Shown here: positions 1 to 64,000 of the stretch, in pieces
Layout of the letters: every line of letters begins with the position of its first letter
How positions within the stretch are numbered: position 1 is the stretch's first letter
Source: Escherichia phage LHE287
Strand: one strand, 5' to 3'
Length of the DNA: 64,000 bases
Sequence record: PP761450.1
Notes under the pieces: generated by a model
The model's database searches: none
What the model saw: only the letters and a program-made list of their open reading frames with translations
What the model was told of the DNA's origin: nothing
Program-made: the position numbers and the translations under genes

Positions 1-229
1 CAGAGCTATCAAAGTTGTGTCCAACCCGATCTTACAAGCCCGTATCCCGGTCTGGTTAAGACTTGTAAGTGGAAAGCCCTGGAAAAATAAACGCCTGTGG
101 CGAGGCTATGGTGCAAGCCAAAGACCCACAGAAGCGCATGCCGTGAGGCGCACAAACAGGCATGCATGAACTGATCATGCACAAACGGGATAAAGGGTTG
201 ACAGTCCTTGGTTGGCCACACAATAATTT

Positions 230-306
230 GGTCCTGTAGCTCAGTCGGTTAGAGCAGTGAACTCATAATTCATTGGTCATTGGTTCAAACCCAATCAGGA
301 TCACCA
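230..306 (+). tRNA. tRNA-Met (anticodon CAT; could be a lysidine-type Ile tRNA)
   Basis: Cloverleaf: acceptor GGTCCTG/CAGGATC, D-arm TAGCTCAGTCGGTTAGAGCA, anticodon stem-loop GTGAA-CTCATAA-TTCAT, T-arm ATTGG-TTCAAAC-CCAAT, 3' ACCA. Confidence 0.8.
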
Positions 307-560
307 TATTAAGGGGTGTGAAACATGACACTCTGACAAACACGGTAAGCGTTGCAGCCAGCTGTGTATAAAATGGGGATGACTCCACATCGGAAACGAT
401 GCCCCAACTTCCAGAAATGGTCAGGCGCAAAGCCTGTAAAGTTCCAGGAGATCGAACCAGAAGGCACTGGTCGCCAGTTAACCAATCGGCGCTGAGAAGC
501 GCGGGGAGTTGGGCTACGGCAGATCAAATGCTCAATCGGGTGTGAAGCCCGTCCAAATTC

Positions 561-644
561 GGGGGAGTACCAGAGTGGTCAAATGGGCCTGACTGTAAAT
601 CAGGTGTTTCGGCTTCGGTGGTTCGAATCCATCCTCCCCCACCA
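561..644 (+). tRNA. tRNA-Tyr (anticodon GTA), long variable arm
   Basis: Acceptor GGGGGAG/CTCCCCC, anticodon stem-loop CCTGA-CTGTAAA-TCAGG, long variable arm, T-loop GGTTCGAATCC, 3' ACCA. Confidence 0.8.
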
Positions 645-650
645 AATTAC

Positions 651-724
651 AGGAGCATAGCTAAGCGGTAAGGCAATGGGTTTGATCCCATGATCTCAGG
701 TTCGACTCCTGACGCGCTCTCCCA
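651..724 (+). tRNA. tRNA-like element, possibly a degenerate tRNA; anticodon unresolved
   Basis: Canonical T-arm TCAGG-TTCGACT-CCTGA and D-loop AGCGGTAA, but the acceptor stem pairs poorly and the anticodon hairpin ATGGG-TTTGAT-CCCAT has a 6-nt loop. Confidence 0.3.
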
Positions 725-780
725 TAGGGTAGTACCAGTGCAAGCGTGTAGTCTTTCAACCCATCCCATCGATGTGGTAT

Positions 781-809
781 AGCCGGATATCCTATCCGGC
801 TTTCTTTTT
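781..809 (+). terminator. rho-independent terminator after the tRNA cluster
   Basis: Perfect hairpin AGCCGGATA-TCC-TATCCGGCT followed by TTCTTTTT. Confidence 0.7.
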
Positions 810-933
810 ATCCCTGTCTTATTATCTTCTTATCGGCCCAAGCATGTCCTCCTTTATCATAGTTTGTTCAACGATACAAAGGGGGTTTAAAATTTAACCG
901 TTAACCCCCTGTCATAGATTTGAGGATACACCG

Positions 934-1590
934 ATGCGTAATGTTTCTATCTGGGAATTGAACGAAGTGATTTCCCGTGACACCCCTCCAATTGTCAGAC
1001 TCTTCCAATACAAGGGTGTCAAGCGCACTCTGAATGAGTTCCTGTCGCCTGTTTACGTCTACCGTGATGGCGGGTTCTTCCGCCGCGATAAAAACATCCC
1101 GAACCTTGGTATGACGTTTGATTTGAGTATCAAAGGCCAGGTTGTATTGATGGGTTATGGTAGCCTGGAACAATCTGAGAAAGGTCAGGGCGCTCCACTT
1201 ATGGTCTTCGGTTCTTTTGAACAAGCCGTGCACTGGCTGATCAGAAACGGATATGATTTCTATGGCGAAGAAAGCGCCAATTGGCGTCGTCGCAAGGTCA
1301 AGTCTGTTGATCTGGTGGATTTGAATCTGATGTACCAGGCCATGGCTCGCGAGTACGAAAAGAATCTCGTCAAGCCTGTCGCTCAGGAGAACAATGTTGT
1401 TAACACTACATCTGAGTCTTCTCATCATGACGTGAACATCGTTCCGGCCTGTGAAACGAAAGCGCCGACACCACCTACTCCTCCGGCCAGTCGTGTTCTG
1501 AATGATCAGGGCGCTCCGGTAAAACAAAAGGTCAAGAAGCCGACTTTCATGGAAAACATGATGAAGTTCCTTCGTCTGTTCAAGAAGTAA
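934..1590 (+). CDS. hypothetical protein (218 aa)
   Basis: ATG preceded by GAGGA RBS; no recognisable motif; lies 70 nt upstream of the PLP-enzyme gene. Confidence 0.55.
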   Translation: MRNVSIWELNEVISRDTPPIVRLFQYKGVKRTLNEFLSPVYVYRDGGFFRRDKNIPNLGMTFDLSIKGQVVLMGYGSLEQSEKGQGAPLMVFGSFEQAVHWLIRNGYDFYGEESANWRRRKVKSVDLVDLNLMYQAMAREYEKNLVKPVAQENNVVNTTSESSHHDVNIVPACETKAPTPPTPPASRVLNDQGAPVKQKVKKPTFMENMMKFLRLFKK

Positions 1591-1659
1591 TCCGAGATTC
1601 TCCTTTTCTATACTCCTGTAGATACACTATGATAAGCCAATGTCTACAGGAGAAATAGA

Positions 1660-2853
1660 ATGAACAAGACCATTTTCGATACCCTTTCCCTCGACCGCAA
1701 TCTGGTCCATTGGGAAGATTATCTCTACAAGCACACCCCGTGCGAACTTGTCGTCAACCCCGAAACCAATCAGCAGGTCTGGTTCAAGCGTGAAGATTAT
1801 TTTGCGCCGCTGTCCAATTATGCAAATGGACAGCAGGGCATCAACGGCAGCAAACTCCGCCAGGCCATCTGGTTGATGGTTGAGCACCTCAAGGCCGGAG
1901 GCTCCCCTGACATCATCCATGGTACTGTCGTTGGTAGTCCGCAGTCCCCTATGGCGACGGCAGTCTCTCGGCACTTCGGTGGCAAGACAACCACTGTACT
2001 CGGAGCGACCAAACCCACCACCTGTATGAACCATGAAATGGTGAAAATGAGCGCCTGGTTCGGTAGTGAGTTCAACTTCGTCGGCTCGGGTTACAACAGC
2101 ACCATCCAGCCGCGCTGTAAGAAGTTGATCGAACAACAGAATCCAAAGGCGTACTATCTGGAATATGGTATCACCCTCGACCATACAGCGCATTCTCCTG
2201 AGCGCATCGCTGGCTTCCATATGCTGGGTGGCGAGCAGGTTGCCAACATCCCAGACCATATCACCGACCTGATTATCCCAGCCGGATCGTGCAACTCTTG
2301 CACAAGCATCCTGACCGGGCTGGCAATGCATCCGAAGCCTAATCTGAAGCGTGTGTATCTGATTGGCATCGGTCCTAACCGCCTTGACTTTATCGAGAGC
2401 CGTCTGCGCATCATCGGCAAACATGCCAATCTGCCGCACATTGTCGACTTCACCCGTCGCTATCACGACAACCCAGACTATGTACACGGCAAGAAGGAGC
2501 TTCAGCATGCCTCTAAGAGCGTTTCGCTGGCTGGCCTCCTAAGTGGTATCAGGAAGAAGGAAGAGCCAGAGGTCGTGCTTCCTCGCTTTGAGGTACACCA
2601 TTGGGATCTTCACACCACTAATTGGGTTCGTTACAATGACCTGATGGAATATCAGTGGGGTGATATCGAATTGCATCCTCGCTATGAAGGCAAGGTCATG
2701 ACCTGGGTTCAGCAACACAAGCCCGAGTTGCTGAACGAGAACACTCTGTTCTGGATTGTGGGCAGCAAGCCGTACATTGAGCCAATGAAGACAGCATGCC
2801 CTGAGCTGGCTATCCCCGAAGCAGTACCTGTAAACGAATTCACCCCTTCCTGA
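1660..2853 (+). CDS. fold-type II PLP-dependent enzyme (ACC deaminase / D-cysteine desulfhydrase / Trp-synthase-beta superfamily)
   Basis: N-terminal motif FKREDYF...GINGSKLRQA resembles the KRED...GGNKxRKLE PLP-lysine region; later loop PAGSCNSCTS in the position of the phosphate-binding glycine loop; RBS AGGAGA. Confidence 0.55.
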   Translation: MNKTIFDTLSLDRNLVHWEDYLYKHTPCELVVNPETNQQVWFKREDYFAPLSNYANGQQGINGSKLRQAIWLMVEHLKAGGSPDIIHGTVVGSPQSPMATAVSRHFGGKTTTVLGATKPTTCMNHEMVKMSAWFGSEFNFVGSGYNSTIQPRCKKLIEQQNPKAYYLEYGITLDHTAHSPERIAGFHMLGGEQVANIPDHITDLIIPAGSCNSCTSILTGLAMHPKPNLKRVYLIGIGPNRLDFIESRLRIIGKHANLPHIVDFTRRYHDNPDYVHGKKELQHASKSVSLAGLLSGIRKKEEPEVVLPRFEVHHWDLHTTNWVRYNDLMEYQWGDIELHPRYEGKVMTWVQQHKPELLNENTLFWIVGSKPYIEPMKTACPELAIPEAVPVNEFTPS

Positions 2854-2988
2854 TCCCTCCTAAATACCCCATACAACCAGTGTGGGGTATCTATGAAACC
2901 TTCCTCCAATATTTCCTAGAGGCGTCCTGTACAAACCAGGCCTGGCACCTAAATACCCCCATATGGCTAACCCACTGAGGAACCCAAC

Positions 2989-3447
2989 ATGCCAACCTCC
3001 AAATTGTTTGAATCAGAATACACCAATGACATCCCTGTATGGACTGGTGTTCAAGACGGTATCACGATTGAGCTGTTTGATCGTGAAGAGACAGGCGCGG
3101 AAGAGATCTATGCAGGCGTTGAAGGCACTGATGTTGTCCGCGCCGCCGTAGCACTTGCTACCTTCCTGGAAGATGCACCGATTGATGGTGTGCCGTTCGA
3201 GGCGCACGTAGATCCCAAGGATCCGACCTCTATCATCATTACAGTGAATGGGGTGCCATACACTTCCTACAGTATCGAGACGGACGAAGAGGGCAGCGGA
3301 GCGCTGTATATTGCCACCGACCTGCAGCTGGAAGACGATGAGATGGATTATCTGATTCAGAACGGGGTGCTGCCACCGTTTACCGATGAAGAACTGGACA
3401 CGGAACTGGCTGCTGTCGGGGACGACGAAGACTTCTGGGAAGAATAA
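2989..3447 (+). CDS. highly acidic protein (152 aa), candidate DNA mimic
   Basis: Asp/Glu-rich throughout (EELDTELAAVGDDEDFWEE); RBS GAGGA; followed by a bidirectional terminator. Confidence 0.55.
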   Translation: MPTSKLFESEYTNDIPVWTGVQDGITIELFDREETGAEEIYAGVEGTDVVRAAVALATFLEDAPIDGVPFEAHVDPKDPTSIIITVNGVPYTSYSIETDEEGSGALYIATDLQLEDDEMDYLIQNGVLPPFTDEELDTELAAVGDDEDFWEE

Positions 3448-3448
3448 G

Positions 3449-3471
3449 AAAAGGGGCTTTAAGCCCCTTTC
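3449..3471. terminator. bidirectional terminator between convergent genes
   Basis: Palindrome AAAGGGGCTT-t-AAGCCCCTTT with A-run upstream and T-run downstream. Confidence 0.65.
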
Positions 3472-3472
3472 T

Positions 3473-4024
3473 TCATTTCACCTTGCGAGTTGGATATTGG
3501 TTAAAGAGTTTGCCCAGCTTAGACACGTTGATGATTGTCTGGGTCTTCCAGCGCTGGATCCCTTCCGGGGTAGTCACGGTCAGGATTGAATGCCCCCAAA
3601 TGTGGGAACCGTCCAGCACAGCCGCGCTGTGGCTACCAATCTTGTCTTCCAGTTTGCAAATGAAAGATTCATACTGATGGGCAGCGTTGCAACGGGCTTC
3701 CTTGATGAACAGACGCTGGCGCTCTGGATCAGACTTGACGATGTTAGGCGCACCCACTTGATAAGAGCGGTTCGGCGGGTTATTGTCGGCGGTCAGGCTC
3801 ATATACAAAGACTGCTTTGCCTTCATGCGATGGTAATCGTGGTGACCCATTCTGACGCCAACAGTGGATGGCCAAGGAGCGCACTTCTGAAGATCCCAGC
3901 CGTTGGCGGCTAGATCGTCCATCACGTTCTTGATGATTTTGTTCGCGTACTGCTCGGCAGCTTCTTCGGCCTGCGACAACAGAGGCTCAACAGCGATACG
4001 GACAGCAGTTTTTGGCATTGTCAT
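3473..4024 (-). CDS. hypothetical protein (183 aa)
   Basis: ATG with AAGGA RBS on the minus strand; no recognisable motif. Confidence 0.55.
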   Translation of the reverse strand: MTMPKTAVRIAVEPLLSQAEEAAEQYANKIIKNVMDDLAANGWDLQKCAPWPSTVGVRMGHHDYHRMKAKQSLYMSLTADNNPPNRSYQVGAPNIVKSDPERQRLFIKEARCNAAHQYESFICKLEDKIGSHSAAVLDGSHIWGHSILTVTTPEGIQRWKTQTIINVSKLGKLFNQYPTRKVK

Positions 4025-4047
4025 GATATAGTCCTTCAGTTCAAAGT

Positions 4048-4065
4048 AAGCCCCCTGAGGGGCTT
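4048..4065 (-). terminator. hairpin downstream of the minus-strand gene (terminator or RNA-stability element)
   Basis: AAGCCCC-CTGA-GGGGCTT stem-loop; only a weak T-run. Confidence 0.35.
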
Positions 4066-4072
4066 CAGTCGA

Positions 4073-4630
4073 TTAGAAGCGGGAATCCAGCCAGGCGTTC
4101 TTTTCGTTCTGCCACTCCCAAGCGGCCTGACCGCCAGCCATGATCACTTCCAGGGAAGGAGTATTGTCATCCTCGCCGCCGTGAAGGTCAGGGTCGAAGC
4201 CGTCGTCTTCAGGATCGTCTTCACATTCATTCTGATAAGCGGAATATTCGATGTAATGGGCTTCGGCTTCGCAATCCATGTCACCCAGAGCTTCCTCGAG
4301 GGACATTTTGCCTTCGGCAATCAGCTCGGCAGTCGCATCGTCCAGGCCTGCGTCTTTCGCTTCAACGAACAGTTCGTGACGTTTCTGGAAAAGGAAGAAG
4401 TTCATGGCTTCAATGCGTGAGTCGAAGTACTCTTTGCGGGGAATCATGATTTCACGACCATCGACTTTGCTTACCATCAGCAGGTGTGAACCGTATTCAA
4501 CCAGGTAGCGACCGCCTTTCACTGGGTTGGAACCGTCAATTGTACCCAGAGTGGTGATTGCGCGGCCTTCTTCAGTACCGTACATTACAGTTTTGCCAGA
4601 TTTGGATTGAGCGATAATTTCGATTGCCAT
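4073..4630 (-). CDS. hypothetical protein with acidic C-terminal tail (185 aa)
   Basis: ATG with GAAGGAAA RBS; C-terminal DDPEDDGFDPDLHGGEDD. Confidence 0.55.
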   Translation of the reverse strand: MAIEIIAQSKSGKTVMYGTEEGRAITTLGTIDGSNPVKGGRYLVEYGSHLLMVSKVDGREIMIPRKEYFDSRIEAMNFFLFQKRHELFVEAKDAGLDDATAELIAEGKMSLEEALGDMDCEAEAHYIEYSAYQNECEDDPEDDGFDPDLHGGEDDNTPSLEVIMAGGQAAWEWQNEKNAWLDSRF

Positions 4631-4675
4631 GATGTATTTCCTTCTCTTCAGATTGTTGTTCGTACTACAATTAGA

Positions 4676-4704
4676 AGTATACGCCAGTTATTGAAGAAGT
4701 AAAC
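4676..4704 (-). promoter_or_regulatory. T4-early-type sigma70 promoter (GTTTAC-17-TATACT) for the minus-strand gene 4073..4630
   Basis: Minus strand reads TTATTGAATAAA-GTTTAC-ttcttcaataactggcg-TATACT, followed by the RBS and ATG of the downstream gene. Confidence 0.45.
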
Positions 4705-4721
4705 TTTATTCAATAAATATT

Positions 4722-4934
4722 TTAATAAATTTTGAACTCTGCTCCCTTGTACGTTGCCGATCCTCGTTCTATGAGGCCGTCAGGGACAATTACCTTTGTC
4801 GGCCAACCACCATCTGGAGCCTTAACAGTCAGGCGCGTCTTGTGATCTCCCAGCTGTGTTTGTTCATAGATCCTTCCGCGTACTATCGTCGCCCCGCCCT
4901 GGGTGACGAGCAATCTCTTGTTTACCACATTCAT
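4722..4934 (-). CDS. small hypothetical protein (70 aa)
   Basis: ATG preceded by AGGGA RBS. Confidence 0.45.
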   Translation of the reverse strand: MNVVNKRLLVTQGGATIVRGRIYEQTQLGDHKTRLTVKAPDGGWPTKVIVPDGLIERGSATYKGAEFKIY

Positions 4935-4976
4935 TCCCTAAACACCAAAAGAAAGGGGAGTTTCCTCCCCTTGAAC

Positions 4977-5549
4977 TTATTTCTTCAGATCAGGCCACGC
5001 ACCAGAGGTCGCAGTAGACCCAGCTGGGGGAGCAGACTCAAGATCGGGAGAACCCGACTGAGTAACAACAGTGGGATCTTTCTGTACGACCCGAACCCCA
5101 AATTGCTTGAGAGCATCCATAGCTTGGGCTTTTCGCCTGTTGCTTTTGTAGTGGTTGTAGCCTTTGATACCGAATGATGCACTAATTGCTGTCAATAACG
5201 AATAGGTATACCATTCAGGTGCAGTATCTAGTGCCTGAAGGCCACCGATTACTGCTTTGATGAAATCCCCTTTATGATACTCACCAGGGAACAGAATCAG
5301 TTCCACAACCGGAGCAGTCATGACGAGGATGGCGGGTATGGCCAACACGATAGTCCAGAATTCGTCTTTCCAAGACCCGCCGACTTCGGTAATCTTAGAC
5401 AGCTCCCAATCTGAGGAGGACTTGATGGCCTCCAGCTTGACGTCGTGTTTGGCCTGTACAACTTCCCGCTTATATTGGATCAAATCAGTCCCGAGGTTCC
5501 AGAGTTGCTTGAGCACCCCTGGGATCATACCAACGAGGGGGATTGCCAT
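4977..5549 (-). CDS. membrane protein (about 190 aa)
   Basis: Track ORF begins at an alternative codon; internal ATG (MAIPLVGMIPG) has an AAGGAG RBS; hydrophobic N-terminus and a second hydrophobic segment. Confidence 0.5.
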   Translation of the reverse strand: MAIPLVGMIPGVLKQLWNLGTDLIQYKREVVQAKHDVKLEAIKSSSDWELSKITEVGGSWKDEFWTIVLAIPAILVMTAPVVELILFPGEYHKGDFIKAVIGGLQALDTAPEWYTYSLLTAISASFGIKGYNHYKSNRRKAQAMDALKQFGVRVVQKDPTVVTQSGSPDLESAPPAGSTATSGAWPDLKK

Positions 5550-5628
5550 AATAAACTCCTTGGTCAATGAATGGCTCTATGGTTAAATATGCCCACGTGC
5601 TAACGGCACGGATAACCTGGAGAATTAC

Positions 5629-8628
5629 ATGACCGTTTTCTATACGAACGTTGCCCGCAGGGGCAATGACCTGTTGATTCGAATTGCAGATGACATGGGT
5701 AATCGCCGTCTGTTGAAAAAGAAATTCGAACCCACTCTCTATTTACCCACGGCTGACTATTCAAATGTTGAAAAGGTCGGTCTTCTCAATGAACCCCTGG
5801 TAGCCAAGCAGTTCCCTTCCATGCGTGACGCTGACAACTATCTTGAAGAGTACAAGGAAGTCCAGGGTGCTTCCATTTACGGACAGACCGATTATGCATA
5901 CCAGTTCATCGCCCATAGCTTTCCTGGAAAGATTGAGCCGGATTACTCCAACATCCATATTGCTAACCTCGATATCGAAGTGTTCTCCGCCGGGTGGAAA
6001 GACGGAAAGATGACCAAAGGTCCATTCCCTCACCCAACCATTGAGCAGCAGACGTTCAAAGGGAATGAGGCGCGCATTCGCCGCTTCCATAAACAAGTGC
6101 TGGCTAACCATGAATTTGTCCGTGAGCACTTCCCTGGTTCTTTCATCAGCAACAACGTCACTGATCAGTTCCCTATCATTGATAGCAATGGCAAGATCAC
6201 CCAGGACATGAATGCGGCGTTCCCCATTACCCTGATCCAGCTTCAGGATATGGCGACCAATAAGTTCATGGTCTGGGGTATGCCCTGTGCCAAAGATCGT
6301 AACAAATTCGCATACGACACCGAAGACAAAGAGATCGGCGGCCTTGAGGTTGTTTATCAGGAGTTCACCACCGAACAAGATCTGCTGCGCTCGTTCCTAG
6401 ACTTCTGGTCACAGCGTCAGTTCGACGGCTGGACAGGCTGGAACATTGAGACGTTTGATAGCCCTTATCTTGTTGAGCGCATGAATCAGGTTCTGGGTGA
6501 AGCCGAAACATCGCGCCTCAGTCCTTGGGGTATCATTAAGAAGCGTATCATTCGCGATAAGAAGGGCGATATCACGACGTATCAGTTCGTGGGTTGCCCT
6601 ATGCTCGATTATATGCAGATCTACAAGAAACACACGTACACCACCCGTGAACGCTACTCTCTTGACTGGATTGCGTATTGTGAGCTGGGTGAGAAGAAGA
6701 TGGACTACAGTGAGAGCAAGTCGCTCTTTGATCTGTACTTCAACGACTACTGCAAACACACCCGATATGGTATCAAAGACGTTAAGCTGGTATGGCGACT
6801 TGAACAGAAGCTGCGCCTGCTCCAGCTGATGTTCGTCCTGGCCTACCGCACCAAGTCCAACTATGAAGACGGTCTGGGCACTGTGGCTCCGTGGCTGGCC
6901 ATGTGCTACTATCGCCTGTACGAGAAGGGGATAGTGCCTAAGATCCAGCGTGTATACGATGGTCCGACCGACTTTGAGGGCGCATACGTCATGGATGTGA
7001 CACCAGGAATCTACTTCTGGGTCTTCTCGGAAGATTTGAACTCCCTGTATCCTCACATCATACAGCAGTACAACCTCGGTCCAGAGACTATCGTTGGCGA
7101 CAAACACCAGCGCCGCGAGATTATTGAGGCTATGTGTGAAGAGCTGGCTGCTCAGATGAATAACATGGCAACGCCGATGCACAAACGTCGGTTGATGAAA
7201 GCCCTTCACGACAAGCTGTTGCGTGCGGTTGACGAACGCCTGCAGGTTGTTGATGAGTTGGTTGCCCTGGGTGAGTTCCACTTTGAAACCCTGCGCCGCT
7301 ACAACGTGTCGTTCACGCCGAACGTTCAATTCTTCAGCAACGAGAAGATGTCGTTCCTGTCTGAAATCATGCGTGGTATCTACAGCGACCGTAAAGTAGA
7401 GAAGGCCAAGGGTCTGAAGTATGAGCAGTGGGCTGGCTGGTGTAAAGAGATGTCGAAGGGCGACTTCCATCTTGAGTCTGCCATGAAGTCTCGCTACTAT
7501 GACCCAGAGTGGTATGAAGAGCACAAGAACATTGATCTTGATGCCCTGACCGAAGTGATGAAGAAGTGGGAAGACCTGGGCGTTGCTCAAGATACCCTAC
7601 AGCAAGGTCTGAAGATCTTGATGAACGCAGGTTATGGCGCTATCTCGAACGTCTGGTTCAAAGAGTACTTCAACCTCAACATTGCCGAAGCCATCACCAC
7701 ATCCGGTCAGCTGATCAACAAGTGGAACAAGCGTTACACTGATGACTATCTGAACAAGCTGTGTGGTACAACAGGCCAGGACTTCGTCATCGCAGGTGAT
7801 ACCGACTCCAACTACATCTGCATTGAGCGTCTTGTCAAGCAGTTGTGGCCTGATGTTACTGACCATCATGCTATGGTTGATAATATCGACCAATGGATCA
7901 AAGACAACTACCAGCCGAAGACCAATGAGTGGGCACAGCTTCTGTGTAACACCATGAACGGATTTGAACAGCGCATGGTATGGGAGCGTGAGGTCATTGC
8001 GTCAGCCGCTGTCTGGCGAGCCAAGAAGATGTATGCCATGGCCGTGTACGACAGTGAGGGTATCAAGTACGAGAAGCCGAAGATCAAGTTCAAAGGTCTG
8101 GAAGCCCGCAAGTCCACCACGCCGGAATGGTGTCGTGAGCGTCTTGTCAAGTGTTATGAGAAGATCCTACTCGGCACCGAAGAGGAAGTACAGGCGCTCA
8201 TCTCCCAGTACAAAGAGGAGTACATGAAACTCTCTGTAGACGATATCGCCAAGGCTTCCGGCGTGTCCGACATAGAGAAGTGTGTGGCTGCTGACGGATC
8301 GTTCATCTCTGGTGCTCATTTTGCTGCCAAGGCGTGTGTGGGCTACAACCGTCTGGTTGAGAAGAACGAAGATCTGGGTCTACCGATGATCGAGTCGGGT
8401 GATAAGGTACAGATGGTGTTGTTGAAGCCGGGCAACCCGTTTGGGCAGAACTACTTTGCATATCCTGAGTTCTTCCCCGAGGAGCTTGGTCTGGGCAAAT
8501 GGGTGGATTATCAGGCGGCCTTTGAGAAGTCCTTCATTGATCCGATTCAGTCTATCCTCGACGTGGTCGGCTGGTCACACAAGCGCCGTGTGAACCTTCT
8601 TGCCATGATGCAAAAGAAGAAAGGTTGA
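5629..8628 (+). CDS. 43: family B DNA polymerase (T4 gp43-like), 999 aa
   Basis: Exonuclease motif LDIEV, polymerase motif A DLNSLYP, motif C GDTDS; size and T4-like genomic context. Confidence 0.95.
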   Translation: MTVFYTNVARRGNDLLIRIADDMGNRRLLKKKFEPTLYLPTADYSNVEKVGLLNEPLVAKQFPSMRDADNYLEEYKEVQGASIYGQTDYAYQFIAHSFPGKIEPDYSNIHIANLDIEVFSAGWKDGKMTKGPFPHPTIEQQTFKGNEARIRRFHKQVLANHEFVREHFPGSFISNNVTDQFPIIDSNGKITQDMNAAFPITLIQLQDMATNKFMVWGMPCAKDRNKFAYDTEDKEIGGLEVVYQEFTTEQDLLRSFLDFWSQRQFDGWTGWNIETFDSPYLVERMNQVLGEAETSRLSPWGIIKKRIIRDKKGDITTYQFVGCPMLDYMQIYKKHTYTTRERYSLDWIAYCELGEKKMDYSESKSLFDLYFNDYCKHTRYGIKDVKLVWRLEQKLRLLQLMFVLAYRTKSNYEDGLGTVAPWLAMCYYRLYEKGIVPKIQRVYDGPTDFEGAYVMDVTPGIYFWVFSEDLNSLYPHIIQQYNLGPETIVGDKHQRREIIEAMCEELAAQMNNMATPMHKRRLMKALHDKLLRAVDERLQVVDELVALGEFHFETLRRYNVSFTPNVQFFSNEKMSFLSEIMRGIYSDRKVEKAKGLKYEQWAGWCKEMSKGDFHLESAMKSRYYDPEWYEEHKNIDLDALTEVMKKWEDLGVAQDTLQQGLKILMNAGYGAISNVWFKEYFNLNIAEAITTSGQLINKWNKRYTDDYLNKLCGTTGQDFVIAGDTDSNYICIERLVKQLWPDVTDHHAMVDNIDQWIKDNYQPKTNEWAQLLCNTMNGFEQRMVWEREVIASAAVWRAKKMYAMAVYDSEGIKYEKPKIKFKGLEARKSTTPEWCRERLVKCYEKILLGTEEEVQALISQYKEEYMKLSVDDIAKASGVSDIEKCVAADGSFISGAHFAAKACVGYNRLVEKNEDLGLPMIESGDKVQMVLLKPGNPFGQNYFAYPEFFPEELGLGKWVDYQAAFEKSFIDPIQSILDVVGWSHKRRVNLLAMMQKKKG

Positions 8629-8654
8629 TTCAATAAACCAAAGGGGGATATAAT
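8626..8654 (+). promoter_or_regulatory. sigma70-like promoter TTGATT-17-TATAAT with the -10 in a hairpin loop
   Basis: TTGATT overlaps the polymerase stop codon; 17-nt spacer; TATAAT forms the loop of hairpin GGGGGA-TATAAT-TCCCCC. Confidence 0.45.
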
Positions 8655-8690
8655 TCCCCCTGTTAACCCTTTGACAAACAGGTGATTGAA

Positions 8691-9032
8691 ATGAAACTCA
8701 ATAAGATTCTTCTGGTGTGTGCTCTGGCTTTCTCTACCACTGCGTGTTCCACCCTTCTGGACGTTGCTTCTACTGTAGACCTTGACGCGCCGACGTTCAC
8801 CAATGAGCAGGCCGTGTCCAAGATGGAAGACACCATCAAGGCGCATGCAGCACTGGACAACACTACCCCAGGTCCGCTCCAAACTGTCTGCAACTATGAC
8901 GATTCCATCCAGGAAGACGAAACTTACCACTGCATCACCTACGTGAAGCAGGCCTCCGTCGTTCTGTATGCAGATTGTACCGAAGAACAGTGTGTTGCTA
9001 CAGGCTACGATAAAGTTGAGGAAGACAAATGA
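8691..9032 (+). CDS. putative secreted protein or lipoprotein (113 aa)
   Basis: Signal-peptide-like N-terminus MKLNKILLVCALAFSTTAC with Cys after the hydrophobic core; internal ATG chosen for its AGGTGA RBS. Confidence 0.5.
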   Translation: MKLNKILLVCALAFSTTACSTLLDVASTVDLDAPTFTNEQAVSKMEDTIKAHAALDNTTPGPLQTVCNYDDSIQEDETYHCITYVKQASVVLYADCTEEQCVATGYDKVEEDK

Positions 9033-9805
9033 ACAACCTGGTTTGTATCTATGATATGAAATCAAAGGTCGGTGGCCTGTATCGCGTCCTCGTGGATGTT
9101 GACCTGACGTTGGTCGACAGCCTCTCCCCTTGGGTGCAGTGGTTTAACGAAGAGAATCTCAGCTTATCCAAGCATTATGACGGTCATGGACCAGCGCCGT
9201 TCCAGCCGATTACCAAAGAGTGTTATATGTCCCATGCTGGCGACCTGGCTATTCTGATGCGTGAACGTGCGCATCCGGCGTGGCTATACCATGAAGTCCA
9301 ATTGGGGATGCACAAACAACGTGTGCCAAGCGGTAACGATCCTATGGACTGGTGGCGTCGCCCTGACTTGTACGCCAAGATGAACCCACTTCCTGGCGCT
9401 TACGAGTTCCTGGTGAATCTGAAGAAGATTCTGCTCGAAGACTTTGACAATGTTGAATTCATCGCAGTGTCCAAGTGTGAGCCGGAACACGAGCGCAGCA
9501 AGCGCCAGTTTGTCTATGACAAGTTCCCTGGTATCTTCAACGGGTTTGTCAGCACCGACGAAAAGCATCTGCTGGCTGGCGATGTCCTGATTGATGACAA
9601 TCCGAAGTATGTCGAGCCATGCGGCCTGAACAACATCTTTGTCATCTTTGTTCCTCAGGGCAATTATGAAAAACTGGATCTTTCGAATTCGGAAGACATG
9701 CTTTATATTAAACCAGTAGAAGGCCAGAATCACTTCGACTTCCTGAACCGCAATATTGTCGAAGTGGTGAACCGCCTGATTAGTCATTATCAATACGTCC
9801 GATAG
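9029..9805 (+). CDS. HAD-superfamily phosphatase, candidate 5'(3')-deoxyribonucleotidase
   Basis: HAD motif I VDVDLTLVDS near the N-terminus and DD motif VLIDDNPKY; start overlaps the upstream stop. Confidence 0.45.
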   Translation: MNNLVCIYDMKSKVGGLYRVLVDVDLTLVDSLSPWVQWFNEENLSLSKHYDGHGPAPFQPITKECYMSHAGDLAILMRERAHPAWLYHEVQLGMHKQRVPSGNDPMDWWRRPDLYAKMNPLPGAYEFLVNLKKILLEDFDNVEFIAVSKCEPEHERSKRQFVYDKFPGIFNGFVSTDEKHLLAGDVLIDDNPKYVEPCGLNNIFVIFVPQGNYEKLDLSNSEDMLYIKPVEGQNHFDFLNRNIVEVVNRLISHYQYVR

Positions 9806-9814
9806 GAGGACATC

Positions 9815-10120
9815 GTGCAAGAACAATCCAAGTTCGGGGAAACCCCAGACAAGCATTCCGGTGATAGCGACATGGATGGTGTGATTATCTATGTGAACAA
9901 CTTCATTCGTCAGCAGGAGACTCCAACTCCTATCGGTGCAGCCAAGGCTCTTCATGATGTACTGGTGAAGATCGGCCAGCGCTCTGAAGCAGATGAAATC
10001 TTCTATAACTTCGACGACCAGTATAAAGTTAAGTTTGAAGAGAATGGCCACCCACAGGTTGCTGTGTTCTGGGCACCTTGGCTGGGCGGCGTGAGCTGGC
10101 GTATTGAGGATGCTGTGTAA
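9815..10120 (+). CDS. hypothetical protein (101 aa), GTG start
   Basis: GTG start with strong AGGAGGA RBS; stop overlaps the next start (TAATG). Confidence 0.5.
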   Translation: MQEQSKFGETPDKHSGDSDMDGVIIYVNNFIRQQETPTPIGAAKALHDVLVKIGQRSEADEIFYNFDDQYKVKFEENGHPQVAVFWAPWLGGVSWRIEDAV

Positions 10121-11037
10121 TGGCAAAAATTATCGTAGTGAAAGGAACCAGCGGTACGGGTAAGGGCACCCGTGTTGTCCAGTTCATCGAATGGCTGCGC
10201 ACTAAGCTGGAGCCTACCGAACTGACCTACACCGTTGGTGACAAGACTCGCCCGTTTGGCTTGAAGTTCGGAGAGCTGAAGTTAATCTTCGTTGGACAGT
10301 ACACCGTGTCTAACAAATCCGGCCTGGCTTCCTGGACTTCAATGGATGCAATCCATGCTGCTACAGGCTCAGGCGATATTGCTCGTGATCTAATCAAGTG
10401 CTGGTTGGTTCAGGGATACACTCTGGTGTGCGAGGGTGAACCCCTCATGCTGTCGGACAAATGGCGTCCTGAATGGATGTTCAAGAACTATCCGATTGAA
10501 TCATTGGCGCTGCTGTACTTTGCGTACCCCGACCGCTATCAGTACGATGCTCGTATCCGTGGTCGATCTGGTAAAGAAGCAGGGAACTCCGGCTGGTCGC
10601 GCAACGAATCTTACTACAAGGAGTTTGAGAAGTCGAAGGCCGAAATGCTGGCGCTGGGCTTCACTGTGGCTGTTGATGATTACAGCGGACAGGATATCCT
10701 GTATAAATCACCGGATGCCAACACCCAGGAGTTCACGACCAAACAGCAGTCCGAGTTGGCGGTACTACCGTTCGACGCCCCGCTGTGGGTTGTGGGTAAT
10801 GCGATTTGTCATCAGATACGCTCTGAACTGCGCGGTGTTGACATGCACACCAAAGACTTCTACGCCTACTGTGAAACCAATCCGATGACTCGTGAAATCG
10901 GCGGCCAGGATCCTTTGGCGCACAGAGTCCCTGAGAAGCCGCAGAAGGCATCCAAAACTAAAACCAAGGCGAGCGCCCAGCCAGAAGCAACGAAGGCAGC
11001 GTCGCGCTCTCTCCTTGACCTGATGAAGAAGGGGTGA
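10120..11037 (+). CDS. P-loop kinase, paralog of 51529..52188; candidate 5-hmdU DNA kinase
   Basis: Walker A GTSGTGKGT at the N-terminus, Walker-B-like LVCEGEP; shares motif order with the second P-loop protein; basic low-complexity C-terminus. Confidence 0.5.
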   Translation: MAKIIVVKGTSGTGKGTRVVQFIEWLRTKLEPTELTYTVGDKTRPFGLKFGELKLIFVGQYTVSNKSGLASWTSMDAIHAATGSGDIARDLIKCWLVQGYTLVCEGEPLMLSDKWRPEWMFKNYPIESLALLYFAYPDRYQYDARIRGRSGKEAGNSGWSRNESYYKEFEKSKAEMLALGFTVAVDDYSGQDILYKSPDANTQEFTTKQQSELAVLPFDAPLWVVGNAICHQIRSELRGVDMHTKDFYAYCETNPMTREIGGQDPLAHRVPEKPQKASKTKTKASAQPEATKAASRSLLDLMKKG

Positions 11038-11039
11038 TC

Positions 11040-11237
11040 ATGAAACGGTTGTCTAATTATCTGTTGTTCATTGGTCTGGTTATGGCAGCCGTTTCAATGT
11101 GTACTGCCCTAGCCTATCATTTCACCCCTCTGGACTTAACAACCTCAGAGAAGTTGAACGTGACTGTGATGTACTGTATTGGCGCGGTGATGTCTATCGG
11201 CGCTGCTGGTTACAAAATATTCAAGGAACCAAAATGA
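11040..11237 (+). CDS. small membrane protein (about 65 aa)
   Basis: Two hydrophobic segments; ATG with GGGGTGA RBS. Confidence 0.4.
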   Translation: MKRLSNYLLFIGLVMAAVSMCTALAYHFTPLDLTTSEKLNVTVMYCIGAVMSIGAAGYKIFKEPK

Positions 11238-11611
11238 AAATTCAAATTCCTCGCGATGCTGTGGCTGTTGCGATCGACTACACCGGAAACGCCAAGCACA
11301 TTACTGCCGTGCGCCTGATTCCTGAAAAGAACTGCGTCATCCCTCAGTTCCAACTGAATGCCAATCCGTCATCCAAAGACTTCGGCAAGTGGTTGCAGGC
11401 TGCTCCGTTCCGTACCCAGACGAACGCTCAGATGTTCATCTCGGGTAAGACTCACACTGCAGCCCGTCTGTGGTTCGTGACCGCTGACCGTCGCTTTGTC
11501 GATATGTGGGAACGTCCGATGGGGTTCGTGAAGCCGGAAGATATTCAGCTGGCTCCTGAGCCTGAAGCTGTGGCTCCTGAAGAGGAAGCGAAAGATGCAT
11601 CATTTATCTAA
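11234..11611 (+). CDS. hypothetical protein (125 aa)
   Basis: Start overlaps the upstream stop (ATGA); internal ATG of the track ORF 11099..11611. Confidence 0.45.
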   Translation: MKIQIPRDAVAVAIDYTGNAKHITAVRLIPEKNCVIPQFQLNANPSSKDFGKWLQAAPFRTQTNAQMFISGKTHTAARLWFVTADRRFVDMWERPMGFVKPEDIQLAPEPEAVAPEEEAKDASFI

Positions 11612-12830
11612 AATGCCGACGGGCTATACGCCTCCGGCTGAATGGAAGTACCCGATTGACCTGGCTGTTGATTATCGCAAGCCTGAGAATCGCATGTACC
11701 TGCTCAAGGCTTGGGTGGAGGCGCTGTCCTACACAGAAGAGCACAACCAGCAGATGCGTCTGATGGACTATGCGATCGAAGTCACTGAAGGCATCAGCCT
11801 CGAACAGAAAGTCGAGCGCAAGATCTGGATGGCATTCCTGTGGGGTTGTTGCTATAACGCCGTCGGGCCGTGGACGATCTACAGTGAGTTCCCTGTGCCA
11901 CCTCAGTCTAAGGAAGAGATGCAGCGCTTCTCTGATTGGTATAATCTGAACTTTGATCGCATGCGATTCGATACCGACTGTCGCTACCGCAAGTCCAAGA
12001 TGATTCCGTGTGTTCAGTCCTATATTGACTGGCTGGCTGGTCGTACTCAATATGACGCTTTCCGTGGGATGTTGGTGTGCATCGATAAGACAGAACAATT
12101 CACCCAGCTGTGGGACACGGCGATGTCCTGGAAATACTTCGGTCGCCTGAGCGCCTGGAACTTCCTAGAAGCCCTGAACATGGTCTTCGGGAACGAATAC
12201 ACCATTGACGTCCCTGGCTTCATGCTGCGTGATCGTGATGGAAGCGAGTCCAACCGTAATGGCGCGGCGTTCTTGTCCAACCGTGACGATTGGGTGACTA
12301 AACACGGGAAGAAAAAGATCAACGGTTGTCCTATCACGGATGAAGAGTGTGACATCCTTGAGGCCGACCTTGAGCAGGCGTTCCAGGATTGTGTGGCTGA
12401 GTTCGGGCACCTGACGTTCATCAACCGCCTGAACTTTGAAACCTCCGGCGCTTGTTGGCTGAAGAAATTCTTCCGACTGAAGAATACCCGTTACATCGGG
12501 TGGGACGCAGAGCGTACCTGGGATGAGATAGACTACATGGAACGCGTCTGGCCTGAATACTCCTGCGCAGCGCTCTGGGAAGCCCGTTCGCTCTGGCTGC
12601 CAGATACCCTGTTGTGCGAAAAGGCTCCTGCAGGGCACGTTCCAGGCGTCCAGAAGTGGAAGATGCCTGTATTCTTTGAGACTGGTGTTCCTCTGCATAT
12701 CTGGCACCTGCAAAAGGGTACGCGCTGGGAACCGTCCGAGGTGTGTACGAACCTGAAGATGCCTGTGCGTAAGGTTGAGGACAAGTCGAAGTCCAGCAGT
12801 GTCAACCTCATGGCACTCTTGAAACGCTGA
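11595..12830 (+). CDS. hypothetical protein (411 aa), Trp/Cys-rich; candidate DNA-modification enzyme
   Basis: ATG with GAGGAAG RBS; co-transcribed downstream of the P-loop kinase; no motif recognised by eye. Confidence 0.5.
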   Translation: MHHLSKMPTGYTPPAEWKYPIDLAVDYRKPENRMYLLKAWVEALSYTEEHNQQMRLMDYAIEVTEGISLEQKVERKIWMAFLWGCCYNAVGPWTIYSEFPVPPQSKEEMQRFSDWYNLNFDRMRFDTDCRYRKSKMIPCVQSYIDWLAGRTQYDAFRGMLVCIDKTEQFTQLWDTAMSWKYFGRLSAWNFLEALNMVFGNEYTIDVPGFMLRDRDGSESNRNGAAFLSNRDDWVTKHGKKKINGCPITDEECDILEADLEQAFQDCVAEFGHLTFINRLNFETSGACWLKKFFRLKNTRYIGWDAERTWDEIDYMERVWPEYSCAALWEARSLWLPDTLLCEKAPAGHVPGVQKWKMPVFFETGVPLHIWHLQKGTRWEPSEVCTNLKMPVRKVEDKSKSSSVNLMALLKR

Positions 12831-12863
12831 TATAAATATCCTCGCCTATAAAGCGAGGATATT
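12831..12863 (+). promoter_or_regulatory. T4-type late promoter TATAAATA overlapping an 11-bp hairpin that sequesters the downstream RBS
   Basis: TATAAATA at 12831-12838; perfect inverted repeat AATATCCTCGC-ctataaa-GCGAGGATATT; GAGGA RBS lies in the right arm; ATG at 12867. Confidence 0.5.
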
Positions 12864-12866
12864 ATC

Positions 12867-13034
12867 ATGTTACAAGATCTGCTGGTTTATGCGCTTCCTG
12901 GCGCGGTTGTCGGCTTCATCGCTGGTGCTCTGGTCTTCCGTAAACACGCGCAAGATGGTGAAGTGATTGTTCAGAAAGGCAAAGAGATTCTGGACCAGAT
13001 CGAAGCCAAACTGGAAGAGCTGAAGAAAAAGTAA
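12867..13034 (+). CDS. small single-pass membrane protein (55 aa), probably late-expressed
   Basis: MLQDLLVYALPGAVVGFIAGALVF hydrophobic helix then a charged coiled-coil-like tail; absent from the ORF track because shorter than 60 aa. Confidence 0.45.
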   Translation: MLQDLLVYALPGAVVGFIAGALVFRKHAQDGEVIVQKGKEILDQIEAKLEELKKK

Positions 13035-13057
13035 TCTGACTGGGTTGCTTCCTTCAA

Positions 13058-13099
13058 TAAAGGGGAATGGGTTATTATTAGCCCGTTCCCCTTTCTTTT
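13058..13099 (+). terminator. rho-independent terminator
   Basis: AAAGGGGAATGGG-ttattattag-CCCGTTCCCCTTT followed by CTTTTT. Confidence 0.6.
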
Positions 13100-13201
13100 T
13101 GCAAGAATATACATCATGGCAATGCAACGAATTGAAGATATGTCTCTACTCAACATGGAAGCGACTTTTAGCGCTTCCGTTATCGTCATGGGAGAATCCA
13201 A

Positions 13202-13420
13202 ATGATCAAGAATACCCGAACAATGAAGCGCGCAATCGCTCACTGTGTCCATTCAGTGGCAACTATTATGTTCCGCCACCACATCACATTTGATGAAGCA
13301 CTGGACCCACAGTACCATGAAGAGCGTTGGGATTTGTTGTTAAAGAACGGCGCCAATCCTGAGCATAAAGATCAACTCCTTGGGATGACCAAGGCGCAGC
13401 TCGTCGGTGAATCCAAATGA
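13202..13420 (+). CDS. hypothetical protein (72 aa)
   Basis: ATG with GGAGA RBS; stop overlaps the next start. Confidence 0.45.
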   Translation: MIKNTRTMKRAIAHCVHSVATIMFRHHITFDEALDPQYHEERWDLLLKNGANPEHKDQLLGMTKAQLVGESK

Positions 13421-14532
13421 TCTACCTCCTGTTTGGTGTGCCATTGGTACTGGCTATCCTGTTTGTGACCTACCATCGCAAGACCCATGAGCCGAAAGAG
13501 ACTCTGATAGCGACCGCGATTGTAGTGGTGCTATCCTGTCTGATTCAGGCGGGGACTTATGCTGCGTTCTCCCTTGGCAGTTCAGGGGATGTTGAGATCC
13601 TGAACGGGTACGTCACTGCAAAGGAGCGGAATAAGGTGAGCTGTGAGCATTCATATGAATGCAACTGCTACTACACCACATCGTGCTCCGGCTCCGGCAG
13701 CAGCAAGTCCTGTACCCGCACTCGCCATTGCAGTACATGTTATGAGCATTCATACGACATAGATTGGGATGTGCTGACAACCGTTGGCAACCTGACGATT
13801 GATCGTATTGATCGCCGTGGTCTTAGTCAGCCCCCGCGCTGGGCGCAGGTTCAGATCGGCGAACCCGCAGCCCGTGAGCATTCCTACATGAACTATGTGC
13901 TGGGTAACAAGGACTCTCTGTTCTCTCGTTCAGACCAGCAGTTTGCTGAGCGCTTCAAAGACAAGATTCCGAAGTATCCCGAAGTCTATGACTACTATCG
14001 TGTCACTCGTGTACTGAATGTGTCTGGTCTGGCGTTACCGACCACATACTGGAACGATTATCTGAACAATACTCTGAAAACATTAGGTGCTTCACGTCAG
14101 GTCAATATCGTCTGGGTTGTGACTTCCGGCCAGCCAGTTGAATACTTCCAGGGCTTGGTCTATGCTTGGGATGGTGGTAAAAAGAACGACGTTATCGTCG
14201 TGACCGACATCAGCAAAGATCTGAAGATCAACTGGGGTAAGAGCACTTCGTTCGCTGATGGTATGCATAACCGTGAACTCCATTCTCGTAATGGCATGGC
14301 TCTCACAGGTCACGACATGGGCGTCGGTGTCATGGCTGATGTTGTCGCTAACATCACCAAAGGCTACAACCGCGTTGAGATGAAGGAAATGGAGTACCTG
14401 AAGTGGCGGGAACTCAAGACCTGGGAAGTTGTGATTGTTGTTCTGCTAGGCTGTCTGCCGTTCACCGCAATTTTCATATTACAGCGAATGGAGTACAATG
14501 GTGGCCGTCGTCGTTATCCGTTTAATTTTTAA
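13417..14532 (+). CDS. Cys-rich membrane protein with N- and C-terminal TM helices (371 aa)
   Basis: N-terminal helix MIYLLFGVPLVLAILFV, repeated EHSY(E)C / C-x-C motifs, C-terminal helix VVIVVLLGCLPFTAIFIL; sits immediately upstream of the LemA-like gene. Confidence 0.5.
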   Translation: MIYLLFGVPLVLAILFVTYHRKTHEPKETLIATAIVVVLSCLIQAGTYAAFSLGSSGDVEILNGYVTAKERNKVSCEHSYECNCYYTTSCSGSGSSKSCTRTRHCSTCYEHSYDIDWDVLTTVGNLTIDRIDRRGLSQPPRWAQVQIGEPAAREHSYMNYVLGNKDSLFSRSDQQFAERFKDKIPKYPEVYDYYRVTRVLNVSGLALPTTYWNDYLNNTLKTLGASRQVNIVWVVTSGQPVEYFQGLVYAWDGGKKNDVIVVTDISKDLKINWGKSTSFADGMHNRELHSRNGMALTGHDMGVGVMADVVANITKGYNRVEMKEMEYLKWRELKTWEVVIVVLLGCLPFTAIFILQRMEYNGGRRRYPFNF

Positions 14533-14550
14533 TCAAAAGAGGAAGTAAGA

Positions 14551-15120
14551 ATGTCTCAATCTAAGGGTATCGCAACAGGTTGGATAGTTGGTTTGGCTTT
14601 GCTGGGTATAGTGATTCTCGGCATCAGTACAGTCATCAGCTACTTCAACGACTTCAACCGCACTGAGCAGCAGGTCAAGAAGTTCAACAAAGACTCCGAG
14701 AACTACCTGAGCAACTACACGCTCAAAGTTCAGGAGACGGCGCAGATTCCTGACATGTATAAAGACGGCCTGAAGGAAGTGATCAAAGGCACGTTCGAAG
14801 GGCGTTATGGCGCTGATGGTTCCAAGGCCGTCATGCAGTGGATCCAGGAGCAGAATATTCAGTTCGATTCCAGCCTGTACAAAGAGATCCAGGTGGTGAT
14901 CAGTTCTGGGCGTGATGAATTCCGCATCAGCCAGACCAAGAAGCTGGATATCTGCACAATATACGAAACCAAGCTGGCTCAGTTCCCTGGTTCGTTGATT
15001 GCTGGCATGTTCGGCTACCCGCGTATCGACCTTGACAAGACCTGCCAGGTGGTGAGCGATACCCGTACCCAGGCCGCGTTCGACGCTGGTATTCAGAAAC
15101 CGATTAACTTCAAAGGCTGA
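14551..15120 (+). CDS. LemA-family-like membrane protein (189 aa)
   Basis: N-terminal TM helix; C-terminal region RISQTKKLDICTIYETKLAQFPGSLIAGMFGY matches the LemA pattern R-I-x(n)-FP-x(4)-A-x(2)-FG-F/Y; AAGAGGAAG RBS. Confidence 0.45.
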   Translation: MSQSKGIATGWIVGLALLGIVILGISTVISYFNDFNRTEQQVKKFNKDSENYLSNYTLKVQETAQIPDMYKDGLKEVIKGTFEGRYGADGSKAVMQWIQEQNIQFDSSLYKEIQVVISSGRDEFRISQTKKLDICTIYETKLAQFPGSLIAGMFGYPRIDLDKTCQVVSDTRTQAAFDAGIQKPINFKG

Positions 15121-15124
15121 TGTC

Positions 15125-15538
15125 ATGAGCGTGAAACTCACTGAATCCCTGACACTGGACCAACAGCAGGCTCTGTTGGATGAAGTAGTGATCTCTGCTA
15201 TCAAGCAAGGGATTATCAAAGACGACTTGTTGATTGACCGCCCCGAGATGATCCATCATCTGGTGGTGTGCCTGGGTGAGGCCAGCAACCCTCGCAAGAA
15301 GATCGTGCTGTTTACTGATGGTGTGATCCTTCCGAGCGGGAAATGTGCGTTCTTGGATGTGGTTGAACATCCGAACACGAAAGGCAAAGAGGTCAAGACT
15401 TCTGTTCCGGTGACTCCATACACCGAGGGTGTTGACCAGCTGTCTTGGTTTGAGACAATCAACACCATTTATGTGATGACACCGGACGGTAAACCAGTTC
15501 GGGATCTACGAGGCGGCAAAGTAGAATCTGAAGACTAA
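15125..15538 (+). CDS. hypothetical protein (137 aa)
   Basis: ATG 5 nt after the upstream stop; no recognisable motif. Confidence 0.5.
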   Translation: MSVKLTESLTLDQQQALLDEVVISAIKQGIIKDDLLIDRPEMIHHLVVCLGEASNPRKKIVLFTDGVILPSGKCAFLDVVEHPNTKGKEVKTSVPVTPYTEGVDQLSWFETINTIYVMTPDGKPVRDLRGGKVESED

Positions 15539-15552
15539 TCGTTCTTCAATAA

Positions 15553-15586
15553 AAGGGGATAGGGTATTATTGCTCTATCCCTTTTT
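15553..15586 (+). terminator. rho-independent terminator
   Basis: GGGGATAGGG-tattattg-CTCTATCCC followed by TTTTT; preceded by a TTCAATAAA box. Confidence 0.6.
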
Positions 15587-15650
15587 CGTGGACAAGGAAC
15601 ATGACAGACAATCCAAGAAAGATGAAGAACAAACGCCGGAGCAAACGCTG

Positions 15651-16106
15651 ATGACTACCAAACCAACTTATGAAGAACTGGCGCAGACCGTTCTGACCTT
15701 TGACAGCACCCTGAAGAATCTTTACAAGGTGCTGGGAAATAACCCGACTTCAGAGTCAGGAGAAACAGTTAATCTTCTGTTACTGATGAACCCTCTGTGG
15801 GATATTGATGCCACTATTGCTGCCCTGAAAGATCCTGGGGCACAGGAGCCGGAGCCAACCCCTGTATCCACTGGGATTCAGAAATACCTGGAGAACTTTG
15901 ACGAGTACTCCTTCACCGATCTGCTCCTGCGTGATATGATCAACACAGAACGCCGTCGCCAGGGGAAGAACTGTCCTGTGGTCCAGTCTGATGAAGAAAT
16001 CGAGCAGAGTGTTCGAGAAGATTTGAACAGCACCTACTCGCCGATCGATCTGGCTGTAATGATTGTTCAGGCACTGTCCTATGCTGCCAAGGGGGAAACG
16101 AAATGA
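15651..16106 (+). CDS. hypothetical protein (about 151 aa)
   Basis: First in-frame ATG downstream of the terminator, with GGAG upstream; the track ORF starts at an alternative codon inside the terminator. Confidence 0.45.
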   Translation: MTTKPTYEELAQTVLTFDSTLKNLYKVLGNNPTSESGETVNLLLLMNPLWDIDATIAALKDPGAQEPEPTPVSTGIQKYLENFDEYSFTDLLLRDMINTERRRQGKNCPVVQSDEEIEQSVREDLNSTYSPIDLAVMIVQALSYAAKGETK

Positions 16107-16303
16107 AGAAATCATCTGCGGCTGTTGCTGCTATGCTAGCGCTGTCAGAAATGGAAATCGTCGCCGCGCATCGTGGTGATGATATGTGGGGGCGTCGTTA
16201 CACTCAGGGTGGCACACCCGGCGAACCGGGACATGGTCGTCCATCTGTAACCCGCAAGAAGAAGGCGAAGACTCATGGAAAGAACAAGCGCAAACGTAAG
16301 TGA
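16103..16303 (+). CDS. small basic protein (66 aa)
   Basis: C-terminal TRKKKAKTHGKNKRKRK; start overlaps the upstream stop (ATGA). Confidence 0.4.
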   Translation: MKKSSAAVAAMLALSEMEIVAAHRGDDMWGRRYTQGGTPGEPGHGRPSVTRKKKAKTHGKNKRKRK

Positions 16304-16444
16304 GGAGTGCCTGCAGAAAGATCCTTCAGGCACTCCAAAGTTGGCTAGACCATGGGTGATGTTTGATGACCGACGAGATAATCTTCCTTCGAGCAGAGGT
16401 CGCTCGATTAAGTAAAACCGAACCCAAAAAGTAGAGGATATGTT

Positions 16445-16795
16445 ATGAGTTCTATTGAACAGCTGATCACCCCACAGTATGTGTACTCCAACATTGTTGA
16501 GCACCTGCGCTCACAGTTGAACGTGGGAACCCTGAACAGCACTGACCTGAAAGATCTACAAATCGTTAAAGTCGAAGTGGCGGCCTTTGGTTCTCGTTAT
16601 CACTTCAATGTGGAATACACGCGTGAAGAGAAGCAGGAAAGCTCTATGTTGCTTCTTTCCCACCCACCGAAGATAGCACCGCCAAAGGTTGAGATGGTGA
16701 AACGCACCATCATCGGCTATCTGGAAGAGAAGTTGGAACCTGGTGCCCAGCGCCCAACATTCGACTTCCAGGCGCGATTTGCCACCGAAGATTGA
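16445..16795 (+). CDS. hypothetical protein (116 aa)
   Basis: ATG with GAGGA RBS; followed by a strong terminator. Confidence 0.5.
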   Translation: MSSIEQLITPQYVYSNIVEHLRSQLNVGTLNSTDLKDLQIVKVEVAAFGSRYHFNVEYTREEKQESSMLLLSHPPKIAPPKVEMVKRTIIGYLEEKLEPGAQRPTFDFQARFATED

Positions 16796-16802
16796 TCTGA
16801 AC

Positions 16803-16829
16803 AAAGCCCTCAGCCGAGGGCTTTTTCAA
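16803..16829 (+). terminator. rho-independent terminator
   Basis: AAAGCCCTC-agcc-GAGGGCTTT followed by TT. Confidence 0.7.
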
Positions 16830-16901
16830 TTGAAGACACCCACCGTATTATACCCACTCAACCAATATGTTCCCCTTTGACATTGATAGGATTTCTATAC
16901 T

Positions 16902-19658
16902 ATGAAAATGCGCAAGTCCGAGCACTTTATCCGCTCGTCGTCTTCCATTCAGGGGCAGGCGTTCAACGTGAAGATGAACGATAAGATGTTTGAGACTCTG
17001 TTCTCATCATTGTATCGTTACAAAGAGGCTGCAGCCCTGCGCGAAACCGTCTGTAACGCCATCGACTCCCATGGCATGCGTGATCGTATGCACCGTATGA
17101 TAGCATCCCACTACGCGCCTCTCACTCCGCCTCCTGCCCGCCATAGCAAATACCTTGCACCGAAGGGTAAGCAGGTTGTTGTGCATCTACCTGATGACTT
17201 TGAACCATGGCTGGAAATCCGTGATTACGGCATCGGTCTGCCACTCGAGAAGATCATTGGCGAGCCTATCCCAGCGCAGGAAGATGAGGTGCTGCTGGAA
17301 GGCAACATGGTGGTCAAGGAAGACGAGATCCCTGACTCAGCTGAGGTCATCGGCGTGCCTGCGTTCTATAATGGTGGTCTAGTGTTCCGTCGCGAGGATG
17401 GTGAAATCATTCGTACGCCTGGGTTGTATACCACTCTCTTCCACAGCACGAAGGAAGAAGATGATGATCAGATTGGGGCATTCGGTCTTGGCTCCAAATC
17501 ACCATTTGCGGTATCGGATTCGTTCACTGTGGAAAGCCGCATGGACGGTAAACTCCATCGCTTCCTGATGTACCTGAATGCCAAGCGCATCCCGACTGTT
17601 GATCTGATCACCAAAGATCTTGAAACCCGTGATCCTAAGCCGGAAGACACCGATGAGTTCAATGGCATGACGGTAAAGATCCCGGTGAAGAACGCTCGCT
17701 TCTCCGCATTCTCTGATGAACTGGTCCGTCTTGGTCGTGTTATGCGCCCTGAACAACGTCCAATTGTTGAGAACGCTTCATACCGCTTCAGCTGGGAAGA
17801 TATCAGTTATGATTTCAAGGTCAACAACACGTACATCCAGCCGAAAGGCCAGGGGAACACCCATTATGCTGTAATGGGTGGCGTGTCGTACCCGATTGAC
17901 CTGAATCAGCTCGACCCAGACACTTCCTCTATCATGAGTAAGTTCCCGTCGTCTTATACATTCTTTGAACTTGGCTCGCTGAACGTACCACCGTCGCGTG
18001 AAGACCTTTCATATGACGAATTCACGCGTGAGACGCTCTCTGAGGAGTTTAAGGGCACCGCCAATGCAATCTTGACAGAAAAGATGCGTGACCTGGAGCT
18101 GGCGTGTAAGCGCGGTCCTCTTGCCCTGTATATGGAGAAGGTAAAACTGAGTGAAATGTTCGGCAGTGGGTTCCGCAAGATGGTTGAAAAGGAATACCCG
18201 GCTGACAAGCGCTTCCACGATTCATATTACCGTTACCCGCTGCCTGTTGAGATTGATCGCGATTATGACCATACCGCGCCGTTCAATGAGCTGTCATCGC
18301 CGTTCTCTATGGAGATCTTCTATGACTGGGGTGAGTCCAGTAATTTGACCATTTCAGAAATCCAGAAGTGGATTGATCGCGGCCAGCATGTTACTGTGGT
18401 GATCGAAGATAGTGTTCGTGCTCGTAACCTGAAGATCAAGCAGCTGAAAGATACAGGGACGATAGTCATCGTGGCCAAGCCGAACACATCCTATGTCACC
18501 AAGCGCAACCAATCTAAGGACAACCCTGCGTTCAAGAATTCTCAGGCTCTCTATGATTTCTTTGAAACTTGGATTGGTAAAGAAGAAACGACGATTGATT
18601 ATCTGTGCTTCGCTGACAAGTTCGTCGATTGGCTGAGTGCGGTGTTGGAGCCTGCTGAAGTCAAGTTCATGAACGAACTGTCGTATGTCACGCCCCCGGT
18701 CACCAAAGACCCTGGCCTGTTTCCGTTCACGCGCAGCAACTTCGACATATACCAGTATGAAGAACTGACGGGCGACCAGATCTCAGATATCATCAACAAG
18801 GGCGAGCGCATCGTCTATATTGAGGTGTCTGGACATGCGTGTATCCATCAGGTGATGGACAGAACGTTGACGACTGCGGCGGCGCGGGGTATTCGTAAAT
18901 CTCTGTATGAGCACGCAGTCAGTGTCGACGATGAAGGCAAGCCAGTGTACATCAGCGATATGTTGAACGTTCACAACCGAATCTTCTTGGCTCGTCGTAA
19001 ATCCGTGCCAATGATGAAGAAGTTCCCAGAGGTCTTCATACCGATCGATGAAATCCTGAAGATCATGTTGGAAAACGTGAAGCCTATGATGGAGCGCGAT
19101 AGCGCCAGGCGCATACTGGAATCATACCGCCGCATGCGCCTTGGGGCGGATCGATTAAAATACGGGAGCCATCTGGTTCATCAGGCGTTTGGTGATGTTG
19201 AAGACGATCGTTATGGCAAATTGGTCAGCCGTTACAACAAGTTAATGAAAGTTGTGGACGATATCTTGGATGAGCAGACTGTACGTCATTACCAAAGCCT
19301 GGCGAAAGCCCCGGTTTCAATCAATGACAAGCGTCGATTTAGCCATTTCCAGGACACAATACATTCTCTTAACGTGAATTTGTACGCCAACGAGCGTGAC
19401 GAAAAGATCTTCCGTTCAGAACATCAGATGCTACAGATCTTTGAATGCGCTTCGGATGTGTTGCGGTTTCATGGATTTACACCGTTTGATATATCGAGGA
19501 CTCCGTCATTGAAAGCAAGGCGGGAAAACCGATTGACCATCGAGCGTCATCGTGTTGTCCGGTTCTTGAAAGAGAATTACAAACCGAGCGCCCTGAACCC
19601 GATTGAAAATTCTTCGGATTACTTGGAAGTTATTTCAAATTCCATTATCAGGGCATAA
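16902..19658 (+). CDS. rIIA: rIIA-like protein with GHKL-type ATPase domain (918 aa)
   Basis: GHKL N-box-like ETVCNAIDSH and G1-box-like IRDYGIGLP; size and position upstream of the topoisomerase genes as in T4; start codon choice uncertain. Confidence 0.45.
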   Translation: MKMRKSEHFIRSSSSIQGQAFNVKMNDKMFETLFSSLYRYKEAAALRETVCNAIDSHGMRDRMHRMIASHYAPLTPPPARHSKYLAPKGKQVVVHLPDDFEPWLEIRDYGIGLPLEKIIGEPIPAQEDEVLLEGNMVVKEDEIPDSAEVIGVPAFYNGGLVFRREDGEIIRTPGLYTTLFHSTKEEDDDQIGAFGLGSKSPFAVSDSFTVESRMDGKLHRFLMYLNAKRIPTVDLITKDLETRDPKPEDTDEFNGMTVKIPVKNARFSAFSDELVRLGRVMRPEQRPIVENASYRFSWEDISYDFKVNNTYIQPKGQGNTHYAVMGGVSYPIDLNQLDPDTSSIMSKFPSSYTFFELGSLNVPPSREDLSYDEFTRETLSEEFKGTANAILTEKMRDLELACKRGPLALYMEKVKLSEMFGSGFRKMVEKEYPADKRFHDSYYRYPLPVEIDRDYDHTAPFNELSSPFSMEIFYDWGESSNLTISEIQKWIDRGQHVTVVIEDSVRARNLKIKQLKDTGTIVIVAKPNTSYVTKRNQSKDNPAFKNSQALYDFFETWIGKEETTIDYLCFADKFVDWLSAVLEPAEVKFMNELSYVTPPVTKDPGLFPFTRSNFDIYQYEELTGDQISDIINKGERIVYIEVSGHACIHQVMDRTLTTAAARGIRKSLYEHAVSVDDEGKPVYISDMLNVHNRIFLARRKSVPMMKKFPEVFIPIDEILKIMLENVKPMMERDSARRILESYRRMRLGADRLKYGSHLVHQAFGDVEDDRYGKLVSRYNKLMKVVDDILDEQTVRHYQSLAKAPVSINDKRRFSHFQDTIHSLNVNLYANERDEKIFRSEHQMLQIFECASDVLRFHGFTPFDISRTPSLKARRENRLTIERHRVVRFLKENYKPSALNPIENSSDYLEVISNSIIRA

Positions 19659-19689
19659 TAGTCCTGTTAACCAACGTGGGAACTACAAG

Positions 19690-21255
19690 ATGAACAAGAT
19701 TGACGAAAAGATCCTGAAGTATTTGAAGGAAGGCAAAAGCCAGAGCGCAATTGCTACTCTGTTGGGCATACCCCGCTCGACTGTACAACGTGTTTCCGAC
19801 AAGGAAATCGGTGTTGACCCTACTTCACTGAAATCCCTGACAACAGATCAGATCGCCAATATCCAAAGGGATTCGGCGGCAGGTAATGTCAGCAATGCAT
19901 TCTTGGCCAAGGTGTACGGTGTGTCCGCCAAGACCATTGCTCGCGCTCTGTTGGTCCGCATTACCGAGGAGGAAAACAAGGTAACTGTGATCTCTCCTAT
20001 CAAGCCGGAAGAGCAGGAAGTGTTCGAGGTCCAACCGGGCGGCACGGCCAAAGACAAAGATGGCACAGAATGGTATGTTGGGGCATATCTGCCGAACCAC
20101 AACAAGTATCTGTGTCTCACTAACGACGGCAATTTCAAAGGGGCTTTCTTTGAAAAGTCTGAATTGACTCCTGTAGAAGGTGATAGTCGCGCTTTCGATG
20201 TTGAAGCTATCGGCGAGATGGCAGAAATTTCTGTGGCGCTGTCAGAAGGTGCGGACAAAGTTCCGAGCAACGTTGAAATCAGCGTTGTGGTTGACGGGGA
20301 AACCTATCCTATCCGTGGATCCTTGGATGCCCGTCGCCGTGTTGGTTACTTTGATGGCATCCTCGGTCGCACCCTGCGTCTGGCTCTGTCTTCTGTAGAA
20401 TTCACCGTCGCTGTCAAAGACGTTGAAGAAGTGGCTGATGATAAGAAGACCAAGCAGGACTTCGGCGCGAAAGACCTGGACGTGTTCCTGAACGAACACC
20501 AGATCCTGATTCTGCCTGACAGCGTTGTTATCGCGATTGACGGCAAGCCGGAAACGATCACCACTTCACACCCGGCCTATGACCGCATCGTACAGGCGAT
20601 CAAAGACAAAGACGTGAAGCTGGCATACTCGCTGATGCGCCCTCGTGAAGCCATCGCGAAGTACGCTGCTGGTCTGGTTGACATCACTGACAATCGCGTT
20701 CGTTGGTCCGGTCATGACATCACAGGCACATCCATCGCCAAGCGTGTACTGGCGCTGATGCTGAAGGGTGACTTCCACAACCTAGACCGCATGGCGAAGT
20801 TTATGGACAAAATGTTCCAGAACCCGTCGGCTTCTCTGGTTCAGTCTGGGCGCATCTATGAGTTCATGGCGTACTCTGACATCGAAATTGACGAAGATGG
20901 TGACATCATCCTCTACAAATCGGTGCGCGGCAACTACATGGACAAGCACAGCAACACGATCAGCAACGCCCCAGGCACTATCGTGCGGATGGCTCGCTCA
21001 TTCGTGAACGACAACAACTCTGACCTGTGTTCATACGGTTTGCACGTTTGTTCCCTGGCCTATCTGAAACAGTGCTTCGGTTCTGTTGGCCAGCGCGTTG
21101 TTCGCTGTAAGCTGAACCCGAAAGACATCGTGTCTATTACCAACGACTATGGATCCAGCAAGATCCGCTGCTGTGAATACCTGGTGTTGGATGACTACAC
21201 TGCTGAGTACAACCGCCAGCACAAGTCTATTGACGTGACAGGCCTGTACAAGTAA
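19690..21255 (+). CDS. rIIB: rIIB-like protein with N-terminal HTH motifs (521 aa)
   Basis: Immediately downstream of the rIIA-like gene; two HTH-like segments (SQSAIATLLGIPRSTVQRV and VSNAFLAKVYGVSAKTIARAL); assignment by synteny only. Confidence 0.3.
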   Translation: MNKIDEKILKYLKEGKSQSAIATLLGIPRSTVQRVSDKEIGVDPTSLKSLTTDQIANIQRDSAAGNVSNAFLAKVYGVSAKTIARALLVRITEEENKVTVISPIKPEEQEVFEVQPGGTAKDKDGTEWYVGAYLPNHNKYLCLTNDGNFKGAFFEKSELTPVEGDSRAFDVEAIGEMAEISVALSEGADKVPSNVEISVVVDGETYPIRGSLDARRRVGYFDGILGRTLRLALSSVEFTVAVKDVEEVADDKKTKQDFGAKDLDVFLNEHQILILPDSVVIAIDGKPETITTSHPAYDRIVQAIKDKDVKLAYSLMRPREAIAKYAAGLVDITDNRVRWSGHDITGTSIAKRVLALMLKGDFHNLDRMAKFMDKMFQNPSASLVQSGRIYEFMAYSDIEIDEDGDIILYKSVRGNYMDKHSNTISNAPGTIVRMARSFVNDNNSDLCSYGLHVCSLAYLKQCFGSVGQRVVRCKLNPKDIVSITNDYGSSKIRCCEYLVLDDYTAEYNRQHKSIDVTGLYK

Positions 21256-21272
21256 CCAAACCCCATCCACCA

Positions 21273-21292
21273 AGGAGGCTCCGGCCTCCTTT
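21273..21292 (+). terminator. terminator-like hairpin
   Basis: AGGAGGC-tccg-GCCTCCT followed by TT; same GGCTCCGGCC core as the hairpin at 23350. Confidence 0.45.
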
Positions 21293-21479
21293 CAGTTCGA
21301 AGGCGAGACCAGGGAATACTCCCACAAACAATTCCCTCCCCGTGAAGTTCATGACCAACAGTTCGTGAAATTGTTCTGTCGCTGTGGTGGTTGCGACTTC
21401 ACAGACGAAGGATATGCGATGCACGTATACTGCTGCAATTGCTGTGGTAAATACGTAACAGTCTATAGGAGAACCGAAC

Positions 21480-21905
21480 ATGGCGAAGAAACCTGAAGTC
21501 AAGAAAGTTGAAATTAAAACCGAAGCCCCAGTCGATGACATCCAGGCGAAGGAGGAAGGTGTGTTGCCTACCTACCTACAACGCGCCATCGATAACATCC
21601 CTCCAGGGGGAGACGGAGGCGTCGTCTACGCTGGCGGGTACGGTTGGGTGTGCGAATACCAAGACGGCACGAAGGAACTCCTCCAGGAGCTTCCAGGGCT
21701 GGCTGCGACCCTCAAGCGTTATGGTCGCGACAAGTTCGGCAAGCCGTTTGAAACCGGGGCTGTGATTGAAACCAACATCACAGTCGAGACTCTGAACCTG
21801 CTGGGTGAAGATGATCTCAAGTTGTTGGCTGCGCCGCTGGGTATCACAGAAGAAGATCGCATTCAGCTGATTGCGAAGCTGATCGAAAAATTGCAGATTA
21901 AATAA
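21480..21905 (+). CDS. hypothetical protein (141 aa)
   Basis: ATG with AGGAGA RBS. Confidence 0.5.
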   Translation: MAKKPEVKKVEIKTEAPVDDIQAKEEGVLPTYLQRAIDNIPPGGDGGVVYAGGYGWVCEYQDGTKELLQELPGLAATLKRYGRDKFGKPFETGAVIETNITVETLNLLGEDDLKLLAAPLGITEEDRIQLIAKLIEKLQIK

Positions 21906-21935
21906 GCCGGTGTACAACAGCTGAACTTATTCAAT

Positions 21936-22328
21936 ATGCCTATCGTTGACGAAAGCAACTTGATGGATTATGCACTGAGGCATTATATTGTAGATTCTGT
22001 CTCGTGGGATGAACTGCTGGTAGACATTCAGCGGATTTCGCTAATTAATCAATCATTGAAGAGATTTGTCCCTGGTAAGAGTCCTCGGTTGATTCTCAAT
22101 CAATTGATTACTGTCTTCAATACGTTCGAAACAGAGGCCGCTTGCCGTATGCTCGTTTTGAAGGTGGATAAGCCCCAGTTGCCACGCCTCAAGGCTGCTT
22201 TGTTGACATTAGGCGTATGGCGCGATGATTTATGTTCCGGTTCATACGAACCAGATAATGAGCTGATGATGGCTCTGAACAACGATTTGGATGAGTGGAG
22301 GAAACCATGCCAACGATCACTGTATTAG
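21936..22328 (+). CDS. hypothetical protein (130 aa)
   Basis: ATG-initiated ORF; no recognisable motif. Confidence 0.45.
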   Translation: MPIVDESNLMDYALRHYIVDSVSWDELLVDIQRISLINQSLKRFVPGKSPRLILNQLITVFNTFETEAACRMLVLKVDKPQLPRLKAALLTLGVWRDDLCSGSYEPDNELMMALNNDLDEWRKPCQRSLY

Positions 22329-23116
22329 TAGCACCGGAAGTTGTTCGCAACAAACCGGAAACTGAGCGTCTTCACACTGTAACAGGTACTGCTCGGGGTT
22401 GGGAAAAGACCAGTCTTAACCAAGACCCAGACGAGATCCTGACTGAGTGTAAAGGTCTGGATGCACTGCTGACCAAGAGCAATTTGCAGGCCGATGGCGT
22501 CACCAAAGTGGATCCAACCAAGCCCGTTGGCTTCCAGCTGTCTTATGAAATCCACGACCCAAGCGCTGTACTGACCACTGGCCTGACCATCACCCCTGAA
22601 ACTGCTAATGGTGAAGTCGGTCAGGTTGTTGAACTGAAGGCGGTCGTCGCTCCGGAGAACGCGACCTACCAGGGTGTCAACTGGTACTCTGGCGATCTGA
22701 CCAAAGCTGTGCACATCGGTGGTGGTAAATTCAAGCTGCTGGCGCCGGGTTCAGTGACTGTTTACGGTGTAACCATCGAAGGTGACCACACTGACTCTAC
22801 CGTCATCACAGTGGCTGGTGCTCTGTCTCTGTCTACCGATCTGGCTGCTTCTCAGGATGTAACAACAGGTGAATCCGCAACCTTCACCATCGCTGCTACA
22901 GGCGGCACTACCCCATACACACATACTTGGTACTTCTCTGATGTCCCTGGTGGTGAAGGTGAGGTGATCGATGCTGGCACTAACCCCACTGCTGCAACTG
23001 CGAGCCTGGTTATCACTACAGTTGCTGCCGAAAACGAGGGTGAGTACTGGTGTGTTGTTGAAGACGCTGACGGCCACTCTGTGACCTCTACTCGTTGCGA
23101 AATGGCTGCGGTCTAA
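22307..23116 (+). CDS. Ig-like-domain protein, possibly a Hoc-like capsid decoration protein or fibre component
   Basis: Bacterial Ig-like patterns (VTVYGVTIEGDHTDSTVITV; GEYWCVVEDADGHSVTS); internal ATG with GGAGGA RBS. Confidence 0.4.
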   Translation: MPTITVLVAPEVVRNKPETERLHTVTGTARGWEKTSLNQDPDEILTECKGLDALLTKSNLQADGVTKVDPTKPVGFQLSYEIHDPSAVLTTGLTITPETANGEVGQVVELKAVVAPENATYQGVNWYSGDLTKAVHIGGGKFKLLAPGSVTVYGVTIEGDHTDSTVITVAGALSLSTDLAASQDVTTGESATFTIAATGGTTPYTHTWYFSDVPGGEGEVIDAGTNPTAATASLVITTVAAENEGEYWCVVEDADGHSVTSTRCEMAAV

Positions 23117-23118
23117 TC

Positions 23119-23349
23119 ATGAAGGGCTTCCAGGACTTCCTTGAAGACTCGGCAGCCCCTGGAACCACGACCGCCGATGTGGGGAAACCCGAAGGCGGTA
23201 TGGTGAAAGAGCCTGTCAAGAAGCCCAAGGATCTTGAGGAAGAACAAGAGCAGACCTCCTTCCAAAAGATCTTTGGAAACATCTTCAAAGACCTCGACCT
23301 GAAGAATGCGCGAAAGTGGAACTTCAGGACAGGCAAATATGAAGACTAA
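23119..23349 (+). CDS. small charged protein (76 aa)
   Basis: First ATG of the track ORF 23095..23349; followed by a terminator. Confidence 0.4.
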   Translation: MKGFQDFLEDSAAPGTTTADVGKPEGGMVKEPVKKPKDLEEEQEQTSFQKIFGNIFKDLDLKNARKWNFRTGKYED

Positions 23350-23371
23350 AAGAGGCTCCGGCCTCTTTTTC
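23350..23371 (+). terminator. rho-independent terminator
   Basis: AGAGGC-tccg-GCCTCT followed by TTTTT. Confidence 0.7.
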
Positions 23372-23437
23372 ATTTCCAGCATTTGGTGTATAATGGAACC
23401 GTTCCCCATGAGCGGAACCTAACTGAGGATACACCAA

Positions 23438-23938
23438 ATGAAATCCATGGTCAAACGTAAAGTCGAAATCTCCCTGACTGCCCATATTGAAATGGTCCAA
23501 CAACTTATCCTGGATGCGTATGAAATCCAGAAAGATCGCCAATCGAGGGGAGGTGTGACGGACCCCACCTGTCCTGGAAACATACTGTACTATCGCATGC
23601 TGCGCCAGACTGGGCACACCGCCGCGCTGAAGAAGATTCTGTCCTATGATTTCCAGACAGAGAACAACCTCAACATCATGGGCGTCTTCCATAGCGTTAG
23701 TGAACGCGATTCTTTCTTCCGCTCCCGAGCAGGCGCGGATGTATCATTGCCCGATGTAGACAAGAAACAGCACACGACAACCATCTCCAATTACATGGGC
23801 ACGGGCATCGATAAAGCAAACATCATCGTGTTCTCTGATACGTTGCATGACCCCAAGCGCCTTGCATCTGCGCATGAAATGCTGCGGGAAGGTCGCAGCG
23901 CCCTCACTAATTTGACTTTAGTAGTGTTTCTGGGCTAG
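23438..23938 (+). CDS. hypothetical protein (166 aa)
   Basis: ATG with GAGGA RBS. Confidence 0.5.
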   Translation: MKSMVKRKVEISLTAHIEMVQQLILDAYEIQKDRQSRGGVTDPTCPGNILYYRMLRQTGHTAALKKILSYDFQTENNLNIMGVFHSVSERDSFFRSRAGADVSLPDVDKKQHTTTISNYMGTGIDKANIIVFSDTLHDPKRLASAHEMLREGRSALTNLTLVVFLG

Positions 23939-23987
23939 ATAGTTACAGGGGAGGAAACTCCCCTATTTCCCTAACAGGAGGTGCGCA

Positions 23988-24185
23988 ATGTACAAGTTCA
24001 GAATTAACAGAGAACGTAATTCGTTCAAATTCGGTGTAATCGCTGGGGTGTGTTTGTTCCTGGCGCTCGAAAGCGTTATCGGCCTGCTTACAACACCACA
24101 AATGCAGGTGACTCGTTACCTTCTTGCCATTATATTTTCTGTTGTCGGTTTACTCTGCTCCTATTTGGGGTGTGTGAAGAAATAA
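23988..24185 (+). CDS. small membrane protein (65 aa)
   Basis: Two hydrophobic segments; AGGAGG RBS. Confidence 0.45.
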   Translation: MYKFRINRERNSFKFGVIAGVCLFLALESVIGLLTTPQMQVTRYLLAIIFSVVGLLCSYLGCVKK

Positions 24186-24212
24186 ACTGGCTACACACAG
24201 CAATACTTTGAT

Positions 24213-24716
24213 TTGAGAAACTACATCATGATGCTGTTAATGAACGTTCCACAGAACAAGATGACCCCTGCAACAGAGGGTAAGAATCACTTCAACATCT
24301 ACAGCCGGAGCCAGACGGAACTCGGGCGCTTCCTCTCGCATTTTACCCATCATCCAATGACTACCCATGAACATGGTGTGTTTAACTCCATGGAGGGGTA
24401 CTGGTATTGGCTGAAGTATAGGGATGACAACCTGCGCCTGCTCGACGGTTATGAGGCCAAGCAATATGGACAGGGATTGGCGGCTTCTCGCGTCATTGTC
24501 CTGGACCCGTCTACCGAAGAATTCAAGCGCGATATCCTATTTGCAACTAGCATGAAACTCCAGACAATGCCTGAACGTCTGAAGATCAGATTGGCTTACA
24601 GTCGCCTACCCCTGATCCATGCATATGTTCAGAACGGGAAATACAGTTTTCAAAACTCTATGGACTATATCATTGCCCACATTAATCGTCTCCGCATACA
24701 AGGAACTTTGAAATGA
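24213..24716 (+). CDS. hypothetical protein (167 aa)
   Basis: ATG-initiated ORF; stop overlaps the next start. Confidence 0.45.
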   Translation: MRNYIMMLLMNVPQNKMTPATEGKNHFNIYSRSQTELGRFLSHFTHHPMTTHEHGVFNSMEGYWYWLKYRDDNLRLLDGYEAKQYGQGLAASRVIVLDPSTEEFKRDILFATSMKLQTMPERLKIRLAYSRLPLIHAYVQNGKYSFQNSMDYIIAHINRLRIQGTLK

Positions 24717-25294
24717 AATTTCTACACACTATCGTCGACACTTCTTATGACTGCACTGCTCATACCCCAGACCGTTCGCCTGTGTTTGTTCTGAACAAAC
24801 TAGGTGAAGAGATCTGTGAACTGTCTGATGTGTTTCATGGCATAGTATCTTCCGAGCCGTTGAATGGCGAAGTTGCTGATGTCATTATCTCTGCTATTGA
24901 CCTTCTGTACGTCATGGATTATGACGACGTCCAAATGCGCGGCTCTATGAACAAGGCCGAAATGATCGACTCTGTCATCAACCACATGGCGACAGTGAAC
25001 GATATTTCTTCTAATCTGTTGGAAGAAGACTGGTTCCGTCTGATTGATCGTGATCCTCAAAAGCATCTGAATCTTATCCATCATTATCATGGCCGGATTA
25101 TCCGATTGTGCAACCAGCCTTATCGCAGTCAAGACAGATTGGATCAACTCGTCAATGACCTAATCAAGCATGTTGCGCGCATGGGGTGTGGGGAAGGGGC
25201 GATCCGTGGATCCTCTTTGATGGCCACTCGCATTAAAGTGGAGCACGCTATTGAACACAAGGTTGAAAAGTGGCGTAGCAAATTTGGTCTATAA
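24713..25294 (+). CDS. MazG-like nucleoside triphosphate pyrophosphohydrolase (193 aa)
   Basis: MazG-type pattern LNKLGEEICELSD...EVADVIISAIDLLYV (EExxE...E..D). Confidence 0.4.
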   Translation: MKFLHTIVDTSYDCTAHTPDRSPVFVLNKLGEEICELSDVFHGIVSSEPLNGEVADVIISAIDLLYVMDYDDVQMRGSMNKAEMIDSVINHMATVNDISSNLLEEDWFRLIDRDPQKHLNLIHHYHGRIIRLCNQPYRSQDRLDQLVNDLIKHVARMGCGEGAIRGSSLMATRIKVEHAIEHKVEKWRSKFGL

Positions 25295-25343
25295 GCCAAT
25301 CCCATACATAATCTTGTGTGTTTACCATTGACGGGATAGGCCG

Positions 25344-27254
25344 ATGTCCAACAAAATTGATATTGAACGCAAGTACAAGAAGCTCACTCACGTTGAGCAT
25401 ATCCTACTCCGCCCAGAGCGTCATCTGGGTAGTATTCGTTCGTCTGTGGGGACGGTGTGGGTGTATGACCCAACTAAGGACAAAGTCATCTTCCGTGACA
25501 ACTTTGAGTACTCCCCCGCGCTGATCAAACAGTTTGATGAAATCATCACCAACTGTGTTGACCACAGCAAGACCCCTGAGGGCAAATCCCTGACGGAAAT
25601 CACCGTCACAGTTTCCCCGATGAACGGTCAAATCATCGTTGCTGACAACGGGGGTATCCCTGTGGTCAAGCATGGCGTCACCAACGAGTGGCTTCCTGAA
25701 ATGTTGTTCGGCTCTCTATATGCGGGATCGAACTTCAACGACGAAGACGAAGAGTACAACAACCAGAAGTCCGGTGGTCAGAATGGCGAAGGGGCGTCCC
25801 TCGTCAACGTGTTCTCCAAATGGTTCCGCGTCACGACTAATGACGGCAAGAAGTCTTATACTCAGACGTTTGAAGACAACATGAGCAAGAAATCTAACCC
25901 AGTCATCAGCAACGTGAACAGTCCTGGCACATCCATCGCCTGGATCCCTGACTATGCTCGTCTGGGCGTCAAAGGACTTGACCAGAACAACCTGCTGATG
26001 ATCTATCGCCGCGCGTTTGAAGTGGCTGCGTGTAACCCGCGCCTGAAGATTGTTCTCAACGGGAAGCAAATCCGGATTGACCGCTTTGGCCACTTCGTTG
26101 ATTACTTCCATGCTGGCTCGGCTGTTGACGAAACCGGGGATTGGTCTGTTGCTGTAGCCCCTTCATCCGGTACGTTCATGCACGCATCATACGTGAACTC
26201 TATTGCCACCCACATCGGTGGTCCTCACGTTGATTATGTTGCTGACCAGATCGTGGCAGCGATTCGTCCCCAGCTGGTGAAGAAGTTCAAGACCGAACTG
26301 AAGCCAGCAATGATCAAGAACCACATGTCCTTGTTCATCGCCGCCGACATCAACAACCCGCGCTTTGACAGCCAGACCAAGGAGCGCATGACCACTCCTG
26401 TCAGCCAGTTCGGTACGTCGTACAAGCCCAGTGATAAACTGATCCGCAAGGCGCTTGAGTTCGTTACGGCTGGTCTGAGCAAAGAACTGGCTTCCCTGCG
26501 CAATGAGCAGGACGATGCTGAGTTTGAAAAGGCCAAGAAGGACATCAGCAAGCGGGATTATCGTGAGATTGAGAAGTATTACCCGGCGACCGCCCGTGGT
26601 GACCGCAGCGGATGCTCCCTGTTGCTGACAGAGGGTGATAGTGCCTCCAATCCTATCCTGAACGCCCGCGACACCAAGAAGATCGGGTTGTTCCCGCTTC
26701 GTGGTAAGTTCATCAACTGCCTGAACGCCCCGCGCTCAAAGGTGATGAACAATGAAGAGTTCAAGAACCTGTGTACGATCCACGGCGGCGCAGTGCCAGG
26801 CCAGCCCCTTGATATCACCCGTTACCCACAGACTGTTGTGGCTACCGATGCGGACGATGACGGCATCCACATCCGTGGGTTGTTGATCACCCTGTATTGC
26901 ACCTACTGGCCGGAGTACGTCCGTCAGGGCAGGTTGAAGCTCCTGCGCACCCCTTACATGCGTGTGTGGTGTGGTAAGGTGATGCATGAGTTCATGAACA
27001 ACGCAGAGTATGAGGAGTTCCTGAAGACGCCTGATGCCAAGAAGATTACGAAGAAGAAATATCTGAAAGGTCTGGGTGGTAACAGCACTGAAGACTTCAA
27101 ACGTATTCTAAACAACCTGGATGCGTATACTACGACGGTCACGCTGGACGATGGCTATCAACAGTCACTGAAGAATGGCTTCGGTGATGAGGCCGCCGAT
27201 TACCGCAAAACCTGGTTTAGCGATGTTTGTCTATTTGAGACTGAGGATGAATAA
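25344..27254 (+). CDS. 39: DNA topoisomerase II large subunit (T4 gp39/gp60-like fused ATPase), 636 aa
   Basis: GyrB-type motifs EHILLRP and ADNGGIP; TOPRIM-like region; immediately followed by the gp52-like subunit. Confidence 0.85.
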   Translation: MSNKIDIERKYKKLTHVEHILLRPERHLGSIRSSVGTVWVYDPTKDKVIFRDNFEYSPALIKQFDEIITNCVDHSKTPEGKSLTEITVTVSPMNGQIIVADNGGIPVVKHGVTNEWLPEMLFGSLYAGSNFNDEDEEYNNQKSGGQNGEGASLVNVFSKWFRVTTNDGKKSYTQTFEDNMSKKSNPVISNVNSPGTSIAWIPDYARLGVKGLDQNNLLMIYRRAFEVAACNPRLKIVLNGKQIRIDRFGHFVDYFHAGSAVDETGDWSVAVAPSSGTFMHASYVNSIATHIGGPHVDYVADQIVAAIRPQLVKKFKTELKPAMIKNHMSLFIAADINNPRFDSQTKERMTTPVSQFGTSYKPSDKLIRKALEFVTAGLSKELASLRNEQDDAEFEKAKKDISKRDYREIEKYYPATARGDRSGCSLLLTEGDSASNPILNARDTKKIGLFPLRGKFINCLNAPRSKVMNNEEFKNLCTIHGGAVPGQPLDITRYPQTVVATDADDDGIHIRGLLITLYCTYWPEYVRQGRLKLLRTPYMRVWCGKVMHEFMNNAEYEEFLKTPDAKKITKKKYLKGLGGNSTEDFKRILNNLDAYTTTVTLDDGYQQSLKNGFGDEAADYRKTWFSDVCLFETEDE

Positions 27255-27255
27255 G

Positions 27256-28587
27256 ATGGTTGCTAAGAGTATTACTGTAACGGACTTTGTCAACACTGAC
27301 CATAAGCAGTTTTCTGTGGTCAACAGCATCCGTCAAATCCCTCAGCTGATTGACAGCCTCAAGCCAAGCCAGCGCAAGATCCTCTTTGCTGCTCTTGAGT
27401 ACAACAAGGAGGAGATCGTTGACCGCCTTGGTATGTTCGCCGCCGCTCGCACCAACTACAAGTCTGGTGGGGAGAACATGAGCGGCACTATCGTGAACAT
27501 GGCTCAGGGGTTCCCAGGCACGAATAATATCCCGTACTTTGACCGCGATGGCCAGTTTGGTTCTATCATGGGGCGTGATGCTTCATCTGCCCGATACATA
27601 TCCGTCGCTGTATCTGACGTTATCCGCAAGATCTTCCGCAAGGAGGATGAGGGTATCTTGGAATACAACTACCTTGGTGAAGAAAGGCTGGAGCCGAAGT
27701 TCTTTCTGCCCATCCTGCCCATGTTCCTGGTGAATGGAATCAATGGTATCGGCACCGGATATTCCACCGACACCCCGTGTCATTGCGTTAAGTCCGTGCT
27801 CAGTGCCCTGAGAGCGCTTCTCCGTGGCGAAGACCCGAAAGACTTAAAACCGTACTGGAACGGCTTCAAAGGAGAGACAGGCTATACTGAGGAAGGAAGA
27901 GCATACAGTCGCGGCATCTTCCGTCGCGTCAATGCCACCACCCTGCATATCACCGAAGTCCCAGTGGGCTGGTTTGCCAAAACCTATGAGACCAAGGTGT
28001 TGCTGCCTCTGTACAAGGCAGGTATCCTCACCGAGTACGCCAACGACACGACCGAAGATGGCTGGGATATCACGGTTGTGTTTAAGCGCGGCGAACTCTC
28101 TAAGCTGAGTGACGAGCAGGTTGAGCAGATGTTCAAGCTGTATTCAGCCACCAAGCCTGTTTGGACGGCATGGGATGAAGACGGTGTTATTCATCGTTAT
28201 TCTGGTTGGCGGGATATGTTGCTGCCGTTCTTCAATTATCGCCTGTCACGGTACGAAGACCGTCGCCAGTATCTGTTGAAGGACATGGCAGACAGGATCC
28301 GCAAGCTGGGTGACCGGGCGGTGTTCATTGAATGGGCGACGCGTGTTGATCTCCGCCAAAAGATTGACGTGCTGAAGTCTCTGTTCATGCAGGACTACCC
28401 GGACTTTGGTGGTGATCTTGACGAGTTGTTCAAGATGCCTCTGTCGTCTATTACTCTGGACGCCCGTGAGCGCCTACTGAAGCAGATTGAGAACCTTGAA
28501 GCACAGCACAAGGAATTAAGTAAGAAAGAGGACATCGATCTTTACACTGAAGACCTTGATGACCTTGAAAAGGCTCTTGGTCTTTAA
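27256..28587 (+). CDS. 52: DNA topoisomerase II medium subunit (T4 gp52-like, GyrA-like)
   Basis: LKPSQRKILFAAL motif; ATG 1 nt after the upstream stop with GAGGA RBS (the track ORF starts upstream, in overlap). Confidence 0.8.
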   Translation: MVAKSITVTDFVNTDHKQFSVVNSIRQIPQLIDSLKPSQRKILFAALEYNKEEIVDRLGMFAAARTNYKSGGENMSGTIVNMAQGFPGTNNIPYFDRDGQFGSIMGRDASSARYISVAVSDVIRKIFRKEDEGILEYNYLGEERLEPKFFLPILPMFLVNGINGIGTGYSTDTPCHCVKSVLSALRALLRGEDPKDLKPYWNGFKGETGYTEEGRAYSRGIFRRVNATTLHITEVPVGWFAKTYETKVLLPLYKAGILTEYANDTTEDGWDITVVFKRGELSKLSDEQVEQMFKLYSATKPVWTAWDEDGVIHRYSGWRDMLLPFFNYRLSRYEDRRQYLLKDMADRIRKLGDRAVFIEWATRVDLRQKIDVLKSLFMQDYPDFGGDLDELFKMPLSSITLDARERLLKQIENLEAQHKELSKKEDIDLYTEDLDDLEKALGL

Positions 28588-28626
28588 CATAGGAGGGTTC
28601 GCCCTCCTCACCTGGAGGGTTGTGCT

Positions 28627-28914
28627 ATGTTCTATCTCCGTTCTGCAGCACCTATAGTATTCATCATTATCCTATTTGATTTCCTGGTTCCTCGCTTTAT
28701 CAAAGAGGAGGTAGCGTTTGGCCTCTATAGTGAGACGGAAGACCCAGAGGTCGATGAATATTATCCAATGTGCGCCCTGAAAGATATCGAGGAAGGGGAA
28801 GATGTTGCAATGGTAGGCACTATGCGTTCTTTCAACCTGTTCGGGATTGCACTCTTTCCGAAACTGGTTGGTGAACTGCGCCCCTACGTTCCTGAAGCCA
28901 CTGTAGATGGTTGA
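28627..28914 (+). CDS. hypothetical protein (95 aa)
   Basis: ATG with GGAGGG RBS. Confidence 0.45.
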   Translation: MFYLRSAAPIVFIIILFDFLVPRFIKEEVAFGLYSETEDPEVDEYYPMCALKDIEEGEDVAMVGTMRSFNLFGIALFPKLVGELRPYVPEATVDG

Positions 28915-28949
28915 TCATAACATAGCTTCTGAGCCCTAAACTTCTGTCT

Positions 28950-29227
28950 ATGGATGATTCCTTGTATTTTCATTGTCCTGGGTGTGATATACTTCACCCA
29001 TATCGCATTAAGGGCGAAACCCAAGGTCCGATGTGGTCGTGGAACAACAATGTTATTGAGCCTACGTTCACACCGAGCCTGCTGGTGAATGTATCTGATC
29101 CAGCATCATTTGCCATCTGTTCCTGACCGACGGCAAAATACAATTCCTCGGCGACTGTTTCCATGATCTGAAGAACCAGACAGTGGATATGGTCGACATC
29201 TCTGAACCTGAAATTTGGATTGAATAG
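28950..29227 (+). pseudogene. split ORF: two short ORFs in frames 0 and -1 that together encode a Cys/His-rich protein of about 92 aa
   Basis: ORF A 28950..29126 (MDDSLYFHCPGCDILHPY...DPASFAICS*) and overlapping ORF B ending about 29227 (...CHLFLTDGKIQFLGDCFHDLKNQ...EIWIE*), which has no start codon of its own. Confidence 0.3.
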
Positions 29228-29230
29228 ATT

Positions 29231-29641
29231 ATGAAATTACTGGGATATTTTCGTGAACTCCCAACGGGAACTGAAGGCAAGTTGTTCTCACAGGTGAAGG
29301 GGGATGACATCGGTGATACGATGATTCCATTGTACACTCGTGAACTTCCTGTCGAAGGTGCCTGGGAGCGCCGTGTGGTCGCTGCCGCCAACAAATATGG
29401 TGATGTGATCGTCGTTGCCGACCGTCACCACAGCCGATTCATGAACAGCCAGCTCAAGATCCTGAAAGAAGCAGGCGTCATTAAATCCACCCATACCCGC
29501 GAACAGGGATTCATCGACAACCAGGGCAACTTCCTCACTCGTGAAGAGGCGTGCATCGTAGCCCGTGAAGCTGGACAGATCAATCAGGTGCGCCTGAAGA
29601 CAACCCCTTTCCGCGAACTCTTTTCCGAAGACCTCTATTGA
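29231..29641 (+). CDS. hypothetical protein (136 aa)
   Basis: ATG-initiated ORF. Confidence 0.5.
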   Translation: MKLLGYFRELPTGTEGKLFSQVKGDDIGDTMIPLYTRELPVEGAWERRVVAAANKYGDVIVVADRHHSRFMNSQLKILKEAGVIKSTHTREQGFIDNQGNFLTREEACIVAREAGQINQVRLKTTPFRELFSEDLY

Positions 29642-29691
29642 AGAAAAAGGCGGTATTATTACCGCCTCGACCTCTTGTTTGGTAACATCAA

Positions 29692-29934
29692 ATGAGCCCA
29701 GAATTTGAAAACCTGTTCGAGCGTTGCTTCGAACCAGGTTCTGTGTCCGGTTACATGGACCGCCTTTGCACTGCCATTGTAATACGCCTTGCTGCCAAGG
29801 GTATCGTTGTCAACACCATTATCAACAATGGGAACAATTTTATCATGCAGATGACTGATTATCACCACCGCACAGGCATCATCCAGGTGTCATGTGTTGA
29901 CAACAGCATTATTGAATGGAGACAGTACGCATGA
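29692..29934 (+). CDS. hypothetical protein (80 aa)
   Basis: ATG-initiated ORF; stop overlaps the macro-domain gene start. Confidence 0.4.
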   Translation: MSPEFENLFERCFEPGSVSGYMDRLCTAIVIRLAAKGIVVNTIINNGNNFIMQMTDYHHRTGIIQVSCVDNSIIEWRQYA

Positions 29935-30530
29935 CCACATATGTAATCAACGGTGGCGATTTACTGAAAGCCGCCTGTAGCTTCAATCTGATCGACATCT
30001 TTGCCCACGGTGCCAACTGTTGGTCTACCATGGGCGCGGGCATTGCTCTGCACATCGGTAACAACTTCCCAGCCCTGCGTGAAGTCGATGCGAACGACCC
30101 TCGTGGTCCAGAGCAACGCCTGGGTGGTATGTCCTATGCATTTGACCACAGCAAGGGCGTTTGGGGCGCGAACCTCTACACTCAGTTCTATCCAGGTCCG
30201 AACGCTCGCATGCCGTCTGTCATCAGTTCTGTTCAGATGTTATTCGAGCAGGTTCACGAAATTGTGGAAGCAACTAAAGACGAAACTGTCTATGTCGGCC
30301 TGCCTGCTATCGGCTGTGGTATTGGTGGTCTGAACCTCTACAGTGTAGTGCGTCATATCAATCGAATCTCTGAAAGCGTGTATGAAGAGACCCGCCGTCG
30401 TGTCGTCCCAGTCTTCTATATCAGGGAAGGAGACGGATTCGATGATGATCTGATGGAACTTTCTCATCTGGACACAGAAGGTATCATGATTGTCGAAGAT
30501 GAGCAAGAAATCATCGACGAGGAGGCGTAA
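29931..30530 (+). CDS. macro-domain protein (ADP-ribose binding / hydrolase family)
   Basis: IFAHGANCWSTMGAGIALHIG resembles the macro NAAN...GGGV.GAI motif; later VYVGLPAIGCGIGGL; start moved to the internal ATG with GGAGA RBS. Confidence 0.55.
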   Translation: MTTYVINGGDLLKAACSFNLIDIFAHGANCWSTMGAGIALHIGNNFPALREVDANDPRGPEQRLGGMSYAFDHSKGVWGANLYTQFYPGPNARMPSVISSVQMLFEQVHEIVEATKDETVYVGLPAIGCGIGGLNLYSVVRHINRISESVYEETRRRVVPVFYIREGDGFDDDLMELSHLDTEGIMIVEDEQEIIDEEA

Positions 30531-31163
30531 ATGTACAAGTCTAATTTCCTTGCAGTTGCCGACAGCGAAACCCTGGGTCGCTGGGATGATGCAGTCATGT
30601 TGTCCTGGGCGCACACCATCGCCGACCTGACCAAGCGTTATACTCTTCAGCAGCTGGTTGAGGAGCGCACGACGTTCATTAAGCTGAATGTCAAAGAGCA
30701 GCTCGAACTTGGTCGCGTGAAGGACCAGGGGACGGTAGAATGGTGGCTGGGCACGGGCAAGCGCAACCCGTGTGATGCGGCTCGCGCCGTCAGTCTGTAC
30801 CCGACTGAGCAGGACATCTCTATCTTCCAGCTGGCCGATGAAATCCGCAAGGGTTGTCATCGTCTTGGGGTAGACCCGCGCTCGGTTGACTGGTGTGATC
30901 GCAACCTGTTTGATCTGCGCAAGGCTCAGCACATCATTGAGGTGACATGTAAGCAGGACTCCAACGAGCCATGGGACTACCACCACACCTTCGACATCGT
31001 GAGCTGGCTGAAGGGTGTTGGGCAACAGGATCGCTACGCTGGCATCAAGGCGTGGGAACTGGAAGGTATGGTCTATCACGACCCTCGTTATGACGCTGCG
31101 CTTGACTGGCTGCGTATTCAGAAGACCATGGAAGATCTGATGGGTCTGGAGGTTGTGGGATGA
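30531..31163 (+). CDS. DEDD-family 3'-5' exonuclease (DnaQ-like; T4 DexA-like)
   Basis: Exo I motif FLAVADSETLG (D-x-E); later YHHTFDIVSW and YHDPRYDA resemble Exo II / Exo III. Confidence 0.45.
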   Translation: MYKSNFLAVADSETLGRWDDAVMLSWAHTIADLTKRYTLQQLVEERTTFIKLNVKEQLELGRVKDQGTVEWWLGTGKRNPCDAARAVSLYPTEQDISIFQLADEIRKGCHRLGVDPRSVDWCDRNLFDLRKAQHIIEVTCKQDSNEPWDYHHTFDIVSWLKGVGQQDRYAGIKAWELEGMVYHDPRYDAALDWLRIQKTMEDLMGLEVVG

Positions 31164-31462
31164 TTGTATTCACTGTCATCGGTGTGATCGTAACAGCTGG
31201 GGTGTTCACAGCCATATTGGGCTACCTGTACTTCATGTTCCTTCATCCGTTATTTCAGGCGTTCAGTCTCACGAATTGGTACTTGGCCTGCCTAAAGGCC
31301 GACGGCGGCGTGAACATGGCCTCTCTTCCTTACTGGCGGCTGGTAGCGCATTACTACTCGGTCGGTGGCTGGCCTGGGGAAAGGACATGGAACTCTATCG
31401 GTGAGTGGTATGGAATAGGTCGATGGCGTATATTCCCTGATGAAGATGATCAAGCCCCGTGA
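31160..31462 (+). CDS. membrane protein (100 aa)
   Basis: N-terminal TM helix MIVFTVIGVIVTAGVFTAILGYLYF. Confidence 0.45.
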   Translation: MIVFTVIGVIVTAGVFTAILGYLYFMFLHPLFQAFSLTNWYLACLKADGGVNMASLPYWRLVAHYYSVGGWPGERTWNSIGEWYGIGRWRIFPDEDDQAP

Positions 31463-31473
31463 GGGGCTTTTCT
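31452..31473 (+). terminator. rho-independent terminator
   Basis: AAGCCCC-gtga-GGGGCTT followed by TTC. Confidence 0.65.
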
Positions 31474-31526
31474 ATATCTGGGATAGAGTATCATTGGTTC
31501 ACCAACGAATCCTCGTGAGAGGTGAT

Positions 31527-31868
31527 ATGAAACGTTCGGTTGTTGTAAATGACATCACGAGATTGATAAACCTTGTCAAAGATGTGTTTCCACAACAGGT
31601 GGATGTCGAGTACGTGGGGAAGAACGGGAAGTGTTACCAGGTTGCTCTACTTCTGAAGCACGTGTATCCCCAAGCAGAGATCCATTACAGTCAGACCGAA
31701 GGTCATGTGTATACTCTGATTGATGGGCATTACTACGACATCGACGGCATCCACTTCAGTGTCCCACCGGACACGTGTTTGCTCGAACACAACAGAGGTC
31801 ACAAACCACATCGCTGGCATAAAGGGTTTGTGAACGTACCGATTTTAGAATGGTTGAGGAGACCATAA
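31527..31868 (+). CDS. hypothetical protein (about 113 aa)
   Basis: Internal ATG (MKRSVVVND) with GAGAGGTGA RBS, downstream of the terminator. Confidence 0.45.
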
Positions 31869-32422
31869 TGGCAGGAATTGTAAAGTATCTGGGCGACACC
31901 CACCTCGGACACAAGAAGGTCTTCAAGCCCCGTGGGTTCGATACCCAAGAGGCGCATGATGCTGCAGTCATCGACAGTATCTTTCAGGGGCTGAAGTCCC
32001 GAGACGTCCTTGAACTTGCAGGCGACATATGCTTCATCGGGGCTGAGGGGTTCATTCGCCTGATGCGCGAGGGTGCCAAGCGGAATATTGATGAGTTCAA
32101 GCGCCGCCCGGTTCCCGATGACTGGCGACCGAACTTTATCATCAGGGTGGCGCAAGGCAACCATGACAGCTTCAAGATGTTGATGAAGCTGTATCAAGAG
32201 GGATGGATTAGCTCCTTTGGTGCGATGTATGAGCGTGATACTCCGGTTGGTCGTGTGCTGACCACTCACGTTCCTTATCAATTAGACCGCTGGGCGTATA
32301 ATATCCATGGTCATCTTCACGAAAATATTCGCGAAGAGCGCGAATACCTGAACTGTAGTTGGGAACAGTTCAAGCGCCCTGTAACCCTGTCTGAGTTGTT
32401 ATACACCAATCTGGGGATTTGA
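31868..32422 (+). CDS. calcineurin-like metallophosphoesterase
   Basis: Motifs GDTHLG, GNHD and GHLH in canonical order; GAGGAG RBS. Confidence 0.6.
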
Positions 32423-32425
32423 AAT

Positions 32426-32743
32426 ATGAAAATTTATTTTCCTGGCCAAAAAGTGCCTTCTGAAGTGCAGAAGGTCACAATCACAGGCTACCGGAAAGGG
32501 GATCCATATCTGCGCTTCTCCTCTCCATGTATCGTGAAGCAAACTAAAACGGGTTATTATATCAGGCCGATTGTGTTGATGGGCTGTGTAATGACATTCA
32601 GAGCTTCCTGTGAACACGTTCTTATACAAGGAAGTCCGAACATCGAAGGTGGAGAAACCCACATGAACTGCAAGCCGATTATCCCGACATGGTTGATTAT
32701 TGGTGTGCTTTCCGTTTTGGCTCTGAAAGGAGTATTGTCATGA
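32426..32743 (+). CDS. hypothetical protein (105 aa)
   Basis: ATG-initiated ORF. Confidence 0.45.
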   Translation: MKIYFPGQKVPSEVQKVTITGYRKGDPYLRFSSPCIVKQTKTGYYIRPIVLMGCVMTFRASCEHVLIQGSPNIEGGETHMNCKPIIPTWLIIGVLSVLALKGVLS

Positions 32744-33078
32744 AAAAGCCGCGTATTACAGGACACCAACTCTTGGTTCTCTACGGGATGGAGAACTTTG
32801 AGAAAGGTCATTGCCGTTATGGTGAATGGTACTTGCATCCCAAATCCTGGACCAATGACAAGGGCAACACCGTCTGGACGTTCCAGGTATGCCCGAACAC
32901 TGGTGGTTTCACCTCCGTCAAAGGTGACCCATGGGACACCCGCACTGGGGCTTCCCTGTTGTCCAAAGGGTTGATCGAACCAGCTGGCTCAATGGTTCAT
33001 GACGGTTCTTACGTGAACTGGCCGAACACTGAGGTGACGTTCTATCGCCTGACCGAACTCGGTAAATCTTATCTCTGA
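32740..33078 (+). CDS. hypothetical protein (112 aa)
   Basis: Internal ATG (MKKPRITGHQ) overlapping the upstream stop. Confidence 0.45.
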   Translation: MKKPRITGHQLLVLYGMENFEKGHCRYGEWYLHPKSWTNDKGNTVWTFQVCPNTGGFTSVKGDPWDTRTGASLLSKGLIEPAGSMVHDGSYVNWPNTEVTFYRLTELGKSYL

Positions 33079-33133
33079 ATAAAGATTCAGCGGTTATTGA
33101 AGAAGGGGGAGTATATACTTCCCTTCGTTTATT
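33075..33133 (+). terminator. tandem hairpins (terminator region)
   Basis: CTGAAT-aaag-ATTCAG, then GAAGGGGGAGTA-tata-TACTTCCCTTC followed by GTTTATT. Confidence 0.5.
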
Positions 33134-33147
33134 AAGAGGAACCGGAA

Positions 33148-33462
33148 ATGACCCCATTAAAAGAAATGTATGAGCGTCTGGCTGAACTACAGGCGAAGGA
33201 AAAGCGCTTCTCAGAAGAAGAGACAGAGCTGTCCGAGCTGAACACTTTGATCGCCACTCGTGAGAAGTACCTGCAGCGCTACATTAATCACCCGCCGCGC
33301 ATGGTAGACCGCGTCAGCACTATCATGGACCTGGATGAAGTTACTCCTGGCAAAGAAATCATTGTCAGGGAAGTCCACCAGATGGTCGCCATGGGTCAGA
33401 TCTTTGGTCGTGCAGACCAAGACGACATGATCTTCCTCCTTGAAAAGAAACTGGTGATGTGA
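33148..33462 (+). CDS. hypothetical protein (104 aa), coiled-coil-like
   Basis: ATG with GAGGAA RBS. Confidence 0.45.
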   Translation: MTPLKEMYERLAELQAKEKRFSEEETELSELNTLIATREKYLQRYINHPPRMVDRVSTIMDLDEVTPGKEIIVREVHQMVAMGQIFGRADQDDMIFLLEKKLVM

Positions 33463-33968
33463 TGGCTATCAAACCCCGTATGTTATTTGCGCATATGCGC
33501 TCGGCTCATGCATACGCTCTGTCCAGCTATGCCCAGCGCCTGAAGGTTGGCTGTGTTATCGTTGACCCGCGTGTTGACCAACCCCTGTCTATCGGTTGGA
33601 ACGGGACTGCTCCTGGCGCTCCTAATGTCTGTGAGAAGGAAGTAGACGGTCAACTGGTATCGGTGGGTGTTATCCACGCCGAGGAGAATGCTCTGAGCAA
33701 ACTCCCCCAGCACACTGAAGACTGTTGTGGTCTGGTGATGTTTGTCACTCATAGTCCATGCCCAGAGTGCACCCGTCGTATTATCGACAGTGGCAAGATC
33801 GCTAAAGTGTTCTACGACCGACCATATCGTATCATAGACGGCATTATTGAAATGCTGGATGCTGGGATTGAAGTATATCGCATGGTCGATCAGATTGTTG
33901 TAGTCCAGCATTCTGTGAAGAACGGCGAACTGGTATCCACCCCTGTTTTAGTGAACCCTGACAAATAA
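33459..33968 (+). CDS. cd: dCMP deaminase (cytidine/deoxycytidylate deaminase family)
   Basis: Zinc-binding motifs HAEENAL and HSPCPEC. Confidence 0.8.
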   Translation: MMAIKPRMLFAHMRSAHAYALSSYAQRLKVGCVIVDPRVDQPLSIGWNGTAPGAPNVCEKEVDGQLVSVGVIHAEENALSKLPQHTEDCCGLVMFVTHSPCPECTRRIIDSGKIAKVFYDRPYRIIDGIIEMLDAGIEVYRMVDQIVVVQHSVKNGELVSTPVLVNPDK

Positions 33969-33977
33969 GGAATTATC

Positions 33978-34385
33978 ATGCGTTATGTAGATCGTATGCT
34001 CGGCAAAGACGAGCACGTTATTGCCTTCACCCGCCCGACTTGGTGGAGCGGTTTTTGGATTTACGTTCTGGTTATTTTAACGTTTATCCCAACATTTGGA
34101 TTCAGCTTGTTATTTCTGATACCAACAATTTTAAATGTATTGACAACTGAATTCGCTGTGACTAACAAGCGCGTCATCGTCAAACGTGGTTTCATCCGTC
34201 GTGATGCTGATGAGTTGCGCATTGGTAAGGTGGAGACAGTGAAGGTTGATCAGTCCATCACAGGCCGCATCTTGGGCTTCTCAACAATCAGCGTGATCGG
34301 TACGGGCGGCACCCACCTGCTGGCCAAGGGTTGTGCTGGTGGTAATGCGTTCCGCCAGAAGATCTACGATCACCTAGAAGACTGA
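33978..34385 (+). CDS. membrane protein with bacterial PH-like (YdbT-type) domain
   Basis: Two N-terminal TM helices followed by TNKRVIVKRGFIRRDADE. Confidence 0.4.
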   Translation: MRYVDRMLGKDEHVIAFTRPTWWSGFWIYVLVILTFIPTFGFSLLFLIPTILNVLTTEFAVTNKRVIVKRGFIRRDADELRIGKVETVKVDQSITGRILGFSTISVIGTGGTHLLAKGCAGGNAFRQKIYDHLED

Positions 34386-34387
34386 TC

Positions 34388-34600
34388 ATGATCATTTCAG
34401 GTTACACCATCGATCTTTATTGTGAATGCTCAGATTGCAAGGCATGCAGTTGGGCTTGGGAAGAGCATCACCCCAAGTGCGGGTTCAAACAATACACTGG
34501 TGAGACTTGGGGTGAGTGTGTCAAACAGGCGCGAGTAGACGGCTGGCAAATCGGGCGCGACAGGCATACCTGCTACGCCCCTGGCCACAAAAGAAGTTAA
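34388..34600 (+). CDS. small Cys/His-rich protein (70 aa)
   Basis: CECSDCKACSW...HPKC...HTCYAPGH. Confidence 0.4.
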   Translation: MIISGYTIDLYCECSDCKACSWAWEEHHPKCGFKQYTGETWGECVKQARVDGWQIGRDRHTCYAPGHKRS

Positions 34601-35211
34601 GGTAATAGAAGTCCATCATCCCGCTCCGTTGGGGCGGGTTTAATCTCCTTCCGCATCTGTTCCTTCAGCACCCTGACACGCTCAGCATGTCGGCGATCTT
34701 GCATCTCCATATCCCGTTTCTTTTTCGACTTCAGCTCAAACTGTTTACGAACATCCGGATCTTCACCTGGAACAAGATGCTCTTCGGTCCAGATAATGAA
34801 CTTCCAGTTCTTCTTGGCACACAGTTCGCGGGTGGCCTCCCACTTGGCAGAGTTGACCAACCAGGTTCGCATCGCATTGTTGAATGTCGACTCCTTCATG
34901 TTCGGAGTCTTCTTCGGCTGCTTGATCTGGTCTTTGGGCTTGATCTCAATGAGGGTGACCTGTAGTTCCTCTTGCCCTTCACGGCGCGTCCAGACCTTGA
35001 GGTCCATGAAGTAACGATGGGTGCGCCCGTCGACTGGGGAAATGTAAGGGATTACGGTCTCCTCACTAGACCACTTCACTATCGCGGAGTTCATATCACA
35101 GAACTTGAAAGCCACCAACTCCAGCGAAGAGCGGAAGATGATGTTATTCACATTCCCCTGATACTTCTTGGGATTAACTGGGGTGTACTTCCCCTGAAGA
35201 TAGTTGCTCAT
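34597..35211 (-). CDS. hypothetical protein, possible PD-(D/E)xK-type nuclease; lone minus-strand gene in a plus-strand block
   Basis: Candidate D...E-x-K arrangement (FMDLKV ... TLIEIKPK); Lys/Arg-rich C-terminus; function not secure. Confidence 0.3.
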   Translation of the reverse strand: MSNYLQGKYTPVNPKKYQGNVNNIIFRSSLELVAFKFCDMNSAIVKWSSEETVIPYISPVDGRTHRYFMDLKVWTRREGQEELQVTLIEIKPKDQIKQPKKTPNMKESTFNNAMRTWLVNSAKWEATRELCAKKNWKFIIWTEEHLVPGEDPDVRKQFELKSKKKRDMEMQDRRHAERVRVLKEQMRKEIKPAPTERDDGLLLP

Positions 35212-35261
35212 AATCTAGTCCTAAATAGCCATAACACTCTATCTATTTAAGGGCTGAGACC

Positions 35262-36230
35262 ATGGCCGACTTCAAGAAGACAATCGATAAGATCAAGGTT
35301 CTGAACACGAAGGGATTGTCCCAGGCTCAGAAGCAATTGTCTTATCCCCTGGACGTCACTGGGGGTAAGACCTTGGGACACTATGTCCTATTCAACATCA
35401 ACCGTATCTCCGGTTCATCTTATGGCAACACGGCTACTCAGACTATCGAGAACCCAATACAGAACCCTCTGGGGAATACTCCTGTGGTCTATGGGTCCAA
35501 GTCTGGTTCCATCACCAAATATGCATGGGCGCGCCACGTTCGTTCAAACGAGTCTATCGTACTTTGTATGCCCGAGTCCATTACAACCAACTATGGTGTT
35601 GGCTGGAACGGTAGCGAGCTGGGGTTGGCTGGTATGGGGGCACAGTTCCTTTCCCGCGCCGCCCAAGACATGACTCAGTTTAAACTGGGTGATGCGCTCA
35701 ACGTCGGGAAGGAGATGGGGCGATTCGCTGCCACCAAGGCTATCCAATCTGCGTCGGAGGCTATTCCATTCCTGCCGAGCATTAACGCCCATGACACCCT
35801 TGAGTTGTTCACAGGCACCATGACCAACCCATATGTGGAGATGATCTTCCAGGGTGTTCGCAACCGTGAGATTCCATTTACATTCAAATTCACGCCGCGA
35901 TCTCAGAAGGAAGCCAAGATGGTCCGTGAGATCATCCGCATGTTCAAGATGCACATGTACCCAGAGTACAAGTACAACAAGAATTCCAGCGCGTTTTACT
36001 TGCATCCTTCAACATTCGACATTACGTTCATGGTCAATGGGGAGCGTAACCAGTGGCTGCACCGCATCTCCACTTGTGTGCTTTCCAACATGTTCGTCAA
36101 CGAGACGCCGGACAGTTCATATGCGGTTCACAAAGATGATGGTATCGTGTCCACGCAGGTTGACATGACCTTCATCGAACTGGAGCCTCTGCATAAAGGG
36201 CGCTTTGAAACCGAAGGCGATAGCTTCTAA
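35262..36230 (+). CDS. putative baseplate or tail structural protein (322 aa)
   Basis: Begins a block of large ORFs divergent from the preceding gene; assignment by context only. Confidence 0.3.
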   Translation: MADFKKTIDKIKVLNTKGLSQAQKQLSYPLDVTGGKTLGHYVLFNINRISGSSYGNTATQTIENPIQNPLGNTPVVYGSKSGSITKYAWARHVRSNESIVLCMPESITTNYGVGWNGSELGLAGMGAQFLSRAAQDMTQFKLGDALNVGKEMGRFAATKAIQSASEAIPFLPSINAHDTLELFTGTMTNPYVEMIFQGVRNREIPFTFKFTPRSQKEAKMVREIIRMFKMHMYPEYKYNKNSSAFYLHPSTFDITFMVNGERNQWLHRISTCVLSNMFVNETPDSSYAVHKDDGIVSTQVDMTFIELEPLHKGRFETEGDSF

Positions 36231-36241
36231 GAGAGGATGCC

Positions 36242-36796
36242 ATGAAATATTTTGAGAAGTTTCCACTTGTTTGGCATCAATTGCAAGATGTCCAAGAGAA
36301 TGATCAGGTGCTGTTACAGAATTTAACGCGCCGGGTGATGATCTTACAGAAAATTAAGGACATCGAAGGGCTTCTCCTGCCGTATACGATCCAAGATGGG
36401 GAAACCCCAAGGTCTTTCGCAGAACGCGTTTACGGATCCTTCGAGTTGTTTTGGATACCTTGTCTGATAAACGGCATCATGGACATCAATAAGGACTGGC
36501 CGAAACCGGAACGCCGTATTGTTGAAGAACTGACTGCAGATTACGGCATCGATGGTATGTGGGATACAGCCTATTATGTCGACCAGTTCAACAATGTGAC
36601 CGACGCCCGTGCTATCAAATTTGCATATAACCTAGACCTGGATGAACCGTCCATAATTGCTAACTATGGTCTGACGGCAGTTTCATATCATGATGATGCA
36701 ATCAGTAAGAATGAAGCCAAACGGAACATCCAAGTACTCGACCCAGATTATGTGTCTTCGTTTGTCAATCAGCTGGAGCAGGAGTTGGCGAAATGA
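36242..36796 (+). CDS. hypothetical protein, probable structural (184 aa)
   Basis: ATG with GAGAGGATG context; stop overlaps the next start. Confidence 0.35.
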   Translation: MKYFEKFPLVWHQLQDVQENDQVLLQNLTRRVMILQKIKDIEGLLLPYTIQDGETPRSFAERVYGSFELFWIPCLINGIMDINKDWPKPERRIVEELTADYGIDGMWDTAYYVDQFNNVTDARAIKFAYNLDLDEPSIIANYGLTAVSYHDDAISKNEAKRNIQVLDPDYVSSFVNQLEQELAK

Positions 36797-38181
36797 TCGA
36801 AAACAGAGAGACCCAAGACGGTATTGTAACACCGTCAACAACATTTGACCTGAAGTATATGGCGATACTCCCTCATACACCCCAGGGTGGATCACCAACG
36901 CCATATGACCTGACGGCGTTGTTTGAGGAGTTCAATGTCTTCCAGGATCTGGGTCTTGAAGGGAAGTCATCTCCATCACTTACAGCCAATGTCTTGATAA
37001 AAGAGGGGTGGGACATTCTTGACACAATGCCTATCTTGGGTGGCGAAGAAGTTGTGGTGTCATTCAAGAGTCCGGCGGCCTCGGAATACACCACTCTCTC
37101 CCTGCGCGTAGCGCGTGTTGGGCGCGTAGCTGATGAGTCCAACAGCTCGTCCAAGAAAGCATTCTGGTTGCACATGGTGACCACCGATGCCTATAAGGAC
37201 AGCATGATCCGATGCTCCCTCGGTCTTGACGGTTCGTATTCTGACATGGCGAAGACAATCTTCAATCAGCTGGAGTCGCGCACCAAGTTCGAAGACATCG
37301 ACCCGTCATATGGAATTCAAGAGCGGTTCGCCACCCCTCTCTGGCCTGTGCTGCGATCTATTGATTATATGGCGAGCCGTTCTTATGACGAATTGTTCAT
37401 GCCATTCGTGTTCTATGAAGACTTCAATGGCTATCACTTCAAGAGCCTGACGACGTTGTTCAACCAGGGCAGCCAGTCATTGACAGCAGAAGAGAAGCAG
37501 GAACTAGCTCAGCAGAACAAGTTGTTCCGTGATCCTCAGGACGCGCCGCTCATGCAGGATAACAACTTCAACTCTGAGCGCTTTATGCGCACGATCATCA
37601 AGGCAGAGAAGAAGCTGGCGCGTGACCAGTTCATGGCAAACTACCGCGATGTCCTGGCGGTGAACGAGCGCGTCTACGACTTTGAGACCAAGACAGTCAC
37701 CCCAACACAGCGCATCTATACTGAGTGGTTTGCAGAGACGGCTCACCTTGATCCGTTCCCGATGTTCTCAGATGAATTCAATCGTCAGAACGTCCGTTAC
37801 ATTGAAGCCCAGCCGGATGGAGCGGAGCAGATTGATTATGCTCGTCGTGTTATCAACTTCAGTCTTGCCAGCACTGTGATGCGCGTGTTGCTCGTTGGTG
37901 ATAACCGCCTGAACGTCGGTCAGGTGTTCTACGTCGAAGACCAGTCCAACCGTCCTAAGAAGAACGAAAACTTGGCAGAGTTAAGTAAGCTATCGACAGG
38001 CCACTATATCGTGACCAAAGTGCGTCACAAGATTTCCCGCCTGACCAAAGATTATCAGTGCATCGCTGAGATTGCCAAGGACAGTTTGCTGGAGCAGGTG
38101 CTTCCACCTCAGACCAATCAGACAACTGCTTCCACCACTACTCCTCAGGCGATTGAGAAAGGCCAAGCACAGAAGGTTTAA
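36793..38181 (+). CDS. putative baseplate or tail structural protein (462 aa)
   Basis: Large ORF co-transcribed with the tape-measure-like gene; no motif recognised. Confidence 0.35.
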   Translation: MIENRETQDGIVTPSTTFDLKYMAILPHTPQGGSPTPYDLTALFEEFNVFQDLGLEGKSSPSLTANVLIKEGWDILDTMPILGGEEVVVSFKSPAASEYTTLSLRVARVGRVADESNSSSKKAFWLHMVTTDAYKDSMIRCSLGLDGSYSDMAKTIFNQLESRTKFEDIDPSYGIQERFATPLWPVLRSIDYMASRSYDELFMPFVFYEDFNGYHFKSLTTLFNQGSQSLTAEEKQELAQQNKLFRDPQDAPLMQDNNFNSERFMRTIIKAEKKLARDQFMANYRDVLAVNERVYDFETKTVTPTQRIYTEWFAETAHLDPFPMFSDEFNRQNVRYIEAQPDGAEQIDYARRVINFSLASTVMRVLLVGDNRLNVGQVFYVEDQSNRPKKNENLAELSKLSTGHYIVTKVRHKISRLTKDYQCIAEIAKDSLLEQVLPPQTNQTTASTTTPQAIEKGQAQKV

Positions 38182-38192
38182 CGAGGTGACCC

Positions 38193-40139
38193 ATGGCACA
38201 GGAAGCAACGAACAATGATGTTGTCAAAGTTCTAGACAAGATCAAGGCGGAGATGATGCAGCGCAAACAACTCCGCGCTCAGAATGAAACCAACAAACAG
38301 CTTGACCGGATGAACAAGAATCTGGCCAAGCTGGAATCTGCCACCAAACAGGGCACCAAGGCCGAGTCCAAGCCATTTGAAATCCGTATCCCGACAGTCA
38401 ATGAGATCGTCATGGGATTCGCTCGCATGTCTCCGATCTTCACCCGCGACTTCAGCGTATGGATGAAGGATACTGTCGATGTGGGTAACGAAGGCAATCG
38501 GGAACTGGAGAATATCGCAGGCAAGATTGACCGCCTCGGTGAGATCACCCGCATGCCAACAGATGACACGTCCCTAGAGTATCTTAACCTGATCTCAGAC
38601 CAGCTGAAGTCTGCCAATGATGACACCCTCAAGCGCATGGACGAGCAGAGTGTGTCTCTGGTCCGCGTGGGATCATTCTTGAACATGATCGACGGAGTGA
38701 TGATCGAGGTTCGTGACGATGTTGCTGAACTGAAAAAGAACTCCGATGCCACCCTTACTCGCTTGTCTAGCATTGAAAACAAGATTGGGCGCACGGGCGG
38801 TCATATCGTTGGAGTGCTGACACGCATCTTTGATGAAGACCAGAAGTGGCGTGAGAAGGACGAGATGCGCCGTGGGGAAACCGACAAAGAAACGGGTGGT
38901 CATCCTCAGGCGGGTTCTGTTATACCCAAAGACGATGACCAGAAAGACGATTCCTCCGGTATCGGGGCTGCTGTGGCGGCCATGCTTGGCCTGAATGCAC
39001 TGAAGGGCTTCTTGCTCAAGCCGTTCAAGATCATCGGTGGTGTTGTCGGGACTTTCCTCGGCATGTTCTCCAAGCTGGGAGAAGGTATCACCAAACTTCT
39101 GGGTCCATTTGGGAAGGTGTTCAAGTTCCTGAAAGTCGGCCCACTGGCTCTCCTGTCTATGATCTGGGACTTCGGTAAAGGCTTCATTGATGCGAAGGAG
39201 ATCCTGGGTAAAGGTGCTGTCACGATAGTTGACCGAGTACGGGCGGGGATATCAGAACTGGTTGGTGGATTTGGTGATCTATTTGACTGGGTGTCCAAGA
39301 TCTTTGGCTTTGATACCGAGGCGGGTGAAACCCTGCGCAAATACACCCTCATGATCACTGAGGCTCCCGCTCGTTGGCTGAATGGTATTATCGACTGGAT
39401 TAGCAACGACTTGTTTGCAGGGATCGGGAGAGACACGTCTCTTACGGATATCCCTGGCAAGTTAGCAGACAACCTACAGTCCGAGTTGATAAAGCTGGTA
39501 GACTGGATCACAGGGGGTATCAGTAGTGTGATCGACGAGGGCATGGGTGTGGCCAACAAGGTCATTGACGAAATCAAGAAGGGATTTGCCGAAAATGTGA
39601 AGAAACCTTTCTTCAACATGCTGAACACAATCACCAATGCGATGTTCGATATCGTTGACAAGTTCGTCAGCATCATCCCTGACGCTCTGGGTGGACAGGC
39701 TGCGAAGCAGAAGATGGATGAGGCTCGCCAGTCTATGCTGATTGACACTGATGAGAATCCGTCTCCTAATGTGACAGAGACCCAGCAGCCACAGACGCCA
39801 GCACAACCGAACATCGATCCACAAACGCTGACTCCAATACCTTCTGGTGCGTCTTCGGATGACAAGAATATGACTAATGACCGCACCTCTCAGCTGAAAG
39901 CTGCGTATGGTTCTATCGGGGGTGGTACTCTGGGTGGGGCCATGCCATCACAAGGGAGGGCGCTGTCTAATATTGAGCAAGTACAAGGCGGCTATTCACC
40001 GCCTCCGGCCAGCGTCGTGATGCCAGTACAGCAGAATGTGGATGCTTCTAAGAGGATCAACACGACCAATAACTTCAACAGCTCATATCTTGAGCCTGAG
40101 AACAAAACAGATAATTCCCGCATCCTGTGGGAATGGTAA
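38193..40139 (+). CDS. tail tape-measure-like protein (648 aa)
   Basis: N-terminal coiled coil; central Gly-rich hydrophobic stretch GIGAAVAAMLGLNALKGFLLKPFKIIGGVVGTFLGMF; GAGGTGA RBS. Confidence 0.35.
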   Translation: MAQEATNNDVVKVLDKIKAEMMQRKQLRAQNETNKQLDRMNKNLAKLESATKQGTKAESKPFEIRIPTVNEIVMGFARMSPIFTRDFSVWMKDTVDVGNEGNRELENIAGKIDRLGEITRMPTDDTSLEYLNLISDQLKSANDDTLKRMDEQSVSLVRVGSFLNMIDGVMIEVRDDVAELKKNSDATLTRLSSIENKIGRTGGHIVGVLTRIFDEDQKWREKDEMRRGETDKETGGHPQAGSVIPKDDDQKDDSSGIGAAVAAMLGLNALKGFLLKPFKIIGGVVGTFLGMFSKLGEGITKLLGPFGKVFKFLKVGPLALLSMIWDFGKGFIDAKEILGKGAVTIVDRVRAGISELVGGFGDLFDWVSKIFGFDTEAGETLRKYTLMITEAPARWLNGIIDWISNDLFAGIGRDTSLTDIPGKLADNLQSELIKLVDWITGGISSVIDEGMGVANKVIDEIKKGFAENVKKPFFNMLNTITNAMFDIVDKFVSIIPDALGGQAAKQKMDEARQSMLIDTDENPSPNVTETQQPQTPAQPNIDPQTLTPIPSGASSDDKNMTNDRTSQLKAAYGSIGGGTLGGAMPSQGRALSNIEQVQGGYSPPPASVVMPVQQNVDASKRINTTNNFNSSYLEPENKTDNSRILWEW

Positions 40140-40799
40140 TCAGACTCCGTGAGCTTGTATTAGCTCACGGAGTCTCTGTTTTGAATATGTGGTATCCTCA
40201 TCCGGAACCACAGCATTCGTCTTCCTGAGCAAGAACGCCTCTGAGTTCCAGTAGATGTCATCACGCAGAATCGTATCGTATAGATGAATGAAACCAACGA
40301 TCTTGTTCAGACCGACAAGGAACCAAATCGGGAACTTCTTGATGATGATGTCTGTCAGCAACGGTGGATGTCCTGTACCCGTCCCCTTGATGTACTCAAT
40401 GAAGGTGCAGTTGCGCTCCCTTATGGCAGGGATCATCTCCCGCTCGAACTCCTCAAGGAAGTTATATGTGAAGTTCTCGTACAGCTTACGGTATTCATCA
40501 TAATTGGCCTGAGCCTGGCGTGTAAGCAATGTCGTCACCCAGGTCTTGGGTGATTTGATGAAGTTGGCAATGATGTAGTTCTCTACCACTTCACCCTGTG
40601 ATGACTCGAACCGACGGGCAAGGCGAGCAAACTGTTTGCACACGGCCTCCTTCGCCAAGAACGTCTCGAACTTGTAATTCATCGGCCCATACAAGCTGTA
40701 ATCGAAGTCCTTAGTGGTGAAGTGCAGCTTGATCGCCATGAAGACACAGTAAACGTTGAACGCCCGCTCGAACTCCATCTTCTGCCACTCTGTTAGCAT
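40140..40799 (-). CDS. helicase-loader-like protein (T4 gp59-like)
   Basis: 219 aa against 217 aa for T4 gp59; recalled pattern similarity (Y-x-x-F-MAIK-x-H...KDFDY); GAGGA RBS; not verified by alignment. Confidence 0.35.
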   Translation of the reverse strand: MLTEWQKMEFERAFNVYCVFMAIKLHFTTKDFDYSLYGPMNYKFETFLAKEAVCKQFARLARRFESSQGEVVENYIIANFIKSPKTWVTTLLTRQAQANYDEYRKLYENFTYNFLEEFEREMIPAIRERNCTFIEYIKGTGTGHPPLLTDIIIKKFPIWFLVGLNKIVGFIHLYDTILRDDIYWNSEAFLLRKTNAVVPDEDTTYSKQRLRELIQAHGV

Positions 40800-41047
40800 T
40801 TGCGTTCCTCTTCTTTAATAAACTGCAATAACTCTTCCATCAGCCCTTTCTTCTTGATGAACTGTAACACCAGGATGAAGCGACGGAAGGAGCGGGGGAC
40901 AACACGATAACCCTTCGCCCAGTAGTTCACAACATTAGAACAATCCAATAAACGAGCCAGCCCAGATTGTGACACCCCGAGGCTCAGCAGAACCTTGTAC
41001 ATGTACTTCTTGTCATTTACCGGAAGCTCTTTCATTCTTAAACTCAT
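40793..41047 (-). CDS. XRE-family helix-turn-helix regulator (84 aa)
   Basis: HTH signature LSLGVSQSGLARLLDCSNVVNYWAKG. Confidence 0.5.
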   Translation of the reverse strand: MSLRMKELPVNDKKYMYKVLLSLGVSQSGLARLLDCSNVVNYWAKGYRVVPRSFRRFILVLQFIKKKGLMEELLQFIKEEERKC

Positions 41048-41270
41048 GATACTTGTCCGCTAATGTCTTGTAATATTTGTTAGGATTATACTCCTGTTTG
41101 GAATAGTGAAGAGTAAGGGAAGCACTCAGACCTAGGATAATCACGACAACGAGCGCCTTGTGGTTATTGATCTCGGGAATAGCTATCCACACCAGCAACA
41201 ACACAAGCGAGCTGATAATCAAGGACAGTAAGAACGTTAATGCAATCACCAATGCGAATAGCTCGTCCAT
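41013..41270 (-). CDS. small membrane protein (85 aa)
   Basis: Long hydrophobic N-terminal region; overlaps the start of the HTH gene by about 35 nt. Confidence 0.35.
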   Translation of the reverse strand: MDELFALVIALTFLLSLIISSLVLLLVWIAIPEINNHKALVVVIILGLSASLTLHYSKQEYNPNKYYKTLADKYHEFKNERASGK

Positions 41271-41274
41271 CAGA

Positions 41275-41496
41275 TCACACCTCTTTGTGATTCTTCATCT
41301 TGCGGACAGTGCCCACAAACCCAAGATCCTTCCCGCAATGGGTGCAGATAGCATGGCAAGCATGGTTCTCACGATAGGTGCTGTGTTTGCAGCGCCATTG
41401 CTTGAACGCCGAACGGGCAACTGGGATCAAGGCGATCAAGAAGACGATGCCGGATATCTGAAGTTCAACCAAGAACTTCGCCCACCAGAAACTCAT
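41275..41496 (-). CDS. small membrane protein with C-terminal Cys/His cluster
   Basis: Internal start chosen to avoid overlap with the ligase gene; TM helix FLVELQISGIVFLIALIPV and motif HACHAICTHCGKD. Confidence 0.3.
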   Translation of the reverse strand: MSFWWAKFLVELQISGIVFLIALIPVARSAFKQWRCKHSTYRENHACHAICTHCGKDLGFVGTVRKMKNHKEV

Positions 41497-41500
41497 ATAC

Positions 41501-42931
41501 TCACCCATTACCCTTCTCCAACAGGAATGTGATGTTTTCGATGTACGCTTTCTGTATCGCATAGACTTCATCCAGTGTGTTGGCCACTTTCTTGTCAATG
41601 CGGACTTCTACAAGGCGAGGTAGGAACAAAGACTTCATCGCATCATCGGTCTTATCCTGTACGCCATTGGAGAGCACTGCGGCGATCTTGCCAATGTAGT
41701 CGCCCTGGTTCTCCCACATATGGCGTCTCAGCTCATCTGAGATCCCTGATACGCCAACAACAAGCAGGCTGTCGGAAGTTTTACAAATCAGTGAGCCAAA
41801 AGTCTTGGCGTGTTTGCCTTTCTTGTCGGCCTCGTTGAATCCCACGATTTCAAGGTCACACTCAACCTCCATCTTCAGCTTCAGACCTTCAGAAGAAGTA
41901 CCATCTTCCCAAGGCATGTCGGCGGCCTTACATATCGTGCCTTCTTCTTTGCGAGCCAGCGCGTCTTTGAAGTGGTCGACGGCTTCGGCAAATGAGTGAA
42001 CAACGCGGGTTTCTTGAACCTGAACCAGACCGTCGTCTTCATCAAACAGTTGCTGGATGATATCGAAGCGGCGCTCATACGGGGTGTCCACGCGCTGGGC
42101 GTTGAACCAGTTGTCGTACGGGATAACATCCCACACCCGGTAGATTACCCGATAACGATCTTCCAGGGGTTCTCCTGTCTGAATCACGCTGTTGAGTTTA
42201 CCGTTACCGACAGCACGAGGCAGGATGGTATTCGACTTGAGGTCAACAACGAGAAGTTCACCATGGAACACACTCTCACCAATCCCCGCATCGTAGATCA
42301 GGTCTTTGAACACCAGTGAAAGGTTATCAACCGAACCACCTGCGATAAGGGAACCGGAGCGAGAGCGAATCTCAGGTTCTTTATTGTACCGACATATGAT
42401 GTTGGCGAACATACCGTCTGACTTCAGCTGGCTGTAGACGCCGCGCTTGAAGTCCATCTTCTTCAGCAGGTCAATCGTCATGTTGTCATAACGATGATAT
42501 GGAAGGATGTTGATCAGGCGTCCAGTGCCTCCGGCGGCGTTGAATGCAGCGTTGATACCCTTCTCTGCGATACCCGCCTTGATATCACGGTCTAGGATCA
42601 TCTGAATGAGTTCGTGGTATTGGGGATCCATCTTCAGGGCGACAGAGGCCAACAGGGCATCAGCCTTTTGGCCACCGACAAGGCGCTGCGCCATCTGGTC
42701 GAGGACGTCATAGACTTCGCTGATGTCATCAGTCTTCTCACGGACGAGCATGCGAGGGTACGCGCTGAGCTTCAACTCAGTCCGATAGAACGACGTCATT
42801 GGGTCATAGACATATTGCAGGAAGTCTGCCAAGTCTGGGTTATTCTTGAATGCTTCGGTCAGCACAGCTTTCTTCGCATTGCTGCCTTTGGTTTCGCGAA
42901 GTCGGTGGACTGTTTCAAGGATAGGGATCAT
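41501..42931 (-). CDS. 30: ATP-dependent DNA ligase (T4 gp30-like), 476 aa
   Basis: Adenylation motif SQLKSDGMF (KxDG); size matches T4 ligase; GGAGA RBS. Confidence 0.85.
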   Translation of the reverse strand: MIPILETVHRLRETKGSNAKKAVLTEAFKNNPDLADFLQYVYDPMTSFYRTELKLSAYPRMLVREKTDDISEVYDVLDQMAQRLVGGQKADALLASVALKMDPQYHELIQMILDRDIKAGIAEKGINAAFNAAGGTGRLINILPYHRYDNMTIDLLKKMDFKRGVYSQLKSDGMFANIICRYNKEPEIRSRSGSLIAGGSVDNLSLVFKDLIYDAGIGESVFHGELLVVDLKSNTILPRAVGNGKLNSVIQTGEPLEDRYRVIYRVWDVIPYDNWFNAQRVDTPYERRFDIIQQLFDEDDGLVQVQETRVVHSFAEAVDHFKDALARKEEGTICKAADMPWEDGTSSEGLKLKMEVECDLEIVGFNEADKKGKHAKTFGSLICKTSDSLLVVGVSGISDELRRHMWENQGDYIGKIAAVLSNGVQDKTDDAMKSLFLPRLVEVRIDKKVANTLDEVYAIQKAYIENITFLLEKGNG

Positions 42932-43044
42932 GTGGTGTCTCCAGGGTTATATGTGCTGCTATTATAACCCTGGGGACTTCAATAGATTATTGGCGGGTGT
43001 GAGATTTTGCCTGACCGATAATGAGGTCAGTGTGTAGTCCTCAG

Positions 43045-43386
43045 TTATTTCTTCGGAGGTTCAATTGAGGTGAAAGAATCCTTCCAACTCTTGAATTTTT
43101 CAACCAGAGCTTCTTTACCCAGCTCGTCATTTGACACGCTGTGAATATAGGCGAATGCTCCATAGCCGGATCCTGGCATAGCCTTGCAGATGCGCAGACT
43201 GACCAAAGAATCTCCTACGGAAACAAGATAGTGGTCACGACGATTGTTCAGGGCATAATGGTTGTCGTGAAACTTGTCAACAATAACACAGTTCTGAGGT
43301 TCGACGTCAATCGGTAGCCCGTTGGCTTCGGATCCGCCGCGCCCAAGCACGCAGCCTGGGAATAATGTTTCTACGAGTGTAGTCAT
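43045..43386 (-). CDS. hypothetical protein (113 aa)
   Basis: ATG-initiated ORF. Confidence 0.45.
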   Translation of the reverse strand: MTTLVETLFPGCVLGRGGSEANGLPIDVEPQNCVIVDKFHDNHYALNNRRDHYLVSVGDSLVSLRICKAMPGSGYGAFAYIHSVSNDELGKEALVEKFKSWKDSFTSIEPPKK

Positions 43387-43640
43387 AGTCTGTTCCTTCT
43401 GTAAGTTCCCATGTATTATATGGGTGAATAGTTTATTGAATTATTTGTTATGAAACCCAGAGCCTTGCGGACTTCTTCACGATTTTTAATTTCGGTCTGA
43501 GCCTCTGTGCGATTAATCTAGCGCTTGTGATGTCGGGAGAGGGCTTTGTAAACAAGCCTTGGCGTCAATGGCATCGATTAGACAACGGATCTCAGCGCAT
43601 CAGAGGCTTGCCCAACAGCCAGTTGAAATACTTGCGCATG

Positions 43641-43853
43641 TCACTTCCTCATCAGTGAGAGTAGGTTGACCGTAGCCGGACGCGCATCAGGGGCGTAGAA
43701 GACGTCCTGAGAGTGCCTCTTACAGCACGGGCAATCCTTCGTGGCGATTACACAGGGAGCCTTGTCCACGGCAAATCCAGCGGCTTCGGCTTCCTTCACA
43801 GTGGTGAATGGCATGTAGGCACTTGTACCCTGCCCTCCGCATGAACATTCCAT
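43641..43853 (-). CDS. small Cys-rich protein (about 70 aa)
   Basis: ECSCGG ... KDCPCCKRH; ATG start one codon inside the track start. Confidence 0.4.
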   Translation of the reverse strand: MECSCGGQGTSAYMPFTTVKEAEAAGFAVDKAPCVIATKDCPCCKRHSQDVFYAPDARPATVNLLSLMRK

Positions 43854-43969
43854 CAACGTTTCCTCTTAAAGGGGATGACCAGGGCTATGATGAGAAGCAT
43901 AGCTGTAATCATCCCACATGCTATCAGACCAAAGGCGAACGACTTCAGAACAAACTCAATCAAATTCAT
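43853..43969 (-). CDS. small hydrophobic peptide (38 aa), not in the ORF track
   Basis: MNLIEFVLKSFAFGLIACGMITAMLLIIALVIPFKRKR; GAGGAAATT RBS; ATGA and TGATG overlaps with both neighbours. Confidence 0.3.
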   Translation of the reverse strand: MNLIEFVLKSFAFGLIACGMITAMLLIIALVIPFKRKR

Positions 43970-45192
43970 AATTTCCTCAATTTGGCTCTAGTGACCTGAG
44001 TTTGTTTAACGCCGTTGTACTCAGTCAGTTCTTTGACACGACCACGGATGATCATATCGCCCTGCAAGAACTCTGTATCCATATAAGAGGTCTTCCAGGT
44101 AATTGTATTGCCTTCTGCTGTTTTGAAAGTAAACAGGTAACTATCACCATATTCATTGGAGAAGAGAAAGGTGCGCTTGTCGAACCTGACTTGCACTTCC
44201 AGCATTTCACCGACTTCACCCACCCATTTGTTCTCCGCCTTGCGGTCAGTACGAGGACGATGGATGTAATCGTAATACTTCTTGGCACCCCAGCGGACTG
44301 TGTTGTTATCCTTGATGAGGTGATAGCCGGGTTCACACATGCGTTTCAGGCGGACATTGAACTCATTGGATTCGGACAGCGCACTGATGAAGAGCTTCAT
44401 ATGGTACATTTCCGACTCGGCATCTTCACGGTATTCGTGTGCCTTGTTTACGAAATACTCTTCATCGGAACCTGCTTTTGGTTTCTGGTGAGACCGGACA
44501 TAGCCCAGTACTTTGTCAAACAGTTCAGACTTGATATCCACGCCTGCCAGCAACACTTGGAAGCATGCGCGCAGGTAACTGTGGGTGTCGGTGAAGCGCT
44601 CATTTTGGACGCGATATATACCCTCTGGGTCGTCCTCGTCTGGCATGAAGAACTCTTGGATTTCCAGATAGTAAGACATAATCGCGTCAAGGGACTTCTG
44701 ATGAGGCACATAATGATGCATACAGGTGCTACCAATCAGCATCTGGGTATGCGTTTCCTCATTTTCAATCACATACGTGTTCTTGCGACGGATGGCTAGA
44801 TTGCAATGCTGACACCAAGAGACGTTCTCTGTCTCGAAGCGACGGATGAAGTCAGGATTGATGTTGTCGGACAGGCGGTTAAGAATAACCTTTGGATATT
44901 CGTGATTGAACTGACCGATGATCTTCCAGCCACCATAAGAGATGGGGCGGTCAATGCCTTCGCCTTCGAGAGTAACAGGTTTCCACCAGTGAGTAAGGAT
45001 CTCACCAGTGAAGTCGCGGGTGTGGGTTTTGAAGGGTTCACCATAAGTCACGGTCGGAAACGGAACACCCAACCTTTCGGCAGTGCGCTCGAGCTTCTTC
45101 AGTCGCTCAACTACCAACCCTTCATTGTCGATCGGAATATTGAATGTTTTGACGTTCATTTCCAGCCTCATGATGTAGTTGTAACTCTTCAA
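43966..45192 (-). CDS. hypothetical protein (408 aa), possibly primase-related
   Basis: Lies where T4 places the primase gene after the helicase; has a Cys/His cluster (WCQHCN...STCMHH) but no clear TOPRIM motif. Confidence 0.3.
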   Translation of the reverse strand: MKSYNYIMRLEMNVKTFNIPIDNEGLVVERLKKLERTAERLGVPFPTVTYGEPFKTHTRDFTGEILTHWWKPVTLEGEGIDRPISYGGWKIIGQFNHEYPKVILNRLSDNINPDFIRRFETENVSWCQHCNLAIRRKNTYVIENEETHTQMLIGSTCMHHYVPHQKSLDAIMSYYLEIQEFFMPDEDDPEGIYRVQNERFTDTHSYLRACFQVLLAGVDIKSELFDKVLGYVRSHQKPKAGSDEEYFVNKAHEYREDAESEMYHMKLFISALSESNEFNVRLKRMCEPGYHLIKDNNTVRWGAKKYYDYIHRPRTDRKAENKWVGEVGEMLEVQVRFDKRTFLFSNEYGDSYLFTFKTAEGNTITWKTSYMDTEFLQGDMIIRGRVKELTEYNGVKQTQVTRAKLRKL

Positions 45193-45245
45193 TACAGATT
45201 AAATATTAGGCGATTATTTCTTGAAAGTAAAGTTATTGAAGTAAA

Positions 45246-45268
45246 AAGCCCAGTACTTGACTGGGCTT
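45246..45268 (-). terminator. rho-independent terminator for minus-strand transcripts
   Basis: AAGCCCAGT-acttg-ACTGGGCTT with a T-run on the minus strand. Confidence 0.6.
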
Positions 45269-45285
45269 CTTGGTGTTCGATTGAC

Positions 45286-45600
45286 TTATTCGCCACTGAC
45301 ATTCGGATCTCGATCGGGCTTGGCGTTCGGGAATAGAGACTCGTATAAGTCTTGATATTTCTCGCTCGTTTCGATCGTCTTATGGTAAGTTCCATTGGCG
45401 CGGTCGGATACAACCTTGCGCAAGTCGCTGGCCTTGATACCCGTGTCTTTCGCCAGCTCGGCCAGAGTCTCAGTGATGAAAGTCTGTTCCGACTTGATGC
45501 GGACCTGGGCAGCACGACAGTTTTCAATTGCACCTATCAGCTTGCGACGGGATTCAGGATCAGATGGTAGTACATAAAAGCCGATTTGTTCTACAGACAT
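45286..45600 (-). CDS. hypothetical protein (104 aa)
   Basis: ATG-initiated ORF. Confidence 0.45.
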   Translation of the reverse strand: MSVEQIGFYVLPSDPESRRKLIGAIENCRAAQVRIKSEQTFITETLAELAKDTGIKASDLRKVVSDRANGTYHKTIETSEKYQDLYESLFPNAKPDRDPNVSGE

Positions 45601-45615
45601 TTGGTGTTCCTCTTG

Positions 45616-45951
45616 TTAAGATCTCATGCCTTGTGGGATCAGATTAGTCCCGCAACGGCGTAAAAAGAAGTTTACGATTGAGTGATACTGGAACTTCGGG
45701 ATGATCTCTACACCATCTTCCGTCGTATACCATTCCACTGTGTTGGTGCGCACTGGAAGGGGAAATGACGGCAGATCCAGCTGTACGAGTTCACCCTCTT
45801 GGCATATCATACCAATTCCATATTCCTCCCAGATTTTACGATTGTTGAAGAACTCCAGAGTCTGCTCCGGACTCAGCTCAATCGCTTGTTTGGTGTGGCA
45901 CACCTGTTTGGCGGCCTGCACCAGGCCAGCCATAAAATCATTGTGTGACAT
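45616..45951 (-). CDS. hypothetical protein (111 aa)
   Basis: ATG with CAGGAG RBS; a TTCAATAAA box and TATAAT hexamer lie upstream on the minus strand. Confidence 0.45.
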   Translation of the reverse strand: MSHNDFMAGLVQAAKQVCHTKQAIELSPEQTLEFFNNRKIWEEYGIGMICQEGELVQLDLPSFPLPVRTNTVEWYTTEDGVEIIPKFQYHSIVNFFLRRCGTNLIPQGMRS

Positions 45952-46015
45952 GATGTGCTCCTGGTTTACATTCAGATCATAGAATTATACCCTATGACCC
46001 GCTTTATTGAATTGC

Positions 46016-47440
46016 CTAGAATTTCCAATTATTGACTGTTTGGGCTTTCTGCTCATCGCTGGCAGTAGCCCCGGACTTGTTGAGGTCATGTTTGATGTGT
46101 ACGTTTTCGACATATTTGGCCTCAGCCTCGGTCAGGTCCTTCTTAACTTCATTCCAGTCCAGGTCAAACAGGATCTGTTTGTCTTGGTCCATACCAAACA
46201 GGAATGATTTCAGCTTCTGCTTGTTGGCATAACGGTTCTTGAGTATTGAGGCTCGGGCTTTCTTGACCGCCGCCAGTTCGTCAGGAGCATAGAATGCCAT
46301 GATGAAGTCGGCCACCTTCGGAATACCGATAGCATCTGCCAAATCACTGATTCCACCATCAGTGCTATTCTGATTCTCACGATTGAACTGCATACCAGTC
46401 CATACAGGGACATCAAACTCAAATCCCAGCGCACGAAACTCACGAGCCACAGACGTGTAATAGACGTTCGTGTTCTGCATCAGGTGGGCAGGCAGGCGCG
46501 AGGAAGCAGCTTCGCCAAGATAGTCAATAACGATAACATCAGGAGCACGACCAGTTGCCTGGATGTACTCAAGGATATCGCGGCGGAATAAACCTGTGTG
46601 TCCAGTACCAGAAGGATATTCCTTGATGACGATATCACCCTTGGGCGCACCATCTTGGCGACTGCGGAGCTTCTCTATCGTTGCAATATACTCGTGCCTT
46701 GTGAGTTTCTCTAAAGACTCAAAGTCGCGTCGCATGATACGGGCATCAAGACGGTGTCGCCAGACGTTCTCAGCCACTTCAAGGGTGAAGACAAAGACGT
46801 TCAGCCCCTGCTCAGAGTACCCTGCGGTCAGGTCAATCAGCGTTGTGGTCTTACCTGCGTTGATCGCACCTGTTACGATGTTCAGTGTCTTCTTACCAAC
46901 GCCACCACGTGTCGCCTTATTGAAGATCTCAACTGCGAACGGGATCTTGGCCTCGTTGGAGTTCATGTGGTCATACTGCTCTGCCGCCATCTCCCAATAG
47001 ATGTGACCGAGGTATGAATCAAACCGGATCGCCAGGGCTTCCTGCAACATGGTCGGGATGTTGTTCATCTCGTCCTTGCGCTTCTCGTCACCGTAGATGT
47101 TAACGGCGGTCTTGATTGCGTTGTGTACGGCCTTTTGCCGCGCCCAAGCCTCGGTTTCCTTCGCCAGCCACTCTTCATTGAAGGTGTTGTCGTTGATGTT
47201 CTCCAGGGCAGATACCGCCTGGTCAAACACATATTCGTTCAGCTTTGTCCGTTCAAGAATTATAGATAGTGCTTCGACAGACGGGCGGGCATTGTACTCT
47301 GAGGTATAACTGTCAATCAGACCAAAGATGACCTTTTCGCCTTCGTTGTCAAAATAATCGGCTTTCAGGTACGGCAGGATCTTTCTTTGGTAATCTTCAT
47401 TGTAAATCAACTGTGAAAGCACGACAGATTCGAGTAACAT
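46016..47440 (-). CDS. 41: replicative DNA helicase (DnaB-like; T4 gp41-like), 474 aa
   Basis: Walker A GAINAGKTTTL; 474 aa against 475 aa for T4 gp41; uvsX-40-41 synteny. Confidence 0.85.
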   Translation of the reverse strand: MLLESVVLSQLIYNEDYQRKILPYLKADYFDNEGEKVIFGLIDSYTSEYNARPSVEALSIILERTKLNEYVFDQAVSALENINDNTFNEEWLAKETEAWARQKAVHNAIKTAVNIYGDEKRKDEMNNIPTMLQEALAIRFDSYLGHIYWEMAAEQYDHMNSNEAKIPFAVEIFNKATRGGVGKKTLNIVTGAINAGKTTTLIDLTAGYSEQGLNVFVFTLEVAENVWRHRLDARIMRRDFESLEKLTRHEYIATIEKLRSRQDGAPKGDIVIKEYPSGTGHTGLFRRDILEYIQATGRAPDVIVIDYLGEAASSRLPAHLMQNTNVYYTSVAREFRALGFEFDVPVWTGMQFNRENQNSTDGGISDLADAIGIPKVADFIMAFYAPDELAAVKKARASILKNRYANKQKLKSFLFGMDQDKQILFDLDWNEVKKDLTEAEAKYVENVHIKHDLNKSGATASDEQKAQTVNNWKF

Positions 47441-47446
47441 TGGCCA

Positions 47447-47776
47447 CTACCCCACCAAAAATTTATTATATTCCTGAGCATTACGCTGCATGAGGTCTAC
47501 AAGGATATCCCCTGACACCTCAGTGAACAAGTCATTTTCTTTCAAATTCACAAACATCAGACGCAATGGTTTCTTCAATATATCAGTCACGAAAGACAGG
47601 CGGGGTTCGCCGTCCACTTCGTTGATGGCCACCTTGCCGAACCGGAATTGAACACCACGGAATTTGCCAGAAGTGATCTTGATGATCGCCAGCTGATCAG
47701 CACCAGGGTCGATGATTGTGTAGTTATTGGGGGAGTCTCCTCCCCCTCCACTGTTATTCGCTTGTGTTAATAACAT
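47447..47776 (-). CDS. hypothetical protein, in the position of T4 gene 40
   Basis: Short ORF between the uvsX and helicase genes; start uncertain (the track ORF overlaps uvsX by 74 nt). Confidence 0.3.
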   Translation of the reverse strand: MLLTQANNSGGGGDSPNNYTIIDPGADQLAIIKITSGKFRGVQFRFGKVAINEVDGEPRLSFVTDILKKPLRLMFVNLKENDLFTEVSGDILVDLMQRNAQEYNKFLVG

Positions 47777-48839
47777 GGTCCATTTGCTCCAGCATGTTAG
47801 CAGGCATAACAGTACCGTTAGAAACACCGAACATTTTCTTCACGTCATCGGCGAAGTTGACATTCTCCAGCAGCGGATACCAGAAATCATCATCCATCTG
47901 ACGCTTCTGATATTTCTTTTCCTTCTCAGGATCGAAACCACCCTTGGCTGTACGCACATACCAACCGGAAGACGGCATATCAACATAACCCAGAGCACGA
48001 GCGATCTCAAGCAGGCCGCTCCAGCGATCAATACCACCGTTGTACAGTACCGTCACAGGGAGCTTGGCTTTCTCTTTGACATGGCGACCTTTCATGATGC
48101 TTATGTTGAAGTTCCAACCCAGCAGATCTTTGTCTTCCTTCACCTGAGAACGGGTGATAAACCAGATCAAGTTGGATGATAAGAAGCCCTGCTTGCCGCC
48201 TTTGATGTTGGGCTCGGCATACTGGTTGCCGATCTCATCGTAATAGGAGTTGATCCAAACACACACGAGATTTTTGCTGTTGATTTCGGGAGTCATGACA
48301 CGCCAGAAGCTGTTAAGGGCACGGGCGCGGGTCATGTCTTGAGTGTCGTTCCCTTTGATCGCATCTTCAACTTCCTTGGTGGAGGGAAGTTGGCTGATAG
48401 AGTCGATGAAGATTATAACATGGTCGCCTTTCTTGACTTCCTGTAGGATCTGCAGCAAGCGGATCTTGGTCTGTTCAACGTTGTCGATCGGTACGTACAG
48501 GACGCGGTCCATGTCAATGCCCATAGAGGTCCAGTAATCGGCGTTGGCACCCTTTTCTGAGTCCGCAAAGACGCAGATAGCATCAGGGAACTTGTCCATG
48601 TACGCCTTGACGTCTACCAGACCGAACATCGTTTTGAAGGTACGGGAATCACCCACCATCATCTTGATACCGGAGATCAGACCGCCGTCAATACGCCCAG
48701 ACCATGCGATATCGATCAGGGGAATACCAGTAGAACAGATGATAGACGGTTCCAGAGCGTCGGATTTGGACAGCACTGAAGCCTGGTCATCGTGTTTCTT
48801 AGCAACCTTCAGCATGCGGTCCATTAATGAACTGGCCAT
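47754..48839 (-). CDS. uvsX: UvsX recombinase (RecA-like)
   Basis: RecA-type N-terminal ICSTGIPLID region, core ATPase; position upstream of the helicase as in T4. Confidence 0.75.
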   Translation of the reverse strand: MASSLMDRMLKVAKKHDDQASVLSKSDALEPSIICSTGIPLIDIAWSGRIDGGLISGIKMMVGDSRTFKTMFGLVDVKAYMDKFPDAICVFADSEKGANADYWTSMGIDMDRVLYVPIDNVEQTKIRLLQILQEVKKGDHVIIFIDSISQLPSTKEVEDAIKGNDTQDMTRARALNSFWRVMTPEINSKNLVCVWINSYYDEIGNQYAEPNIKGGKQGFLSSNLIWFITRSQVKEDKDLLGWNFNISIMKGRHVKEKAKLPVTVLYNGGIDRWSGLLEIARALGYVDMPSSGWYVRTAKGGFDPEKEKKYQKRQMDDDFWYPLLENVNFADDVKKMFGVSNGTVMPANMLEQMDHVINTSE

Positions 48840-49366
48840 TTCACTTCCTCTTTATTGTTGATCGTCGTTAATAATTCTACACCCATAACCTTCTGGGACA
48901 AAATGTTAACCGCCTCTTGGATGCTCTTCAGGGACATTGTCTCAACAAGTGACGATGCGTCATTATGCCGGTCGGTTAGGTACATATTGCGCAGATTGTT
49001 GTAGTTCGTGCGGTTGATGCACGCAGTGTTCAGTGCTATATTCAGGATATACATCATCTGTTCAATGGTTACATCCTTTGGCATAGCGTGGATGTAATAG
49101 ATCGAGCCTTCAAAATAGACGTCTACCAGTTCATCTGGTATCTTGATGCCACCACCGGCATACTCTTCGATCATCCTGAACAGAGACTCTGGTTGCTCGC
49201 TGGCGATCTTATGCGTAACAGTCGCCGAAAGACCGTCGCCCGGTTTAACAGGCCTGGTGTATTCGGTAAAGAATACATTATGACCGCCGCCGATGATGTG
49301 CTCGGCGAAATTAGCGGATGCGTTCGCCGCGTTGTCTGCATGATATGAAACGACGACTGTAAACAT
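48824..49366 (-). CDS. hypothetical protein (180 aa)
   Basis: Translationally coupled within the nucleotide-metabolism operon; no motif recognised. Confidence 0.45.
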   Translation of the reverse strand: MFTVVVSYHADNAANASANFAEHIIGGGHNVFFTEYTRPVKPGDGLSATVTHKIASEQPESLFRMIEEYAGGGIKIPDELVDVYFEGSIYYIHAMPKDVTIEQMMYILNIALNTACINRTNYNNLRNMYLTDRHNDASSLVETMSLKSIQEAVNILSQKVMGVELLTTINNKEEVKWPVH

Positions 49367-49920
49367 TAGAACTCCAGGGTCAGAGGGGTTTCTGCGGACT
49401 TATCGTAACCCGCACCGCCAGCAGCACGCAGACGGTTGCGATCGTTCTTGCGTTTGTGTGCCAGTATGTAAGTCTCAATGTCGATCTCCATATAAGAACA
49501 CGCAGACGACAGGAAGAACATGAGAGTCTCAACGCAAGGATCGTTCATGAATTGCCCAAGGCGGTACGTAACATTGCGATGCCCTACAACACCCAAAGCA
49601 GATGGGGTGAATTCGCGATTACTAAGGACTTCAAATTCTTCTTCGATCTCACCTTTGGTGCGGTCCACAAGGATGAAGCACAACATGAAGTGTACCACGT
49701 CTACCAGTTCATAAACTGCGTTCGTATGGTCAAACCCGATGTCGTTGCCATAGACCTTCCAGTCACGGGTGGTTTCATCAAGGAACTCTGCCCACTCACG
49801 ATAGATAGAGTTGATGACTGCGTTCTGACTCCATACATTCTTCCACTCTTCCCCAAAGTAGGCCACGTTAGTGGCCTTTTGGAGTTCGAGCAGGCTTTTG
49901 ATATGCCCTGCTGTGATCAT
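49366..49920 (-). CDS. all-alpha NTP pyrophosphohydrolase (MazG / dimeric dUTPase-like; T4 gp56-like dNTPase)
   Basis: Acidic helix pattern NAVYELVDVVHFML ... EIEEEFE; placed between the dNMP kinase and recombination genes. Confidence 0.4.
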   Translation of the reverse strand: MITAGHIKSLLELQKATNVAYFGEEWKNVWSQNAVINSIYREWAEFLDETTRDWKVYGNDIGFDHTNAVYELVDVVHFMLCFILVDRTKGEIEEEFEVLSNREFTPSALGVVGHRNVTYRLGQFMNDPCVETLMFFLSSACSYMEIDIETYILAHKRKNDRNRLRAAGGAGYDKSAETPLTLEF

Positions 49921-50486
49921 TTACGTTCTCCGTAGAATTTAACGAACGGTGCCCAACCATCAAATGGATTGAGGAATTCGTAGTCCACTTTCATTTGGTC
50001 AATGAAAGCCTCTATATCGTCCTCTATGATACCAGCACGGTCGGCCTTTGAAATACGGGTGATAGGACATTTCGTACTCAGCGCCCATTCATATTCCTGA
50101 GGGGTACGCAGATCGCTCACGATATAATGGACGTGGGGGTTCTGCTCTACCAGAGGAAGCTGGAAGCGCTTGAAGAATGCCAGGAACAGATCGGGTTGTA
50201 CGTAACGCAAGCCCGTATCGCTGCCTAGATGAAGCCAGATCTGCCGTGGAGTTAAGCCCTTGGGGTTATCAGGGTGCACGTAAGGAACGTCCTTCACGGC
50301 ATCCTCTACCTCCGCTGGCAGCCATGGATAGATGTAGTTGGCCACACGGCGCAGTTCATCTGAGAACGAAAGGCGCTGGATGTCCATATCACCCTGTAGT
50401 TGGTGATAGCTGATGAGGGACTCCAAACAGAAGTCCTTACCGGAGCGCTTGCGCCCCGTAAAGAATTCAAGATTTGGATACATCAT
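49917..50486 (-). CDS. 1: deoxynucleoside monophosphate kinase (T4 gene 1-like)
   Basis: P-loop GRKRSGKD matches the T4 dNMP kinase GxKRSGKD signature; overlaps ThyA-like gene by ATGA. Confidence 0.65.
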   Translation of the reverse strand: MMYPNLEFFTGRKRSGKDFCLESLISYHQLQGDMDIQRLSFSDELRRVANYIYPWLPAEVEDAVKDVPYVHPDNPKGLTPRQIWLHLGSDTGLRYVQPDLFLAFFKRFQLPLVEQNPHVHYIVSDLRTPQEYEWALSTKCPITRISKADRAGIIEDDIEAFIDQMKVDYEFLNPFDGWAPFVKFYGERK

Positions 50487-51529
50487 ACTACACCTTCCAG
50501 GAACTTAGGATCAATGATCTTGCGGTCAACCGGGGAATGGGTGAGCGCGATGTTCAAGCCATGATCCTGAATCAGGTCCAGGTTAATGAGCTTTTCGTTC
50601 AGTTTGCAGTGCAGACAGTACGCCATCTGTACAATCAGGCCACGATCAGCATCATATTCCTTCAGGTGGGCGACCACAGTTTCCCACGGGCTGCCGATAT
50701 CACAGTGATGAAGCACACCAGTGAACAGATTGCGGATATGGTTCTGGTTGGTCACGTTCGTGAAGTGAATCATGGAGTTGATGAACCCAGCTTCTACTTT
50801 GGTGTCCTTCGTGATCTTGCCAAGCTGCTTCTGGCTGACTTCATTGTTGTAGTAATGAAGATTGTTAGAGAATAGCTTGTACTGACCGACATCAACATCT
50901 AACACCTGAGCAATCACTTCCTGAAGAATAGAGAACTCAATGAAGTTGATTGAACTCATCCCCCACAGAACATCCTGTGAGCGGTTGATGACCGTCAGGT
51001 TCAGACGACCTTCAACGATGGAGAACAACAGAGCCAGATTACACACCATGTCCTTGGTCTTCGCTTCGCCGCTCTCGCTGAACTTCGCCAGACCAGCATC
51101 CGAATCTAGAGCCGGGTCATAGATGGTGAGGTACGCCTGGCGAGTGTTTGGGTTCTTGCGCAGGCGGTTGATAACGCTATCCAGCTGGCCATGGGCGTAC
51201 AGACGCGGACCATAAGCAGCTCGCCATGTTACCCCATCATCCGAAAAGTTAGCAGCGCGAGGCAATACGCGTGACAGGAACTTTATGTCGTTGCGACCTG
51301 ACAACACCCAGAAGGTCTCGCCGATGGCAGCGATAGCCGATGAGTTGCGACCTTCAACGGAGAGCCAGCGGTCACGGATGTCGGCGACGGTTATGGTCAC
51401 GCCATCAAGGAAGCGGGTGCTATCAGTATTGATTTCAGCATTACCAGGATCAGATTCGATCCCGAATTCACGGATAGCCAAGACAGCCTGCTTCAGCATG
51501 TCATTGTTGTTAATTGCTTTGATTTCCAT
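50483..51529 (-). CDS. thymidylate-synthase-family enzyme; candidate dUMP hydroxymethylase
   Basis: ThyA-fold motifs RQAYLTIYDP, Cys in KDMVCNLALLF, and NRSQDVLWGMSSINFIEFSIL (RSxD ... NI/F region; Asn suggests a dUMP substrate); the hydroxymethylase role is inferred from context. Confidence 0.6.
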   Translation of the reverse strand: MEIKAINNNDMLKQAVLAIREFGIESDPGNAEINTDSTRFLDGVTITVADIRDRWLSVEGRNSSAIAAIGETFWVLSGRNDIKFLSRVLPRAANFSDDGVTWRAAYGPRLYAHGQLDSVINRLRKNPNTRQAYLTIYDPALDSDAGLAKFSESGEAKTKDMVCNLALLFSIVEGRLNLTVINRSQDVLWGMSSINFIEFSILQEVIAQVLDVDVGQYKLFSNNLHYYNNEVSQKQLGKITKDTKVEAGFINSMIHFTNVTNQNHIRNLFTGVLHHCDIGSPWETVVAHLKEYDADRGLIVQMAYCLHCKLNEKLINLDLIQDHGLNIALTHSPVDRKIIDPKFLEGVV

Positions 51530-52188
51530 CAGATACTCCCAAAATCACGACAGAGGAATGCCATCACAGCCTGGTCTACTGTTAGGCCGTGAGACTTCAT
51601 CATACCCGCAGCCACCGTAGGGAACAAGTCTTTATGTCGTTGACGATGGTCATGAACTCTCTCCCACTTCTCGACCACCAGACTTTCATTGAAGTCCACA
51701 CCACCGTTACGTGATTTAACGCGGGAGATACACGTTTCAAGGGGAGTGTCCATAAAGAGCACAACCAATTCACGTGGTGGGCGTGTCAGGCGGGGGATCC
51801 AAGAACTCAATAATGTGGATGGAATGATACCTTCGAAAATCACATCATATTTCAAGTATTCTGGTTGGTCAGCAATAGACAACGCGAACAACATCTGCTC
51901 AGTGTCCTTCAGGGAATCAACCCCCTTGGACTTCGACTTGTCATATTTACCGATACAGACCACGTTGAACGAAGGACAGACAGTCAGCATGACCTTGCCG
52001 TTATGGGTCACGACATACGCCTGAGGATCCCTCTCCGCCAGCTGAGACGGCACAGTGGATTTACCGCTACCATTGGAGCCTTTGACGTAGTAGATTTGCC
52101 CTCGTGCTGGGTAGATCCCCTTTACGACGGGTGGTTTAAAGAATGTGTGGACGGGGCGCTTCATCAGCCCCTTCAGGGAGTAGGACAT
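51529..52188 (-). CDS. P-loop kinase, paralog of 10120..11037
   Basis: Walker A GSNGSGKST, Walker-B-like DVIFEGIIP; same motif order as the other P-loop kinase; first gene of the coupled operon. Confidence 0.5.
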   Translation of the reverse strand: MSYSLKGLMKRPVHTFFKPPVVKGIYPARGQIYYVKGSNGSGKSTVPSQLAERDPQAYVVTHNGKVMLTVCPSFNVVCIGKYDKSKSKGVDSLKDTEQMLFALSIADQPEYLKYDVIFEGIIPSTLLSSWIPRLTRPPRELVVLFMDTPLETCISRVKSRNGGVDFNESLVVEKWERVHDHRQRHKDLFPTVAAGMMKSHGLTVDQAVMAFLCRDFGSI

Positions 52189-52263
52189 AAACTGCTCCGA
52201 TAAACAAAAGGAGCTGCTATTATAGCAGCCCCTTCATCTTTTGAACAGTTTCTGAACTTAAAT

Positions 52264-53100
52264 TTACACAGCTTTCGCTTCAGCCAGAGCCTGTGGAAGC
52301 CATTCATTGATCGCCTTAACCAGAGACTCAGCATCAGACTCTTTGATCTTCTGACGTTTGGTGAAGGACTTGCCGTTCACGTACAGGCTGAAGCCCCAGC
52401 CACCGGAAACGATAGGCGCAACGTCGACATACGTATTGGTGCGGGCGTGAAGGTTTTCAGGGTTAGCCAGTTCGGTGACCGGGAACTGGAACCAACGCAT
52501 GTCTGGGTTCACGTAGCTCAGGAACACGCCGGGAACAACACCAGCTTCAATCGCCGCCAAGACCGGACCGTGATCAGAAGCGCGAGCCAAGTCAACCATT
52601 TCCTCACGTTTGGTGTGACGGCGTTTACGCTCTACCAGCGCCGCCTGCGGAGTCAGGGTCTTACCCTTCGATGCTTCTTTCAACATAGAAGACGCCAAGG
52701 AACCGATTTTCGCGTCGGACGGCTGATTACCTTCTTCCAGCGCCGCGTTGACTGCATCTTCAACCGCGTCTACCGGGGCGTCGGACACTGGGGCTTCACA
52801 TGCATCGGCAGAGATCGGTGCTTCAGCATCAATGGTTTCAGCGACTTTCAGGGATACTTCAGCTTGGGCTTGCTCTTGGGCTTGCGCCAGAGCCTGCTGA
52901 GTTTCTTCCTTCTCTTCGGCGCTCAGACCTTCAATCAGTTCGAAGCCGTTGGCAGCCTGAAGAACACCTTCAACCATACGGCGCAGGGTAACGTTTCCGA
53001 TGATCAGACCTGCTTCTTTGATTTCAGCCTGGATAGCCGCAACGTCTTTGCCTTCAATTTCAATTTTGGTTCCAGAATCCACATGAAGAATATATGACAT
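52264..53100 (-). CDS. hypothetical protein with acidic low-complexity centre (278 aa)
   Basis: ATG-initiated ORF; central Ala/Glu/Gln-rich region. Confidence 0.45.
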   Translation of the reverse strand: MSYILHVDSGTKIEIEGKDVAAIQAEIKEAGLIIGNVTLRRMVEGVLQAANGFELIEGLSAEEKEETQQALAQAQEQAQAEVSLKVAETIDAEAPISADACEAPVSDAPVDAVEDAVNAALEEGNQPSDAKIGSLASSMLKEASKGKTLTPQAALVERKRRHTKREEMVDLARASDHGPVLAAIEAGVVPGVFLSYVNPDMRWFQFPVTELANPENLHARTNTYVDVAPIVSGGWGFSLYVNGKSFTKRQKIKESDAESLVKAINEWLPQALAEAKAV

Positions 53101-53170
53101 AATAAAAACCCTTTCGTTATTAAGACCGTATCCGCGGCATATTGTTGTTCTGACTGTGTAGTGAGAACAT

Positions 53171-53198
53171 AATATACTGCATTTTCATAGATGTAAAC
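53171..53198 (-). promoter_or_regulatory. T4-early-type promoter GTTTAC-16-TATATT
   Basis: Minus strand reads TTCAATAAAAAGTA-GTTTAC-atctatgaaaatgcag-TATATT upstream of gene 52264..53100. Confidence 0.4.
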
Positions 53199-53289
53199 TA
53201 CTTTTTATTGAAAAGAAAGTTAACACCTAAGTGTTATAAGGTGCGCGACCAAGCGGAGCGCGAACTTGCGTGAATATTAACTTTCTACG

Positions 53290-53571
53290 TCAATATAGAA
53301 AAACCATTTCCGGCGGCCAACAATTTGTTAGCTCGACTTTTGCGAACCGTGGTTGGCAGTACGCATCAACCGACTCATCAAACAGACAGTGTTCTACATT
53401 TGCAATCATCAGATCATCATCCACAACTTCAACAGAATGGACAATGATCTTGTGGTCATACGTCAGGCAACCGTCTAAATGCATGTTGTCGGCGCGGAGG
53501 TGTTGCATGATGAAATACTCTATGATCGACTCAAGGACAGTCGTCAGCTTCAGATAACGTTTCATACACAC
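53290..53571 (-). CDS. hypothetical protein (93 aa)
   Basis: ATG-initiated ORF. Confidence 0.4.
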   Translation of the reverse strand: MCMKRYLKLTTVLESIIEYFIMQHLRADNMHLDGCLTYDHKIIVHSVEVVDDDLMIANVEHCLFDESVDAYCQPRFAKVELTNCWPPEMVFLY

Positions 53572-53585
53572 CTCTCACAGTGGAG

Positions 53586-54335
53586 TTATTTGGACAAGTA
53601 GAAGTTTGGAACTTCAGGGAAATACTCTGGTGGATATTCCCCTAGAACATCCTGTTTCACCTTCCCTTCGATATCTTCGCGGATACGACGAATCACGTCT
53701 TCCTGTTGTTCTGCTGCCATCACTTCTTCCATGGCTGAGTACAAGTTTTCTAGAATGACACCTACGTAGTTGTGGATGGCACGACAGGAGTTCTGATCAT
53801 ACTCCATATCCGGATGAATCGCCAGGTCGACCTGATCACGCCCTACCAGCAGATGTCCGGACACCAGATTTATCGGGTATTTGAATACTTCACTAGATTT
53901 GACAGCAACTCCGTCGGCTTGCTTCAGCAGAAATTCGGTTTCAGAGAAGCGTTCAAGCAGTTCCGATGGGAATACCATATCGAGATTCTGACGCTTGCGA
54001 CCAAAGAAGTATAGACAATGCGCCAGTTTCAGGCATGCATCGGTGGCCATCTTCATGTGTGCTTTAGCGTGTTCATAACCAGCGATCACATCACGGACAT
54101 AATCGTACAGGTCGGAATGACCAAAACGGATGTCCTCTTCGAAGCGGATTGCTGTTTCACTGTCCGGTTTCACACCCAGAACATCGAAAATATTTTGTTC
54201 ACGAACGGATCTGCCGTTTCGATCGAAACCCAAAACACAACCGACTTCGAATCCACTCTTTTCAAAATTTGGGAGTTTCATATCAAGGCGAGCTGGGGTA
54301 AACTCTAACCCGAACATACGATAAATTTGTGACAT
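53586..54335 (-). CDS. hypothetical protein (249 aa)
   Basis: ATG-initiated ORF. Confidence 0.5.
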   Translation of the reverse strand: MSQIYRMFGLEFTPARLDMKLPNFEKSGFEVGCVLGFDRNGRSVREQNIFDVLGVKPDSETAIRFEEDIRFGHSDLYDYVRDVIAGYEHAKAHMKMATDACLKLAHCLYFFGRKRQNLDMVFPSELLERFSETEFLLKQADGVAVKSSEVFKYPINLVSGHLLVGRDQVDLAIHPDMEYDQNSCRAIHNYVGVILENLYSAMEEVMAAEQQEDVIRRIREDIEGKVKQDVLGEYPPEYFPEVPNFYLSK

Positions 54336-54397
54336 GTTATAGCCTCATCATTTAGGATTACCTGTTTACGAATTATCCCTCGGAACGGGTTATAGAA

Positions 54398-55102
54398 CTA
54401 TTTCTTCTTATGCATACGACGTGCATCTTTCCACACAGACATCTGGCTCTGTTTCTGGAAGCGGGCAGTGCGCATGAAGAGAACGATCTCCCAGTACTGT
54501 GGCTCAATCTCGTAAAGCTGTGAACGGAACTGATCGGCGCGGTACAGCTTCACACAGTGATTGTACAGCGGATGGTTGGCGAAGCGCTTCAGGGCTTCCC
54601 AGGTGAGCTTCAGACGCGTCTTTGAGCGGTATGCCCGTTCGTTACGCAACTTGATCAGATCCTCAAACACCAACAGCCTGAGCTTCGGTGGCAGGTAGTG
54701 CATGTTGAGTCCCCAGAGGTATGTCACACCCTTCTCTCCAAAGGTGATACCATCACCCTTGACAAAGTTGAAGAAGAACACCAGAGGGTACATATCCCAG
54801 TAGGGTAGTTCATTCTTCGTCAGAGCATCATATTTGAAATAGAACATACGCCCGACTATATACCGCACACCTTGTACCGGACGTTTGTGATCAGCAAACG
54901 CCTGTTTCATATGGTTGGGACTCAGGTTGGCGTCCTTAGACACACGCTCCATGAACCACACATGCGAACGGCGGATGTTACGCTTCGCCTCTGGACCGAA
55001 GTGTTGACGGTACTTGCGGATGTAACGCTTGACCAGCTCGGGGGCGTCCATCTCGGCCGGAAACAGCAACGGATCTTCTTCGCCAGCTGCATTCTTTGCC
55101 AT
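54398..55102 (-). CDS. hypothetical protein (234 aa)
   Basis: ATG-initiated ORF; basic termini. Confidence 0.5.
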   Translation of the reverse strand: MAKNAAGEEDPLLFPAEMDAPELVKRYIRKYRQHFGPEAKRNIRRSHVWFMERVSKDANLSPNHMKQAFADHKRPVQGVRYIVGRMFYFKYDALTKNELPYWDMYPLVFFFNFVKGDGITFGEKGVTYLWGLNMHYLPPKLRLLVFEDLIKLRNERAYRSKTRLKLTWEALKRFANHPLYNHCVKLYRADQFRSQLYEIEPQYWEIVLFMRTARFQKQSQMSVWKDARRMHKKK

Positions 55103-55123
55103 TTGTCAACTCCTATAAATAAT

Positions 55124-55131
55124 AACAGTTA
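55124..55131 (+). promoter_or_regulatory. T4-type late promoter TATAAATA
   Basis: Exact TATAAATA about 25 nt upstream of the GTG start of 55156..56100, in a divergent intergenic region. Confidence 0.5.
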
Positions 55132-55155
55132 TTTTATTTAAGTGGAGTCCTCACC

Positions 55156-56100
55156 GTGGAAGACTATCGCAATTTTATCACACAGATATTACAGCGGGGC
55201 TTGTCGCGCAAGAACCGCTTCAGAGTGACCATCCCTCTACCACCAGGGATCTTTGACTCCAACGCCACTCTGGCTAATGACGGAAAGGCGTACAGAACCA
55301 ATTCATCTTTTGGTGACTTGTTTAAGCAGTCAGCCCGTATTGTAAACGCTTTCTTTGGAGGGACAAACCAGACGTCCCGTTCCCTTCAGATGATGTGTAT
55401 GGTTGCCTCATTGCCAGGGGTTGGTATTGACACCACTCCAATGACAAACAACGGTAATCACATCAAGATGCCGAACAACAAGTCCAACGTCGACCTCGAC
55501 TTGTCATTCTTATTAGCCAATGACTATTATGAGAAGTCTGTGATGGACAAGTGGAAGAGTCTGATCTTTGATCCACACACCACCAAAATGGGATATTACG
55601 AAGACTTCGTGACTGACATATGCATTGAACAGCTTGACACCGAAGATCAAGTGGTCCATCGCGTCTACATCGTCGAGGCTCACCCAATAAATTTCAGTTC
55701 TATTGAGCTGGATAAAGGCGCCACAGACCAGTTCAACCAGTACAACATTTCTTTCTCTTACAACAAAGTGCTTTCGGAGACAGAATATGAAACACGCAGC
55801 CTTTCCAGCGATTTTCTTCCTCTCGGCATTGCTGACGCTCTTACCAGTGGTGACTGGGAAACTGCGGCCTCAAAAGCTGGACAGCTTTATCGCAAGGTGA
55901 AAGAAGGGAACTTCACAGGAGAGGCTCTCCTGGCTTACAAACAGCTTGACCAACTTGTAAACAACCTGGCTGGGATAAGCATACAGGACTTCGAGCGCAT
56001 CTCGGTAGGTATCTCTCGTGACATCATGGGTAACGATAACCTGACGGCGGCGGAGAAGACAAGCCTGTTGGGAATATTGCAAGACGTGATGGGAAAATAA
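55156..56100 (+). CDS. hypothetical late protein, probable virion or morphogenesis component (314 aa)
   Basis: GTG start with GGAG RBS downstream of the late promoter. Confidence 0.45.
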   Translation: MEDYRNFITQILQRGLSRKNRFRVTIPLPPGIFDSNATLANDGKAYRTNSSFGDLFKQSARIVNAFFGGTNQTSRSLQMMCMVASLPGVGIDTTPMTNNGNHIKMPNNKSNVDLDLSFLLANDYYEKSVMDKWKSLIFDPHTTKMGYYEDFVTDICIEQLDTEDQVVHRVYIVEAHPINFSSIELDKGATDQFNQYNISFSYNKVLSETEYETRSLSSDFLPLGIADALTSGDWETAASKAGQLYRKVKEGNFTGEALLAYKQLDQLVNNLAGISIQDFERISVGISRDIMGNDNLTAAEKTSLLGILQDVMGK

Positions 56101-56126
56101 AAAGCCATCCGAAGATGGCTTGTTGA

Positions 56127-57149
56127 TCAGTTAGACTTGAGATACTGCTCGAATTCGTCAATGGAAGCCGTGTTTCTGGCATTCGGTTGAGTCTGAGTCT
56201 GAGTCTGAGTCTGCGACGGCGCGGCCTGTTGCTGTTTCAGGCTGTCTTGAGCAGTTGGCTGATGTGTAGTCTGGGTGCTAGGAGCATGAGCCATCGTGGC
56301 TGCACCACCTTCAACCAGAGGCTGGTCATCAGGGATTGCCAGAACTTTGCGCAGGCGCTTTTCCAGGGAGTCGTAGTCTTTGAAGTTGGCCGGATTGAAG
56401 AATTCAAACAGGCTGTGCTCGCGAGACCAGACGTCTTCCATATACGCTTCGTCATCACTCAGCGGGGCAGGGTTCTCCCACACCACCTTACTGAAGTTTG
56501 CCACCAGACCTTCCCAGTTCCCAAACTTCTTCTGCTCGCCAAAGAGCTTCAGGTTCAGGTTGGCACCTTCCCACAGATCGAACGGATCGAATTTAGGGTC
56601 GGTTGGGAACTTAGGATTCTGCGCCTGATCCAGGATTTTCTTGATGGCGTTACCAAATTCCAGCAGGAAGACCTTGCCGTTGTTTTCCGGTACGTTGACA
56701 TCTTTGATCACCAGAATGTTAGCGTAGTATTTGGTGTCGGGTAGACGTTTCTTCAGGATGTCCTTCAGCTTTTCGTCGTTCGTTTCTTTCTGCTGCGCCC
56801 ACAGCGGACGGTCATGGTCGCGCACCGGATCGTCGTTACCGAACGTCTGAGGTGAGTTCTCAATGTACCATCCACCAGGTCCCTGGAACTGATGTTTCAT
56901 GATCATGGCACAAGGGGTGAGGATCTGATCTTTATCGATCGTCCCTTCTTCCTGTGCCTTGAGGTCTACCAGCGGGACTGGCAGGAAGCGGATGATGTTC
57001 TCGGAGATACCATCTTTATTCCAAGTCCATTTCCAGATGCGAGGATCCTTCTGGAAACCGGACTTCTGGCCTTGCTGTGCAAGACGCGCCTGCATAGCTT
57101 CAGTTTGCTGGCCACGGGACGCTTTCAGACGATCGAATAAATTACCCAT
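56127..57149 (-). CDS. 32: single-stranded DNA-binding protein (T4 gp32-like)
   Basis: gp32-like segments IIRFLPVP and GGWYIENS; contains a (TQ)n C-terminal repeat. Confidence 0.7.
   Translation of the reverse strand: MGNLFDRLKASRGQQTEAMQARLAQQGQKSGFQKDPRIWKWTWNKDGISENIIRFLPVPLVDLKAQEEGTIDKDQILTPCAMIMKHQFQGPGGWYIENSPQTFGNDDPVRDHDRPLWAQQKETNDEKLKDILKKRLPDTKYYANILVIKDVNVPENNGKVFLLEFGNAIKKILDQAQNPKFPTDPKFDPFDLWEGANLNLKLFGEQKKFGNWEGLVANFSKVVWENPAPLSDDEAYMEDVWSREHSLFEFFNPANFKDYDSLEKRLRKVLAIPDDQPLVEGGAATMAHAPSTQTTHQPTAQDSLKQQQAAPSQTQTQTQTQPNARNTASIDEFEQYLKSN
56190..56213. repeat. tandem hexanucleotide repeat (GAGTCT)x4 within the gp32-like gene
   Basis: Four direct copies of GAGTCT, encoding QTQTQTQT on the minus strand. 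Confidence 0.8.
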
Positions 57150-57248
57150 TTCTTAATTTCCTCTGTTTCCGCCCCTCAGGGCTATTCTGTTACATGTATT
57201 TTCAGTTTTCTACAAAGCGGGGTAATTATACCCCGATCTTACATTGAA

Positions 57249-57488
57249 TTAACCTTTAAGCACTTGATTTGCTGGGTCAATTTCAATAATGTCGAACACG
57301 TCCGAAAACGTCTTCTTGCCTTCGTCGTGCGTGTGATACTCAACGACATATGAGCGACCATCAGGGGTAACGTAACGAATACGATCCGTCTGGTCGGCAT
57401 GCTCGTTCAGGCTACCCACACGCCAGCGCATAGAGCCAGGAAGGAACTCGGAGGCTTTCATTGCGCTGTAAATTGATTCTTTACTCAT
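57249..57488 (-). CDS. hypothetical protein (79 aa)
   Basis: ATG-initiated ORF. Confidence 0.45.
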   Translation of the reverse strand: MSKESIYSAMKASEFLPGSMRWRVGSLNEHADQTDRIRYVTPDGRSYVVEYHTHDEGKKTFSDVFDIIEIDPANQVLKG

Positions 57489-57495
57489 AATAGAC

Positions 57496-57741
57496 CTACA
57501 CTAATTTCTTGGACTTTAGCGCGTCTTTGATCAGGCGCGCATCGGAGCACTCAGCTGTCAGTCGTGACAACAATGGTGCTGTAATCATCTTTTTGACTTT
57601 GGTCTCGTCTATGTCGTTCTCTTCACAGACAGCTGCCAGAGTCTCAAGGATACTATCCTTGGTTTGGGCGGCGCGTAGTAGGACGATTTCAGAAAATAAT
57701 TCTGGTGTCATCACAAGCGCTGGCTGTTTTTCGTCAGACAT
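57496..57741 (-). CDS. hypothetical protein (81 aa)
   Basis: ATG-initiated ORF. Confidence 0.45.
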   Translation of the reverse strand: MSDEKQPALVMTPELFSEIVLLRAAQTKDSILETLAAVCEENDIDETKVKKMITAPLLSRLTAECSDARLIKDALKSKKLV

Positions 57742-57979
57742 CGATTGTGTTCCCCTTACCCGAACCCTTTTTTATCGTACGCAAGACGTCCTTGAAGCCG
57801 TCTGGAGCTGATTGTGGTCCCTTCACCCCAGAGACAATCTTGGGAGCACCCACGATCATTTTAATCTCCCCTCCGCACTCAGTGCAGGGGTTGGATTCAG
57901 GCTCATGGCGATCTGCAATAGATTTACGCAGTGTCATCGCGTTACCACAGCCCTTGCATTGATAATCATACAGCGGCAT
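57734..57979 (-). CDS. zinc-ribbon protein (FmdB-like CxxC...CxxC)
   Basis: YDYQCKGCG ... NPCTECGG. Confidence 0.5.
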   Translation of the reverse strand: MPLYDYQCKGCGNAMTLRKSIADRHEPESNPCTECGGEIKMIVGAPKIVSGVKGPQSAPDGFKDVLRTIKKGSGKGNTIDV

Positions 57980-58280
57980 GGAACACCCCCACAGTTGTCA
58001 GTACGAAACGTACCATAATGATAACCAGCAACATCACTGTAGAAAACACTACACGCTTGATCATTTTATCGCGCATGTGGATGAACTGATATGAGAGGAT
58101 AGCCTCGGCCTGTTGATCGGCACGAACGTTCGTGTCACGATGTGGGGACAGTGTGTAGAAGTTGATCTGGTACACATACGCATGAACCAGAGTGAAGAAC
58201 GACTTCACCCAGACCAAGACAACCACTAACAACAAAGCGAACGTCAGGAAGTTCGCCAACAACCAATAATCGACCATCAT
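57966..58280 (-). CDS. membrane protein (104 aa)
   Basis: Three hydrophobic segments. Confidence 0.45.
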   Translation of the reverse strand: MMVDYWLLANFLTFALLLVVVLVWVKSFFTLVHAYVYQINFYTLSPHRDTNVRADQQAEAILSYQFIHMRDKMIKRVVFSTVMLLVIIMVRFVLTTVGVFHAAV

Positions 58281-58867
58281 ATACCTCTGTTGAAGTCTGG
58301 ATTATTCTCAATGAAGTAAGAGCCACAAGCCATTATCGCAAACGAATCCACGAGGTCATCGATTGGCTTGGGATCCTTAACTTCCAACATATCCATTATA
58401 CCGCGCATGCTAACATTGAACAGCGACTCGAAGTGAGCGATCATGGCGTGTTTATCCGCGTTGCCCTTGTCGGTGAACATCTTCTTCACATGGGATGGCG
58501 TCACGATCTGGAAGTCGAAATTGTTACGGCGCAGGGCTTGCTTCAACAGTGAGGTATTCTCTGCGGTCTGGCATATGTTGTTGGAGTTCTTAGAGTTGCC
58601 CATAGCATACCCTTCAAGAGTGATCGCATCCGGCTTCTCAGTCAACAGGACAGCCTCAGCCCATTTACAGATGTTATAGAAGCGTTCTTCTGGGGTCTCC
58701 CACTTCGGTTGCTTCATGATAAGGATGTTCTGACGAATCTGAGTGCAGTACTTCTCCACAGTATAATATGCGTAGAAGCGCAGATGATCAAAATCAAGAG
58801 GGTCTTTATCATCCCAGAAGCACAGGGATGGACAGCCATAGGAGTAGTCGATTCCGCAATATTTCAT
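58277..58867 (-). CDS. RuvC-like Holliday junction resolvase (putative)
   Basis: N-terminal YCGIDYSYG, ITLEGYAMG, and C-terminal DDLVDSFAIMACG resemble the RuvC catalytic motifs. Confidence 0.4.
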   Translation of the reverse strand: MKYCGIDYSYGCPSLCFWDDKDPLDFDHLRFYAYYTVEKYCTQIRQNILIMKQPKWETPEERFYNICKWAEAVLLTEKPDAITLEGYAMGNSKNSNNICQTAENTSLLKQALRRNNFDFQIVTPSHVKKMFTDKGNADKHAMIAHFESLFNVSMRGIMDMLEVKDPKPIDDLVDSFAIMACGSYFIENNPDFNRGI

Positions 58868-58918
58868 GTAAATAGCCCATAACGAAGTTTCATTGGTGTA
58901 TGGGCTATTTACGCCGGG

Positions 58919-59413
58919 TTAACGGGTGATGATTTTGCTATCAGGCAGGATCAGACCAGGGTGGTCCAGGTTCTTCTGCATCTGTTGGATACTCTGCAGG
59001 ATCACGGTAGTGTCGATGTGGCGTTTCACTTTGCGCGCTTCATCACCGTAGGAGATCTGCCCCTGAGGATCGATGTAGTGGGCTGTCACAACCTGCAGAT
59101 CATAACCGCACTTGATCAGGTACTTAGCAATGTTGCTAACTTCGAGAGACAGGGACTCACCGTCCACACCAATGTTGGCTGAGTAGACGATTACGCCATT
59201 TTCTACTGCTTTTGGTTCAAACAAAACCATACCAGCGATCGTCTGGATCAAAGGAACTCCCTCGGTATCGAAAGCCACCTGATCGAACGCACCGATGAAC
59301 TCATCCGGCACTTTACCTTCGGCATCAGAAACTGTGTGTTTCATAAGGTCCAGGACGTGTTGTTGTACTTCCTCAATCGGAGCACGTTCAACGGGTTTTT
59401 CGTTTTGCATTAC
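58919..59413 (-). CDS. hypothetical protein (about 165 aa)
   Basis: Internal ATG with GGAGA RBS chosen (the track ORF extends further into the upstream gene). Confidence 0.4.
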   Translation of the reverse strand, partial: VMQNEKPVERAPIEEVQQHVLDLMKHTVSDAEGKVPDEFIGAFDQVAFDTEGVPLIQTIAGMVLFEPKAVENGVIVYSANIGVDGESLSLEVSNIAKYLIKCGYDLQVVTAHYIDPQGQISYGDEARKVKRHIDTTVILQSIQQMQKNLDHPGLILPDSKIITR

Positions 59414-59918
59414 TTTTCTCCAGTTCATAATCGCGCTCCACAACGTATTGGTAGACACGCATCTTAATATAGTCAGCACTGCCTGCTGAAGACAGCACCA
59501 TCCATCCACTACTAAGGGCATTCATCTTATATTGACCAACACCCTCTTGAAAATAACTTTTAATCTGTTCCAGCTTTCGCCCACGATGATAATACGAGAT
59601 GAGTTCGCCGATGACAATACAATCTGGATAATGCTTTTCCAATGTATTGATGTTGCGGTGAACATATACGGGTAGAACTTCTTCATCGTCGATAGGGCTG
59701 TAGTATGGGTCTACGATGACCACTTGTAGACCATAACGCAGCAGGTCTTTGACACCCAGCCGACAGAACTTATAATCTTCGTGTTTCATTGCCACATGGA
59801 GGATATTCTCTTTCTTGGCATAATCGGTCAGGAAGATAAAGAAGTCTGTGTTGGGATCGGGATATTGTATAGACAGTTCTTTGCCTATTTCACTAAAACA
59901 AAATCCGCGCATTTTCAT
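59388..59918 (-). CDS. hypothetical protein (176 aa)
   Basis: ATG-initiated ORF. Confidence 0.45.
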   Translation of the reverse strand: MKMRGFCFSEIGKELSIQYPDPNTDFFIFLTDYAKKENILHVAMKHEDYKFCRLGVKDLLRYGLQVVIVDPYYSPIDDEEVLPVYVHRNINTLEKHYPDCIVIGELISYYHRGRKLEQIKSYFQEGVGQYKMNALSSGWMVLSSAGSADYIKMRVYQYVVERDYELEKSNAKRKTR

Positions 59919-59961
59919 TCCTCGTTATAATTACTCTTACAATATACCGTGGAGATACATT

Positions 59962-60768
59962 ATGAATTTACCATCATTGCCCAGAACAGAAAAGACATAT
60001 AAAAGCGACTTTTGGCCTACTGTGATCAAATATCGCGCCTTTACTGCGGGGCAACAAACTTTATTACTTCAGGTGTCAGATCCGCAAACGCCGATTGAAG
60101 AACGAGCGGCCATGATGGAGAGTCTCTTTAGCGAGTGTGTAAATGCAGGCGCACCTTTCAGTAAACTGCCAATCGGCGTTGTTGAGGAAGTGTTCATCCG
60201 CATGCGCATGATCTCCATCGGTGAATTGATGAAGATTCGTTATAAGTGTAATAATCAGATTGAAGAAACGATCGATCTGGGAGATGGTCAAGAAAAGCAC
60301 CAGATGGTTCCCTGTGAGCAGGAACTGACTCTACCTATCCCGTTGAACAACGTCAAATGCATTGCTCAGGACGGCTTCCGGGAGACGTTTGACCTGCCAG
60401 GTGGATATCACCTCAAGATGCGCCAACCTTCCTTCTCGGACGCTACGGCACTGTCTGATGCTGCAAGCGTTGAGATGATGCTGACCACCTTTATCGACTG
60501 TCTGTACGATGATGACGGTCAGGTGTGGAAGGTTGAGAATCCTGAAGAAATCGGAATCACTCCGGAAGAGGCTACTGAGCGCCGCCGTGTGAAAGAAGCG
60601 TTTGTTGAGTGGGTGAAGGATAACATCGAATCAGATGTTATTGACAGCATTACGAAGAACTTCTTCCACAAAATACCGCGCATCCACTACAAGAGTTCGA
60701 TCAAGTGTCCGAAATGTGGTAAGGAGCACAAAATCGAATTCAATAGTATTAATGAAATTTTCATTTAA
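59962..60768 (+). CDS. hypothetical protein with C-terminal zinc ribbon, possibly a baseplate assembly protein
   Basis: Internal ATG with GGAGA RBS; C-terminal SSIKCPKCGKEH; followed by a strong terminator. Confidence 0.4.
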   Translation: MNLPSLPRTEKTYKSDFWPTVIKYRAFTAGQQTLLLQVSDPQTPIEERAAMMESLFSECVNAGAPFSKLPIGVVEEVFIRMRMISIGELMKIRYKCNNQIEETIDLGDGQEKHQMVPCEQELTLPIPLNNVKCIAQDGFRETFDLPGGYHLKMRQPSFSDATALSDAASVEMMLTTFIDCLYDDDGQVWKVENPEEIGITPEEATERRRVKEAFVEWVKDNIESDVIDSITKNFFHKIPRIHYKSSIKCPKCGKEHKIEFNSINEIFI

Positions 60769-60915
60769 TGTTTGAAACTGATTTATTATCCTACTTCGTG
60801 ATGTGTGATGAATTGAAGTTACACGGCTATAGCATATTTGAAATCAACGAGTCGATGCCATGGCATCTTGACTTGTTAACCGAAGCCCTCAAGGTCAGGT
60901 TGTCTAAGAAACAGT

Positions 60916-60942
60916 AATCCCGCTTCGGCGGGATTTTTATTG
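60916..60942 (+). terminator. rho-independent terminator
   Basis: AATCCCGC-ttcg-GCGGGATT followed by TTTTATT. Confidence 0.75.
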
Positions 60943-61280
60943 GCTTAACTGTAAAATCGGTTAACACGAACTTTCTTTACCTGAAATTGCTATAATGGGC
61001 TTGTTCCCGAGTTATTTGTTGGTGTTTGTCTGTTTTGAATCAGATTGTCAGTAAAATACCATTTTTCAAGGAGTGTTCTGGGGTGTACAGTTATTGCCTC
61101 GCCCTTATGCCTCCATGGCATTGGAATGGTGCTGCCCGCATAGGGCGGTTTGATGAGCGAAGCGAATAGGATCGAATAAAACAAATAAAATGAACGGAAG
61201 CAGAGCTTCCTATAGTATATAAGGCAAAATCAGCTGCGCATAAATACCTTCAAATCCTTGTTTGACAACCGGAATTCAAT

Positions 61281-62891
61281 ATGTTAGACAATATGAGATG
61301 GTTTTACGGCACCGTTGAAGATGTCAACGATCCAGACCAAAATGGGCGAGTTGCTGTTCGCATATATGGCGTACACACCGACGATCCCGTCCTCCTGCCT
61401 ACGGACAAACTCCCATGGGCGAAGGTACTGATGCCTGCTTCTAACGCCTCCTCTGCTGGTTTAGGTTGGTCTCCAACGGGCATCATTCCTGGTACTGAGG
61501 TTATGGGGTTCGCCCTTGACGAAGCATACCAGAATTTACGCATCACCTGGACTTGGACTGGTTCAAGTCCTACTGATGGTGCCGACACAAACCCACTGGC
61601 TCTCGGGCAGGTCGTTCAATCTGTAGAACGTCAGGCGTACAACGCCGTCACTGACGTTCCTGTGAAACAAGAAGACGAACCACAACCAGATCCACAACCA
61701 CCTGTTGGTGGGTATGATCCAGAGAAGTGGATGACAATCGCTCGTGGCGAATTAGGTATCAAGGAGTATGCCGGAAAGTTCAACAACAACCCGCGCATTA
61801 TAGAATATCACAAGACAACCTCCCTTGGTGCTTCTGAAGATGAAGTGTCGTGGTGTGCGGCGTTCGTGGGTTGGGTTATGATACAGGCTGGATACACGTC
61901 TACACGCTCCGCTCTTGCCCGATCTTACCTTACATGGGGCACTCCACTGTCAGCACCACAATATGGCGCTATCGTAGTCTTCCGGCGTGGTAACAACCCT
62001 ACATTTGGACACGTAGCGTTTGTGCAGAAGTTCGATGCAAACTATGTCTGGTGTATTGGTGGCAACCAATCCGATTCAGTGAAGGTCAGTCGTTTCAGAC
62101 GTTCTTCGGTCTTGGGATATCGTTGGCCTGGTCCTGCTAACACAGCCACAGCCGCGCCTGCGCAGCAGAATGGTAAATGGTCAGAACCTATCCCAGATCG
62201 TACTCCAAAGGAACAACCGACTCCGGCTCCTACTGGGCGAGTACAGGATATTGACAACACTGGAGAAACCATGGTTCCGGCTGCGGGTGGCTCCAAATAC
62301 CCGTACAATAACGTCATGGTGTCCCGAGCTGGGCATATTATGGAAGTGGATGACACCCCTGGTGGTGAACGTCTTCACTGGATGCATAAGTCTGGGTCTT
62401 ACAAGCAAATGTTGCCGGATGGTGATGTGGTCAACAAGTCCGTCAAAGACCACTATGACCTGACGATGTTCAACAAGCGTTATTATGTCGGCGGGGACCA
62501 CAACCTGACGGTCAAAGGAACTGAAGTTCAGCGCAAGACAGGTGAGGTCTATCATTTGCATTCCAACAACTACTCAAATGTGGTTGCGGGCACAGCGCTG
62601 ATGAAATTCAGTGACCTAGCGGAAATGCAAGCGCAGAATATTCTGCGCATTATCTGCGAGACTCTGGAGGTCGGCGGGACATTGAAGGTTCCTAAGATTC
62701 TAACGACTGAGATCATCGCTGACAAACTGACTGTCGCTCAGACGATCAATGGTAACATCATATATGCCGAAGGTGCTGGTCGCGCTTCTTCTCTGTCAGG
62801 TGCAACCCCTGCATCCCCTACGGGTCCGGGTGAGATTGACATCAAGGCAGAATTAAAAGACAATGGTGGTAATTTCGGCACCAAAGAGTAA
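61281..62891 (+). CDS. baseplate central spike (gpV-like N-domain) fused to a CHAP/NlpC-P60-type peptidoglycan hydrolase
   Basis: gpV-like N-terminus WFYGTVEDVNDPDQNGRVAVRIYGVHTDD; hydrolase region with Cys in EVSWCAAFVGWVM and His in NPTFGHVAFV. Confidence 0.55.
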   Translation: MLDNMRWFYGTVEDVNDPDQNGRVAVRIYGVHTDDPVLLPTDKLPWAKVLMPASNASSAGLGWSPTGIIPGTEVMGFALDEAYQNLRITWTWTGSSPTDGADTNPLALGQVVQSVERQAYNAVTDVPVKQEDEPQPDPQPPVGGYDPEKWMTIARGELGIKEYAGKFNNNPRIIEYHKTTSLGASEDEVSWCAAFVGWVMIQAGYTSTRSALARSYLTWGTPLSAPQYGAIVVFRRGNNPTFGHVAFVQKFDANYVWCIGGNQSDSVKVSRFRRSSVLGYRWPGPANTATAAPAQQNGKWSEPIPDRTPKEQPTPAPTGRVQDIDNTGETMVPAAGGSKYPYNNVMVSRAGHIMEVDDTPGGERLHWMHKSGSYKQMLPDGDVVNKSVKDHYDLTMFNKRYYVGGDHNLTVKGTEVQRKTGEVYHLHSNNYSNVVAGTALMKFSDLAEMQAQNILRIICETLEVGGTLKVPKILTTEIIADKLTVAQTINGNIIYAEGAGRASSLSGATPASPTGPGEIDIKAELKDNGGNFGTKE

Positions 62892-62964
62892 GTTGGTATA
62901 AGTTTAGTGGCAGAGGGACAGCACGTCTCTCTGCTCCTTATAGGCATCCTGAGAGGATCGCGAA

Positions 62965-63345
62965 ATGAAAGAGTATAAAGATGTCGATCTGAAGTTCGGC
63001 ATGCATCCAGTGACCAAAGATGTCACCATGAAATCAGGTGTGTATGCTGTCTTACAATCCGTGCGGAATATCGTCATGTCTTCAGTCGGGGACTGGCCCA
63101 CTTATCCTGGGATCGGCGCGGGGCTTTATGGGCTGCTGGGTGAAAACACGACACCGACTATCCAGGTAGATGTGAAGAACAAAGTAGAGGACGCCATCGC
63201 CCTGTATGAACCCAGAGCAGAGGTAGAAGGAGTCACGGTGAGTCTGTCAGAGGATTACCATTCTCTGGGTGTGACCATCACATTCTATGTGGTCAACAAT
63301 CCAGATCCAATAACAGACACCGTGTGGTTGAAAAGGACGAATTAG
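62965..63345 (+). CDS. 25: gp25-like baseplate wedge protein (GPW/gp25 family)
   Basis: 126 aa; N-terminal LKFGMHPVTKD...VLQSVRNIVMS pattern typical of the family; directly downstream of the spike gene. Confidence 0.5.
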   Translation: MKEYKDVDLKFGMHPVTKDVTMKSGVYAVLQSVRNIVMSSVGDWPTYPGIGAGLYGLLGENTTPTIQVDVKNKVEDAIALYEPRAEVEGVTVSLSEDYHSLGVTITFYVVNNPDPITDTVWLKRTN

Positions 63346-63432
63346 AGTTTCGTCCTGAATGCCGGAGCCACGACTAACATGAAGTGGGGACTACCAGCTG
63401 CATTCTCAACTCTTTGTAATCTTGCATGAGGA

Positions 63433-63894
63433 CTACTCCGCCAGGGTGATCACAACCATATTTAAGACTGTGTCGATAGCTCGGCCTGTTTCCTCTTCAT
63501 GGAGGGTTTCGGCGCGGAGGTGCACGTCGGTGATGAAGTTGTCAATATGCATCGAAGTCAGGTACGGGCGGTGCTGGGATAATGGACGGTTGGTCATCAC
63601 ATAATTGCGCAGTGTGTTGAAGTCCTTCTGAGAGCACTCTGTGGTATCGATACGGAGGAAGCGTTCGTTGTGTCTTGTCTTCAACTCAGTTGCTTTCCCG
63701 AGGTAGACCAGAGGTCCATTGCGACCGATACGGAACATGACATCAACAACAGACTTGAAGATTTCGCGTTCAATCAGTGCGGTGGGTGACCAGCAGATCT
63801 CTTCTTTGTCGTCGGCGTACAGGGTGTCGATCACCAGAGGAAGCTGAATGTAACCGAAGTTGTGCAGTGGGTTGGTAAGTACCTTGTTTGTCAT
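63433..63894 (-). CDS. hypothetical protein (153 aa)
   Basis: ATG-initiated ORF convergent with the gp25-like gene. Confidence 0.45.
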   Translation of the reverse strand: MTNKVLTNPLHNFGYIQLPLVIDTLYADDKEEICWSPTALIEREIFKSVVDVMFRIGRNGPLVYLGKATELKTRHNERFLRIDTTECSQKDFNTLRNYVMTNRPLSQHRPYLTSMHIDNFITDVHLRAETLHEEETGRAIDTVLNMVVITLAE

Positions 63895-64000
63895 GATATA
63901 GTTCCTGCTTTCAATTTGTGGCGAATGCCAATGAATTACTGGGAAGTATAAGCGCAGGGATTATAGAAGTAAAGCCCCTCAATGAGGGGCTTTGGCTTGT

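Follow-up and report, generated by a model that had tools for sequence, protein, structure and literature searches.

Middle transcripts of phage T4 start 6-8 nt downstream of the -10 hexamer, appear some minutes into the infection and require an activator. It is generally known, and summarised in PMC4122927, that their promoters combine a MotA box, (a/t)(a/t)(a/t)TGCTT(t/c)A, at -30 with a sigma70 -10 element. The early promoters of T4 and PST follow the consensus TTTACW-N17-TAYWAT (PMC4122927), and composite terminator-promoter cassettes, PeSL and PmSL, have been described for T4-like phages (Arbiol 2010, PMC2839356; Comeau 2014, PMC4122927), where they mediate shuffling (PMC4122927). PeSL/PmSL cassettes have not been described before for the Ackermannviridae.

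The window analysed here comprises 64,000 nucleotides of Escherichia phage LHE287 (PP761450.1), an Agtrevirus-like phage of the Ackermannviridae. The sequence TTCAATAAA is present in it in seven exact copies (4709+, 8629+, 13053+, 15545+, 43432-, 46003- and 53204-), compared with a mean of 0.56 in dinucleotide shuffles, none of which (0 of 100) reached seven, and the variant TTGAATAAA contributes a further copy at 4705-. In the whole genome of the related phage AV101, TTCAATAA is the 8-mer with the strongest intergenic enrichment (the non-coding 14% contains 20 of its 31 copies), and it also ranks top among the intergenic 8-mers in the first 50 kb of Serratia phage MAM1. Both here and in related phages the box recurs between early and DNA-metabolism genes, where it most likely marks a phage-specific class of promoters that has not been described.

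The original prediction of a recurrent intergenic box, co-oriented with the local genes, was borne out, with its coordinates off by 1-6 nt. It had also stated that TATAAT or TATTAT follows after about 11 nt in at least four cases and lies in a hairpin: the spacer is exactly 11 nt at 8629, 13053, 15545 and 43432 and 13 nt at 46003, and at all five sites the hexamer is found at the hairpin apex. The genome-wide count that had been proposed as a check gave four matches to TTCAATA-N13-TATWAT in the window and 0.00 in 100 shuffles, clearly unlike shuffled sequence. Twelve modules consisting of box and -10 were found in the window, nine with the box in direct orientation (A1-A9) and three with an inverted box at equal spacing (I1-I3):

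A1, 8629..8661, plus strand: box TTCAATAAA (8629-8637), 11-nt spacer, hairpin 8642-8661 with TATAAT (8649-8654) at its apex (fold z -2.76); starts immediately 3' of the DNA polymerase stop codon and is kept in 14 related loci (L002-L015).
A2, 13053..13100, plus strand: box (13053-13061), TATTAT (13073-13078) about 37 nt before the start codon, 16-bp hairpin 13059-13094 and then a T-run (z -6.62); the top terminator-like site of the terminator scan.
A3, 15545..15591, plus strand: box (15545-15553), TATTAT (15565-15570), hairpin 15551-15586 with T-run (z -6.42).
A4, 43408..43440, minus strand: box (43432-43440), TATAAT (43415-43420) 28 nt before the start codon at 43386, weak 5-bp hairpin 43408-43424 (z -0.96).
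A5, 45973..46011, minus strand: box (46003-46011) directly 3' of the gp41-like helicase stop codon, 13-nt spacer, hairpin 45973-46001 with TATAAT (45984-45989) at its apex (z -5.42).
A6, 52198..52245, minus strand: degenerate box TTCAAAAGA (52237-52245; TTCAATAGA in relatives), 12-nt spacer, TATAAT (52219-52224), hairpin 52207-52235 with T-run (z -4.86); upstream of a 219-aa HMUDK-like gene and the thymidylate synthase operon.
A7, 57218..57248, minus strand: degenerate box TTCAATGTA (57240-57248), 9-nt spacer, TATAAT (57225-57230), hairpin 57218-57235 (z -3.80); precedes the gene for a gp32-like ssDNA-binding protein.
A8, 16803..16851, plus strand: terminator-like hairpin 16803-16824, box TTCAATTGA (16825-16833), 12-nt spacer, TATTAT (16846-16851) outside any hairpin; upstream of rIIA, a junction that has a module in MAM1 and VAP7 too.
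A9, 58395..58420, minus strand: candidate of uncertain status, TTCAATGTT-N11-TATAAT within a coding region.
I1, 29634..29667, plus strand: inverted box TCTATTGAA (29634-29642), 11-nt spacer, hairpin 29648-29667 with TATTAT (29654-29659) at its apex (z -3.80); precedes an 80-aa DUF7234 gene.
I2, 33093..33125, plus strand: inverted box GTTATTGAA (33093-33101), 12-nt spacer, TATACT (33114-33119) 28 nt before the start codon, hairpin 33104-33125 (z -3.17).
I3, 42941..42986, minus strand: inverted box TCTATTGAA (42978-42986), 11-nt spacer, TATAAT (42961-42966) 29 nt before the DNA ligase start codon, hairpin 42941-42973 (z -5.08); inverted box, -10 and stem pairing are kept across genera.

All 12 modules are oriented like the gene downstream and contain TATAAT, TATTAT or TATACT as -10, which in nine of them lies 28-37 nt 5' of the start codon. 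The modal spacer is 11 nt counted from the 9-mer, equal to 13 nt from the 7-mer (module range 9-13 nt from the 9-mer), so that the modal class agrees with the T4 distance of about 12 +/- 1 bp. The spacing histogram has a single-offset peak both in the window (4) and in AV101 (6 versus 0.085 in shuffles), and the inverted box is found at the direct-box spacing three times in the window, with 0.08 expected. The distance from box to hairpin varies between 0 and 7 nt, and hairpins are missing altogether from A8, from the AV101 module at 154049 and from the VAP7 modules at 1567 and 71545. The inverted-box spacing, the variable hairpin distance and the hairpin-free modules indicate that it is the distance from box to -10, and not from box to hairpin, that is constrained.

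The sigma70 -35 and -10 hexamers are separated by 16-18 nt. Nothing is conserved at this distance upstream of the module -10 hexamers, and a generic sigma70 scan of the window gave no excess (A1 alone was flagged, and A8 also fits, both by chance overlap), indicating that a canonical -35 is missing. Measured from the TTCAAT hexamer, the spacer to the -10 is modally 14 nt in the window, AV101 and VAP7 and ranges from 12 to 16 nt over all sites and genera; the 16 nt observed at two of the four sites found in MAM1 (the DNA polymerase and rIIA junctions) are compatible with TTCAAT being a weak ordinary -35.

The window also contains a separate set of T4-early-like promoters, TTTACW-N16/17-TAWWNT (5 versus 0.43 expected), some of them together with the box:

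4676..4717, minus strand: early-like promoter TTTACT-N16-TATACT (4676-4703) with TTCAATAAC (4687-4695) in the spacer and TTGAATAAA (4705-4713) just upstream.
45203..45268, minus strand: PeSL-like cassette with terminator hairpin 45246-45268, box TTCAATAAC (45232-45240) and TTTACT-N17-TAATAT (45203-45231).
53169..53212, minus strand: box TTCAATAAA (53204-53212), 6 nt upstream of the early-type promoter TTTACA-N17-TATATT (53169-53197), which the AG3 paper names Porf069.
63945-63973: further early-type promoter, in a PeSL-like unit with hairpin at about 63945-63990.

These four promoters match the T4/PST early consensus and additionally have the TTCAATAA box, which lies just 5' of the -35 or, as TTTACTTCTTCAATAA, within the spacer. 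A box within the spacer of the 4676..4704 promoter had been predicted and is present, with TTCAATAAC as its actual letters and on the minus strand; the plus-strand match at 4709 stems from the palindrome TTTATTCAATAAA at 4705-4717. Likewise, the predicted minus-strand box near 53205 exists (at 53204) but is not of the N11 type. Since early-type promoters also contain the box, 5-7 nt from their -10, or have it at a variable distance upstream of their -35, it has no single fixed position.

The modules share several features with the T4 middle promoters. Both have a sigma70-type TAnnnT -10 and no -35, and in both a box of about 9 bp lies further upstream, its 7-mer core beginning some 20 nt 5' of the -10, give or take 1-2 nt. 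Both precede replication and nucleotide-metabolism genes, often just behind terminators (in T4 rIIA, gene 32, ligase, nrd and td; here, in the window or AV101, genes including rIIA, gp32-like SSB, ligase, the td operon, nrdA and prs). However, the box itself, TTCAATAAA with the core TCAAT or TTCAAAAGT in VAP7, is unrelated to TGCTTTA, the -10 is embedded in a hairpin, and the box found here also occurs inverted and inside or upstream of early promoters. The proposed MotA-like arrangement is thus correct in its geometry, but the inverted copies and those in the spacer or upstream of the -35 of early promoters show that the box is not simply an analogue of the MotA box. The search for a MotA/AsiA-like activator that had been suggested revealed no homolog by sequence or profile, although one related only at the level of the fold may exist: with T4 MotA and AsiA as phmmer queries, the complete ORF sets of AV101 and the window yielded only E > 0.5 (compared with 6e-14 for Arn.3), the best E value with an 87-sequence MotA profile, VAP7 included, was 5, and precomputed Pfam results for three 20-kb blocks of the window contained neither MotA (PF09114/PF09158) nor AsiA. 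No other candidate activator for the box was identified.

Box and -10 are nearly invariant in 36 (14 + 22) related loci from Agtrevirus-, Limestonevirus-, Kuttervirus- and MAM1-like phages, in which the stems change by compensatory substitutions and G.U pairs are confined to the sense strand. In the A5 orthologs, for instance, neither the box nor GGTATAAT varies, and the stems covary (five of nine pairs are changed on both sides); the two G.U pairs of A2 on the plus strand point to an RNA hairpin. Vibrio phage VAP7, whose DNA polymerase is 48% identical, has its own box, TTCAAAAGT, with like geometry and gene junctions: aaaacTTCAAAAGTT-N9-11 followed by TATAAT, TATTAT or TAATAT is found nine times versus 0.28 expected, with the -10 within terminator loops and sites 3' of the DNA polymerase gene and 5' of the rIIA and SSB genes. 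A different box at equivalent positions is expected of a phage-specific promoter class. This part of the original prediction agrees with the conservation among genera, the lack of a canonical -35 and the separate box of VAP7. The literature searched contained no transcript 5' ends, transcriptomes or other expression data for any phage of the Ackermannviridae.

The -10 is located at a hairpin apex in 10 of the 12 modules, and in the whole window 12 of 59 TATWAT hexamers are at the apex of a hairpin of at least 5 bp, compared with 3.4 at random positions. Stems comprise 5-16 bp and loops 3-11 nt, the latter carrying part or all of the -10 hexamer, and RNA fold z-scores are significant for nine of the ten hairpins, A4 being the weakest. 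The prediction that the modules overlap terminators applies to three or four of the ten: as in Rho-independent terminators, a T-run comes directly after a GC-rich hairpin in A2, A3, A6 and, weakly, I2 (among the exact-box sites only 13053 and 15545). In contrast, A1, A4, A5, A7, I1 and I3 have no T-run although the stems are kept by compensatory changes. In all ten the apex has a conserved -10 hexamer instead of a short arbitrary loop. Promoters of the N4 type have a hairpin with a 5-7 bp stem and a 3-nt loop and are read by a phage single-subunit RNA polymerase, the virion RNA polymerase; the stem and loop sizes found here, with a sigma70 -10 in the loop, do not fit this type, and the AV101 annotation contains no RNA polymerase gene.

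Taken from sequence comparisons, the rather likely interpretation is that the modules represent an Ackermannviridae-specific promoter class with a phage box-binding factor and a -10 placed in a hairpin that acts at the RNA level. The box of 7-9 bp (core TTCAAT, full TTCAATAAA) would lie at about -32 to -24 and replace the -35 hexamer, with the sigma70-type -10 (TATAAT/TATTAT) 11 nt further 3' (range 9-13), and the predicted starts would result in leaders of about 20-30 nt before DNA-replication, nucleotide-metabolism and small early-region genes. Because a usable -35 is lacking and the box differs between phage genera, we infer that the host RNA polymerase needs a phage-encoded box-binding factor; the class would then be middle-type, working like the MotA-box promoters of T4 through a different factor. 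Selection on the hairpin, which has the -10 built into its apex, may act through the sense-strand RNA: in transcripts coming from upstream the hairpin would form and terminate, attenuate or stabilise them, and transcripts from the embedded promoter would begin in the 3' arm, so that it could not form. With the hairpin present in upstream transcripts only, a single cassette, some 40 nt long, would serve both as the end of one transcription unit and as the beginning of the following one.

Alternatively, the modules might be ordinary host sigma70 (early) promoters, with TTCAAT as a weak -35, a short variable spacer, no phage factor and hairpins that are neighbouring terminators squeezed in. TTCAAT does have TT.A.. 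in common with TTGACA, the 16-nt spacing at the two orthologous MAM1 sites would fit, A8 can be read as TTTTCA-N17-TATTAT, and A1 is given in Table S2 of the AG3 paper as a sigma70 "early promoter", TTGAtt-N18-TATAAT. We nevertheless consider this unlikely, since the modal 14 nt are outside the sigma70 range, a distinct well-formed early class is present, the inverted box occurs at equal spacing, and the box differs between phage genera although -35 recognition by sigma70 is conserved among the hosts. An RNA element without promoter function is less probable still. Here the invariant apex could be an RNA signal instead of a -10, and the function would lie in the upstream transcript, where UUCAAUAAA and, after it, a hairpin whose apex is of the UAUAAU type would serve as terminator or attenuator, 3'-end stabiliser, RNase or RegA/RegB-type target or protein-binding site, its likeness to a -10 being incidental. 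The covariation of the stems, the sense-strand G.U pairs, the significant folds, the T-runs and the RegA homolog encoded by the phage would all suit such an element. It is difficult to reconcile, however, with a fixed distance to the -10 next to a variable one to the stem, with hairpin-free modules (A8, AV101 154049, VAP7 71545) that retain box and spacing, with an inverted box that is a different RNA yet conserved at equal spacing, and with the complete TAnnnT hexamer that every apex presents, 28-37 nt ahead of a start codon.

The least probable explanation, which we regard as very unlikely, denies the box any role in initiation and takes it as the A/T tract of bidirectional terminators or as a PeSL-type homology patch for shuffling. 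The reverse complement of the box, TTTATTGAA, is T-rich and could be the tail of an antisense terminator; it provides such a tail to antisense A1 and A3, and the site at 8661-8642 on the minus strand is terminator-like. Shuffling, known for the cassettes of T4-like phages, would suit A4, which alone is located at an indel boundary among relatives (a 400-nt insertion lies just upstream in L027, and the module is absent from other Kutterviruses). Most modules are, however, found at strictly conserved syntenic junctions, and neither version explains the fixed -10 distance, the hairpin-free modules, the conserved C and TCAAT core or the VAP7 box.

The promoter reading can be extended, more tentatively. 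Post-early transcription in the Ackermannviridae could possibly be driven from an unrecognised "-30 box" class. The phage protein reading it would have no relation to MotA, and the T4 middle strategy would have been invented a second time, independently. The pseudo-symmetric box (TTnAnTnAA) might then be usable either way, boxes in the spacers of early promoters might switch those off, and a transcribed hairpin might deliberately expose the -10 at its apex, the 40-nt cassette thereby ending one unit and starting another.

We are probably dealing with a family-wide, activator-dependent promoter class that is fused to RNA hairpins and resembles PeSL and PmSL in design. As in those cassettes, short intergenic stem-loops are combined with promoters and repeated through early regions. 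The box modules differ in having no -35 and a box unlike the Mot box of PmSL, and their hairpin encloses the -10, whereas the PeSL/PmSL stem-loop is located just upstream of the promoter. A stem-loop upstream of the -35 or box was found only in A8 and in the two true PeSL-like units of the window (hairpin, TTTACT-N17-TAnnnT), at 45203-45268 and about 63945-63990.

The 9-bp box TTCAATAAA (core TTCAAT) is present in seven copies in the window, where 0.56 are expected, and none of 100 shuffled sequences contained seven. The exact copies are found at 4709, 8629, 13053 and 15545 on the plus strand and at 43432, 46003 and 53204 on the minus strand; the original prediction had named the right sites, with positions that were 1-6 nt off. 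The gap of about 11 nt that it had proposed between box and TATAAT or TATTAT holds, since it is exactly 11 nt at four sites and 13 nt at one. The pattern TTCAATA-N13-TATWAT was observed four times compared with 0.00 in shuffles, so that both motif count and spacing lie above the expectation from shuffled sequence, and the looser pattern TTCAAW-N14-TAWWWT was observed five times (0.12 expected). Four further direct modules (box plus sigma70-type -10) were found once one to two box mismatches were permitted, and an inverted box, TnTATTGAA, likewise located 11-12 nt from a -10, forms three modules compared with 0.08 in shuffles, the counts of such degenerate modules varying with the pattern chosen. 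Variants of the box are TTCAATAAA and TTCAAAAGT.

Modules of the window (A, direct box; I, inverted box)
A1: 8629..8661, plus strand
A2: 13053..13100, plus strand
A3: 15545..15591, plus strand
A4: 43408..43440, minus strand
A5: 45973..46011, minus strand
A6: box 52237-45, TTCAAAAGA, 12-nt spacer
A7: box 57240-48, 5' of gene 32
A8: box 16825-33, 5' of rIIA
A9: within a coding region, doubtful
I1: 29634, inverted box
I2: 33093, inverted box
I3: 42978, inverted box, 5' of the ligase gene

All 12 modules are co-directional with the downstream gene, and in nine of them the end of the -10 is 28-37 nt 5' of a start codon that is preceded by a Shine-Dalgarno sequence. The palindromic skeleton TTnAnTnAA is common to the box in both orientations, from which we infer that a symmetric DNA-binding protein could read it either way round. 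At 4705-4717 the box overlaps its own inverse, giving the 13-bp palindrome TTTATTCAATAAA in an AT-rich region 5' of an early-type promoter; the close relative AV101 has a similar one at about 72.75 kb.

As predicted originally, the -10 hexamer lies in a hairpin, of which it forms the apex. The fold was better than that of shuffled sequences in nine of ten tested elements (z -2.8 to -6.6), the hairpin at the 43432 site being weak, and of the window's 59 TATWAT hexamers, 12 occupy a hairpin apex (stem of at least 5 bp), compared with 3.4 for random positions. The distance from box to stem varies between 0 and 7 nt, whereas the distance from box to -10 is fixed, and modules without a hairpin occur. 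G.U pairs are confined to the sense strand (A2, A5, I3); thus, pairing has been selected in the sense-strand RNA and would therefore act on read-through transcripts from upstream. In such RNA the hairpin could be a terminator where a T-run follows, as it does after A2, A3 and A6, and the idea that the boxes overlap terminators applies to these three modules and is not general. Hairpins without a T-run might be attenuators or 3'-end stabilisers. Transcripts from the embedded -10 would begin in the 3' arm and would not carry the 5' arm.

Positions 5000-20000 of the window match 282 phage records (megablast), the best relatives being Escherichia phages A221, AV101 and ZQ1 and Enterobacter phage fGh-Ecl02 (95-97.5% identity); the relatives are all Ackermannviridae of the subfamily Aglimvirinae, Agtrevirus-like. 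fGh-Ecl02 has a DNA polymerase with 99.6% identity to that of the window, and Escherichia phage YX22 has a protein that matches one from the window at 100% identity. Genes, called by our own heuristic and compared with the AV101 annotation, include rIIA/rIIB, DNA polymerase, topoisomerase, ligase, helicase, UvsX, td, gp32, gp33 and baseplate genes. AV101 contains a SegD-like homing endonuclease gene (L001 10124-10810) that the window does not have in its 10120 region, and A221, ZQ1 and others likewise differ in endonuclease insertions; these split the megablast matches into several pieces.

The most intergenic-enriched 8-mer of the complete AV101 genome, ranked with our own gene calls, is TTCAATAA, with 20 of 31 copies in the 14% of the genome that is non-coding. 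Distances between TTCAATA and the -10-like hexamer that follows peak sharply at 13 nt (six cases, 0.085 in shuffles); a second cluster at 7-9 nt corresponds to early-type promoters. Other AV101 modules are located 5' of nrdA, prs and conserved hypothetical genes; in the structural operons none was seen besides a looser match (-10 TAAAAT) between the tail sheath and tail tube genes. For conservation, IMG/VR loci were compared at the 13-15 kb region (14 loci) and around the helicase gene (22 loci), drawn from Agtrevirus, Limestonevirus, Kuttervirus, a group at about 86% helicase identity and phages like Serratia phage MAM1. Box and -10 are almost invariant in these loci, next to proteins that are 70-88% identical. 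The stems differ with pairing kept, five of the nine pairs of A5 being changed on both sides, and in MAM1-like loci the -10 keeps its place at the apex of a wholly different stem, GGTGGTATAATTACCAC. A4 is located at the boundary of an indel. A scan of IMG/VR for TTCAATAAA-N11-TATWAT was uninformative, with at least 120 matches that were single and mostly unrelated.

Two further observations concern hairpins. One relative has the reverse complement, ggggaaCgggTTAATAATAAcccAttcccc, in place of the A2 hairpin (L010 9320-9375, orthologous to window 13053-13100); the palindromic element is inverted and the TATTAT hexamer thereby lost. The leader of the gp32-like gene contains a hairpin kept in all relatives, GCCCTGAGGGGC (window 57150-57200, minus strand), in the stretch that leads from the A7 -10 to the start codon, about 75 nt downstream; this hairpin may be a translational operator like that of the T4 gene 32 leader.

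In the first 50 kb of MAM1 the top intergenic 8-mer is again TTCAATAA, and its DNA polymerase and rIIA junctions contain TTCAAT-N16-TATACT/TATAAT, the first with its -10 in a new hairpin. In the distant Vibrio phage VAP7 (Vapseptimavirus, 42% GC), whose DNA polymerase is 48% identical, TTCAATAA is not in excess; CTTCAAAAGT is instead found among the intergenic k-mers, and the motif aaaacTTCAAAAGTT precedes TATAAT, TATTAT or TAATAT by 9-11 nt (nine cases, 0.28 expected), the -10 often being in a terminator-hairpin loop. The junctions that carry modules in VAP7 also do so in the window: immediately 3' of the DNA polymerase gene, immediately 5' of rIIA and 5' of the SSB gene. The architecture therefore extends across the family: the core TTCAA is shared, and the box differs between genera.

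The fixed distance from box to -10, the variable distance from box to stem, the hairpin-free modules and the strict orientation, together with the constant leader length, the missing -35 and the genus-specific box, point to a promoter class operating at the DNA level, in which a box at about -30 replaces the -35; we infer activity, timing and factor dependence from the sequence. Sigma70 spacers are 16-18 bp, and region 4 of the normal holoenzyme cannot contact a hexamer at 14 bp, which argues for a phage-encoded factor that would bind the box as in T4 sigma appropriation. A generic sigma70 scan gave no excess (27 compared with 20.0 +/- 4.2 and 30 compared with 22.9 +/- 4.3) and picked up only A1 (TTGATT-N18) and A8, by overlap. 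Alternative host sigmas were rejected on a by-eye comparison with their consensuses (sigma32 CTTGAAA...CCCCAT, sigmaE GGAACTT-N16-TCAAA, also sigma28 and sigma54), since spacing and second element do not fit, and an N4-like hairpin promoter was rejected since no phage RNA polymerase gene is annotated in AV101 and a sigma70 -10 lies in the loops. The modules would work like T4 MotA-box middle promoters but differ in box sequence, with MotA and AsiA not detected; they are built like PeSL/PmSL cassettes, in which, however, the hairpin precedes the promoter, whereas here it encloses the -10. They thus lack defining features of both.

Geometry, orientation and the genus-specific box fit the phage-specific promoter class first proposed, whereas the MotA/AsiA-like activator expected with it was not detected. 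Homologs of T4 MotA and AsiA were not found by phmmer (E > 0.5), which in the same comparison recovered Arn.3 at 6e-14; a profile built from 87 Straboviridae MotA sequences gave no match better than E = 5 in all ORFs of AV101, the window and VAP7, and Pfam gave neither family in 30 selected proteins and in precomputed annotations for about 60 kb. VAP7 encodes a sigma70-family sigma factor of 415 aa with regions 1.2, 2 and 4 (L021 31326-32573, record 81326-82573), adjoining an XRE-annotated gene. Homologs of these two genes are absent from AV101 and the window, the enterobacterial members being without the sigma factor, which was therefore rejected as the shared factor. A 104-aa protein (window 45286-45600, minus strand), whose gene would be transcribed from the predicted module A5, has an HTH-like segment, a match to PHROG 639 'transcriptional regulator' and a conserved counterpart in VAP7 (33% identity); no sequence relative was found in the PDB. 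Its weak match to Pfam Phage_DsbA (PF11126) makes it T4 DsbA-like, and DsbA is linked to late promoters; it remains no more than a weak candidate for the box factor.

The other well-formed promoter type beside the box is TTTACW-N16/17-TAWWNT, with five copies in the window (0.43 expected) and eight in AV101. Several of these promoters lie directly 3' of a terminator hairpin, the order also seen in PeSL cassettes, and some are combined with the box:

Early-type promoter with box TTTACTTCTTCAATAA in the spacer: window 4676-4703; AV101 116.7, 79.4 and 72.8 kb
Box just 5' of the early-type -35: window 45232-40 and 53204-12

Speculatively, a box in the spacer could let the box-reading factor repress early promoters. 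A PeSL-like unit without a box is located at window 63945-63990 (minus strand), with hairpin GCCCCTCATTGAGGGGC directly followed by TTTACT-N17-TATACT, and the same unit is present in AV101 at about 66.4 kb. The TTTACW-type consensus is that reported for T4/PST early promoters (PMC4122927). In the AG3 genome paper, A1, A6 and two early-type sites were given as ordinary sigma70 early promoters (PMC3121705 Table S2), an annotation of single instances that is corrected here, and in the LIMEstone paper promoters were predicted solely from T4 consensus sequences.

Searchable papers contained no description of the motif and none joining TTCAATA with Ackermannviridae names, no Ackermannviridae transcriptome was found, and promoters go unmentioned in a 2024 review of the family. 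The family (ViI, CBA120, LIMEstone, AG3 and about 170 other genomes) is widely used in biocontrol, detection and engineering, and its transcription programme is essentially unstudied. A family-wide motif with defined geometry provides a transcription-unit map with explicit candidate start sites. In this T4-related lineage, in which no MotA/AsiA homolog is detectable, the box can serve as bait for the factor that would redirect host RNA polymerase, and the modules are compact terminator-promoter parts for phage engineering.

Further elements were observed in the window. CTAAATAcCC is present at 2860-2869, 2949-2958 and 35221-35230 (three, 0.24 expected), 5' of plus-strand genes; copies of TATAAATA occur as well, and further sites are 12831-12838 and about 55113. 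These look like T4 gp55-type late promoters, and the family encodes homologs of gp55 and gp33. Thymidine hypermodification families (Pfam HMUD2, ADDT, HMUDK_HMUD1) match products of 10120-12830 and 51529-52188 (gene tables of L167 and L168), and T-rich promoter elements are thus likely to contain modified bases in virion DNA. The left end encodes tRNA-Met (CAT, 230-306) and tRNA-Tyr (GTA, 561-644); the equivalent place in AV101 is annotated with tRNA-Asn, tRNA-Tyr and tRNA-Ser.

Follow-up and report, generated by a model that had tools for sequence, protein, structure and literature searches.

The stretch of DNA analyzed here, 64,000 nucleotides of Escherichia phage LHE287 (PP761450.1; hereafter the window), is from an Agtrevirus-like phage of the Ackermannviridae, with 95.8% DNA identity to the E. 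coli phage AV101. Its plus strand bears a co-oriented block of genes coding for an NT5C-family protein, which may shape nucleotide pools, a DUF7254 protein, a 305-aa P-loop kinase, two small proteins and a 411-aa protein that we identify below as an amino acid:DNA transferase (Table 1). Counting from the DNA polymerase gene (polymerase, NT5C-like, DUF7254, kinase, two small ORFs, transferase), this is also the gene order of phage ViI, a Kuttervirus of a different host-range lineage. A previous sequence-only reading of this DNA had described the kinase and the 411-aa protein as two frames on one strand with two small ORFs between them, and the coordinates and translations recovered here agree with it.

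Table 1. Features of the modification locus and of related genes in the window
Feature	Position	Strand	Basis
PLP-dependent decarboxylase, ViI gp226 ortholog	1660..2853	+	91.6% identical to gp226 over residues 30-424; weak PALP match, E 1.5e-7
Family B DNA polymerase	5629..8628	+	tail RRVNLLAMMQKKKG at nt 8584-8625, type as in kinase and transferase
NT5C-family 5'(3')-deoxyribonucleotidase-like protein, ViI gp239 ortholog, same block	9029..9805	+	Pfam PF06941, E 2.8e-8; 75% identical to gp239
DUF7254 protein, stop overlapping the kinase start codon	9815..10120	+	Pfam PF23912, E 1.5e-51; TAATG junction
5-hydroxymethyl-dU DNA kinase type 2, ViI gp243 ortholog	10120..11037	+	Pfam PF18747 HMUD2; 84% identity to gp243
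Walker A P-loop GTSGTGKGT, kinase residues 9-17	10144..10170	+	translation; same letters in ViI gp243
Kinase tail RSLLDLMKKG, after Lys/Ser/Ala/Pro-rich low-complexity linker	11005..11034	+	tail type changes with polymerase tail across lineages
65-aa hydrophobic protein, ViI gp244-like	11040..11237	+	phrog_4514; 36% identical to gp244
125-aa protein, ViI gp245-like	11234..11611	+	phrog_4163; 58% identical to gp245; no Pfam match
Amino acid:DNA transferase (AADT / aGPT-Pplase2), ViI gp247 ortholog	11595..12830	+	Pfam PF18724 ADDT; 89% identity; AlphaFold/Foldseek
Catalytic motif E282-T283-S-G-A-C287	12438..12455	+	homolog alignment; hhalign to PaMx11 gp46
Transferase tail SVNLMALLKR, after disordered linker (residues 384-403, pLDDT < 50)	12798..12827	+	AlphaFold; tail comparison
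Terminator-like hairpin, 16-bp stem then T-run, ending the co-oriented block	13059-13094	+	consensus scan only
70-aa Cys4 Zn-ribbon-like protein, Vi01_049c ortholog, tail ATVNLLSLMRK	43641..43856	-	phrog_4789
Divergent thymidylate-synthase-family enzyme, candidate dUMP hydroxymethylase, ViI gp66 ortholog	50483..51529	-	77% identity; Pfam Thymidylat_synt, E 2.7e-16
5-hmdU DNA kinase type 1, ViI gp67 ortholog	51532..52188	-	Pfam PF18748 HMUDK_HMUD1, E 3.6e-109; 88% identical to gp67

Each junction in the kinase-to-transferase block, as read from the sequence, is overlapping or nearly abutting: the DUF7254 and kinase genes overlap at 10118-10122, the kinase stop (11035-11037) is closely followed by the ATG of the next gene, the two small ORFs share an ATGA (11234-11237), and the second of them overlaps the transferase gene by 17 nt (11595-11611). 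The terminator-like hairpins inside the block are only weak ones with stems of 5-7 bp (+ 9679-9696, + 10237-10252 and - 10728-10711). Given these tight junctions, the weakness of the internal hairpins and the 16-bp-stem hairpin that follows the block, the co-transcription of the kinase and the 411-aa gene proposed earlier is plausible. The terminator-like sites total seven, which is within the range of shuffled sequences (mean 4.1, sd 1.9). A scan for promoters returned four sites against 4.4 expected from shuffles, and as this is no excess we make no claim for the promoter-like site at 8625-8654.

The kinase is matched over its full length by the HMUD2 model (residues 1-304 on profile positions 1-298 of 298; E 1.5e-158, 527 bits against a cut-off of 25), and lies, as does its ViI ortholog gp243 (YP_004327565), between the DUF7254 gene and the transferase. 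ViI gp243 converts 5-hmdU in DNA to 5-PmdU in vitro (PMC8989533), and the 84% identity to this assayed enzyme settles the identity of the kinase as a 5-hmdU DNA kinase, which is how it had been interpreted from its architecture and from the Walker A motif that is indeed present. The sequence-only reading had itself named the contrary outcome, namely a small-molecule nucleotide kinase (guanylate or dNMP) that does not use DNA as a substrate, and the labels in public resources lean that way: orthologs of the kinase are termed “guanylate kinase” in RefSeq, and phrog_4409 is named likewise. We regard this as exceedingly improbable, because neither a guanylate-kinase nor any other nucleotide-kinase model in Pfam or NCBIfam matches the protein, in contrast to the end-to-end HMUD2 match, and because the closely related ViI enzyme phosphorylates the modified base within DNA. 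None of the kinase, the transferase and the decarboxylase discussed below is covered by an NCBIfam model.

The 411-aa protein had been described as Trp/Cys-rich, and does contain 20 Trp (4.9%) and 12 Cys (2.9%). It had also been called uncharacterised, lacking a recognizable motif and perhaps representing an undescribed family, and in this the sequence-only reading was mistaken. The profile comparison with the aGPT-Pplase families that it had proposed yields a match to ADDT (formerly aGPT-Pplase clade 2; E 7.3e-60, 203 bits against a cut-off of 26.2), a domain carried by 60 of 60 database homologs and one for which there is both biochemistry (Lee et al. 2021; PMC8989533) and a structure, that of the gp46/PUGT protein of phage PaMx11 (PDB 8z2n; PMC11472151). 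The ortholog, ViI gp247, is a serine:DNA transferase with in vitro activity, by which isotope-labelled serine is incorporated (PMC8989533), and the 89% identity to it bears out the suggested role of the 411-aa protein in the transfer of an amine or amino acid. Most GenBank records call the protein “hypothetical protein”, and a new family would be consistent with this, with the want of an NCBIfam model and with the lack of any PDB match by sequence; nevertheless, the probability of such a family is next to nil in the face of the Pfam score, the characterized ortholog and the match of the fold to 8z2n. At least 80% of the 411-aa protein is covered in 347 of the 378 matching phage records; together with the two Pfam E-values, this conservation places both reading frames far beyond chance.

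The residues E282, T283 and C287 of the transferase are invariant among 30 homologs with identities reaching down to about 40%. An hhalign comparison, which is weak (E 0.047, probability 1%) and was used for motif placement only, sets them on E243, T244 and C247 of PaMx11 gp46, which line the active site in the gp46/PUGT structure (PMC11472151); further, mutants show that ViI gp247 and M6 gp51 cannot do without this Cys and Glu (PMC8989533). Sequence searches of the PDB came back empty, with phmmer giving zero matches for both the kinase and the transferase and a 30-sequence profile giving only chance matches (Rab-26, COX7c); it took a structure model searched with Foldseek to connect the transferase to PaMx11 gp46. 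The AlphaFold model, a structure prediction that had likewise been proposed as a check, is all-helical with a pLDDT of 90.4, and its sole confident match in the PDB is 8z2n (probability 1.00; next match 0.08). With a TM score of 0.56 normalized to the target, this likeness is one of core similarity only. On the model, the transferase is predicted to have the two-helix-bundle, DNA-glycosylase-like fold of PUGT.

PaMx11 gp46 and M6 gp51 are glycine:DNA transferases of the same Pfam family. The former, which acts on 5-PmdU in DNA, shares with the LHE287 transferase the all-helical fold and an E-T-x-x(x)-C motif; however, the two are only about 13% identical, and the LHE287 protein is about 120 residues longer, with one extra residue between the Thr and the Cys. 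By orthology, the LHE287 enzyme would employ the serine hydroxyl as the nucleophile, forming an O-C bond, as against the N-C bond formed by the glycine amine in gp46. The nucleophile is known to vary among members of the ADDT family (Table 1 of PMC8989533), and a nucleophile other than serine, such as the glycine of M6/PaMx11, the putrescine of PhiW-14 or the glutamate of SP10, would result in a different final base. In this regard, W146 and K150, which hold the glycine in gp46, correspond by the weak alignment to L185 and N189, suggesting that the substrate pockets vary within the family. We consider a departure from serine very unlikely all the same: the transferase is 89% identical to a serine-specific enzyme, the accompanying PLP decarboxylase shows 92% identity to gp226, the Vibrio Ackermannviridae-like phages carry homologs of only ~48-50% identity and one of these, 1.255.O, still makes 5-NeOmdU, and the same base has been measured in an Ackermannviridae phage of E. 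coli (phiHS2).

The complete ViI-type set of gp66, gp67, gp243, gp247 and gp226 orthologs co-occurs in the window; besides the kinase and the transferase, every other gene of the pathway lies within it, as orthologs of gp63, gp65, gp66, gp67 and gp226. The region is, in all likelihood, part of the Ackermannviridae (ViI-like) thymidine-hypermodification pathway that yields 5-(2-aminoethoxy)methyl-deoxyuridine (5-NeOmdU). In its first step, judging from homology, the divergent thymidylate synthase, which scores far under the NCBIfam equivalog cut-offs for that enzyme (59 bits against 327), would make 5-hydroxymethyl-dUMP, for the polymerase to incorporate in place of T. Next, as shown for ViI gp243, the kinase would transfer phosphate from ATP to the 5-hydroxymethyl of 5-hmdU in duplex DNA to give 5-PmdU; the type 1 kinase, of an unrelated clade, could perform the same phosphorylation. 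The transferase, as shown for ViI gp247, would then flip the base, with Cys287 attacking C6 and the phosphate leaving to generate an exocyclic methylene, to which the side-chain hydroxyl of free L-serine would add with Glu282 as the general acid/base, producing 5-O-serinyl-thymidine. Finally, the PLP decarboxylase would strip CO2 to give 5-NeOmdU, the last step demonstrated for ViI gp226 (PMC8989533), and DNA modified in this way resists many restriction endonucleases. We infer the modified base and the serine specificity of LHE287 from the orthology to the ViI enzymes and the presence of the gp226-type decarboxylase.

This module is real but already known, its kinase and transferase being close copies of the ViI enzymes (Lee et al. 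2018 PNAS; Lee et al. 2021 NAR), with the same P-loop, Glu/Cys catalytic motif and C-terminal tail type. 5-NeOmdU has been measured in the phages ViI, CBA120, CBA6 and Vibrio phage 1.255.O, and separately in phiHS2; a review holds the pathway genes to be conserved across the Ackermannviridae, and the Shigella phage Ag3, about 91% identical in DNA to this region, is among the 5-HMUDK-encoding ViI-like phages of Lee et al. 2018. The window adds another Ackermannviridae genome with a known pathway rather than new biology. As most GenBank records still label these proteins “hypothetical”, “guanylate kinase” or “terminase small subunit”, the finding is useful for annotation, and the pathway assignment helps predict the restriction-enzyme resistance of the phage DNA.

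The adjacency of kinase and transferase is kept in Vibrio phages down to 48-50% identity; both small ORFs are missing from the interval between them in phiMAM1 and the Vibrio phages. The 65-aa protein, which by eye apparently has two membrane-spanning segments and whose gene has an alternative GTG start at 11034, has diverged considerably from its ViI counterpart. The 65-aa and 125-aa proteins are probably not core to the module but lineage-specific passengers outside the chemistry.

The one new lead is a C-terminal tail that both enzymes have in common with the DNA polymerase, and through which they may be linked to the replication machinery. At their extreme C-termini, the kinase, the transferase, the DNA polymerase and the Zn-ribbon-like protein of the window share a tail of the type VNLLxMM followed by basic residues, as does the helical paralog gp160 of ViI, whose gene lies outside the window, in which no ortholog of it is found. 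The low-complexity linker ahead of the kinase tail is variable between ViI and the window, and in the transferase model the disordered linker is succeeded by a short helix at residues 405-410. The type 1 kinase is without the tail and ends in ...FLCRDFGSI, and the PaMx11 modification enzymes have no tail in common, gp46 being without a polymerase-like one. The tails of the transferase homologs sort into lineage-specific classes, and in the Vibrio relatives (K/R)(K/R)LW takes the place of the VNLLxMM type at the end of each of the five orthologs. Altogether, we found six matched tail sets in five styles (window/ViI, phiMAM1, Vibrio K444/D531, L018, L016 and L015), the Salmonella phage 38 having been left out of the comparison as its record is fragmented by frameshifts. 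Tail scores average 26.1 within a genome versus 10.5 between lineages, a difference equalled in 0 of 5000 label permutations. A role as a basic DNA-binding tail was considered and rejected as an overall explanation, since the tails are neutral or acidic in L018 (EENALW, TTNDLW) and acidic and T4-like in L015 (SLDFLF type).

A parallel is offered by the T4 DNA polymerase gp43, whose C-terminal tail is the epitope that binds the gp45 clamp (PMC2988020) and which ends in ...KASLDFLFG, at a position equivalent to the tail of the LHE287 polymerase (the gp43 and gp55 tails were read from the T4 genome). As in T4/RB69 gp43, gp55 and gp33 (PMC2988020), the window proteins present a short hydrophobic C-terminal epitope behind an unstructured linker, and in both systems the epitope is common to the replicative polymerase and otherwise unrelated proteins. 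The differences are that the window-type and Vibrio tails are basic (VNLLxMM-KK or KKLW) where that of T4 is acidic (SLDFLF), and that the putative clients in the window are DNA-modification enzymes. Unlike T4 gp55, the ViI late sigma factor has no such tail, neither tail type being present in the late sigma factors of ViI and K444.

The matched tails point to a putative tethering at one hub of the replisome, for which the sliding clamp, encoded outside the window, is the likeliest candidate. From the peptide shared with the polymerase and its concerted change across lineages, we would give roughly even chances to the proposal that the type 2 kinase, the transferase and the gp160-type paralog, but not the type 1 kinase or the PLP decarboxylase, are clients of the clamp, with phosphorylation and amino-acid transfer coupled to the replication fork. 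If so, this tethering would account for the two kinase paralogs, one tethered and one free, and may have a part in selecting the thymidines, about 16-40%, that get modified, making the tail a simple handle on how partial modification patterns are set. It would also constitute a sequence-level argument for hypermodification being physically coupled to phage replication. Sharing of a tail between modification enzymes and the polymerase was not found in the literature searched, but the idea of coupling was raised earlier for the T4 alpha-glucosyltransferase, a precedent for a phage DNA-modifying enzyme working on the clamp during replication that is itself without a gp43-like tail. It has recently been disputed: the interaction of that enzyme with gp45 was reported in vitro, but was not reproduced in a 2025 preprint using C-terminally tagged proteins.

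Among other proteins inspected for these tails, the gp33-like protein of K444 ends in KTKRLF, which is near the Vibrio tail KxKKLW, and the ViI and window counterparts have KSKKL(I/V) as their last residues, which differs from the enteric VNLLxMM tail. The Zn-ribbon-like tail bearer weakly matches the N-terminal end of a DNA-ligase PHROG.

The kinase matches the Pfam family PF18747, '5-hmdU DNA kinase 2', over its whole length (E 1.5e-158), and the 411-aa protein encoded downstream of it matches PF18724, 'Amino acid:DNA transferase' (E 7.3e-60); they are 84% and 89% identical, respectively, to gp243 and gp247 of Salmonella phage ViI. These matches and the orthology bear out the sequence-only reading in pairing a 5-hmdU DNA kinase with an enzyme of amino-acid transfer. 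Its suggestion that the 411-aa protein might represent an undescribed family falls, as the protein is a member of PF18724 whose ViI ortholog has already been assayed. In ViI, gp243 and likewise gp67 turn 5-hmdU in DNA into its 5-phosphomethyl form; gp247, assayed as purified protein, attaches L-serine via its hydroxyl to give 5-O-serinylthymidine, and gp226 decarboxylates this product to 5-(2-aminoethoxy)methyl-deoxyuridine (5-NeOmdU) (PMC8989533, Lee et al. 2021). The 'guanylate kinase' label that RefSeq and PHROG attach to this clade-2 kinase finds no support from any guanylate-kinase profile; likewise, the clade-1 kinase, the gp67 ortholog, is mislabelled 'terminase small subunit' in RefSeq and PHROGs.

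A conserved cysteine and a nearby glutamate are essential in the ViI transferase (PMC8989533). Across an alignment of 30 homologs, reaching down to ~40% identity, E282, T283 and C287 of the window's protein are invariant, and a profile-sequence alignment places them on E243, T244 and C247 of gp46 (PUGT), the glycine:DNA transferase of phage PaMx11; these three gp46 residues line the active site in its crystal structure. The AlphaFold model of the transferase is all-helical (pLDDT 90.4), and its sole confident match in the PDB is the same gp46 (8z2n), with a probability of 1.00 against 0.08 for the next structure; searching the PDB by sequence alone returned no match. In a weak alignment, the glycine-holding W146 and K150 of gp46 correspond to L185 and N189 here, of which N189, together with the adjacent W188, is invariant in the ViI-like clade. 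As judged from these residues, N189 and W188 may influence the specificity for O-linked serine as against N-linked glycine.

The ORF listing confirmed the kinase and the 411-aa protein at the positions first read from the sequence, with two small ORFs between them (table). The kinase begins MAKIIVVKGTSGTGKGT, with its Walker A motif at residues 9-17 of the translation, and the transferase contains 20 Trp and 12 Cys residues. The genes are closely packed: the upstream gene and the kinase meet in a TAATG, the kinase stop codon lies 2 nt from the first small ORF, the two small ORFs are joined by an ATGA, and the second overlaps the transferase by 17 nt. A scan for terminator-like hairpins inside the block returned only weak ones (5-7 bp stems), in numbers not above those of shuffled sequences, and one with a 16-bp stem lies beyond it; co-transcription of the kinase-transferase block is plausible. 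Upstream lies a family B DNA polymerase of 999 aa, and the ViI gene order is the same (polymerase, orf239, orf240, orf243, orf244, orf245, orf247). In Serratia phage phiMAM1 and two Vibrio phages the small ORFs are missing and the kinase and transferase genes directly abut, which indicates that the linkage of the two enzymes is conserved and that the gp244- and gp245-like ORFs are passengers, probably dispensable ones. The phrog_4514 ORF is just 36% identical to its ViI counterpart, against 84-89% for the flanking genes. In phages AV101, RPN242 and Ag3 and in Vibrio phage D531, a SegD-like homing endonuclease gene occupies precisely the junction of the DUF7254 and kinase genes, and the same site is empty, with the TAATG junction, in the window, ViI and Vibrio phage K444; being occupied in some of the members compared and empty in others, it is polymorphic in two distant lineages.

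Coordinates of the features in the window and, where a handle is given, in the other sequences compared
Feature	Coordinates	Strand	Remarks
PLP decarboxylase	1660..2853		92% identical to gp226
DNA polymerase tail	8584-8625		...RRVNLLAMMQKKKG
NT5C-like nucleotidase	9029..9805		within kinase gene block
Upstream gene/kinase junction	10118-10122		TAATG; homing endonuclease site, empty
Kinase ORF	10120..11037	+	305 aa
Kinase 2 tail	11005-11034		...SRSLLDLMKKG
Small ORF 1	11040..11237		65 aa, hydrophobic, phrog_4514
Small ORF 1/small ORF 2 junction	11234-11237		ATGA
Small ORF 2	11234..11611		125 aa, phrog_4163
Small ORF 2/transferase overlap	11595-11611		17 nt
Transferase ORF	11595..12830	+	411 aa
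Transferase residues 185-189	12147-12161		aligned with gp46 W146, K150
Transferase tail	12798-12827		...SSVNLMALLKR
Terminator-like hairpin	13059-13094		16-bp stem, beyond block
Zn-ribbon protein	43641..43856	-	70 aa, Cys4, phrog_4789
Zn-ribbon protein tail	43644-43676	-	...ATVNLLSLMRK
Divergent thymidylate-synthase-family enzyme	50483..51529		far under NCBIfam thymidylate-synthase cut-offs
dNMP-kinase-like and dUTPase_2-family genes			adjoin the preceding gene
Clade-1 kinase (kinase 1)	51532..52188	-	PF18748, 88% identical to gp67
Homing endonuclease insertion	L001 4124-4810		
Homing endonuclease insertion	L007 7517-8200		
Dioxygenase-transferase-kinase arrangement	L015 8616-11734		Logan contig
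Helical domain-kinase fusion	L017 932-2779		PF18723 + PF18748
Tandem HMUD2 kinases	L018 8531-9988		

The remaining pathway genes were located by tblastn with the ViI proteins and by Pfam matches (table); the genes for the gp160-type helical paralog (PF18723) and the sliding clamp both lie outside the window. From these homologies, the published ViI pathway is the best explanation for the module: hydroxymethyl-dUMP would be made and then incorporated, the kinase would act on the resulting 5-hmdU in DNA, the transferase would carry out a Cys-dependent transfer of serine, and decarboxylation would yield 5-NeOmdU, the last three steps having been shown for the ViI orthologs. The kinase-transferase module is already known. 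The 5-kb region matches 275 phage records, nearly all from Ackermannviridae (of Salmonella, Klebsiella, Escherichia, Dickeya and Serratia), with 95.8% DNA identity to Escherichia phage AV101 and ~91% to Shigella phage Ag3, and a 2018 paper named Ag3 among the phages encoding 5-HMUDK. Measurements found 5-NeOmdU in ViI, CBA120, CBA6 and Vibrio phage 1.255.O, and put it at 16% of dT in one E. coli Ackermannviridae phage; a 2024 review describes the pathway genes as conserved across the family.

A listing of the C-termini of the window's ORFs uncovered like tails on four proteins, namely the DNA polymerase, kinase 2, the transferase and a small Zn-ribbon protein (table). The AlphaFold model shows the tail of the transferase as a short helix (405-410) following a disordered linker (384-403). 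The complete ViI genome was translated in six frames, and every ORF of 40 aa or more was scanned with a loose pattern of the motif; matches within the last 14 residues occurred only in the same four proteins and, as a weak hit, in a tail-tube protein (expected number 0.5), and ViI gp160 ends ...GSVNLLDRLKKPE. The K444 orthologs of exactly the four tailed proteins and gp160, the latter two being gp160 at 44% identity (E 1e-116) and the Zn-ribbon protein at 27% (E 3e-6) among the more diverged, end instead in ARKLW, TKKLW, TRKLW, TKRLW and TRKLW. No other annotated K444 gene ends in the same motif; the tail of its gp33-like protein is the related KTKRLF, which resembles the Vibrio tail, and in the enteric phages the gp33-like tail reads KSKKL(I/V). 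The marine contig L018 shows yet another set (polymerase ...SALW, HMUD2 copies ...NDLW and ...SSLW, transferase ...NALW, helical paralog ...NSLW), as do L016 (...SGFFGN, ...NAFFS, ...SVFDI) and L015 (transferase ...ELSLFDF, polymerase ...SLEDFFS, kinase ...EFFDIFH). Among the window, ViI, K444, L015, L016 and L018, the tail switches in concert by lineage between the types VNLLxMM-KK, KKLW, xxLW and the T4-like SLFDF. It is absent from kinase 1, the PLP decarboxylase, RNase H, the ligase and the late sigma factor.

The tails group by genome and not by family of protein. Scored without gaps by BLOSUM62 over their last 12 residues, unrelated proteins within a genome average 26.1, against 10.5 for members of the same family from different lineages. 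For these tails, hand-picked from proteins showing the motif, the difference gives a Mann-Whitney p of 1e-17, and none of 5000 label permutations equalled it. Such concerted switching points to a shared docking site, and it is very probable from the sequences that the tailed proteins have some docking partner in common. Such a shared partner is the simplest reading; the sliding clamp would be the likeliest candidate, one toward which we lean by a narrow measure. The L015 tails are like those of T4 gp43 (...SLDFLFG) and gp55 (...SLDFLYEAND), which are established epitopes for binding the gp45 clamp (PMC2988020). The thymidine-hypermodification papers searchable outside the subscription literature do not feature a clamp in this sense, and the analogous claim of an association between the T4 alpha-glucosyltransferase and gp45 is currently disputed. 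The study of this module has thereby exposed a specific and cheaply testable hypothesis, that of replication-coupled hypermodification.

The Zn-ribbon protein bears a weak resemblance (E 0.006) to the N-terminal part of a family of phage ATP-dependent DNA ligases, and its gene lies immediately upstream of the ligase gene in K444; it might link the ligase to the clamp as an adaptor. We also observed alternative arrangements of the module. In L015 a transferase, 67% identical to that of the window, is flanked on one side by a Tet/JBP dioxygenase and on the other by a Ploopntkinase3-type kinase that stands in place of HMUD2, which hints at an alternative route in which 5-hmU arises via oxidation of thymine in DNA. 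In L017 a gp160-type helical domain is fused to a clade-1 kinase, a hint that gp160 partners with kinase 1. Finally, L018 encodes two tandem HMUD2 kinases, each bearing the tail of its lineage.

What the first reader, a model, noticed from the sequence alone, without database searches (positions are those of the whole stretch)
10120..52188. Two paralogous P-loop kinases in one phage genome
10120..11037 and 51529..52188 share the same motif order: VKG[TS][SN]G[TS]GK[GS]T Walker A, a (V/I)G(Q/K)Y...SKSG/KSKG segment, then an EG-(E/I)-P Walker-B-like motif. One heads the nucleotide-metabolism operon, the other sits with the unknown 411-aa protein. Duplicated kinases suggest either two successive phosphorylations or two substrates (nucleotide and DNA).
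Basis: seen in the sequence. Interest (0 to 1): 0.6.

Follow-up and report, generated by a model that had tools for sequence, protein, structure and literature searches.

The report
Two known 5-hmdU DNA kinase paralogs
The two genes are real but distant paralogs, already described in phage ViI as kinases that phosphorylate a modified thymine in DNA; one new detail is that only one of them ends in the same short tail as the phage DNA polymerase.

Summary
ORFs 10120-11037(+) and 51529-52188(-) carry the stated motifs in the stated order. They are specifically related: BLASTP E 7e-4, profile-profile 93% probability over 134 columns, and an unrelated P-loop kinase control at 0.2%.

The finding is already known. 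The ORFs match Pfam PF18747 (5-hmdU DNA kinase 2) and PF18748 (5-hmdU DNA kinase). They are 84% and 88% identical to Salmonella phage ViI gp243 and gp67. Lee et al. 2018 called those two paralogs, and Lee et al. 2021 showed that each alone adds one phosphate to 5-hmdU in DNA. The '411-aa unknown' is the ortholog of ViI gp247, the serine:DNA transferase. The window comes from an Ackermannviridae phage.

Only monophosphate was seen in vitro, both enzymes act on DNA, and lineages with only one kinase exist.

One extra finding may explain why there are two. Kinase 2, the transferase and ViI gp160 end in a short tail that matches the phage's own DNA polymerase C-terminus. The tail changes in step with the polymerase across lineages, and in a Vibrio phage the gp33 homolog carries it too. 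Kinase 1 has no such tail. This suggests, by inference only, that kinase 2 is tethered to the sliding clamp.

The parts
51529..52188 (-). Kinase 1: 5-hmdU DNA kinase (HMUDK/HMUD1 type), 219 aa, ortholog of ViI gp67. No polymerase-like tail.
   Evidence: Matches Pfam PF18748 at E 3.6e-109, 363 bits against a cutoff of 27. It is 88.1% identical to ViI gp67. The AF2 model has pLDDT 88, and N-terminal residues 8-12 form a strand within the fold. None of 27 family members carries a tail.
10120..11037 (+). Kinase 2: 5-hmdU DNA kinase 2 (HMUD2 type), 305 aa, ortholog of ViI gp243. Layout: P-loop core about aa 1-178, extra alpha/beta domain about aa 182-253, disordered linker, then a C-terminal tail.
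   Evidence: Matches Pfam PF18747 at E 1.5e-158, 527 bits against a cutoff of 25. It is 84.2% identical to ViI gp243. The AF2 model has pLDDT 79, with residues 270-296 below 50 and a helix at 298-303.
11008..11034 (+). C-terminal tail of kinase 2, SLLDLMKKG (aa 297-305). Proposed sliding-clamp-binding peptide.
   Evidence: It resembles the polymerase C-terminus of the same genome. A tail is present in 75 of 82 family members by automatic classification; five others carry variant tails, one is a C-terminally truncated fragment, and one (P0079, TTKNVFSFF) is unclear. It changes in step with the polymerase tail across lineages.
11595..12830 (+). Amino acid:DNA transferase (AADT / aGPT-Pplase clade 2), 411 aa, ortholog of ViI gp247 (serine:DNA transferase). 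Ends in ...SSVNLMALLKR.
   Evidence: Matches Pfam PF18724 at E 7.3e-60. It is 89.3% identical to ViI gp247. Its tail is the second-best match to the polymerase tail among 360 window ORFs.
5629..8628 (+). Family B DNA polymerase (T4 gp43-like), 999 aa. C-terminus ...RRVNLLAMMQKKKG is the reference tail.
   Evidence: Matches Pfam DNA_pol_B_exo1 and DNA_pol_B. The T4 gp43 C-terminus EKASLDFLFG binds the gp45 clamp (PMC6212786).
1660..2853 (+). PLP-dependent enzyme, ortholog of ViI gp226 (decarboxylase that converts O-serinyl-T to 5-NeOmdU). No tail.
   Evidence: Matches Pfam PALP at E 1.5e-7, 31.5 bits, which is below Pfam's gathering cutoff of 35. It is 91.2% identical to ViI gp226. The function of gp226 is from PMC8989533.
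50483..51529 (-). Thymidylate-synthase homolog, presumed dUMP hydroxymethylase that makes 5-hmdUMP. Its start codon overlaps the kinase-1 stop codon.
   Evidence: Matches Pfam Thymidylat_synt at E 2.9e-16 and phrog_3676. The junction reads ATCTGATGG.
49917..50486 (-). T4-type dNMP kinase. This is the nucleotide kinase of the precursor pathway, distinct from both DNA kinases.
   Evidence: Matches phrog_139 at E 4.9e-47. hhalign against both kinase profiles gives probability 0.2% or less.
49366..49920 (-). dUTPase_2-family nucleotide pyrophosphohydrolase in the same operon.
   Evidence: Matches Pfam PF08761 at E 6.2e-9.
43641..43856 (-). Small Cys-rich 71-aa protein ending in ...ATVNLLSLMRK. It is the best match to the polymerase tail in the window. 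Function unknown.
   Evidence: Its ViI ortholog Vi01_049c also ranks first of 795 ORFs. It has no Pfam match.
57496..57741 (-). gp33 homolog (late transcription co-activator, a known clamp ligand in T4). Its tail ...ARLIKDALKSKKLV is only loosely similar in this lineage.
   Evidence: ViI annotates the ortholog as Gp33. In Vibrio phage K469 the gp33 homolog ends in ...KTKRLF, the same tail type as that phage's polymerase and kinase 2.

Best explanation
Identity. The two ORFs are the Ackermannviridae pair of 5-hmdU DNA kinases. The 219-aa ORF is kinase 1 (the ViI gp67 type, PF18748). The 305-aa ORF is kinase 2 (the ViI gp243 type, PF18747).

Pathway.
1. The phage makes 5-hmdUTP with the operon headed by kinase 1: a thymidylate-synthase-like dUMP hydroxymethylase, a dNMP kinase and a dUTPase-family enzyme.
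2. Its family B polymerase incorporates 5-hmdU into DNA.
3. Either kinase then transfers the gamma-phosphate of ATP to the 5-hydroxymethyl group of 5-hmdU in DNA, giving 5-PmdU.
4. The 411-aa amino acid:DNA transferase replaces the phosphate with the side-chain oxygen of serine.
5. The PLP enzyme at 1660-2853 decarboxylates the product to 5-(2-aminoethoxy)methyl-dU.
These steps were shown for the ViI orthologs, not for this phage.

Why two kinases (inferred). The two enzymes do the same chemistry but are deployed differently. Kinase 2 has an extra domain, a disordered linker and a C-terminal peptide like that of the phage DNA polymerase. It is therefore probably tethered to the gp45-type sliding clamp and acts on newly made DNA, together with the similarly tailed transferases. 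Kinase 1 is a minimal, untethered enzyme.
For: Identity:
- Pfam scores are far above the cutoffs.
- Identity to ViI proteins is 84-91% for kinase 2, kinase 1, the transferase, the PLP enzyme and the polymerase.
- Gene order matches ViI.

Biochemistry of the orthologs:
- PMC8989533.
- PMC5889632 Table 3, which lists 'Kinase' gp67 and 'Kinase2' gp243.

Paralogy.

Tail inference:
- Window tails are RRVNLLAMMQKKKG (polymerase), SRSLLDLMKKG (kinase 2) and SSVNLMALLKR (transferase).
- In the whole ViI genome, with the polymerase tail as query, gp247, gp243 and gp160 rank 3rd, 4th and 5th of 795 ORFs.
- The tails change together across lineages. In L010 the polymerase has NLMAKMMATKK and the transferase NLMAKMLASKG. 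In L011 the tails are VNLLNLLNRK (polymerase), VNILDKMKWGKK (kinase 2) and VNIFNLINK (transferase).
- In Vibrio phage K469 the tails are ARKLW, TKKLW, TRKLW and TKRLW. In L012 they are GKKLW, ARRLF, AKRLF and SKRLW.
- In L013 the tails are RSVFDLF and KSVLDLF, which resemble T4 gp43 SLDFLF.
- The K469 gp33 homolog ends in KTKRLF, and T4 gp33 and gp43 bind the clamp through their C-termini (PMC2988020; PMC6212786).
- The AF2 model shows a disordered linker followed by a terminal helix.
- Tails are found in 75 of 82 kinase-2 homologs and in 0 of 27 kinase-1 homologs.
- ViI and K469 both encode a gp45 clamp and clamp loaders.
Against: - No binding to a clamp was tested, and no complex could be modelled with these tools.
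- The enteric-type tails are hydrophobic and basic, whereas the T4 motif is hydrophobic and acidic.
- In this window's lineage the gp33 tail is only loosely similar, and the gp55 tail shows no motif.
- The shared tail could bind some other common partner, or DNA.
- The published in vitro assays show that kinase 2 works without any clamp, so tethering is not needed for catalysis.
- The final modification in this particular phage was not measured. It is assumed from 84-91% identity to ViI enzymes.
Confidence: 0.8

Rival explanations
1. The two kinases differ in sequence-context or strand preference. Together they would set which roughly half of the thymines become hypermodified. This is compatible with the tethering model.
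For: Flodman et al. 2019 (PMC6449724) infer a TG/TC bias for modified sites and attribute it to the kinase. M6 gp54 phosphorylated only about 23% of 5-hmdU in SP8 DNA. The middle motifs of the two families differ consistently: GKYDKSKSKGVDSL versus GQYTVSNKSGLASWTSMD.
Against: No specificity data for gp67 versus gp243 are reported in the papers read. Phages with a single kinase also show partial modification.
Confidence: 0.3
2. Successive phosphorylation. One kinase makes 5-PmdU and the other extends it to the pyrophosphate 5-PPmdU, which is the true leaving group.
For: Older labelling work on SP10 and PhiW-14 proposed a pyrophosphorylated intermediate (cited in PMC5889632). The papers read do not describe an assay in which the two purified ViI kinases were combined and 5-PPmdU was looked for.
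Against: Each ViI kinase alone gives the same monophosphate product, and no pyrophosphate was seen at 5 mM ATP. The monophosphate is sufficient for the transferase. PhiW-14, one of the phages for which the pyrophosphate was proposed, has no kinase 2. Kinase-1-only and kinase-2-only lineages exist.
Confidence: 0.05
3. Different substrates. One enzyme phosphorylates the free nucleotide 5-hmdUMP and the other phosphorylates DNA.
For: Kinase 1 sits in the nucleotide-precursor operon, with overlapping start and stop codons linking it to the dUMP hydroxymethylase. It gives weak matches to a PHROG annotated as thymidylate kinase and to the Pfam AAA_33 and Zeta_toxin families.
Against: ViI gp67, which is 88% identical, phosphorylates 5-hmdU in DNA. 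A dedicated T4-type dNMP kinase lies two genes downstream. M6 gp54 is of the kinase-1 type and is the sole DNA kinase in that phage.
Confidence: 0.04
4. The shared motifs are generic P-loop features and the two proteins belong to unrelated kinase families.
Against: hhalign gives 93% probability over 134 columns that include non-P-loop motifs. The kinase-1 HMM finds kinase 2 and all its homologs but no other P-loop protein. The control kinase scores 0.2%. Both ViI enzymes have the same unusual activity.
Confidence: 0.03

Closest known systems
[quoted passage not shown]
   Same: It is 88% identical to the 219-aa ORF. It has the same position at the head of the thyA-like / dNMP kinase / dUTPase operon and the same length and motifs.
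   Different: Nothing of substance differs. The window protein lacks the final Asp. In RefSeq and PHROGs it is widely mislabelled 'terminase small subunit'.
Salmonella phage ViI gp243 (YP_004327565), 'Kinase2', Pfam PF18747 HMUD2
   Same: It is 84% identical to the 305-aa ORF. The neighbours are the same: DNA polymerase upstream and gp247 downstream. The ViI protein phosphorylates 5-hmdU DNA in vitro.
   Different: Nothing of substance differs. The polymerase-like C-terminal tail described here is present in both but is not mentioned in the papers read.
Pseudomonas phage M6 gp54 and PhiW-14 gp37 (single 5-HMUDK phages)
   Same: They have the same chemistry and the same family as kinase 1. tblastn from kinase 1 reaches M6/YuA-like phages at about 30% identity.
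   Different: These phages have one kinase only, no kinase 2, and different downstream enzymes and final bases.
T4/RB69 gp45 sliding-clamp ligands: gp43 C-terminus EKASLDFLFG, the gp33 and gp55 C-termini, and the DNA ligase loop
   Same: All have a short hydrophobic peptide at the extreme C-terminus after a variable flexible linker. The peptide is shared between the polymerase and other proteins of the same phage (PMC6212786 and PMC2988020). The L013 kinase-2 tail RSVFDLF is close to the T4 motif.
   Different: The tails here are on base-modifying enzymes. In the enteric lineage they are basic rather than acidic. Binding has not been tested.
Polynucleotide kinases (T4 Pnk, Clostridium Pnkp, fungal Trl1 kinase) and adenylate/gluconate kinase-like P-loop kinases
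Eukaryotic DNMT1-PCNA tethering (from my own knowledge, not tested here)
   Same: It is a conceptual analogue: a DNA-modifying enzyme carries a clamp-binding peptide so that it acts on newly replicated DNA.
   Different: The proteins, the clamp and the chemistry are unrelated. It is only an analogy.

Membership tests
Pfam PF18748 HMUDK_HMUD1 (5-hmdU DNA kinase): ORF 51529-52188 | Match to the family model above the curated cutoff, over the full length | tested here: met
   363.2 bits against a cutoff of 27. Residues 14-208 match profile positions 1-195 of 196.
Pfam PF18748 HMUDK_HMUD1 (5-hmdU DNA kinase): ORF 51529-52188 | Intact P-loop kinase catalytic motifs (Walker A GxxGxGK[ST], Walker B hhhhEG, Arg-rich lid) | tested here: met
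   The motifs GSNGSGKST, DVIFEG and RVKSRNGG are present. G40, G42, K43, S44, T45, E119, G120 and R160 are invariant in 17 homologs.
Pfam PF18748 HMUDK_HMUD1 (5-hmdU DNA kinase): ORF 51529-52188 | Genome also encodes a dUMP hydroxymethylase and an amino acid:DNA transferase | tested here: met
   A thymidylate-synthase homolog is adjacent, and PF18724 lies at 11595-12830.
Pfam PF18748 HMUDK_HMUD1 (5-hmdU DNA kinase): ORF 51529-52188 | ATP-dependent phosphorylation of 5-hmdU in DNA | not testable with these tools
   This was shown for ViI gp67, which is 88% identical (PMC8989533; identity).
Pfam PF18747 HMUD2 (5-hmdU DNA kinase 2): ORF 10120-11037 | Match to the family model above the curated cutoff, over the full length | tested here: met
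   527.1 bits against a cutoff of 25. Residues 1-304 match profile positions 1-298 of 298.
Pfam PF18747 HMUD2 (5-hmdU DNA kinase 2): ORF 10120-11037 | Intact P-loop kinase motifs | tested here: met
   The motifs GTSGTGKGT, VCEGE and ARIRGRSGK are present. G9, S11, G14, K15, G16, E105, G106, E107, R145 and R149 are invariant in 18 homologs.
Pfam PF18747 HMUD2 (5-hmdU DNA kinase 2): ORF 10120-11037 | Kinase activity on 5-hmdU DNA | not testable with these tools
   This was shown for ViI gp243, which is 84% identical (identity).
Paralogy of the two kinase families | Significant similarity beyond the P-loop, specific relative to other P-loop kinases | tested here: met
   hhalign gives 93.4% probability and E 2.4e-7 over 134 columns. 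Controls give 0.2%. HMM cross-hits are at E 1.2e-5 in the window and 1e-7 to 0.02 in seven loci.
gp45-type sliding-clamp ligands (C-terminal clamp-binding peptide): kinase 2 | Short hydrophobic motif at the extreme C-terminus, after a flexible linker | tested here: met
   In the AF2 model residues 270-296 have pLDDT below 50 and residues 298-303 form a helix. The linker is variable and low-complexity in the alignment.
gp45-type sliding-clamp ligands (C-terminal clamp-binding peptide): kinase 2 | Motif resembles that of the cognate replicative polymerase and changes with it between lineages | tested here: met
   Three tail types are shared by the kinase 2, transferase and (where present in the locus) gp160-type proteins within each lineage; two of the three types are also shared with the cognate polymerase, while in L013 no polymerase lies on the contig.
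gp45-type sliding-clamp ligands (C-terminal clamp-binding peptide): kinase 2 | Motif shared with another established clamp ligand (gp33 or gp55) of the same phage | tested here: inconclusive
   This is met in Vibrio phage K469, where gp33 ends in KTKRLF. In the window and ViI the gp33 tail is only loosely similar and gp55 shows no motif.
gp45-type sliding-clamp ligands (C-terminal clamp-binding peptide): kinase 2 | Physical binding to the clamp | not testable with these tools
   No multimer modelling or assay was available. The clamp gene lies outside the window and is annotated in ViI as Vi01_135c.
   No nucleotide-kinase Pfam family reaches its cutoff for either protein. The PHROG labels 'guanylate kinase' and 'thymidylate kinase' are family names only. 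The true dNMP kinase is 49917-50486.

The most novel reading that the evidence does not exclude
In T4-like phages that hypermodify thymine, the post-replicative modification enzymes carry the polymerase's own sliding-clamp-binding tail. These enzymes are kinase 2, the amino acid:DNA transferase and the gp160-type paralog. The modification machinery would then ride on the clamp behind the replication fork. On this reading, kinase 2 exists alongside kinase 1 because it is the replisome-tethered version of the enzyme. I did not find this idea in the papers I could search.
Probability: 0.6. Interest if true: 0.55.

Novelty: already known. Interest (0 to 1): 0.25.

Why it matters
The finding as written adds nothing new. 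The kinase pair, its paralogy and its activity were published for phage ViI in 2018 and 2021, and both families are in Pfam.

Its practical value is for annotation. Kinase 1 is widely labelled 'terminase small subunit' and kinase 2 'guanylate kinase' in RefSeq and PHROG-derived annotation.

The tail observation could matter more. If it holds, it would explain physically how modification is coupled to replication. [quoted passage not shown] It would also give a reason for the second kinase and add base-modifying enzymes to the list of phage sliding-clamp clients. It can be tested directly with peptides and purified clamp.

Tried and rejected
1. The N-terminus of kinase 1 (MSYSLKGLMKR) as a second clamp motif. 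It resembles the ViI kinase-2 tail SLLGLMRK. However, residues 8-12 form a strand within the AF2 model, with pLDDT about 90 for residues 11-20. The segment is not conserved as a motif in more distant homologs. It also does not change to the KLW type in Vibrio phage K469. Rejected as unsupported.

2. Suspicion that the Dickeya-phage kinase 2 had lost its Walker A, because the tblastn match starts at aa 21 under a 'homing endonuclease' annotation. Rejected. The 495-533-aa proteins are GIY-YIG/SegD endonuclease-kinase 2 fusions with an intact GTSGTGKG.

3. Sequence searches of the PDB with single proteins and with profiles found no solved relative, only P-loop-level matches.

4. The Foldseek search against BFVD returned mainly kinase-2 relatives and unnamed entries. 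It was not informative about kinase 1.

5. Iyer et al. 2013, the original prediction, is not held in the library. What it says is taken second-hand from Lee et al.

6. The strict tail pattern also picked up the tail-tube protein C-terminus (...SLLGILQDVMGK) and one antisense ORF. I treat these as chance matches.

Full report
**What is there.** ORF 10120-11037(+) encodes 305 aa and ORF 51529-52188(-) encodes 219 aa. The three quoted motifs are present in both, in the same order. BLASTP of the pair gives 24% identity over 168 residues, E 7e-4.

**Source of the window.** The window comes from an Ackermannviridae phage. The regions around both genes are 95-98% identical at nucleotide level to Escherichia phages AV101, A221 and RPN242. 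They are about 91% identical to Shigella phage Ag3. They match about 270 records from Salmonella, Klebsiella, Escherichia, Dickeya, Serratia and Shigella phages.

**Identity.**
- Pfam places the 305-aa protein in PF18747, '5-hmdU DNA kinase 2' (E 1.5e-158).
- It places the 219-aa protein in PF18748, '5-hmdU DNA kinase' (E 3.6e-109).
- It places the '411-aa unknown' in PF18724, 'Amino acid:DNA transferase' (E 7e-60).
- Against Salmonella phage ViI, the proteins are 84% identical to gp243, 88% to gp67 and 89% to gp247.
- The PLP enzyme at 1660-2853 is 91% identical to gp226, and the polymerase is 86% identical.
- Gene order is the same as in ViI.

So four of the five ViI genes that Lee et al. 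used to reconstitute 5-(2-aminoethoxy)methyl-dU synthesis lie in this window.

**What is already published.**
- Lee et al. 2018 (PMC5889632) list gp67 as 'Kinase' and gp243 as 'Kinase2'. They state that the two are paralogs.
- Lee et al. 2021 (PMC8989533) show that purified ViI gp67 and ViI gp243 each convert 5-hmdU in SP8 DNA to a nucleotide 80 u heavier, identical to the product of M6 gp54.
- In the same paper, ADP is the by-product, and only the monophosphate 5-PmdU is seen even at 5 mM ATP.
- The monophosphate is a competent substrate for the transferase. gp247 attaches serine through its hydroxyl, and gp226 decarboxylates the product.

The finding is therefore already known, and the pathway can be read directly onto the window:
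- the thymidylate-synthase homolog (50483-51529);
- the dNMP kinase (49917-50486);
- the dUTPase-family enzyme (49366-49920);
- the polymerase (5629-8628);
- the two DNA kinases;
- the transferase (11595-12830);
- the decarboxylase (1660-2853).

- I built alignments of 18 kinase-2 and 17 kinase-1 homologs from the protein database.
- The profile-profile comparison gives 93.4% probability, E 2.4e-7. It covers 134 columns from Walker A through the G-x-Y...S-K motif and the Walker B E-G to the arginine-rich lid.
- The window's own dNMP kinase scores 0.2% and 0.15% against the same profiles.
- A kinase-1 HMM searched against all 361 window ORFs finds kinase 2 as its only other hit (E 1.2e-5). It does not find the other P-loop proteins.
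- The same HMM finds every kinase-2 homolog in seven further loci.
- The reverse direction is weak: E 0.64, and no cross-hit between the Pfam models. The relationship is distant.
- AlphaFold2 models (pLDDT 79 and 88) show the same succession of elements, including a beta-hairpin after the P-loop helix.
- No solved 5-HMUDK structure was found. PMC11472151 says none existed in 2024.

Successive phosphorylation and 'nucleotide versus DNA' both conflict with the published assays on the orthologs. They also conflict with the distribution of the genes.
- Kinase 1 occurs alone in M6-, YuA- and PaMx11-like Pseudomonas phages, and in Bordetella and Bacillus phages.
- Kinase 2 occurs in 65 Vibrio phage records, but only 45 Vibrio records hold kinase 1, whichever kinase-1 query is used.
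- In contig L012 the slot between the gp69-like gene and the thymidylate-synthase homolog, where kinase 1 sits elsewhere, is empty.
- Within Ackermannviridae the two genes occur almost one-to-one: Salmonella 162/161, Klebsiella 45/45, Escherichia 28/28, Dickeya 19/19, Serratia 10/10, Shigella 6/6.

Each kinase is thus sufficient on its own in some lineage.

**An observation beyond the finding.** While comparing the ends of the proteins, I noticed that three window proteins finish alike:
- DNA polymerase: ...RRVNLLAMMQKKKG.
- Kinase 2: ...SRSLLDLMKKG.
- Transferase: ...SSVNLMALLKR.

A strict pattern, L[LM]x[LM][LM] within the last 12 residues, hits 5 of 361 window ORFs where about 0.9 is expected. 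The five are these three proteins, a 71-aa Cys-rich protein (43641-43856) and one antisense ORF.

In the complete ViI genome, with the polymerase tail as query, the 70-aa ortholog ranks 1st of 795 ORFs. gp247 ranks 3rd, gp243 4th and gp160 (...GSVNLLDRLKKPE) 5th.

The tails change together between lineages:
- phiMAM1: polymerase NLLSMMGKR, kinase 2 NLLAMLLRNKK, transferase NLLSMLGGKK.
- L010: polymerase NLMAKMMATKK, transferase NLMAKMLASKG.
- L011: polymerase VNLLNLLNRK, kinase 2 VNILDKMKWGKK, transferase VNIFNLINK.
- Vibrio phage K469: polymerase ARKLW, kinase 2 TKKLW, transferase TRKLW, gp160 homolog TKRLW. These three are the top three of 64 ORFs.
- L012: GKKLW, ARRLF, AKRLF, SKRLW.
- L013: kinase 2 RSVFDLF and gp160 homolog KSVLDLF, which look like the T4 gp43 tail.

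**Why I read the tail as a sliding-clamp motif.**
- The C-terminus of T4 gp43 (EKASLDFLFG) and of the RB69 polymerase is the peptide that binds the gp45 clamp. T4 gp33 and gp55 carry similar, interchangeable C-terminal peptides on variable linkers (PMC6212786; PMC2988020).
- In K469 the gp33 homolog ends in ...KTKRLF, the tail type of that phage's polymerase and kinase 2.
- The kinase-2 model has a disordered stretch at 270-296 followed by a terminal helix at 298-303.
- ViI and K469 both encode the clamp and its loaders. In ViI, gp160 lies three genes from them.
- Among database homologs, 75 of 82 kinase-2 proteins were classified automatically as tailed. Of the other seven, five carry variant tails, one (P0073) is a C-terminally truncated fragment, and one (P0079) ends in TTKNVFSFF, which fits none of the three types cleanly. 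None of 27 kinase-1 proteins has a tail.
- The kinase-1 N-terminus looks superficially similar, but it is part of the fold and does not co-vary.

My reading is that kinase 2 is the clamp-tethered form of the enzyme and kinase 1 the free form.

**Limits of that reading.**
- It is an inference. No binding was tested.
- The enteric tails are basic rather than acidic.
- In this lineage gp33 and gp55 do not clearly share the motif.
- The word 'clamp' does not occur in this sense in the five hypermodification papers I checked: Lee et al. 2018 and 2021, PMC13458397, PMC11472151 and PMC6449724. PMC6449724 mentions the sliding clamp only in a list of replication genes. Two library searches found nothing relevant.
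- I cannot exclude that it has been reported elsewhere.

**Verdict.** Interest in the finding as given is low. The tail observation is the only part that might be new, and I rate it separately.

Noticed in passing
window 43641-43856 (-); ViI Vi01_049c (30355-30567): A 71-aa Cys-rich protein (CSCGG...CPCC) ends in ...ATVNLLSLMRK. This is the closest match to the DNA polymerase C-terminal tail in both genomes. It has no Pfam family and unknown function. It is possibly another client of the same partner.
   Followed up: partly
window 10110-10130, compared with L002 (RPN242) 2624-3310 and AV101: The closest relatives carry a roughly 680-bp SegD-like homing endonuclease gene inserted directly upstream of kinase 2. 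The window lacks it. In other lineages the endonuclease is fused in frame to kinase 2 (495-533-aa proteins P0061, P0069-P0072 and P0076, all with an intact Walker A).
   Followed up: partly
ViI 87432-88655 (gp160, L006 40432-41655); K469 L003 11834-13018: The second DNA-glycosylase-like paralog (PF18723, aGPT-Pplase1) also carries the lineage-specific polymerase-like tail. Its role in the pathway is still undefined in the papers read. In ViI it lies three genes from the clamp loader and clamp genes. It is outside this window.
   Followed up: partly
window 51529-52188 and 10120-11037; RefSeq records: There is systematic mis-annotation. Kinase 1 falls in phrog_800 'terminase small subunit' and is so named in many RefSeq phage records. 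Kinase 2 is named 'guanylate kinase' (phrog_4409). Some records (ZQ1, A221) start kinase 1 at an internal Met, giving 174 aa and cutting off the Walker A.
   Followed up: yes
L012 3215-7029: In a Vibrio-phage-like contig the DNA polymerase appears to be split. An 829-aa N-terminal part is followed by a 344-aa ORF with an intein-splicing Pfam hit. The clamp-type tail (GKKLW) is on that second ORF.
   Followed up: no
protein P0107 (379 aa): This metagenomic protein has two tandem kinase-1-type domains, each with its own Walker A (RGTSGSGKT and RGTNGSGKST). It shows that duplication of this kinase has also happened within a single gene.
   Followed up: no
window 41501-42931 (-): The ATP-dependent DNA ligase ends in ...ENITFLLEKGNG, a weaker resemblance to the tail (score 20). 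T4 ligase binds the clamp through an internal loop instead.
   Followed up: no
K469 58223-58528 (L015 11223-11528): A 101-aa hypothetical protein (annotated CDS; 107 aa from the first start codon of the ORF scan) immediately upstream of the DNA ligase ends in ...KKPKTRKLW, the Vibrio-type tail.
   Followed up: no
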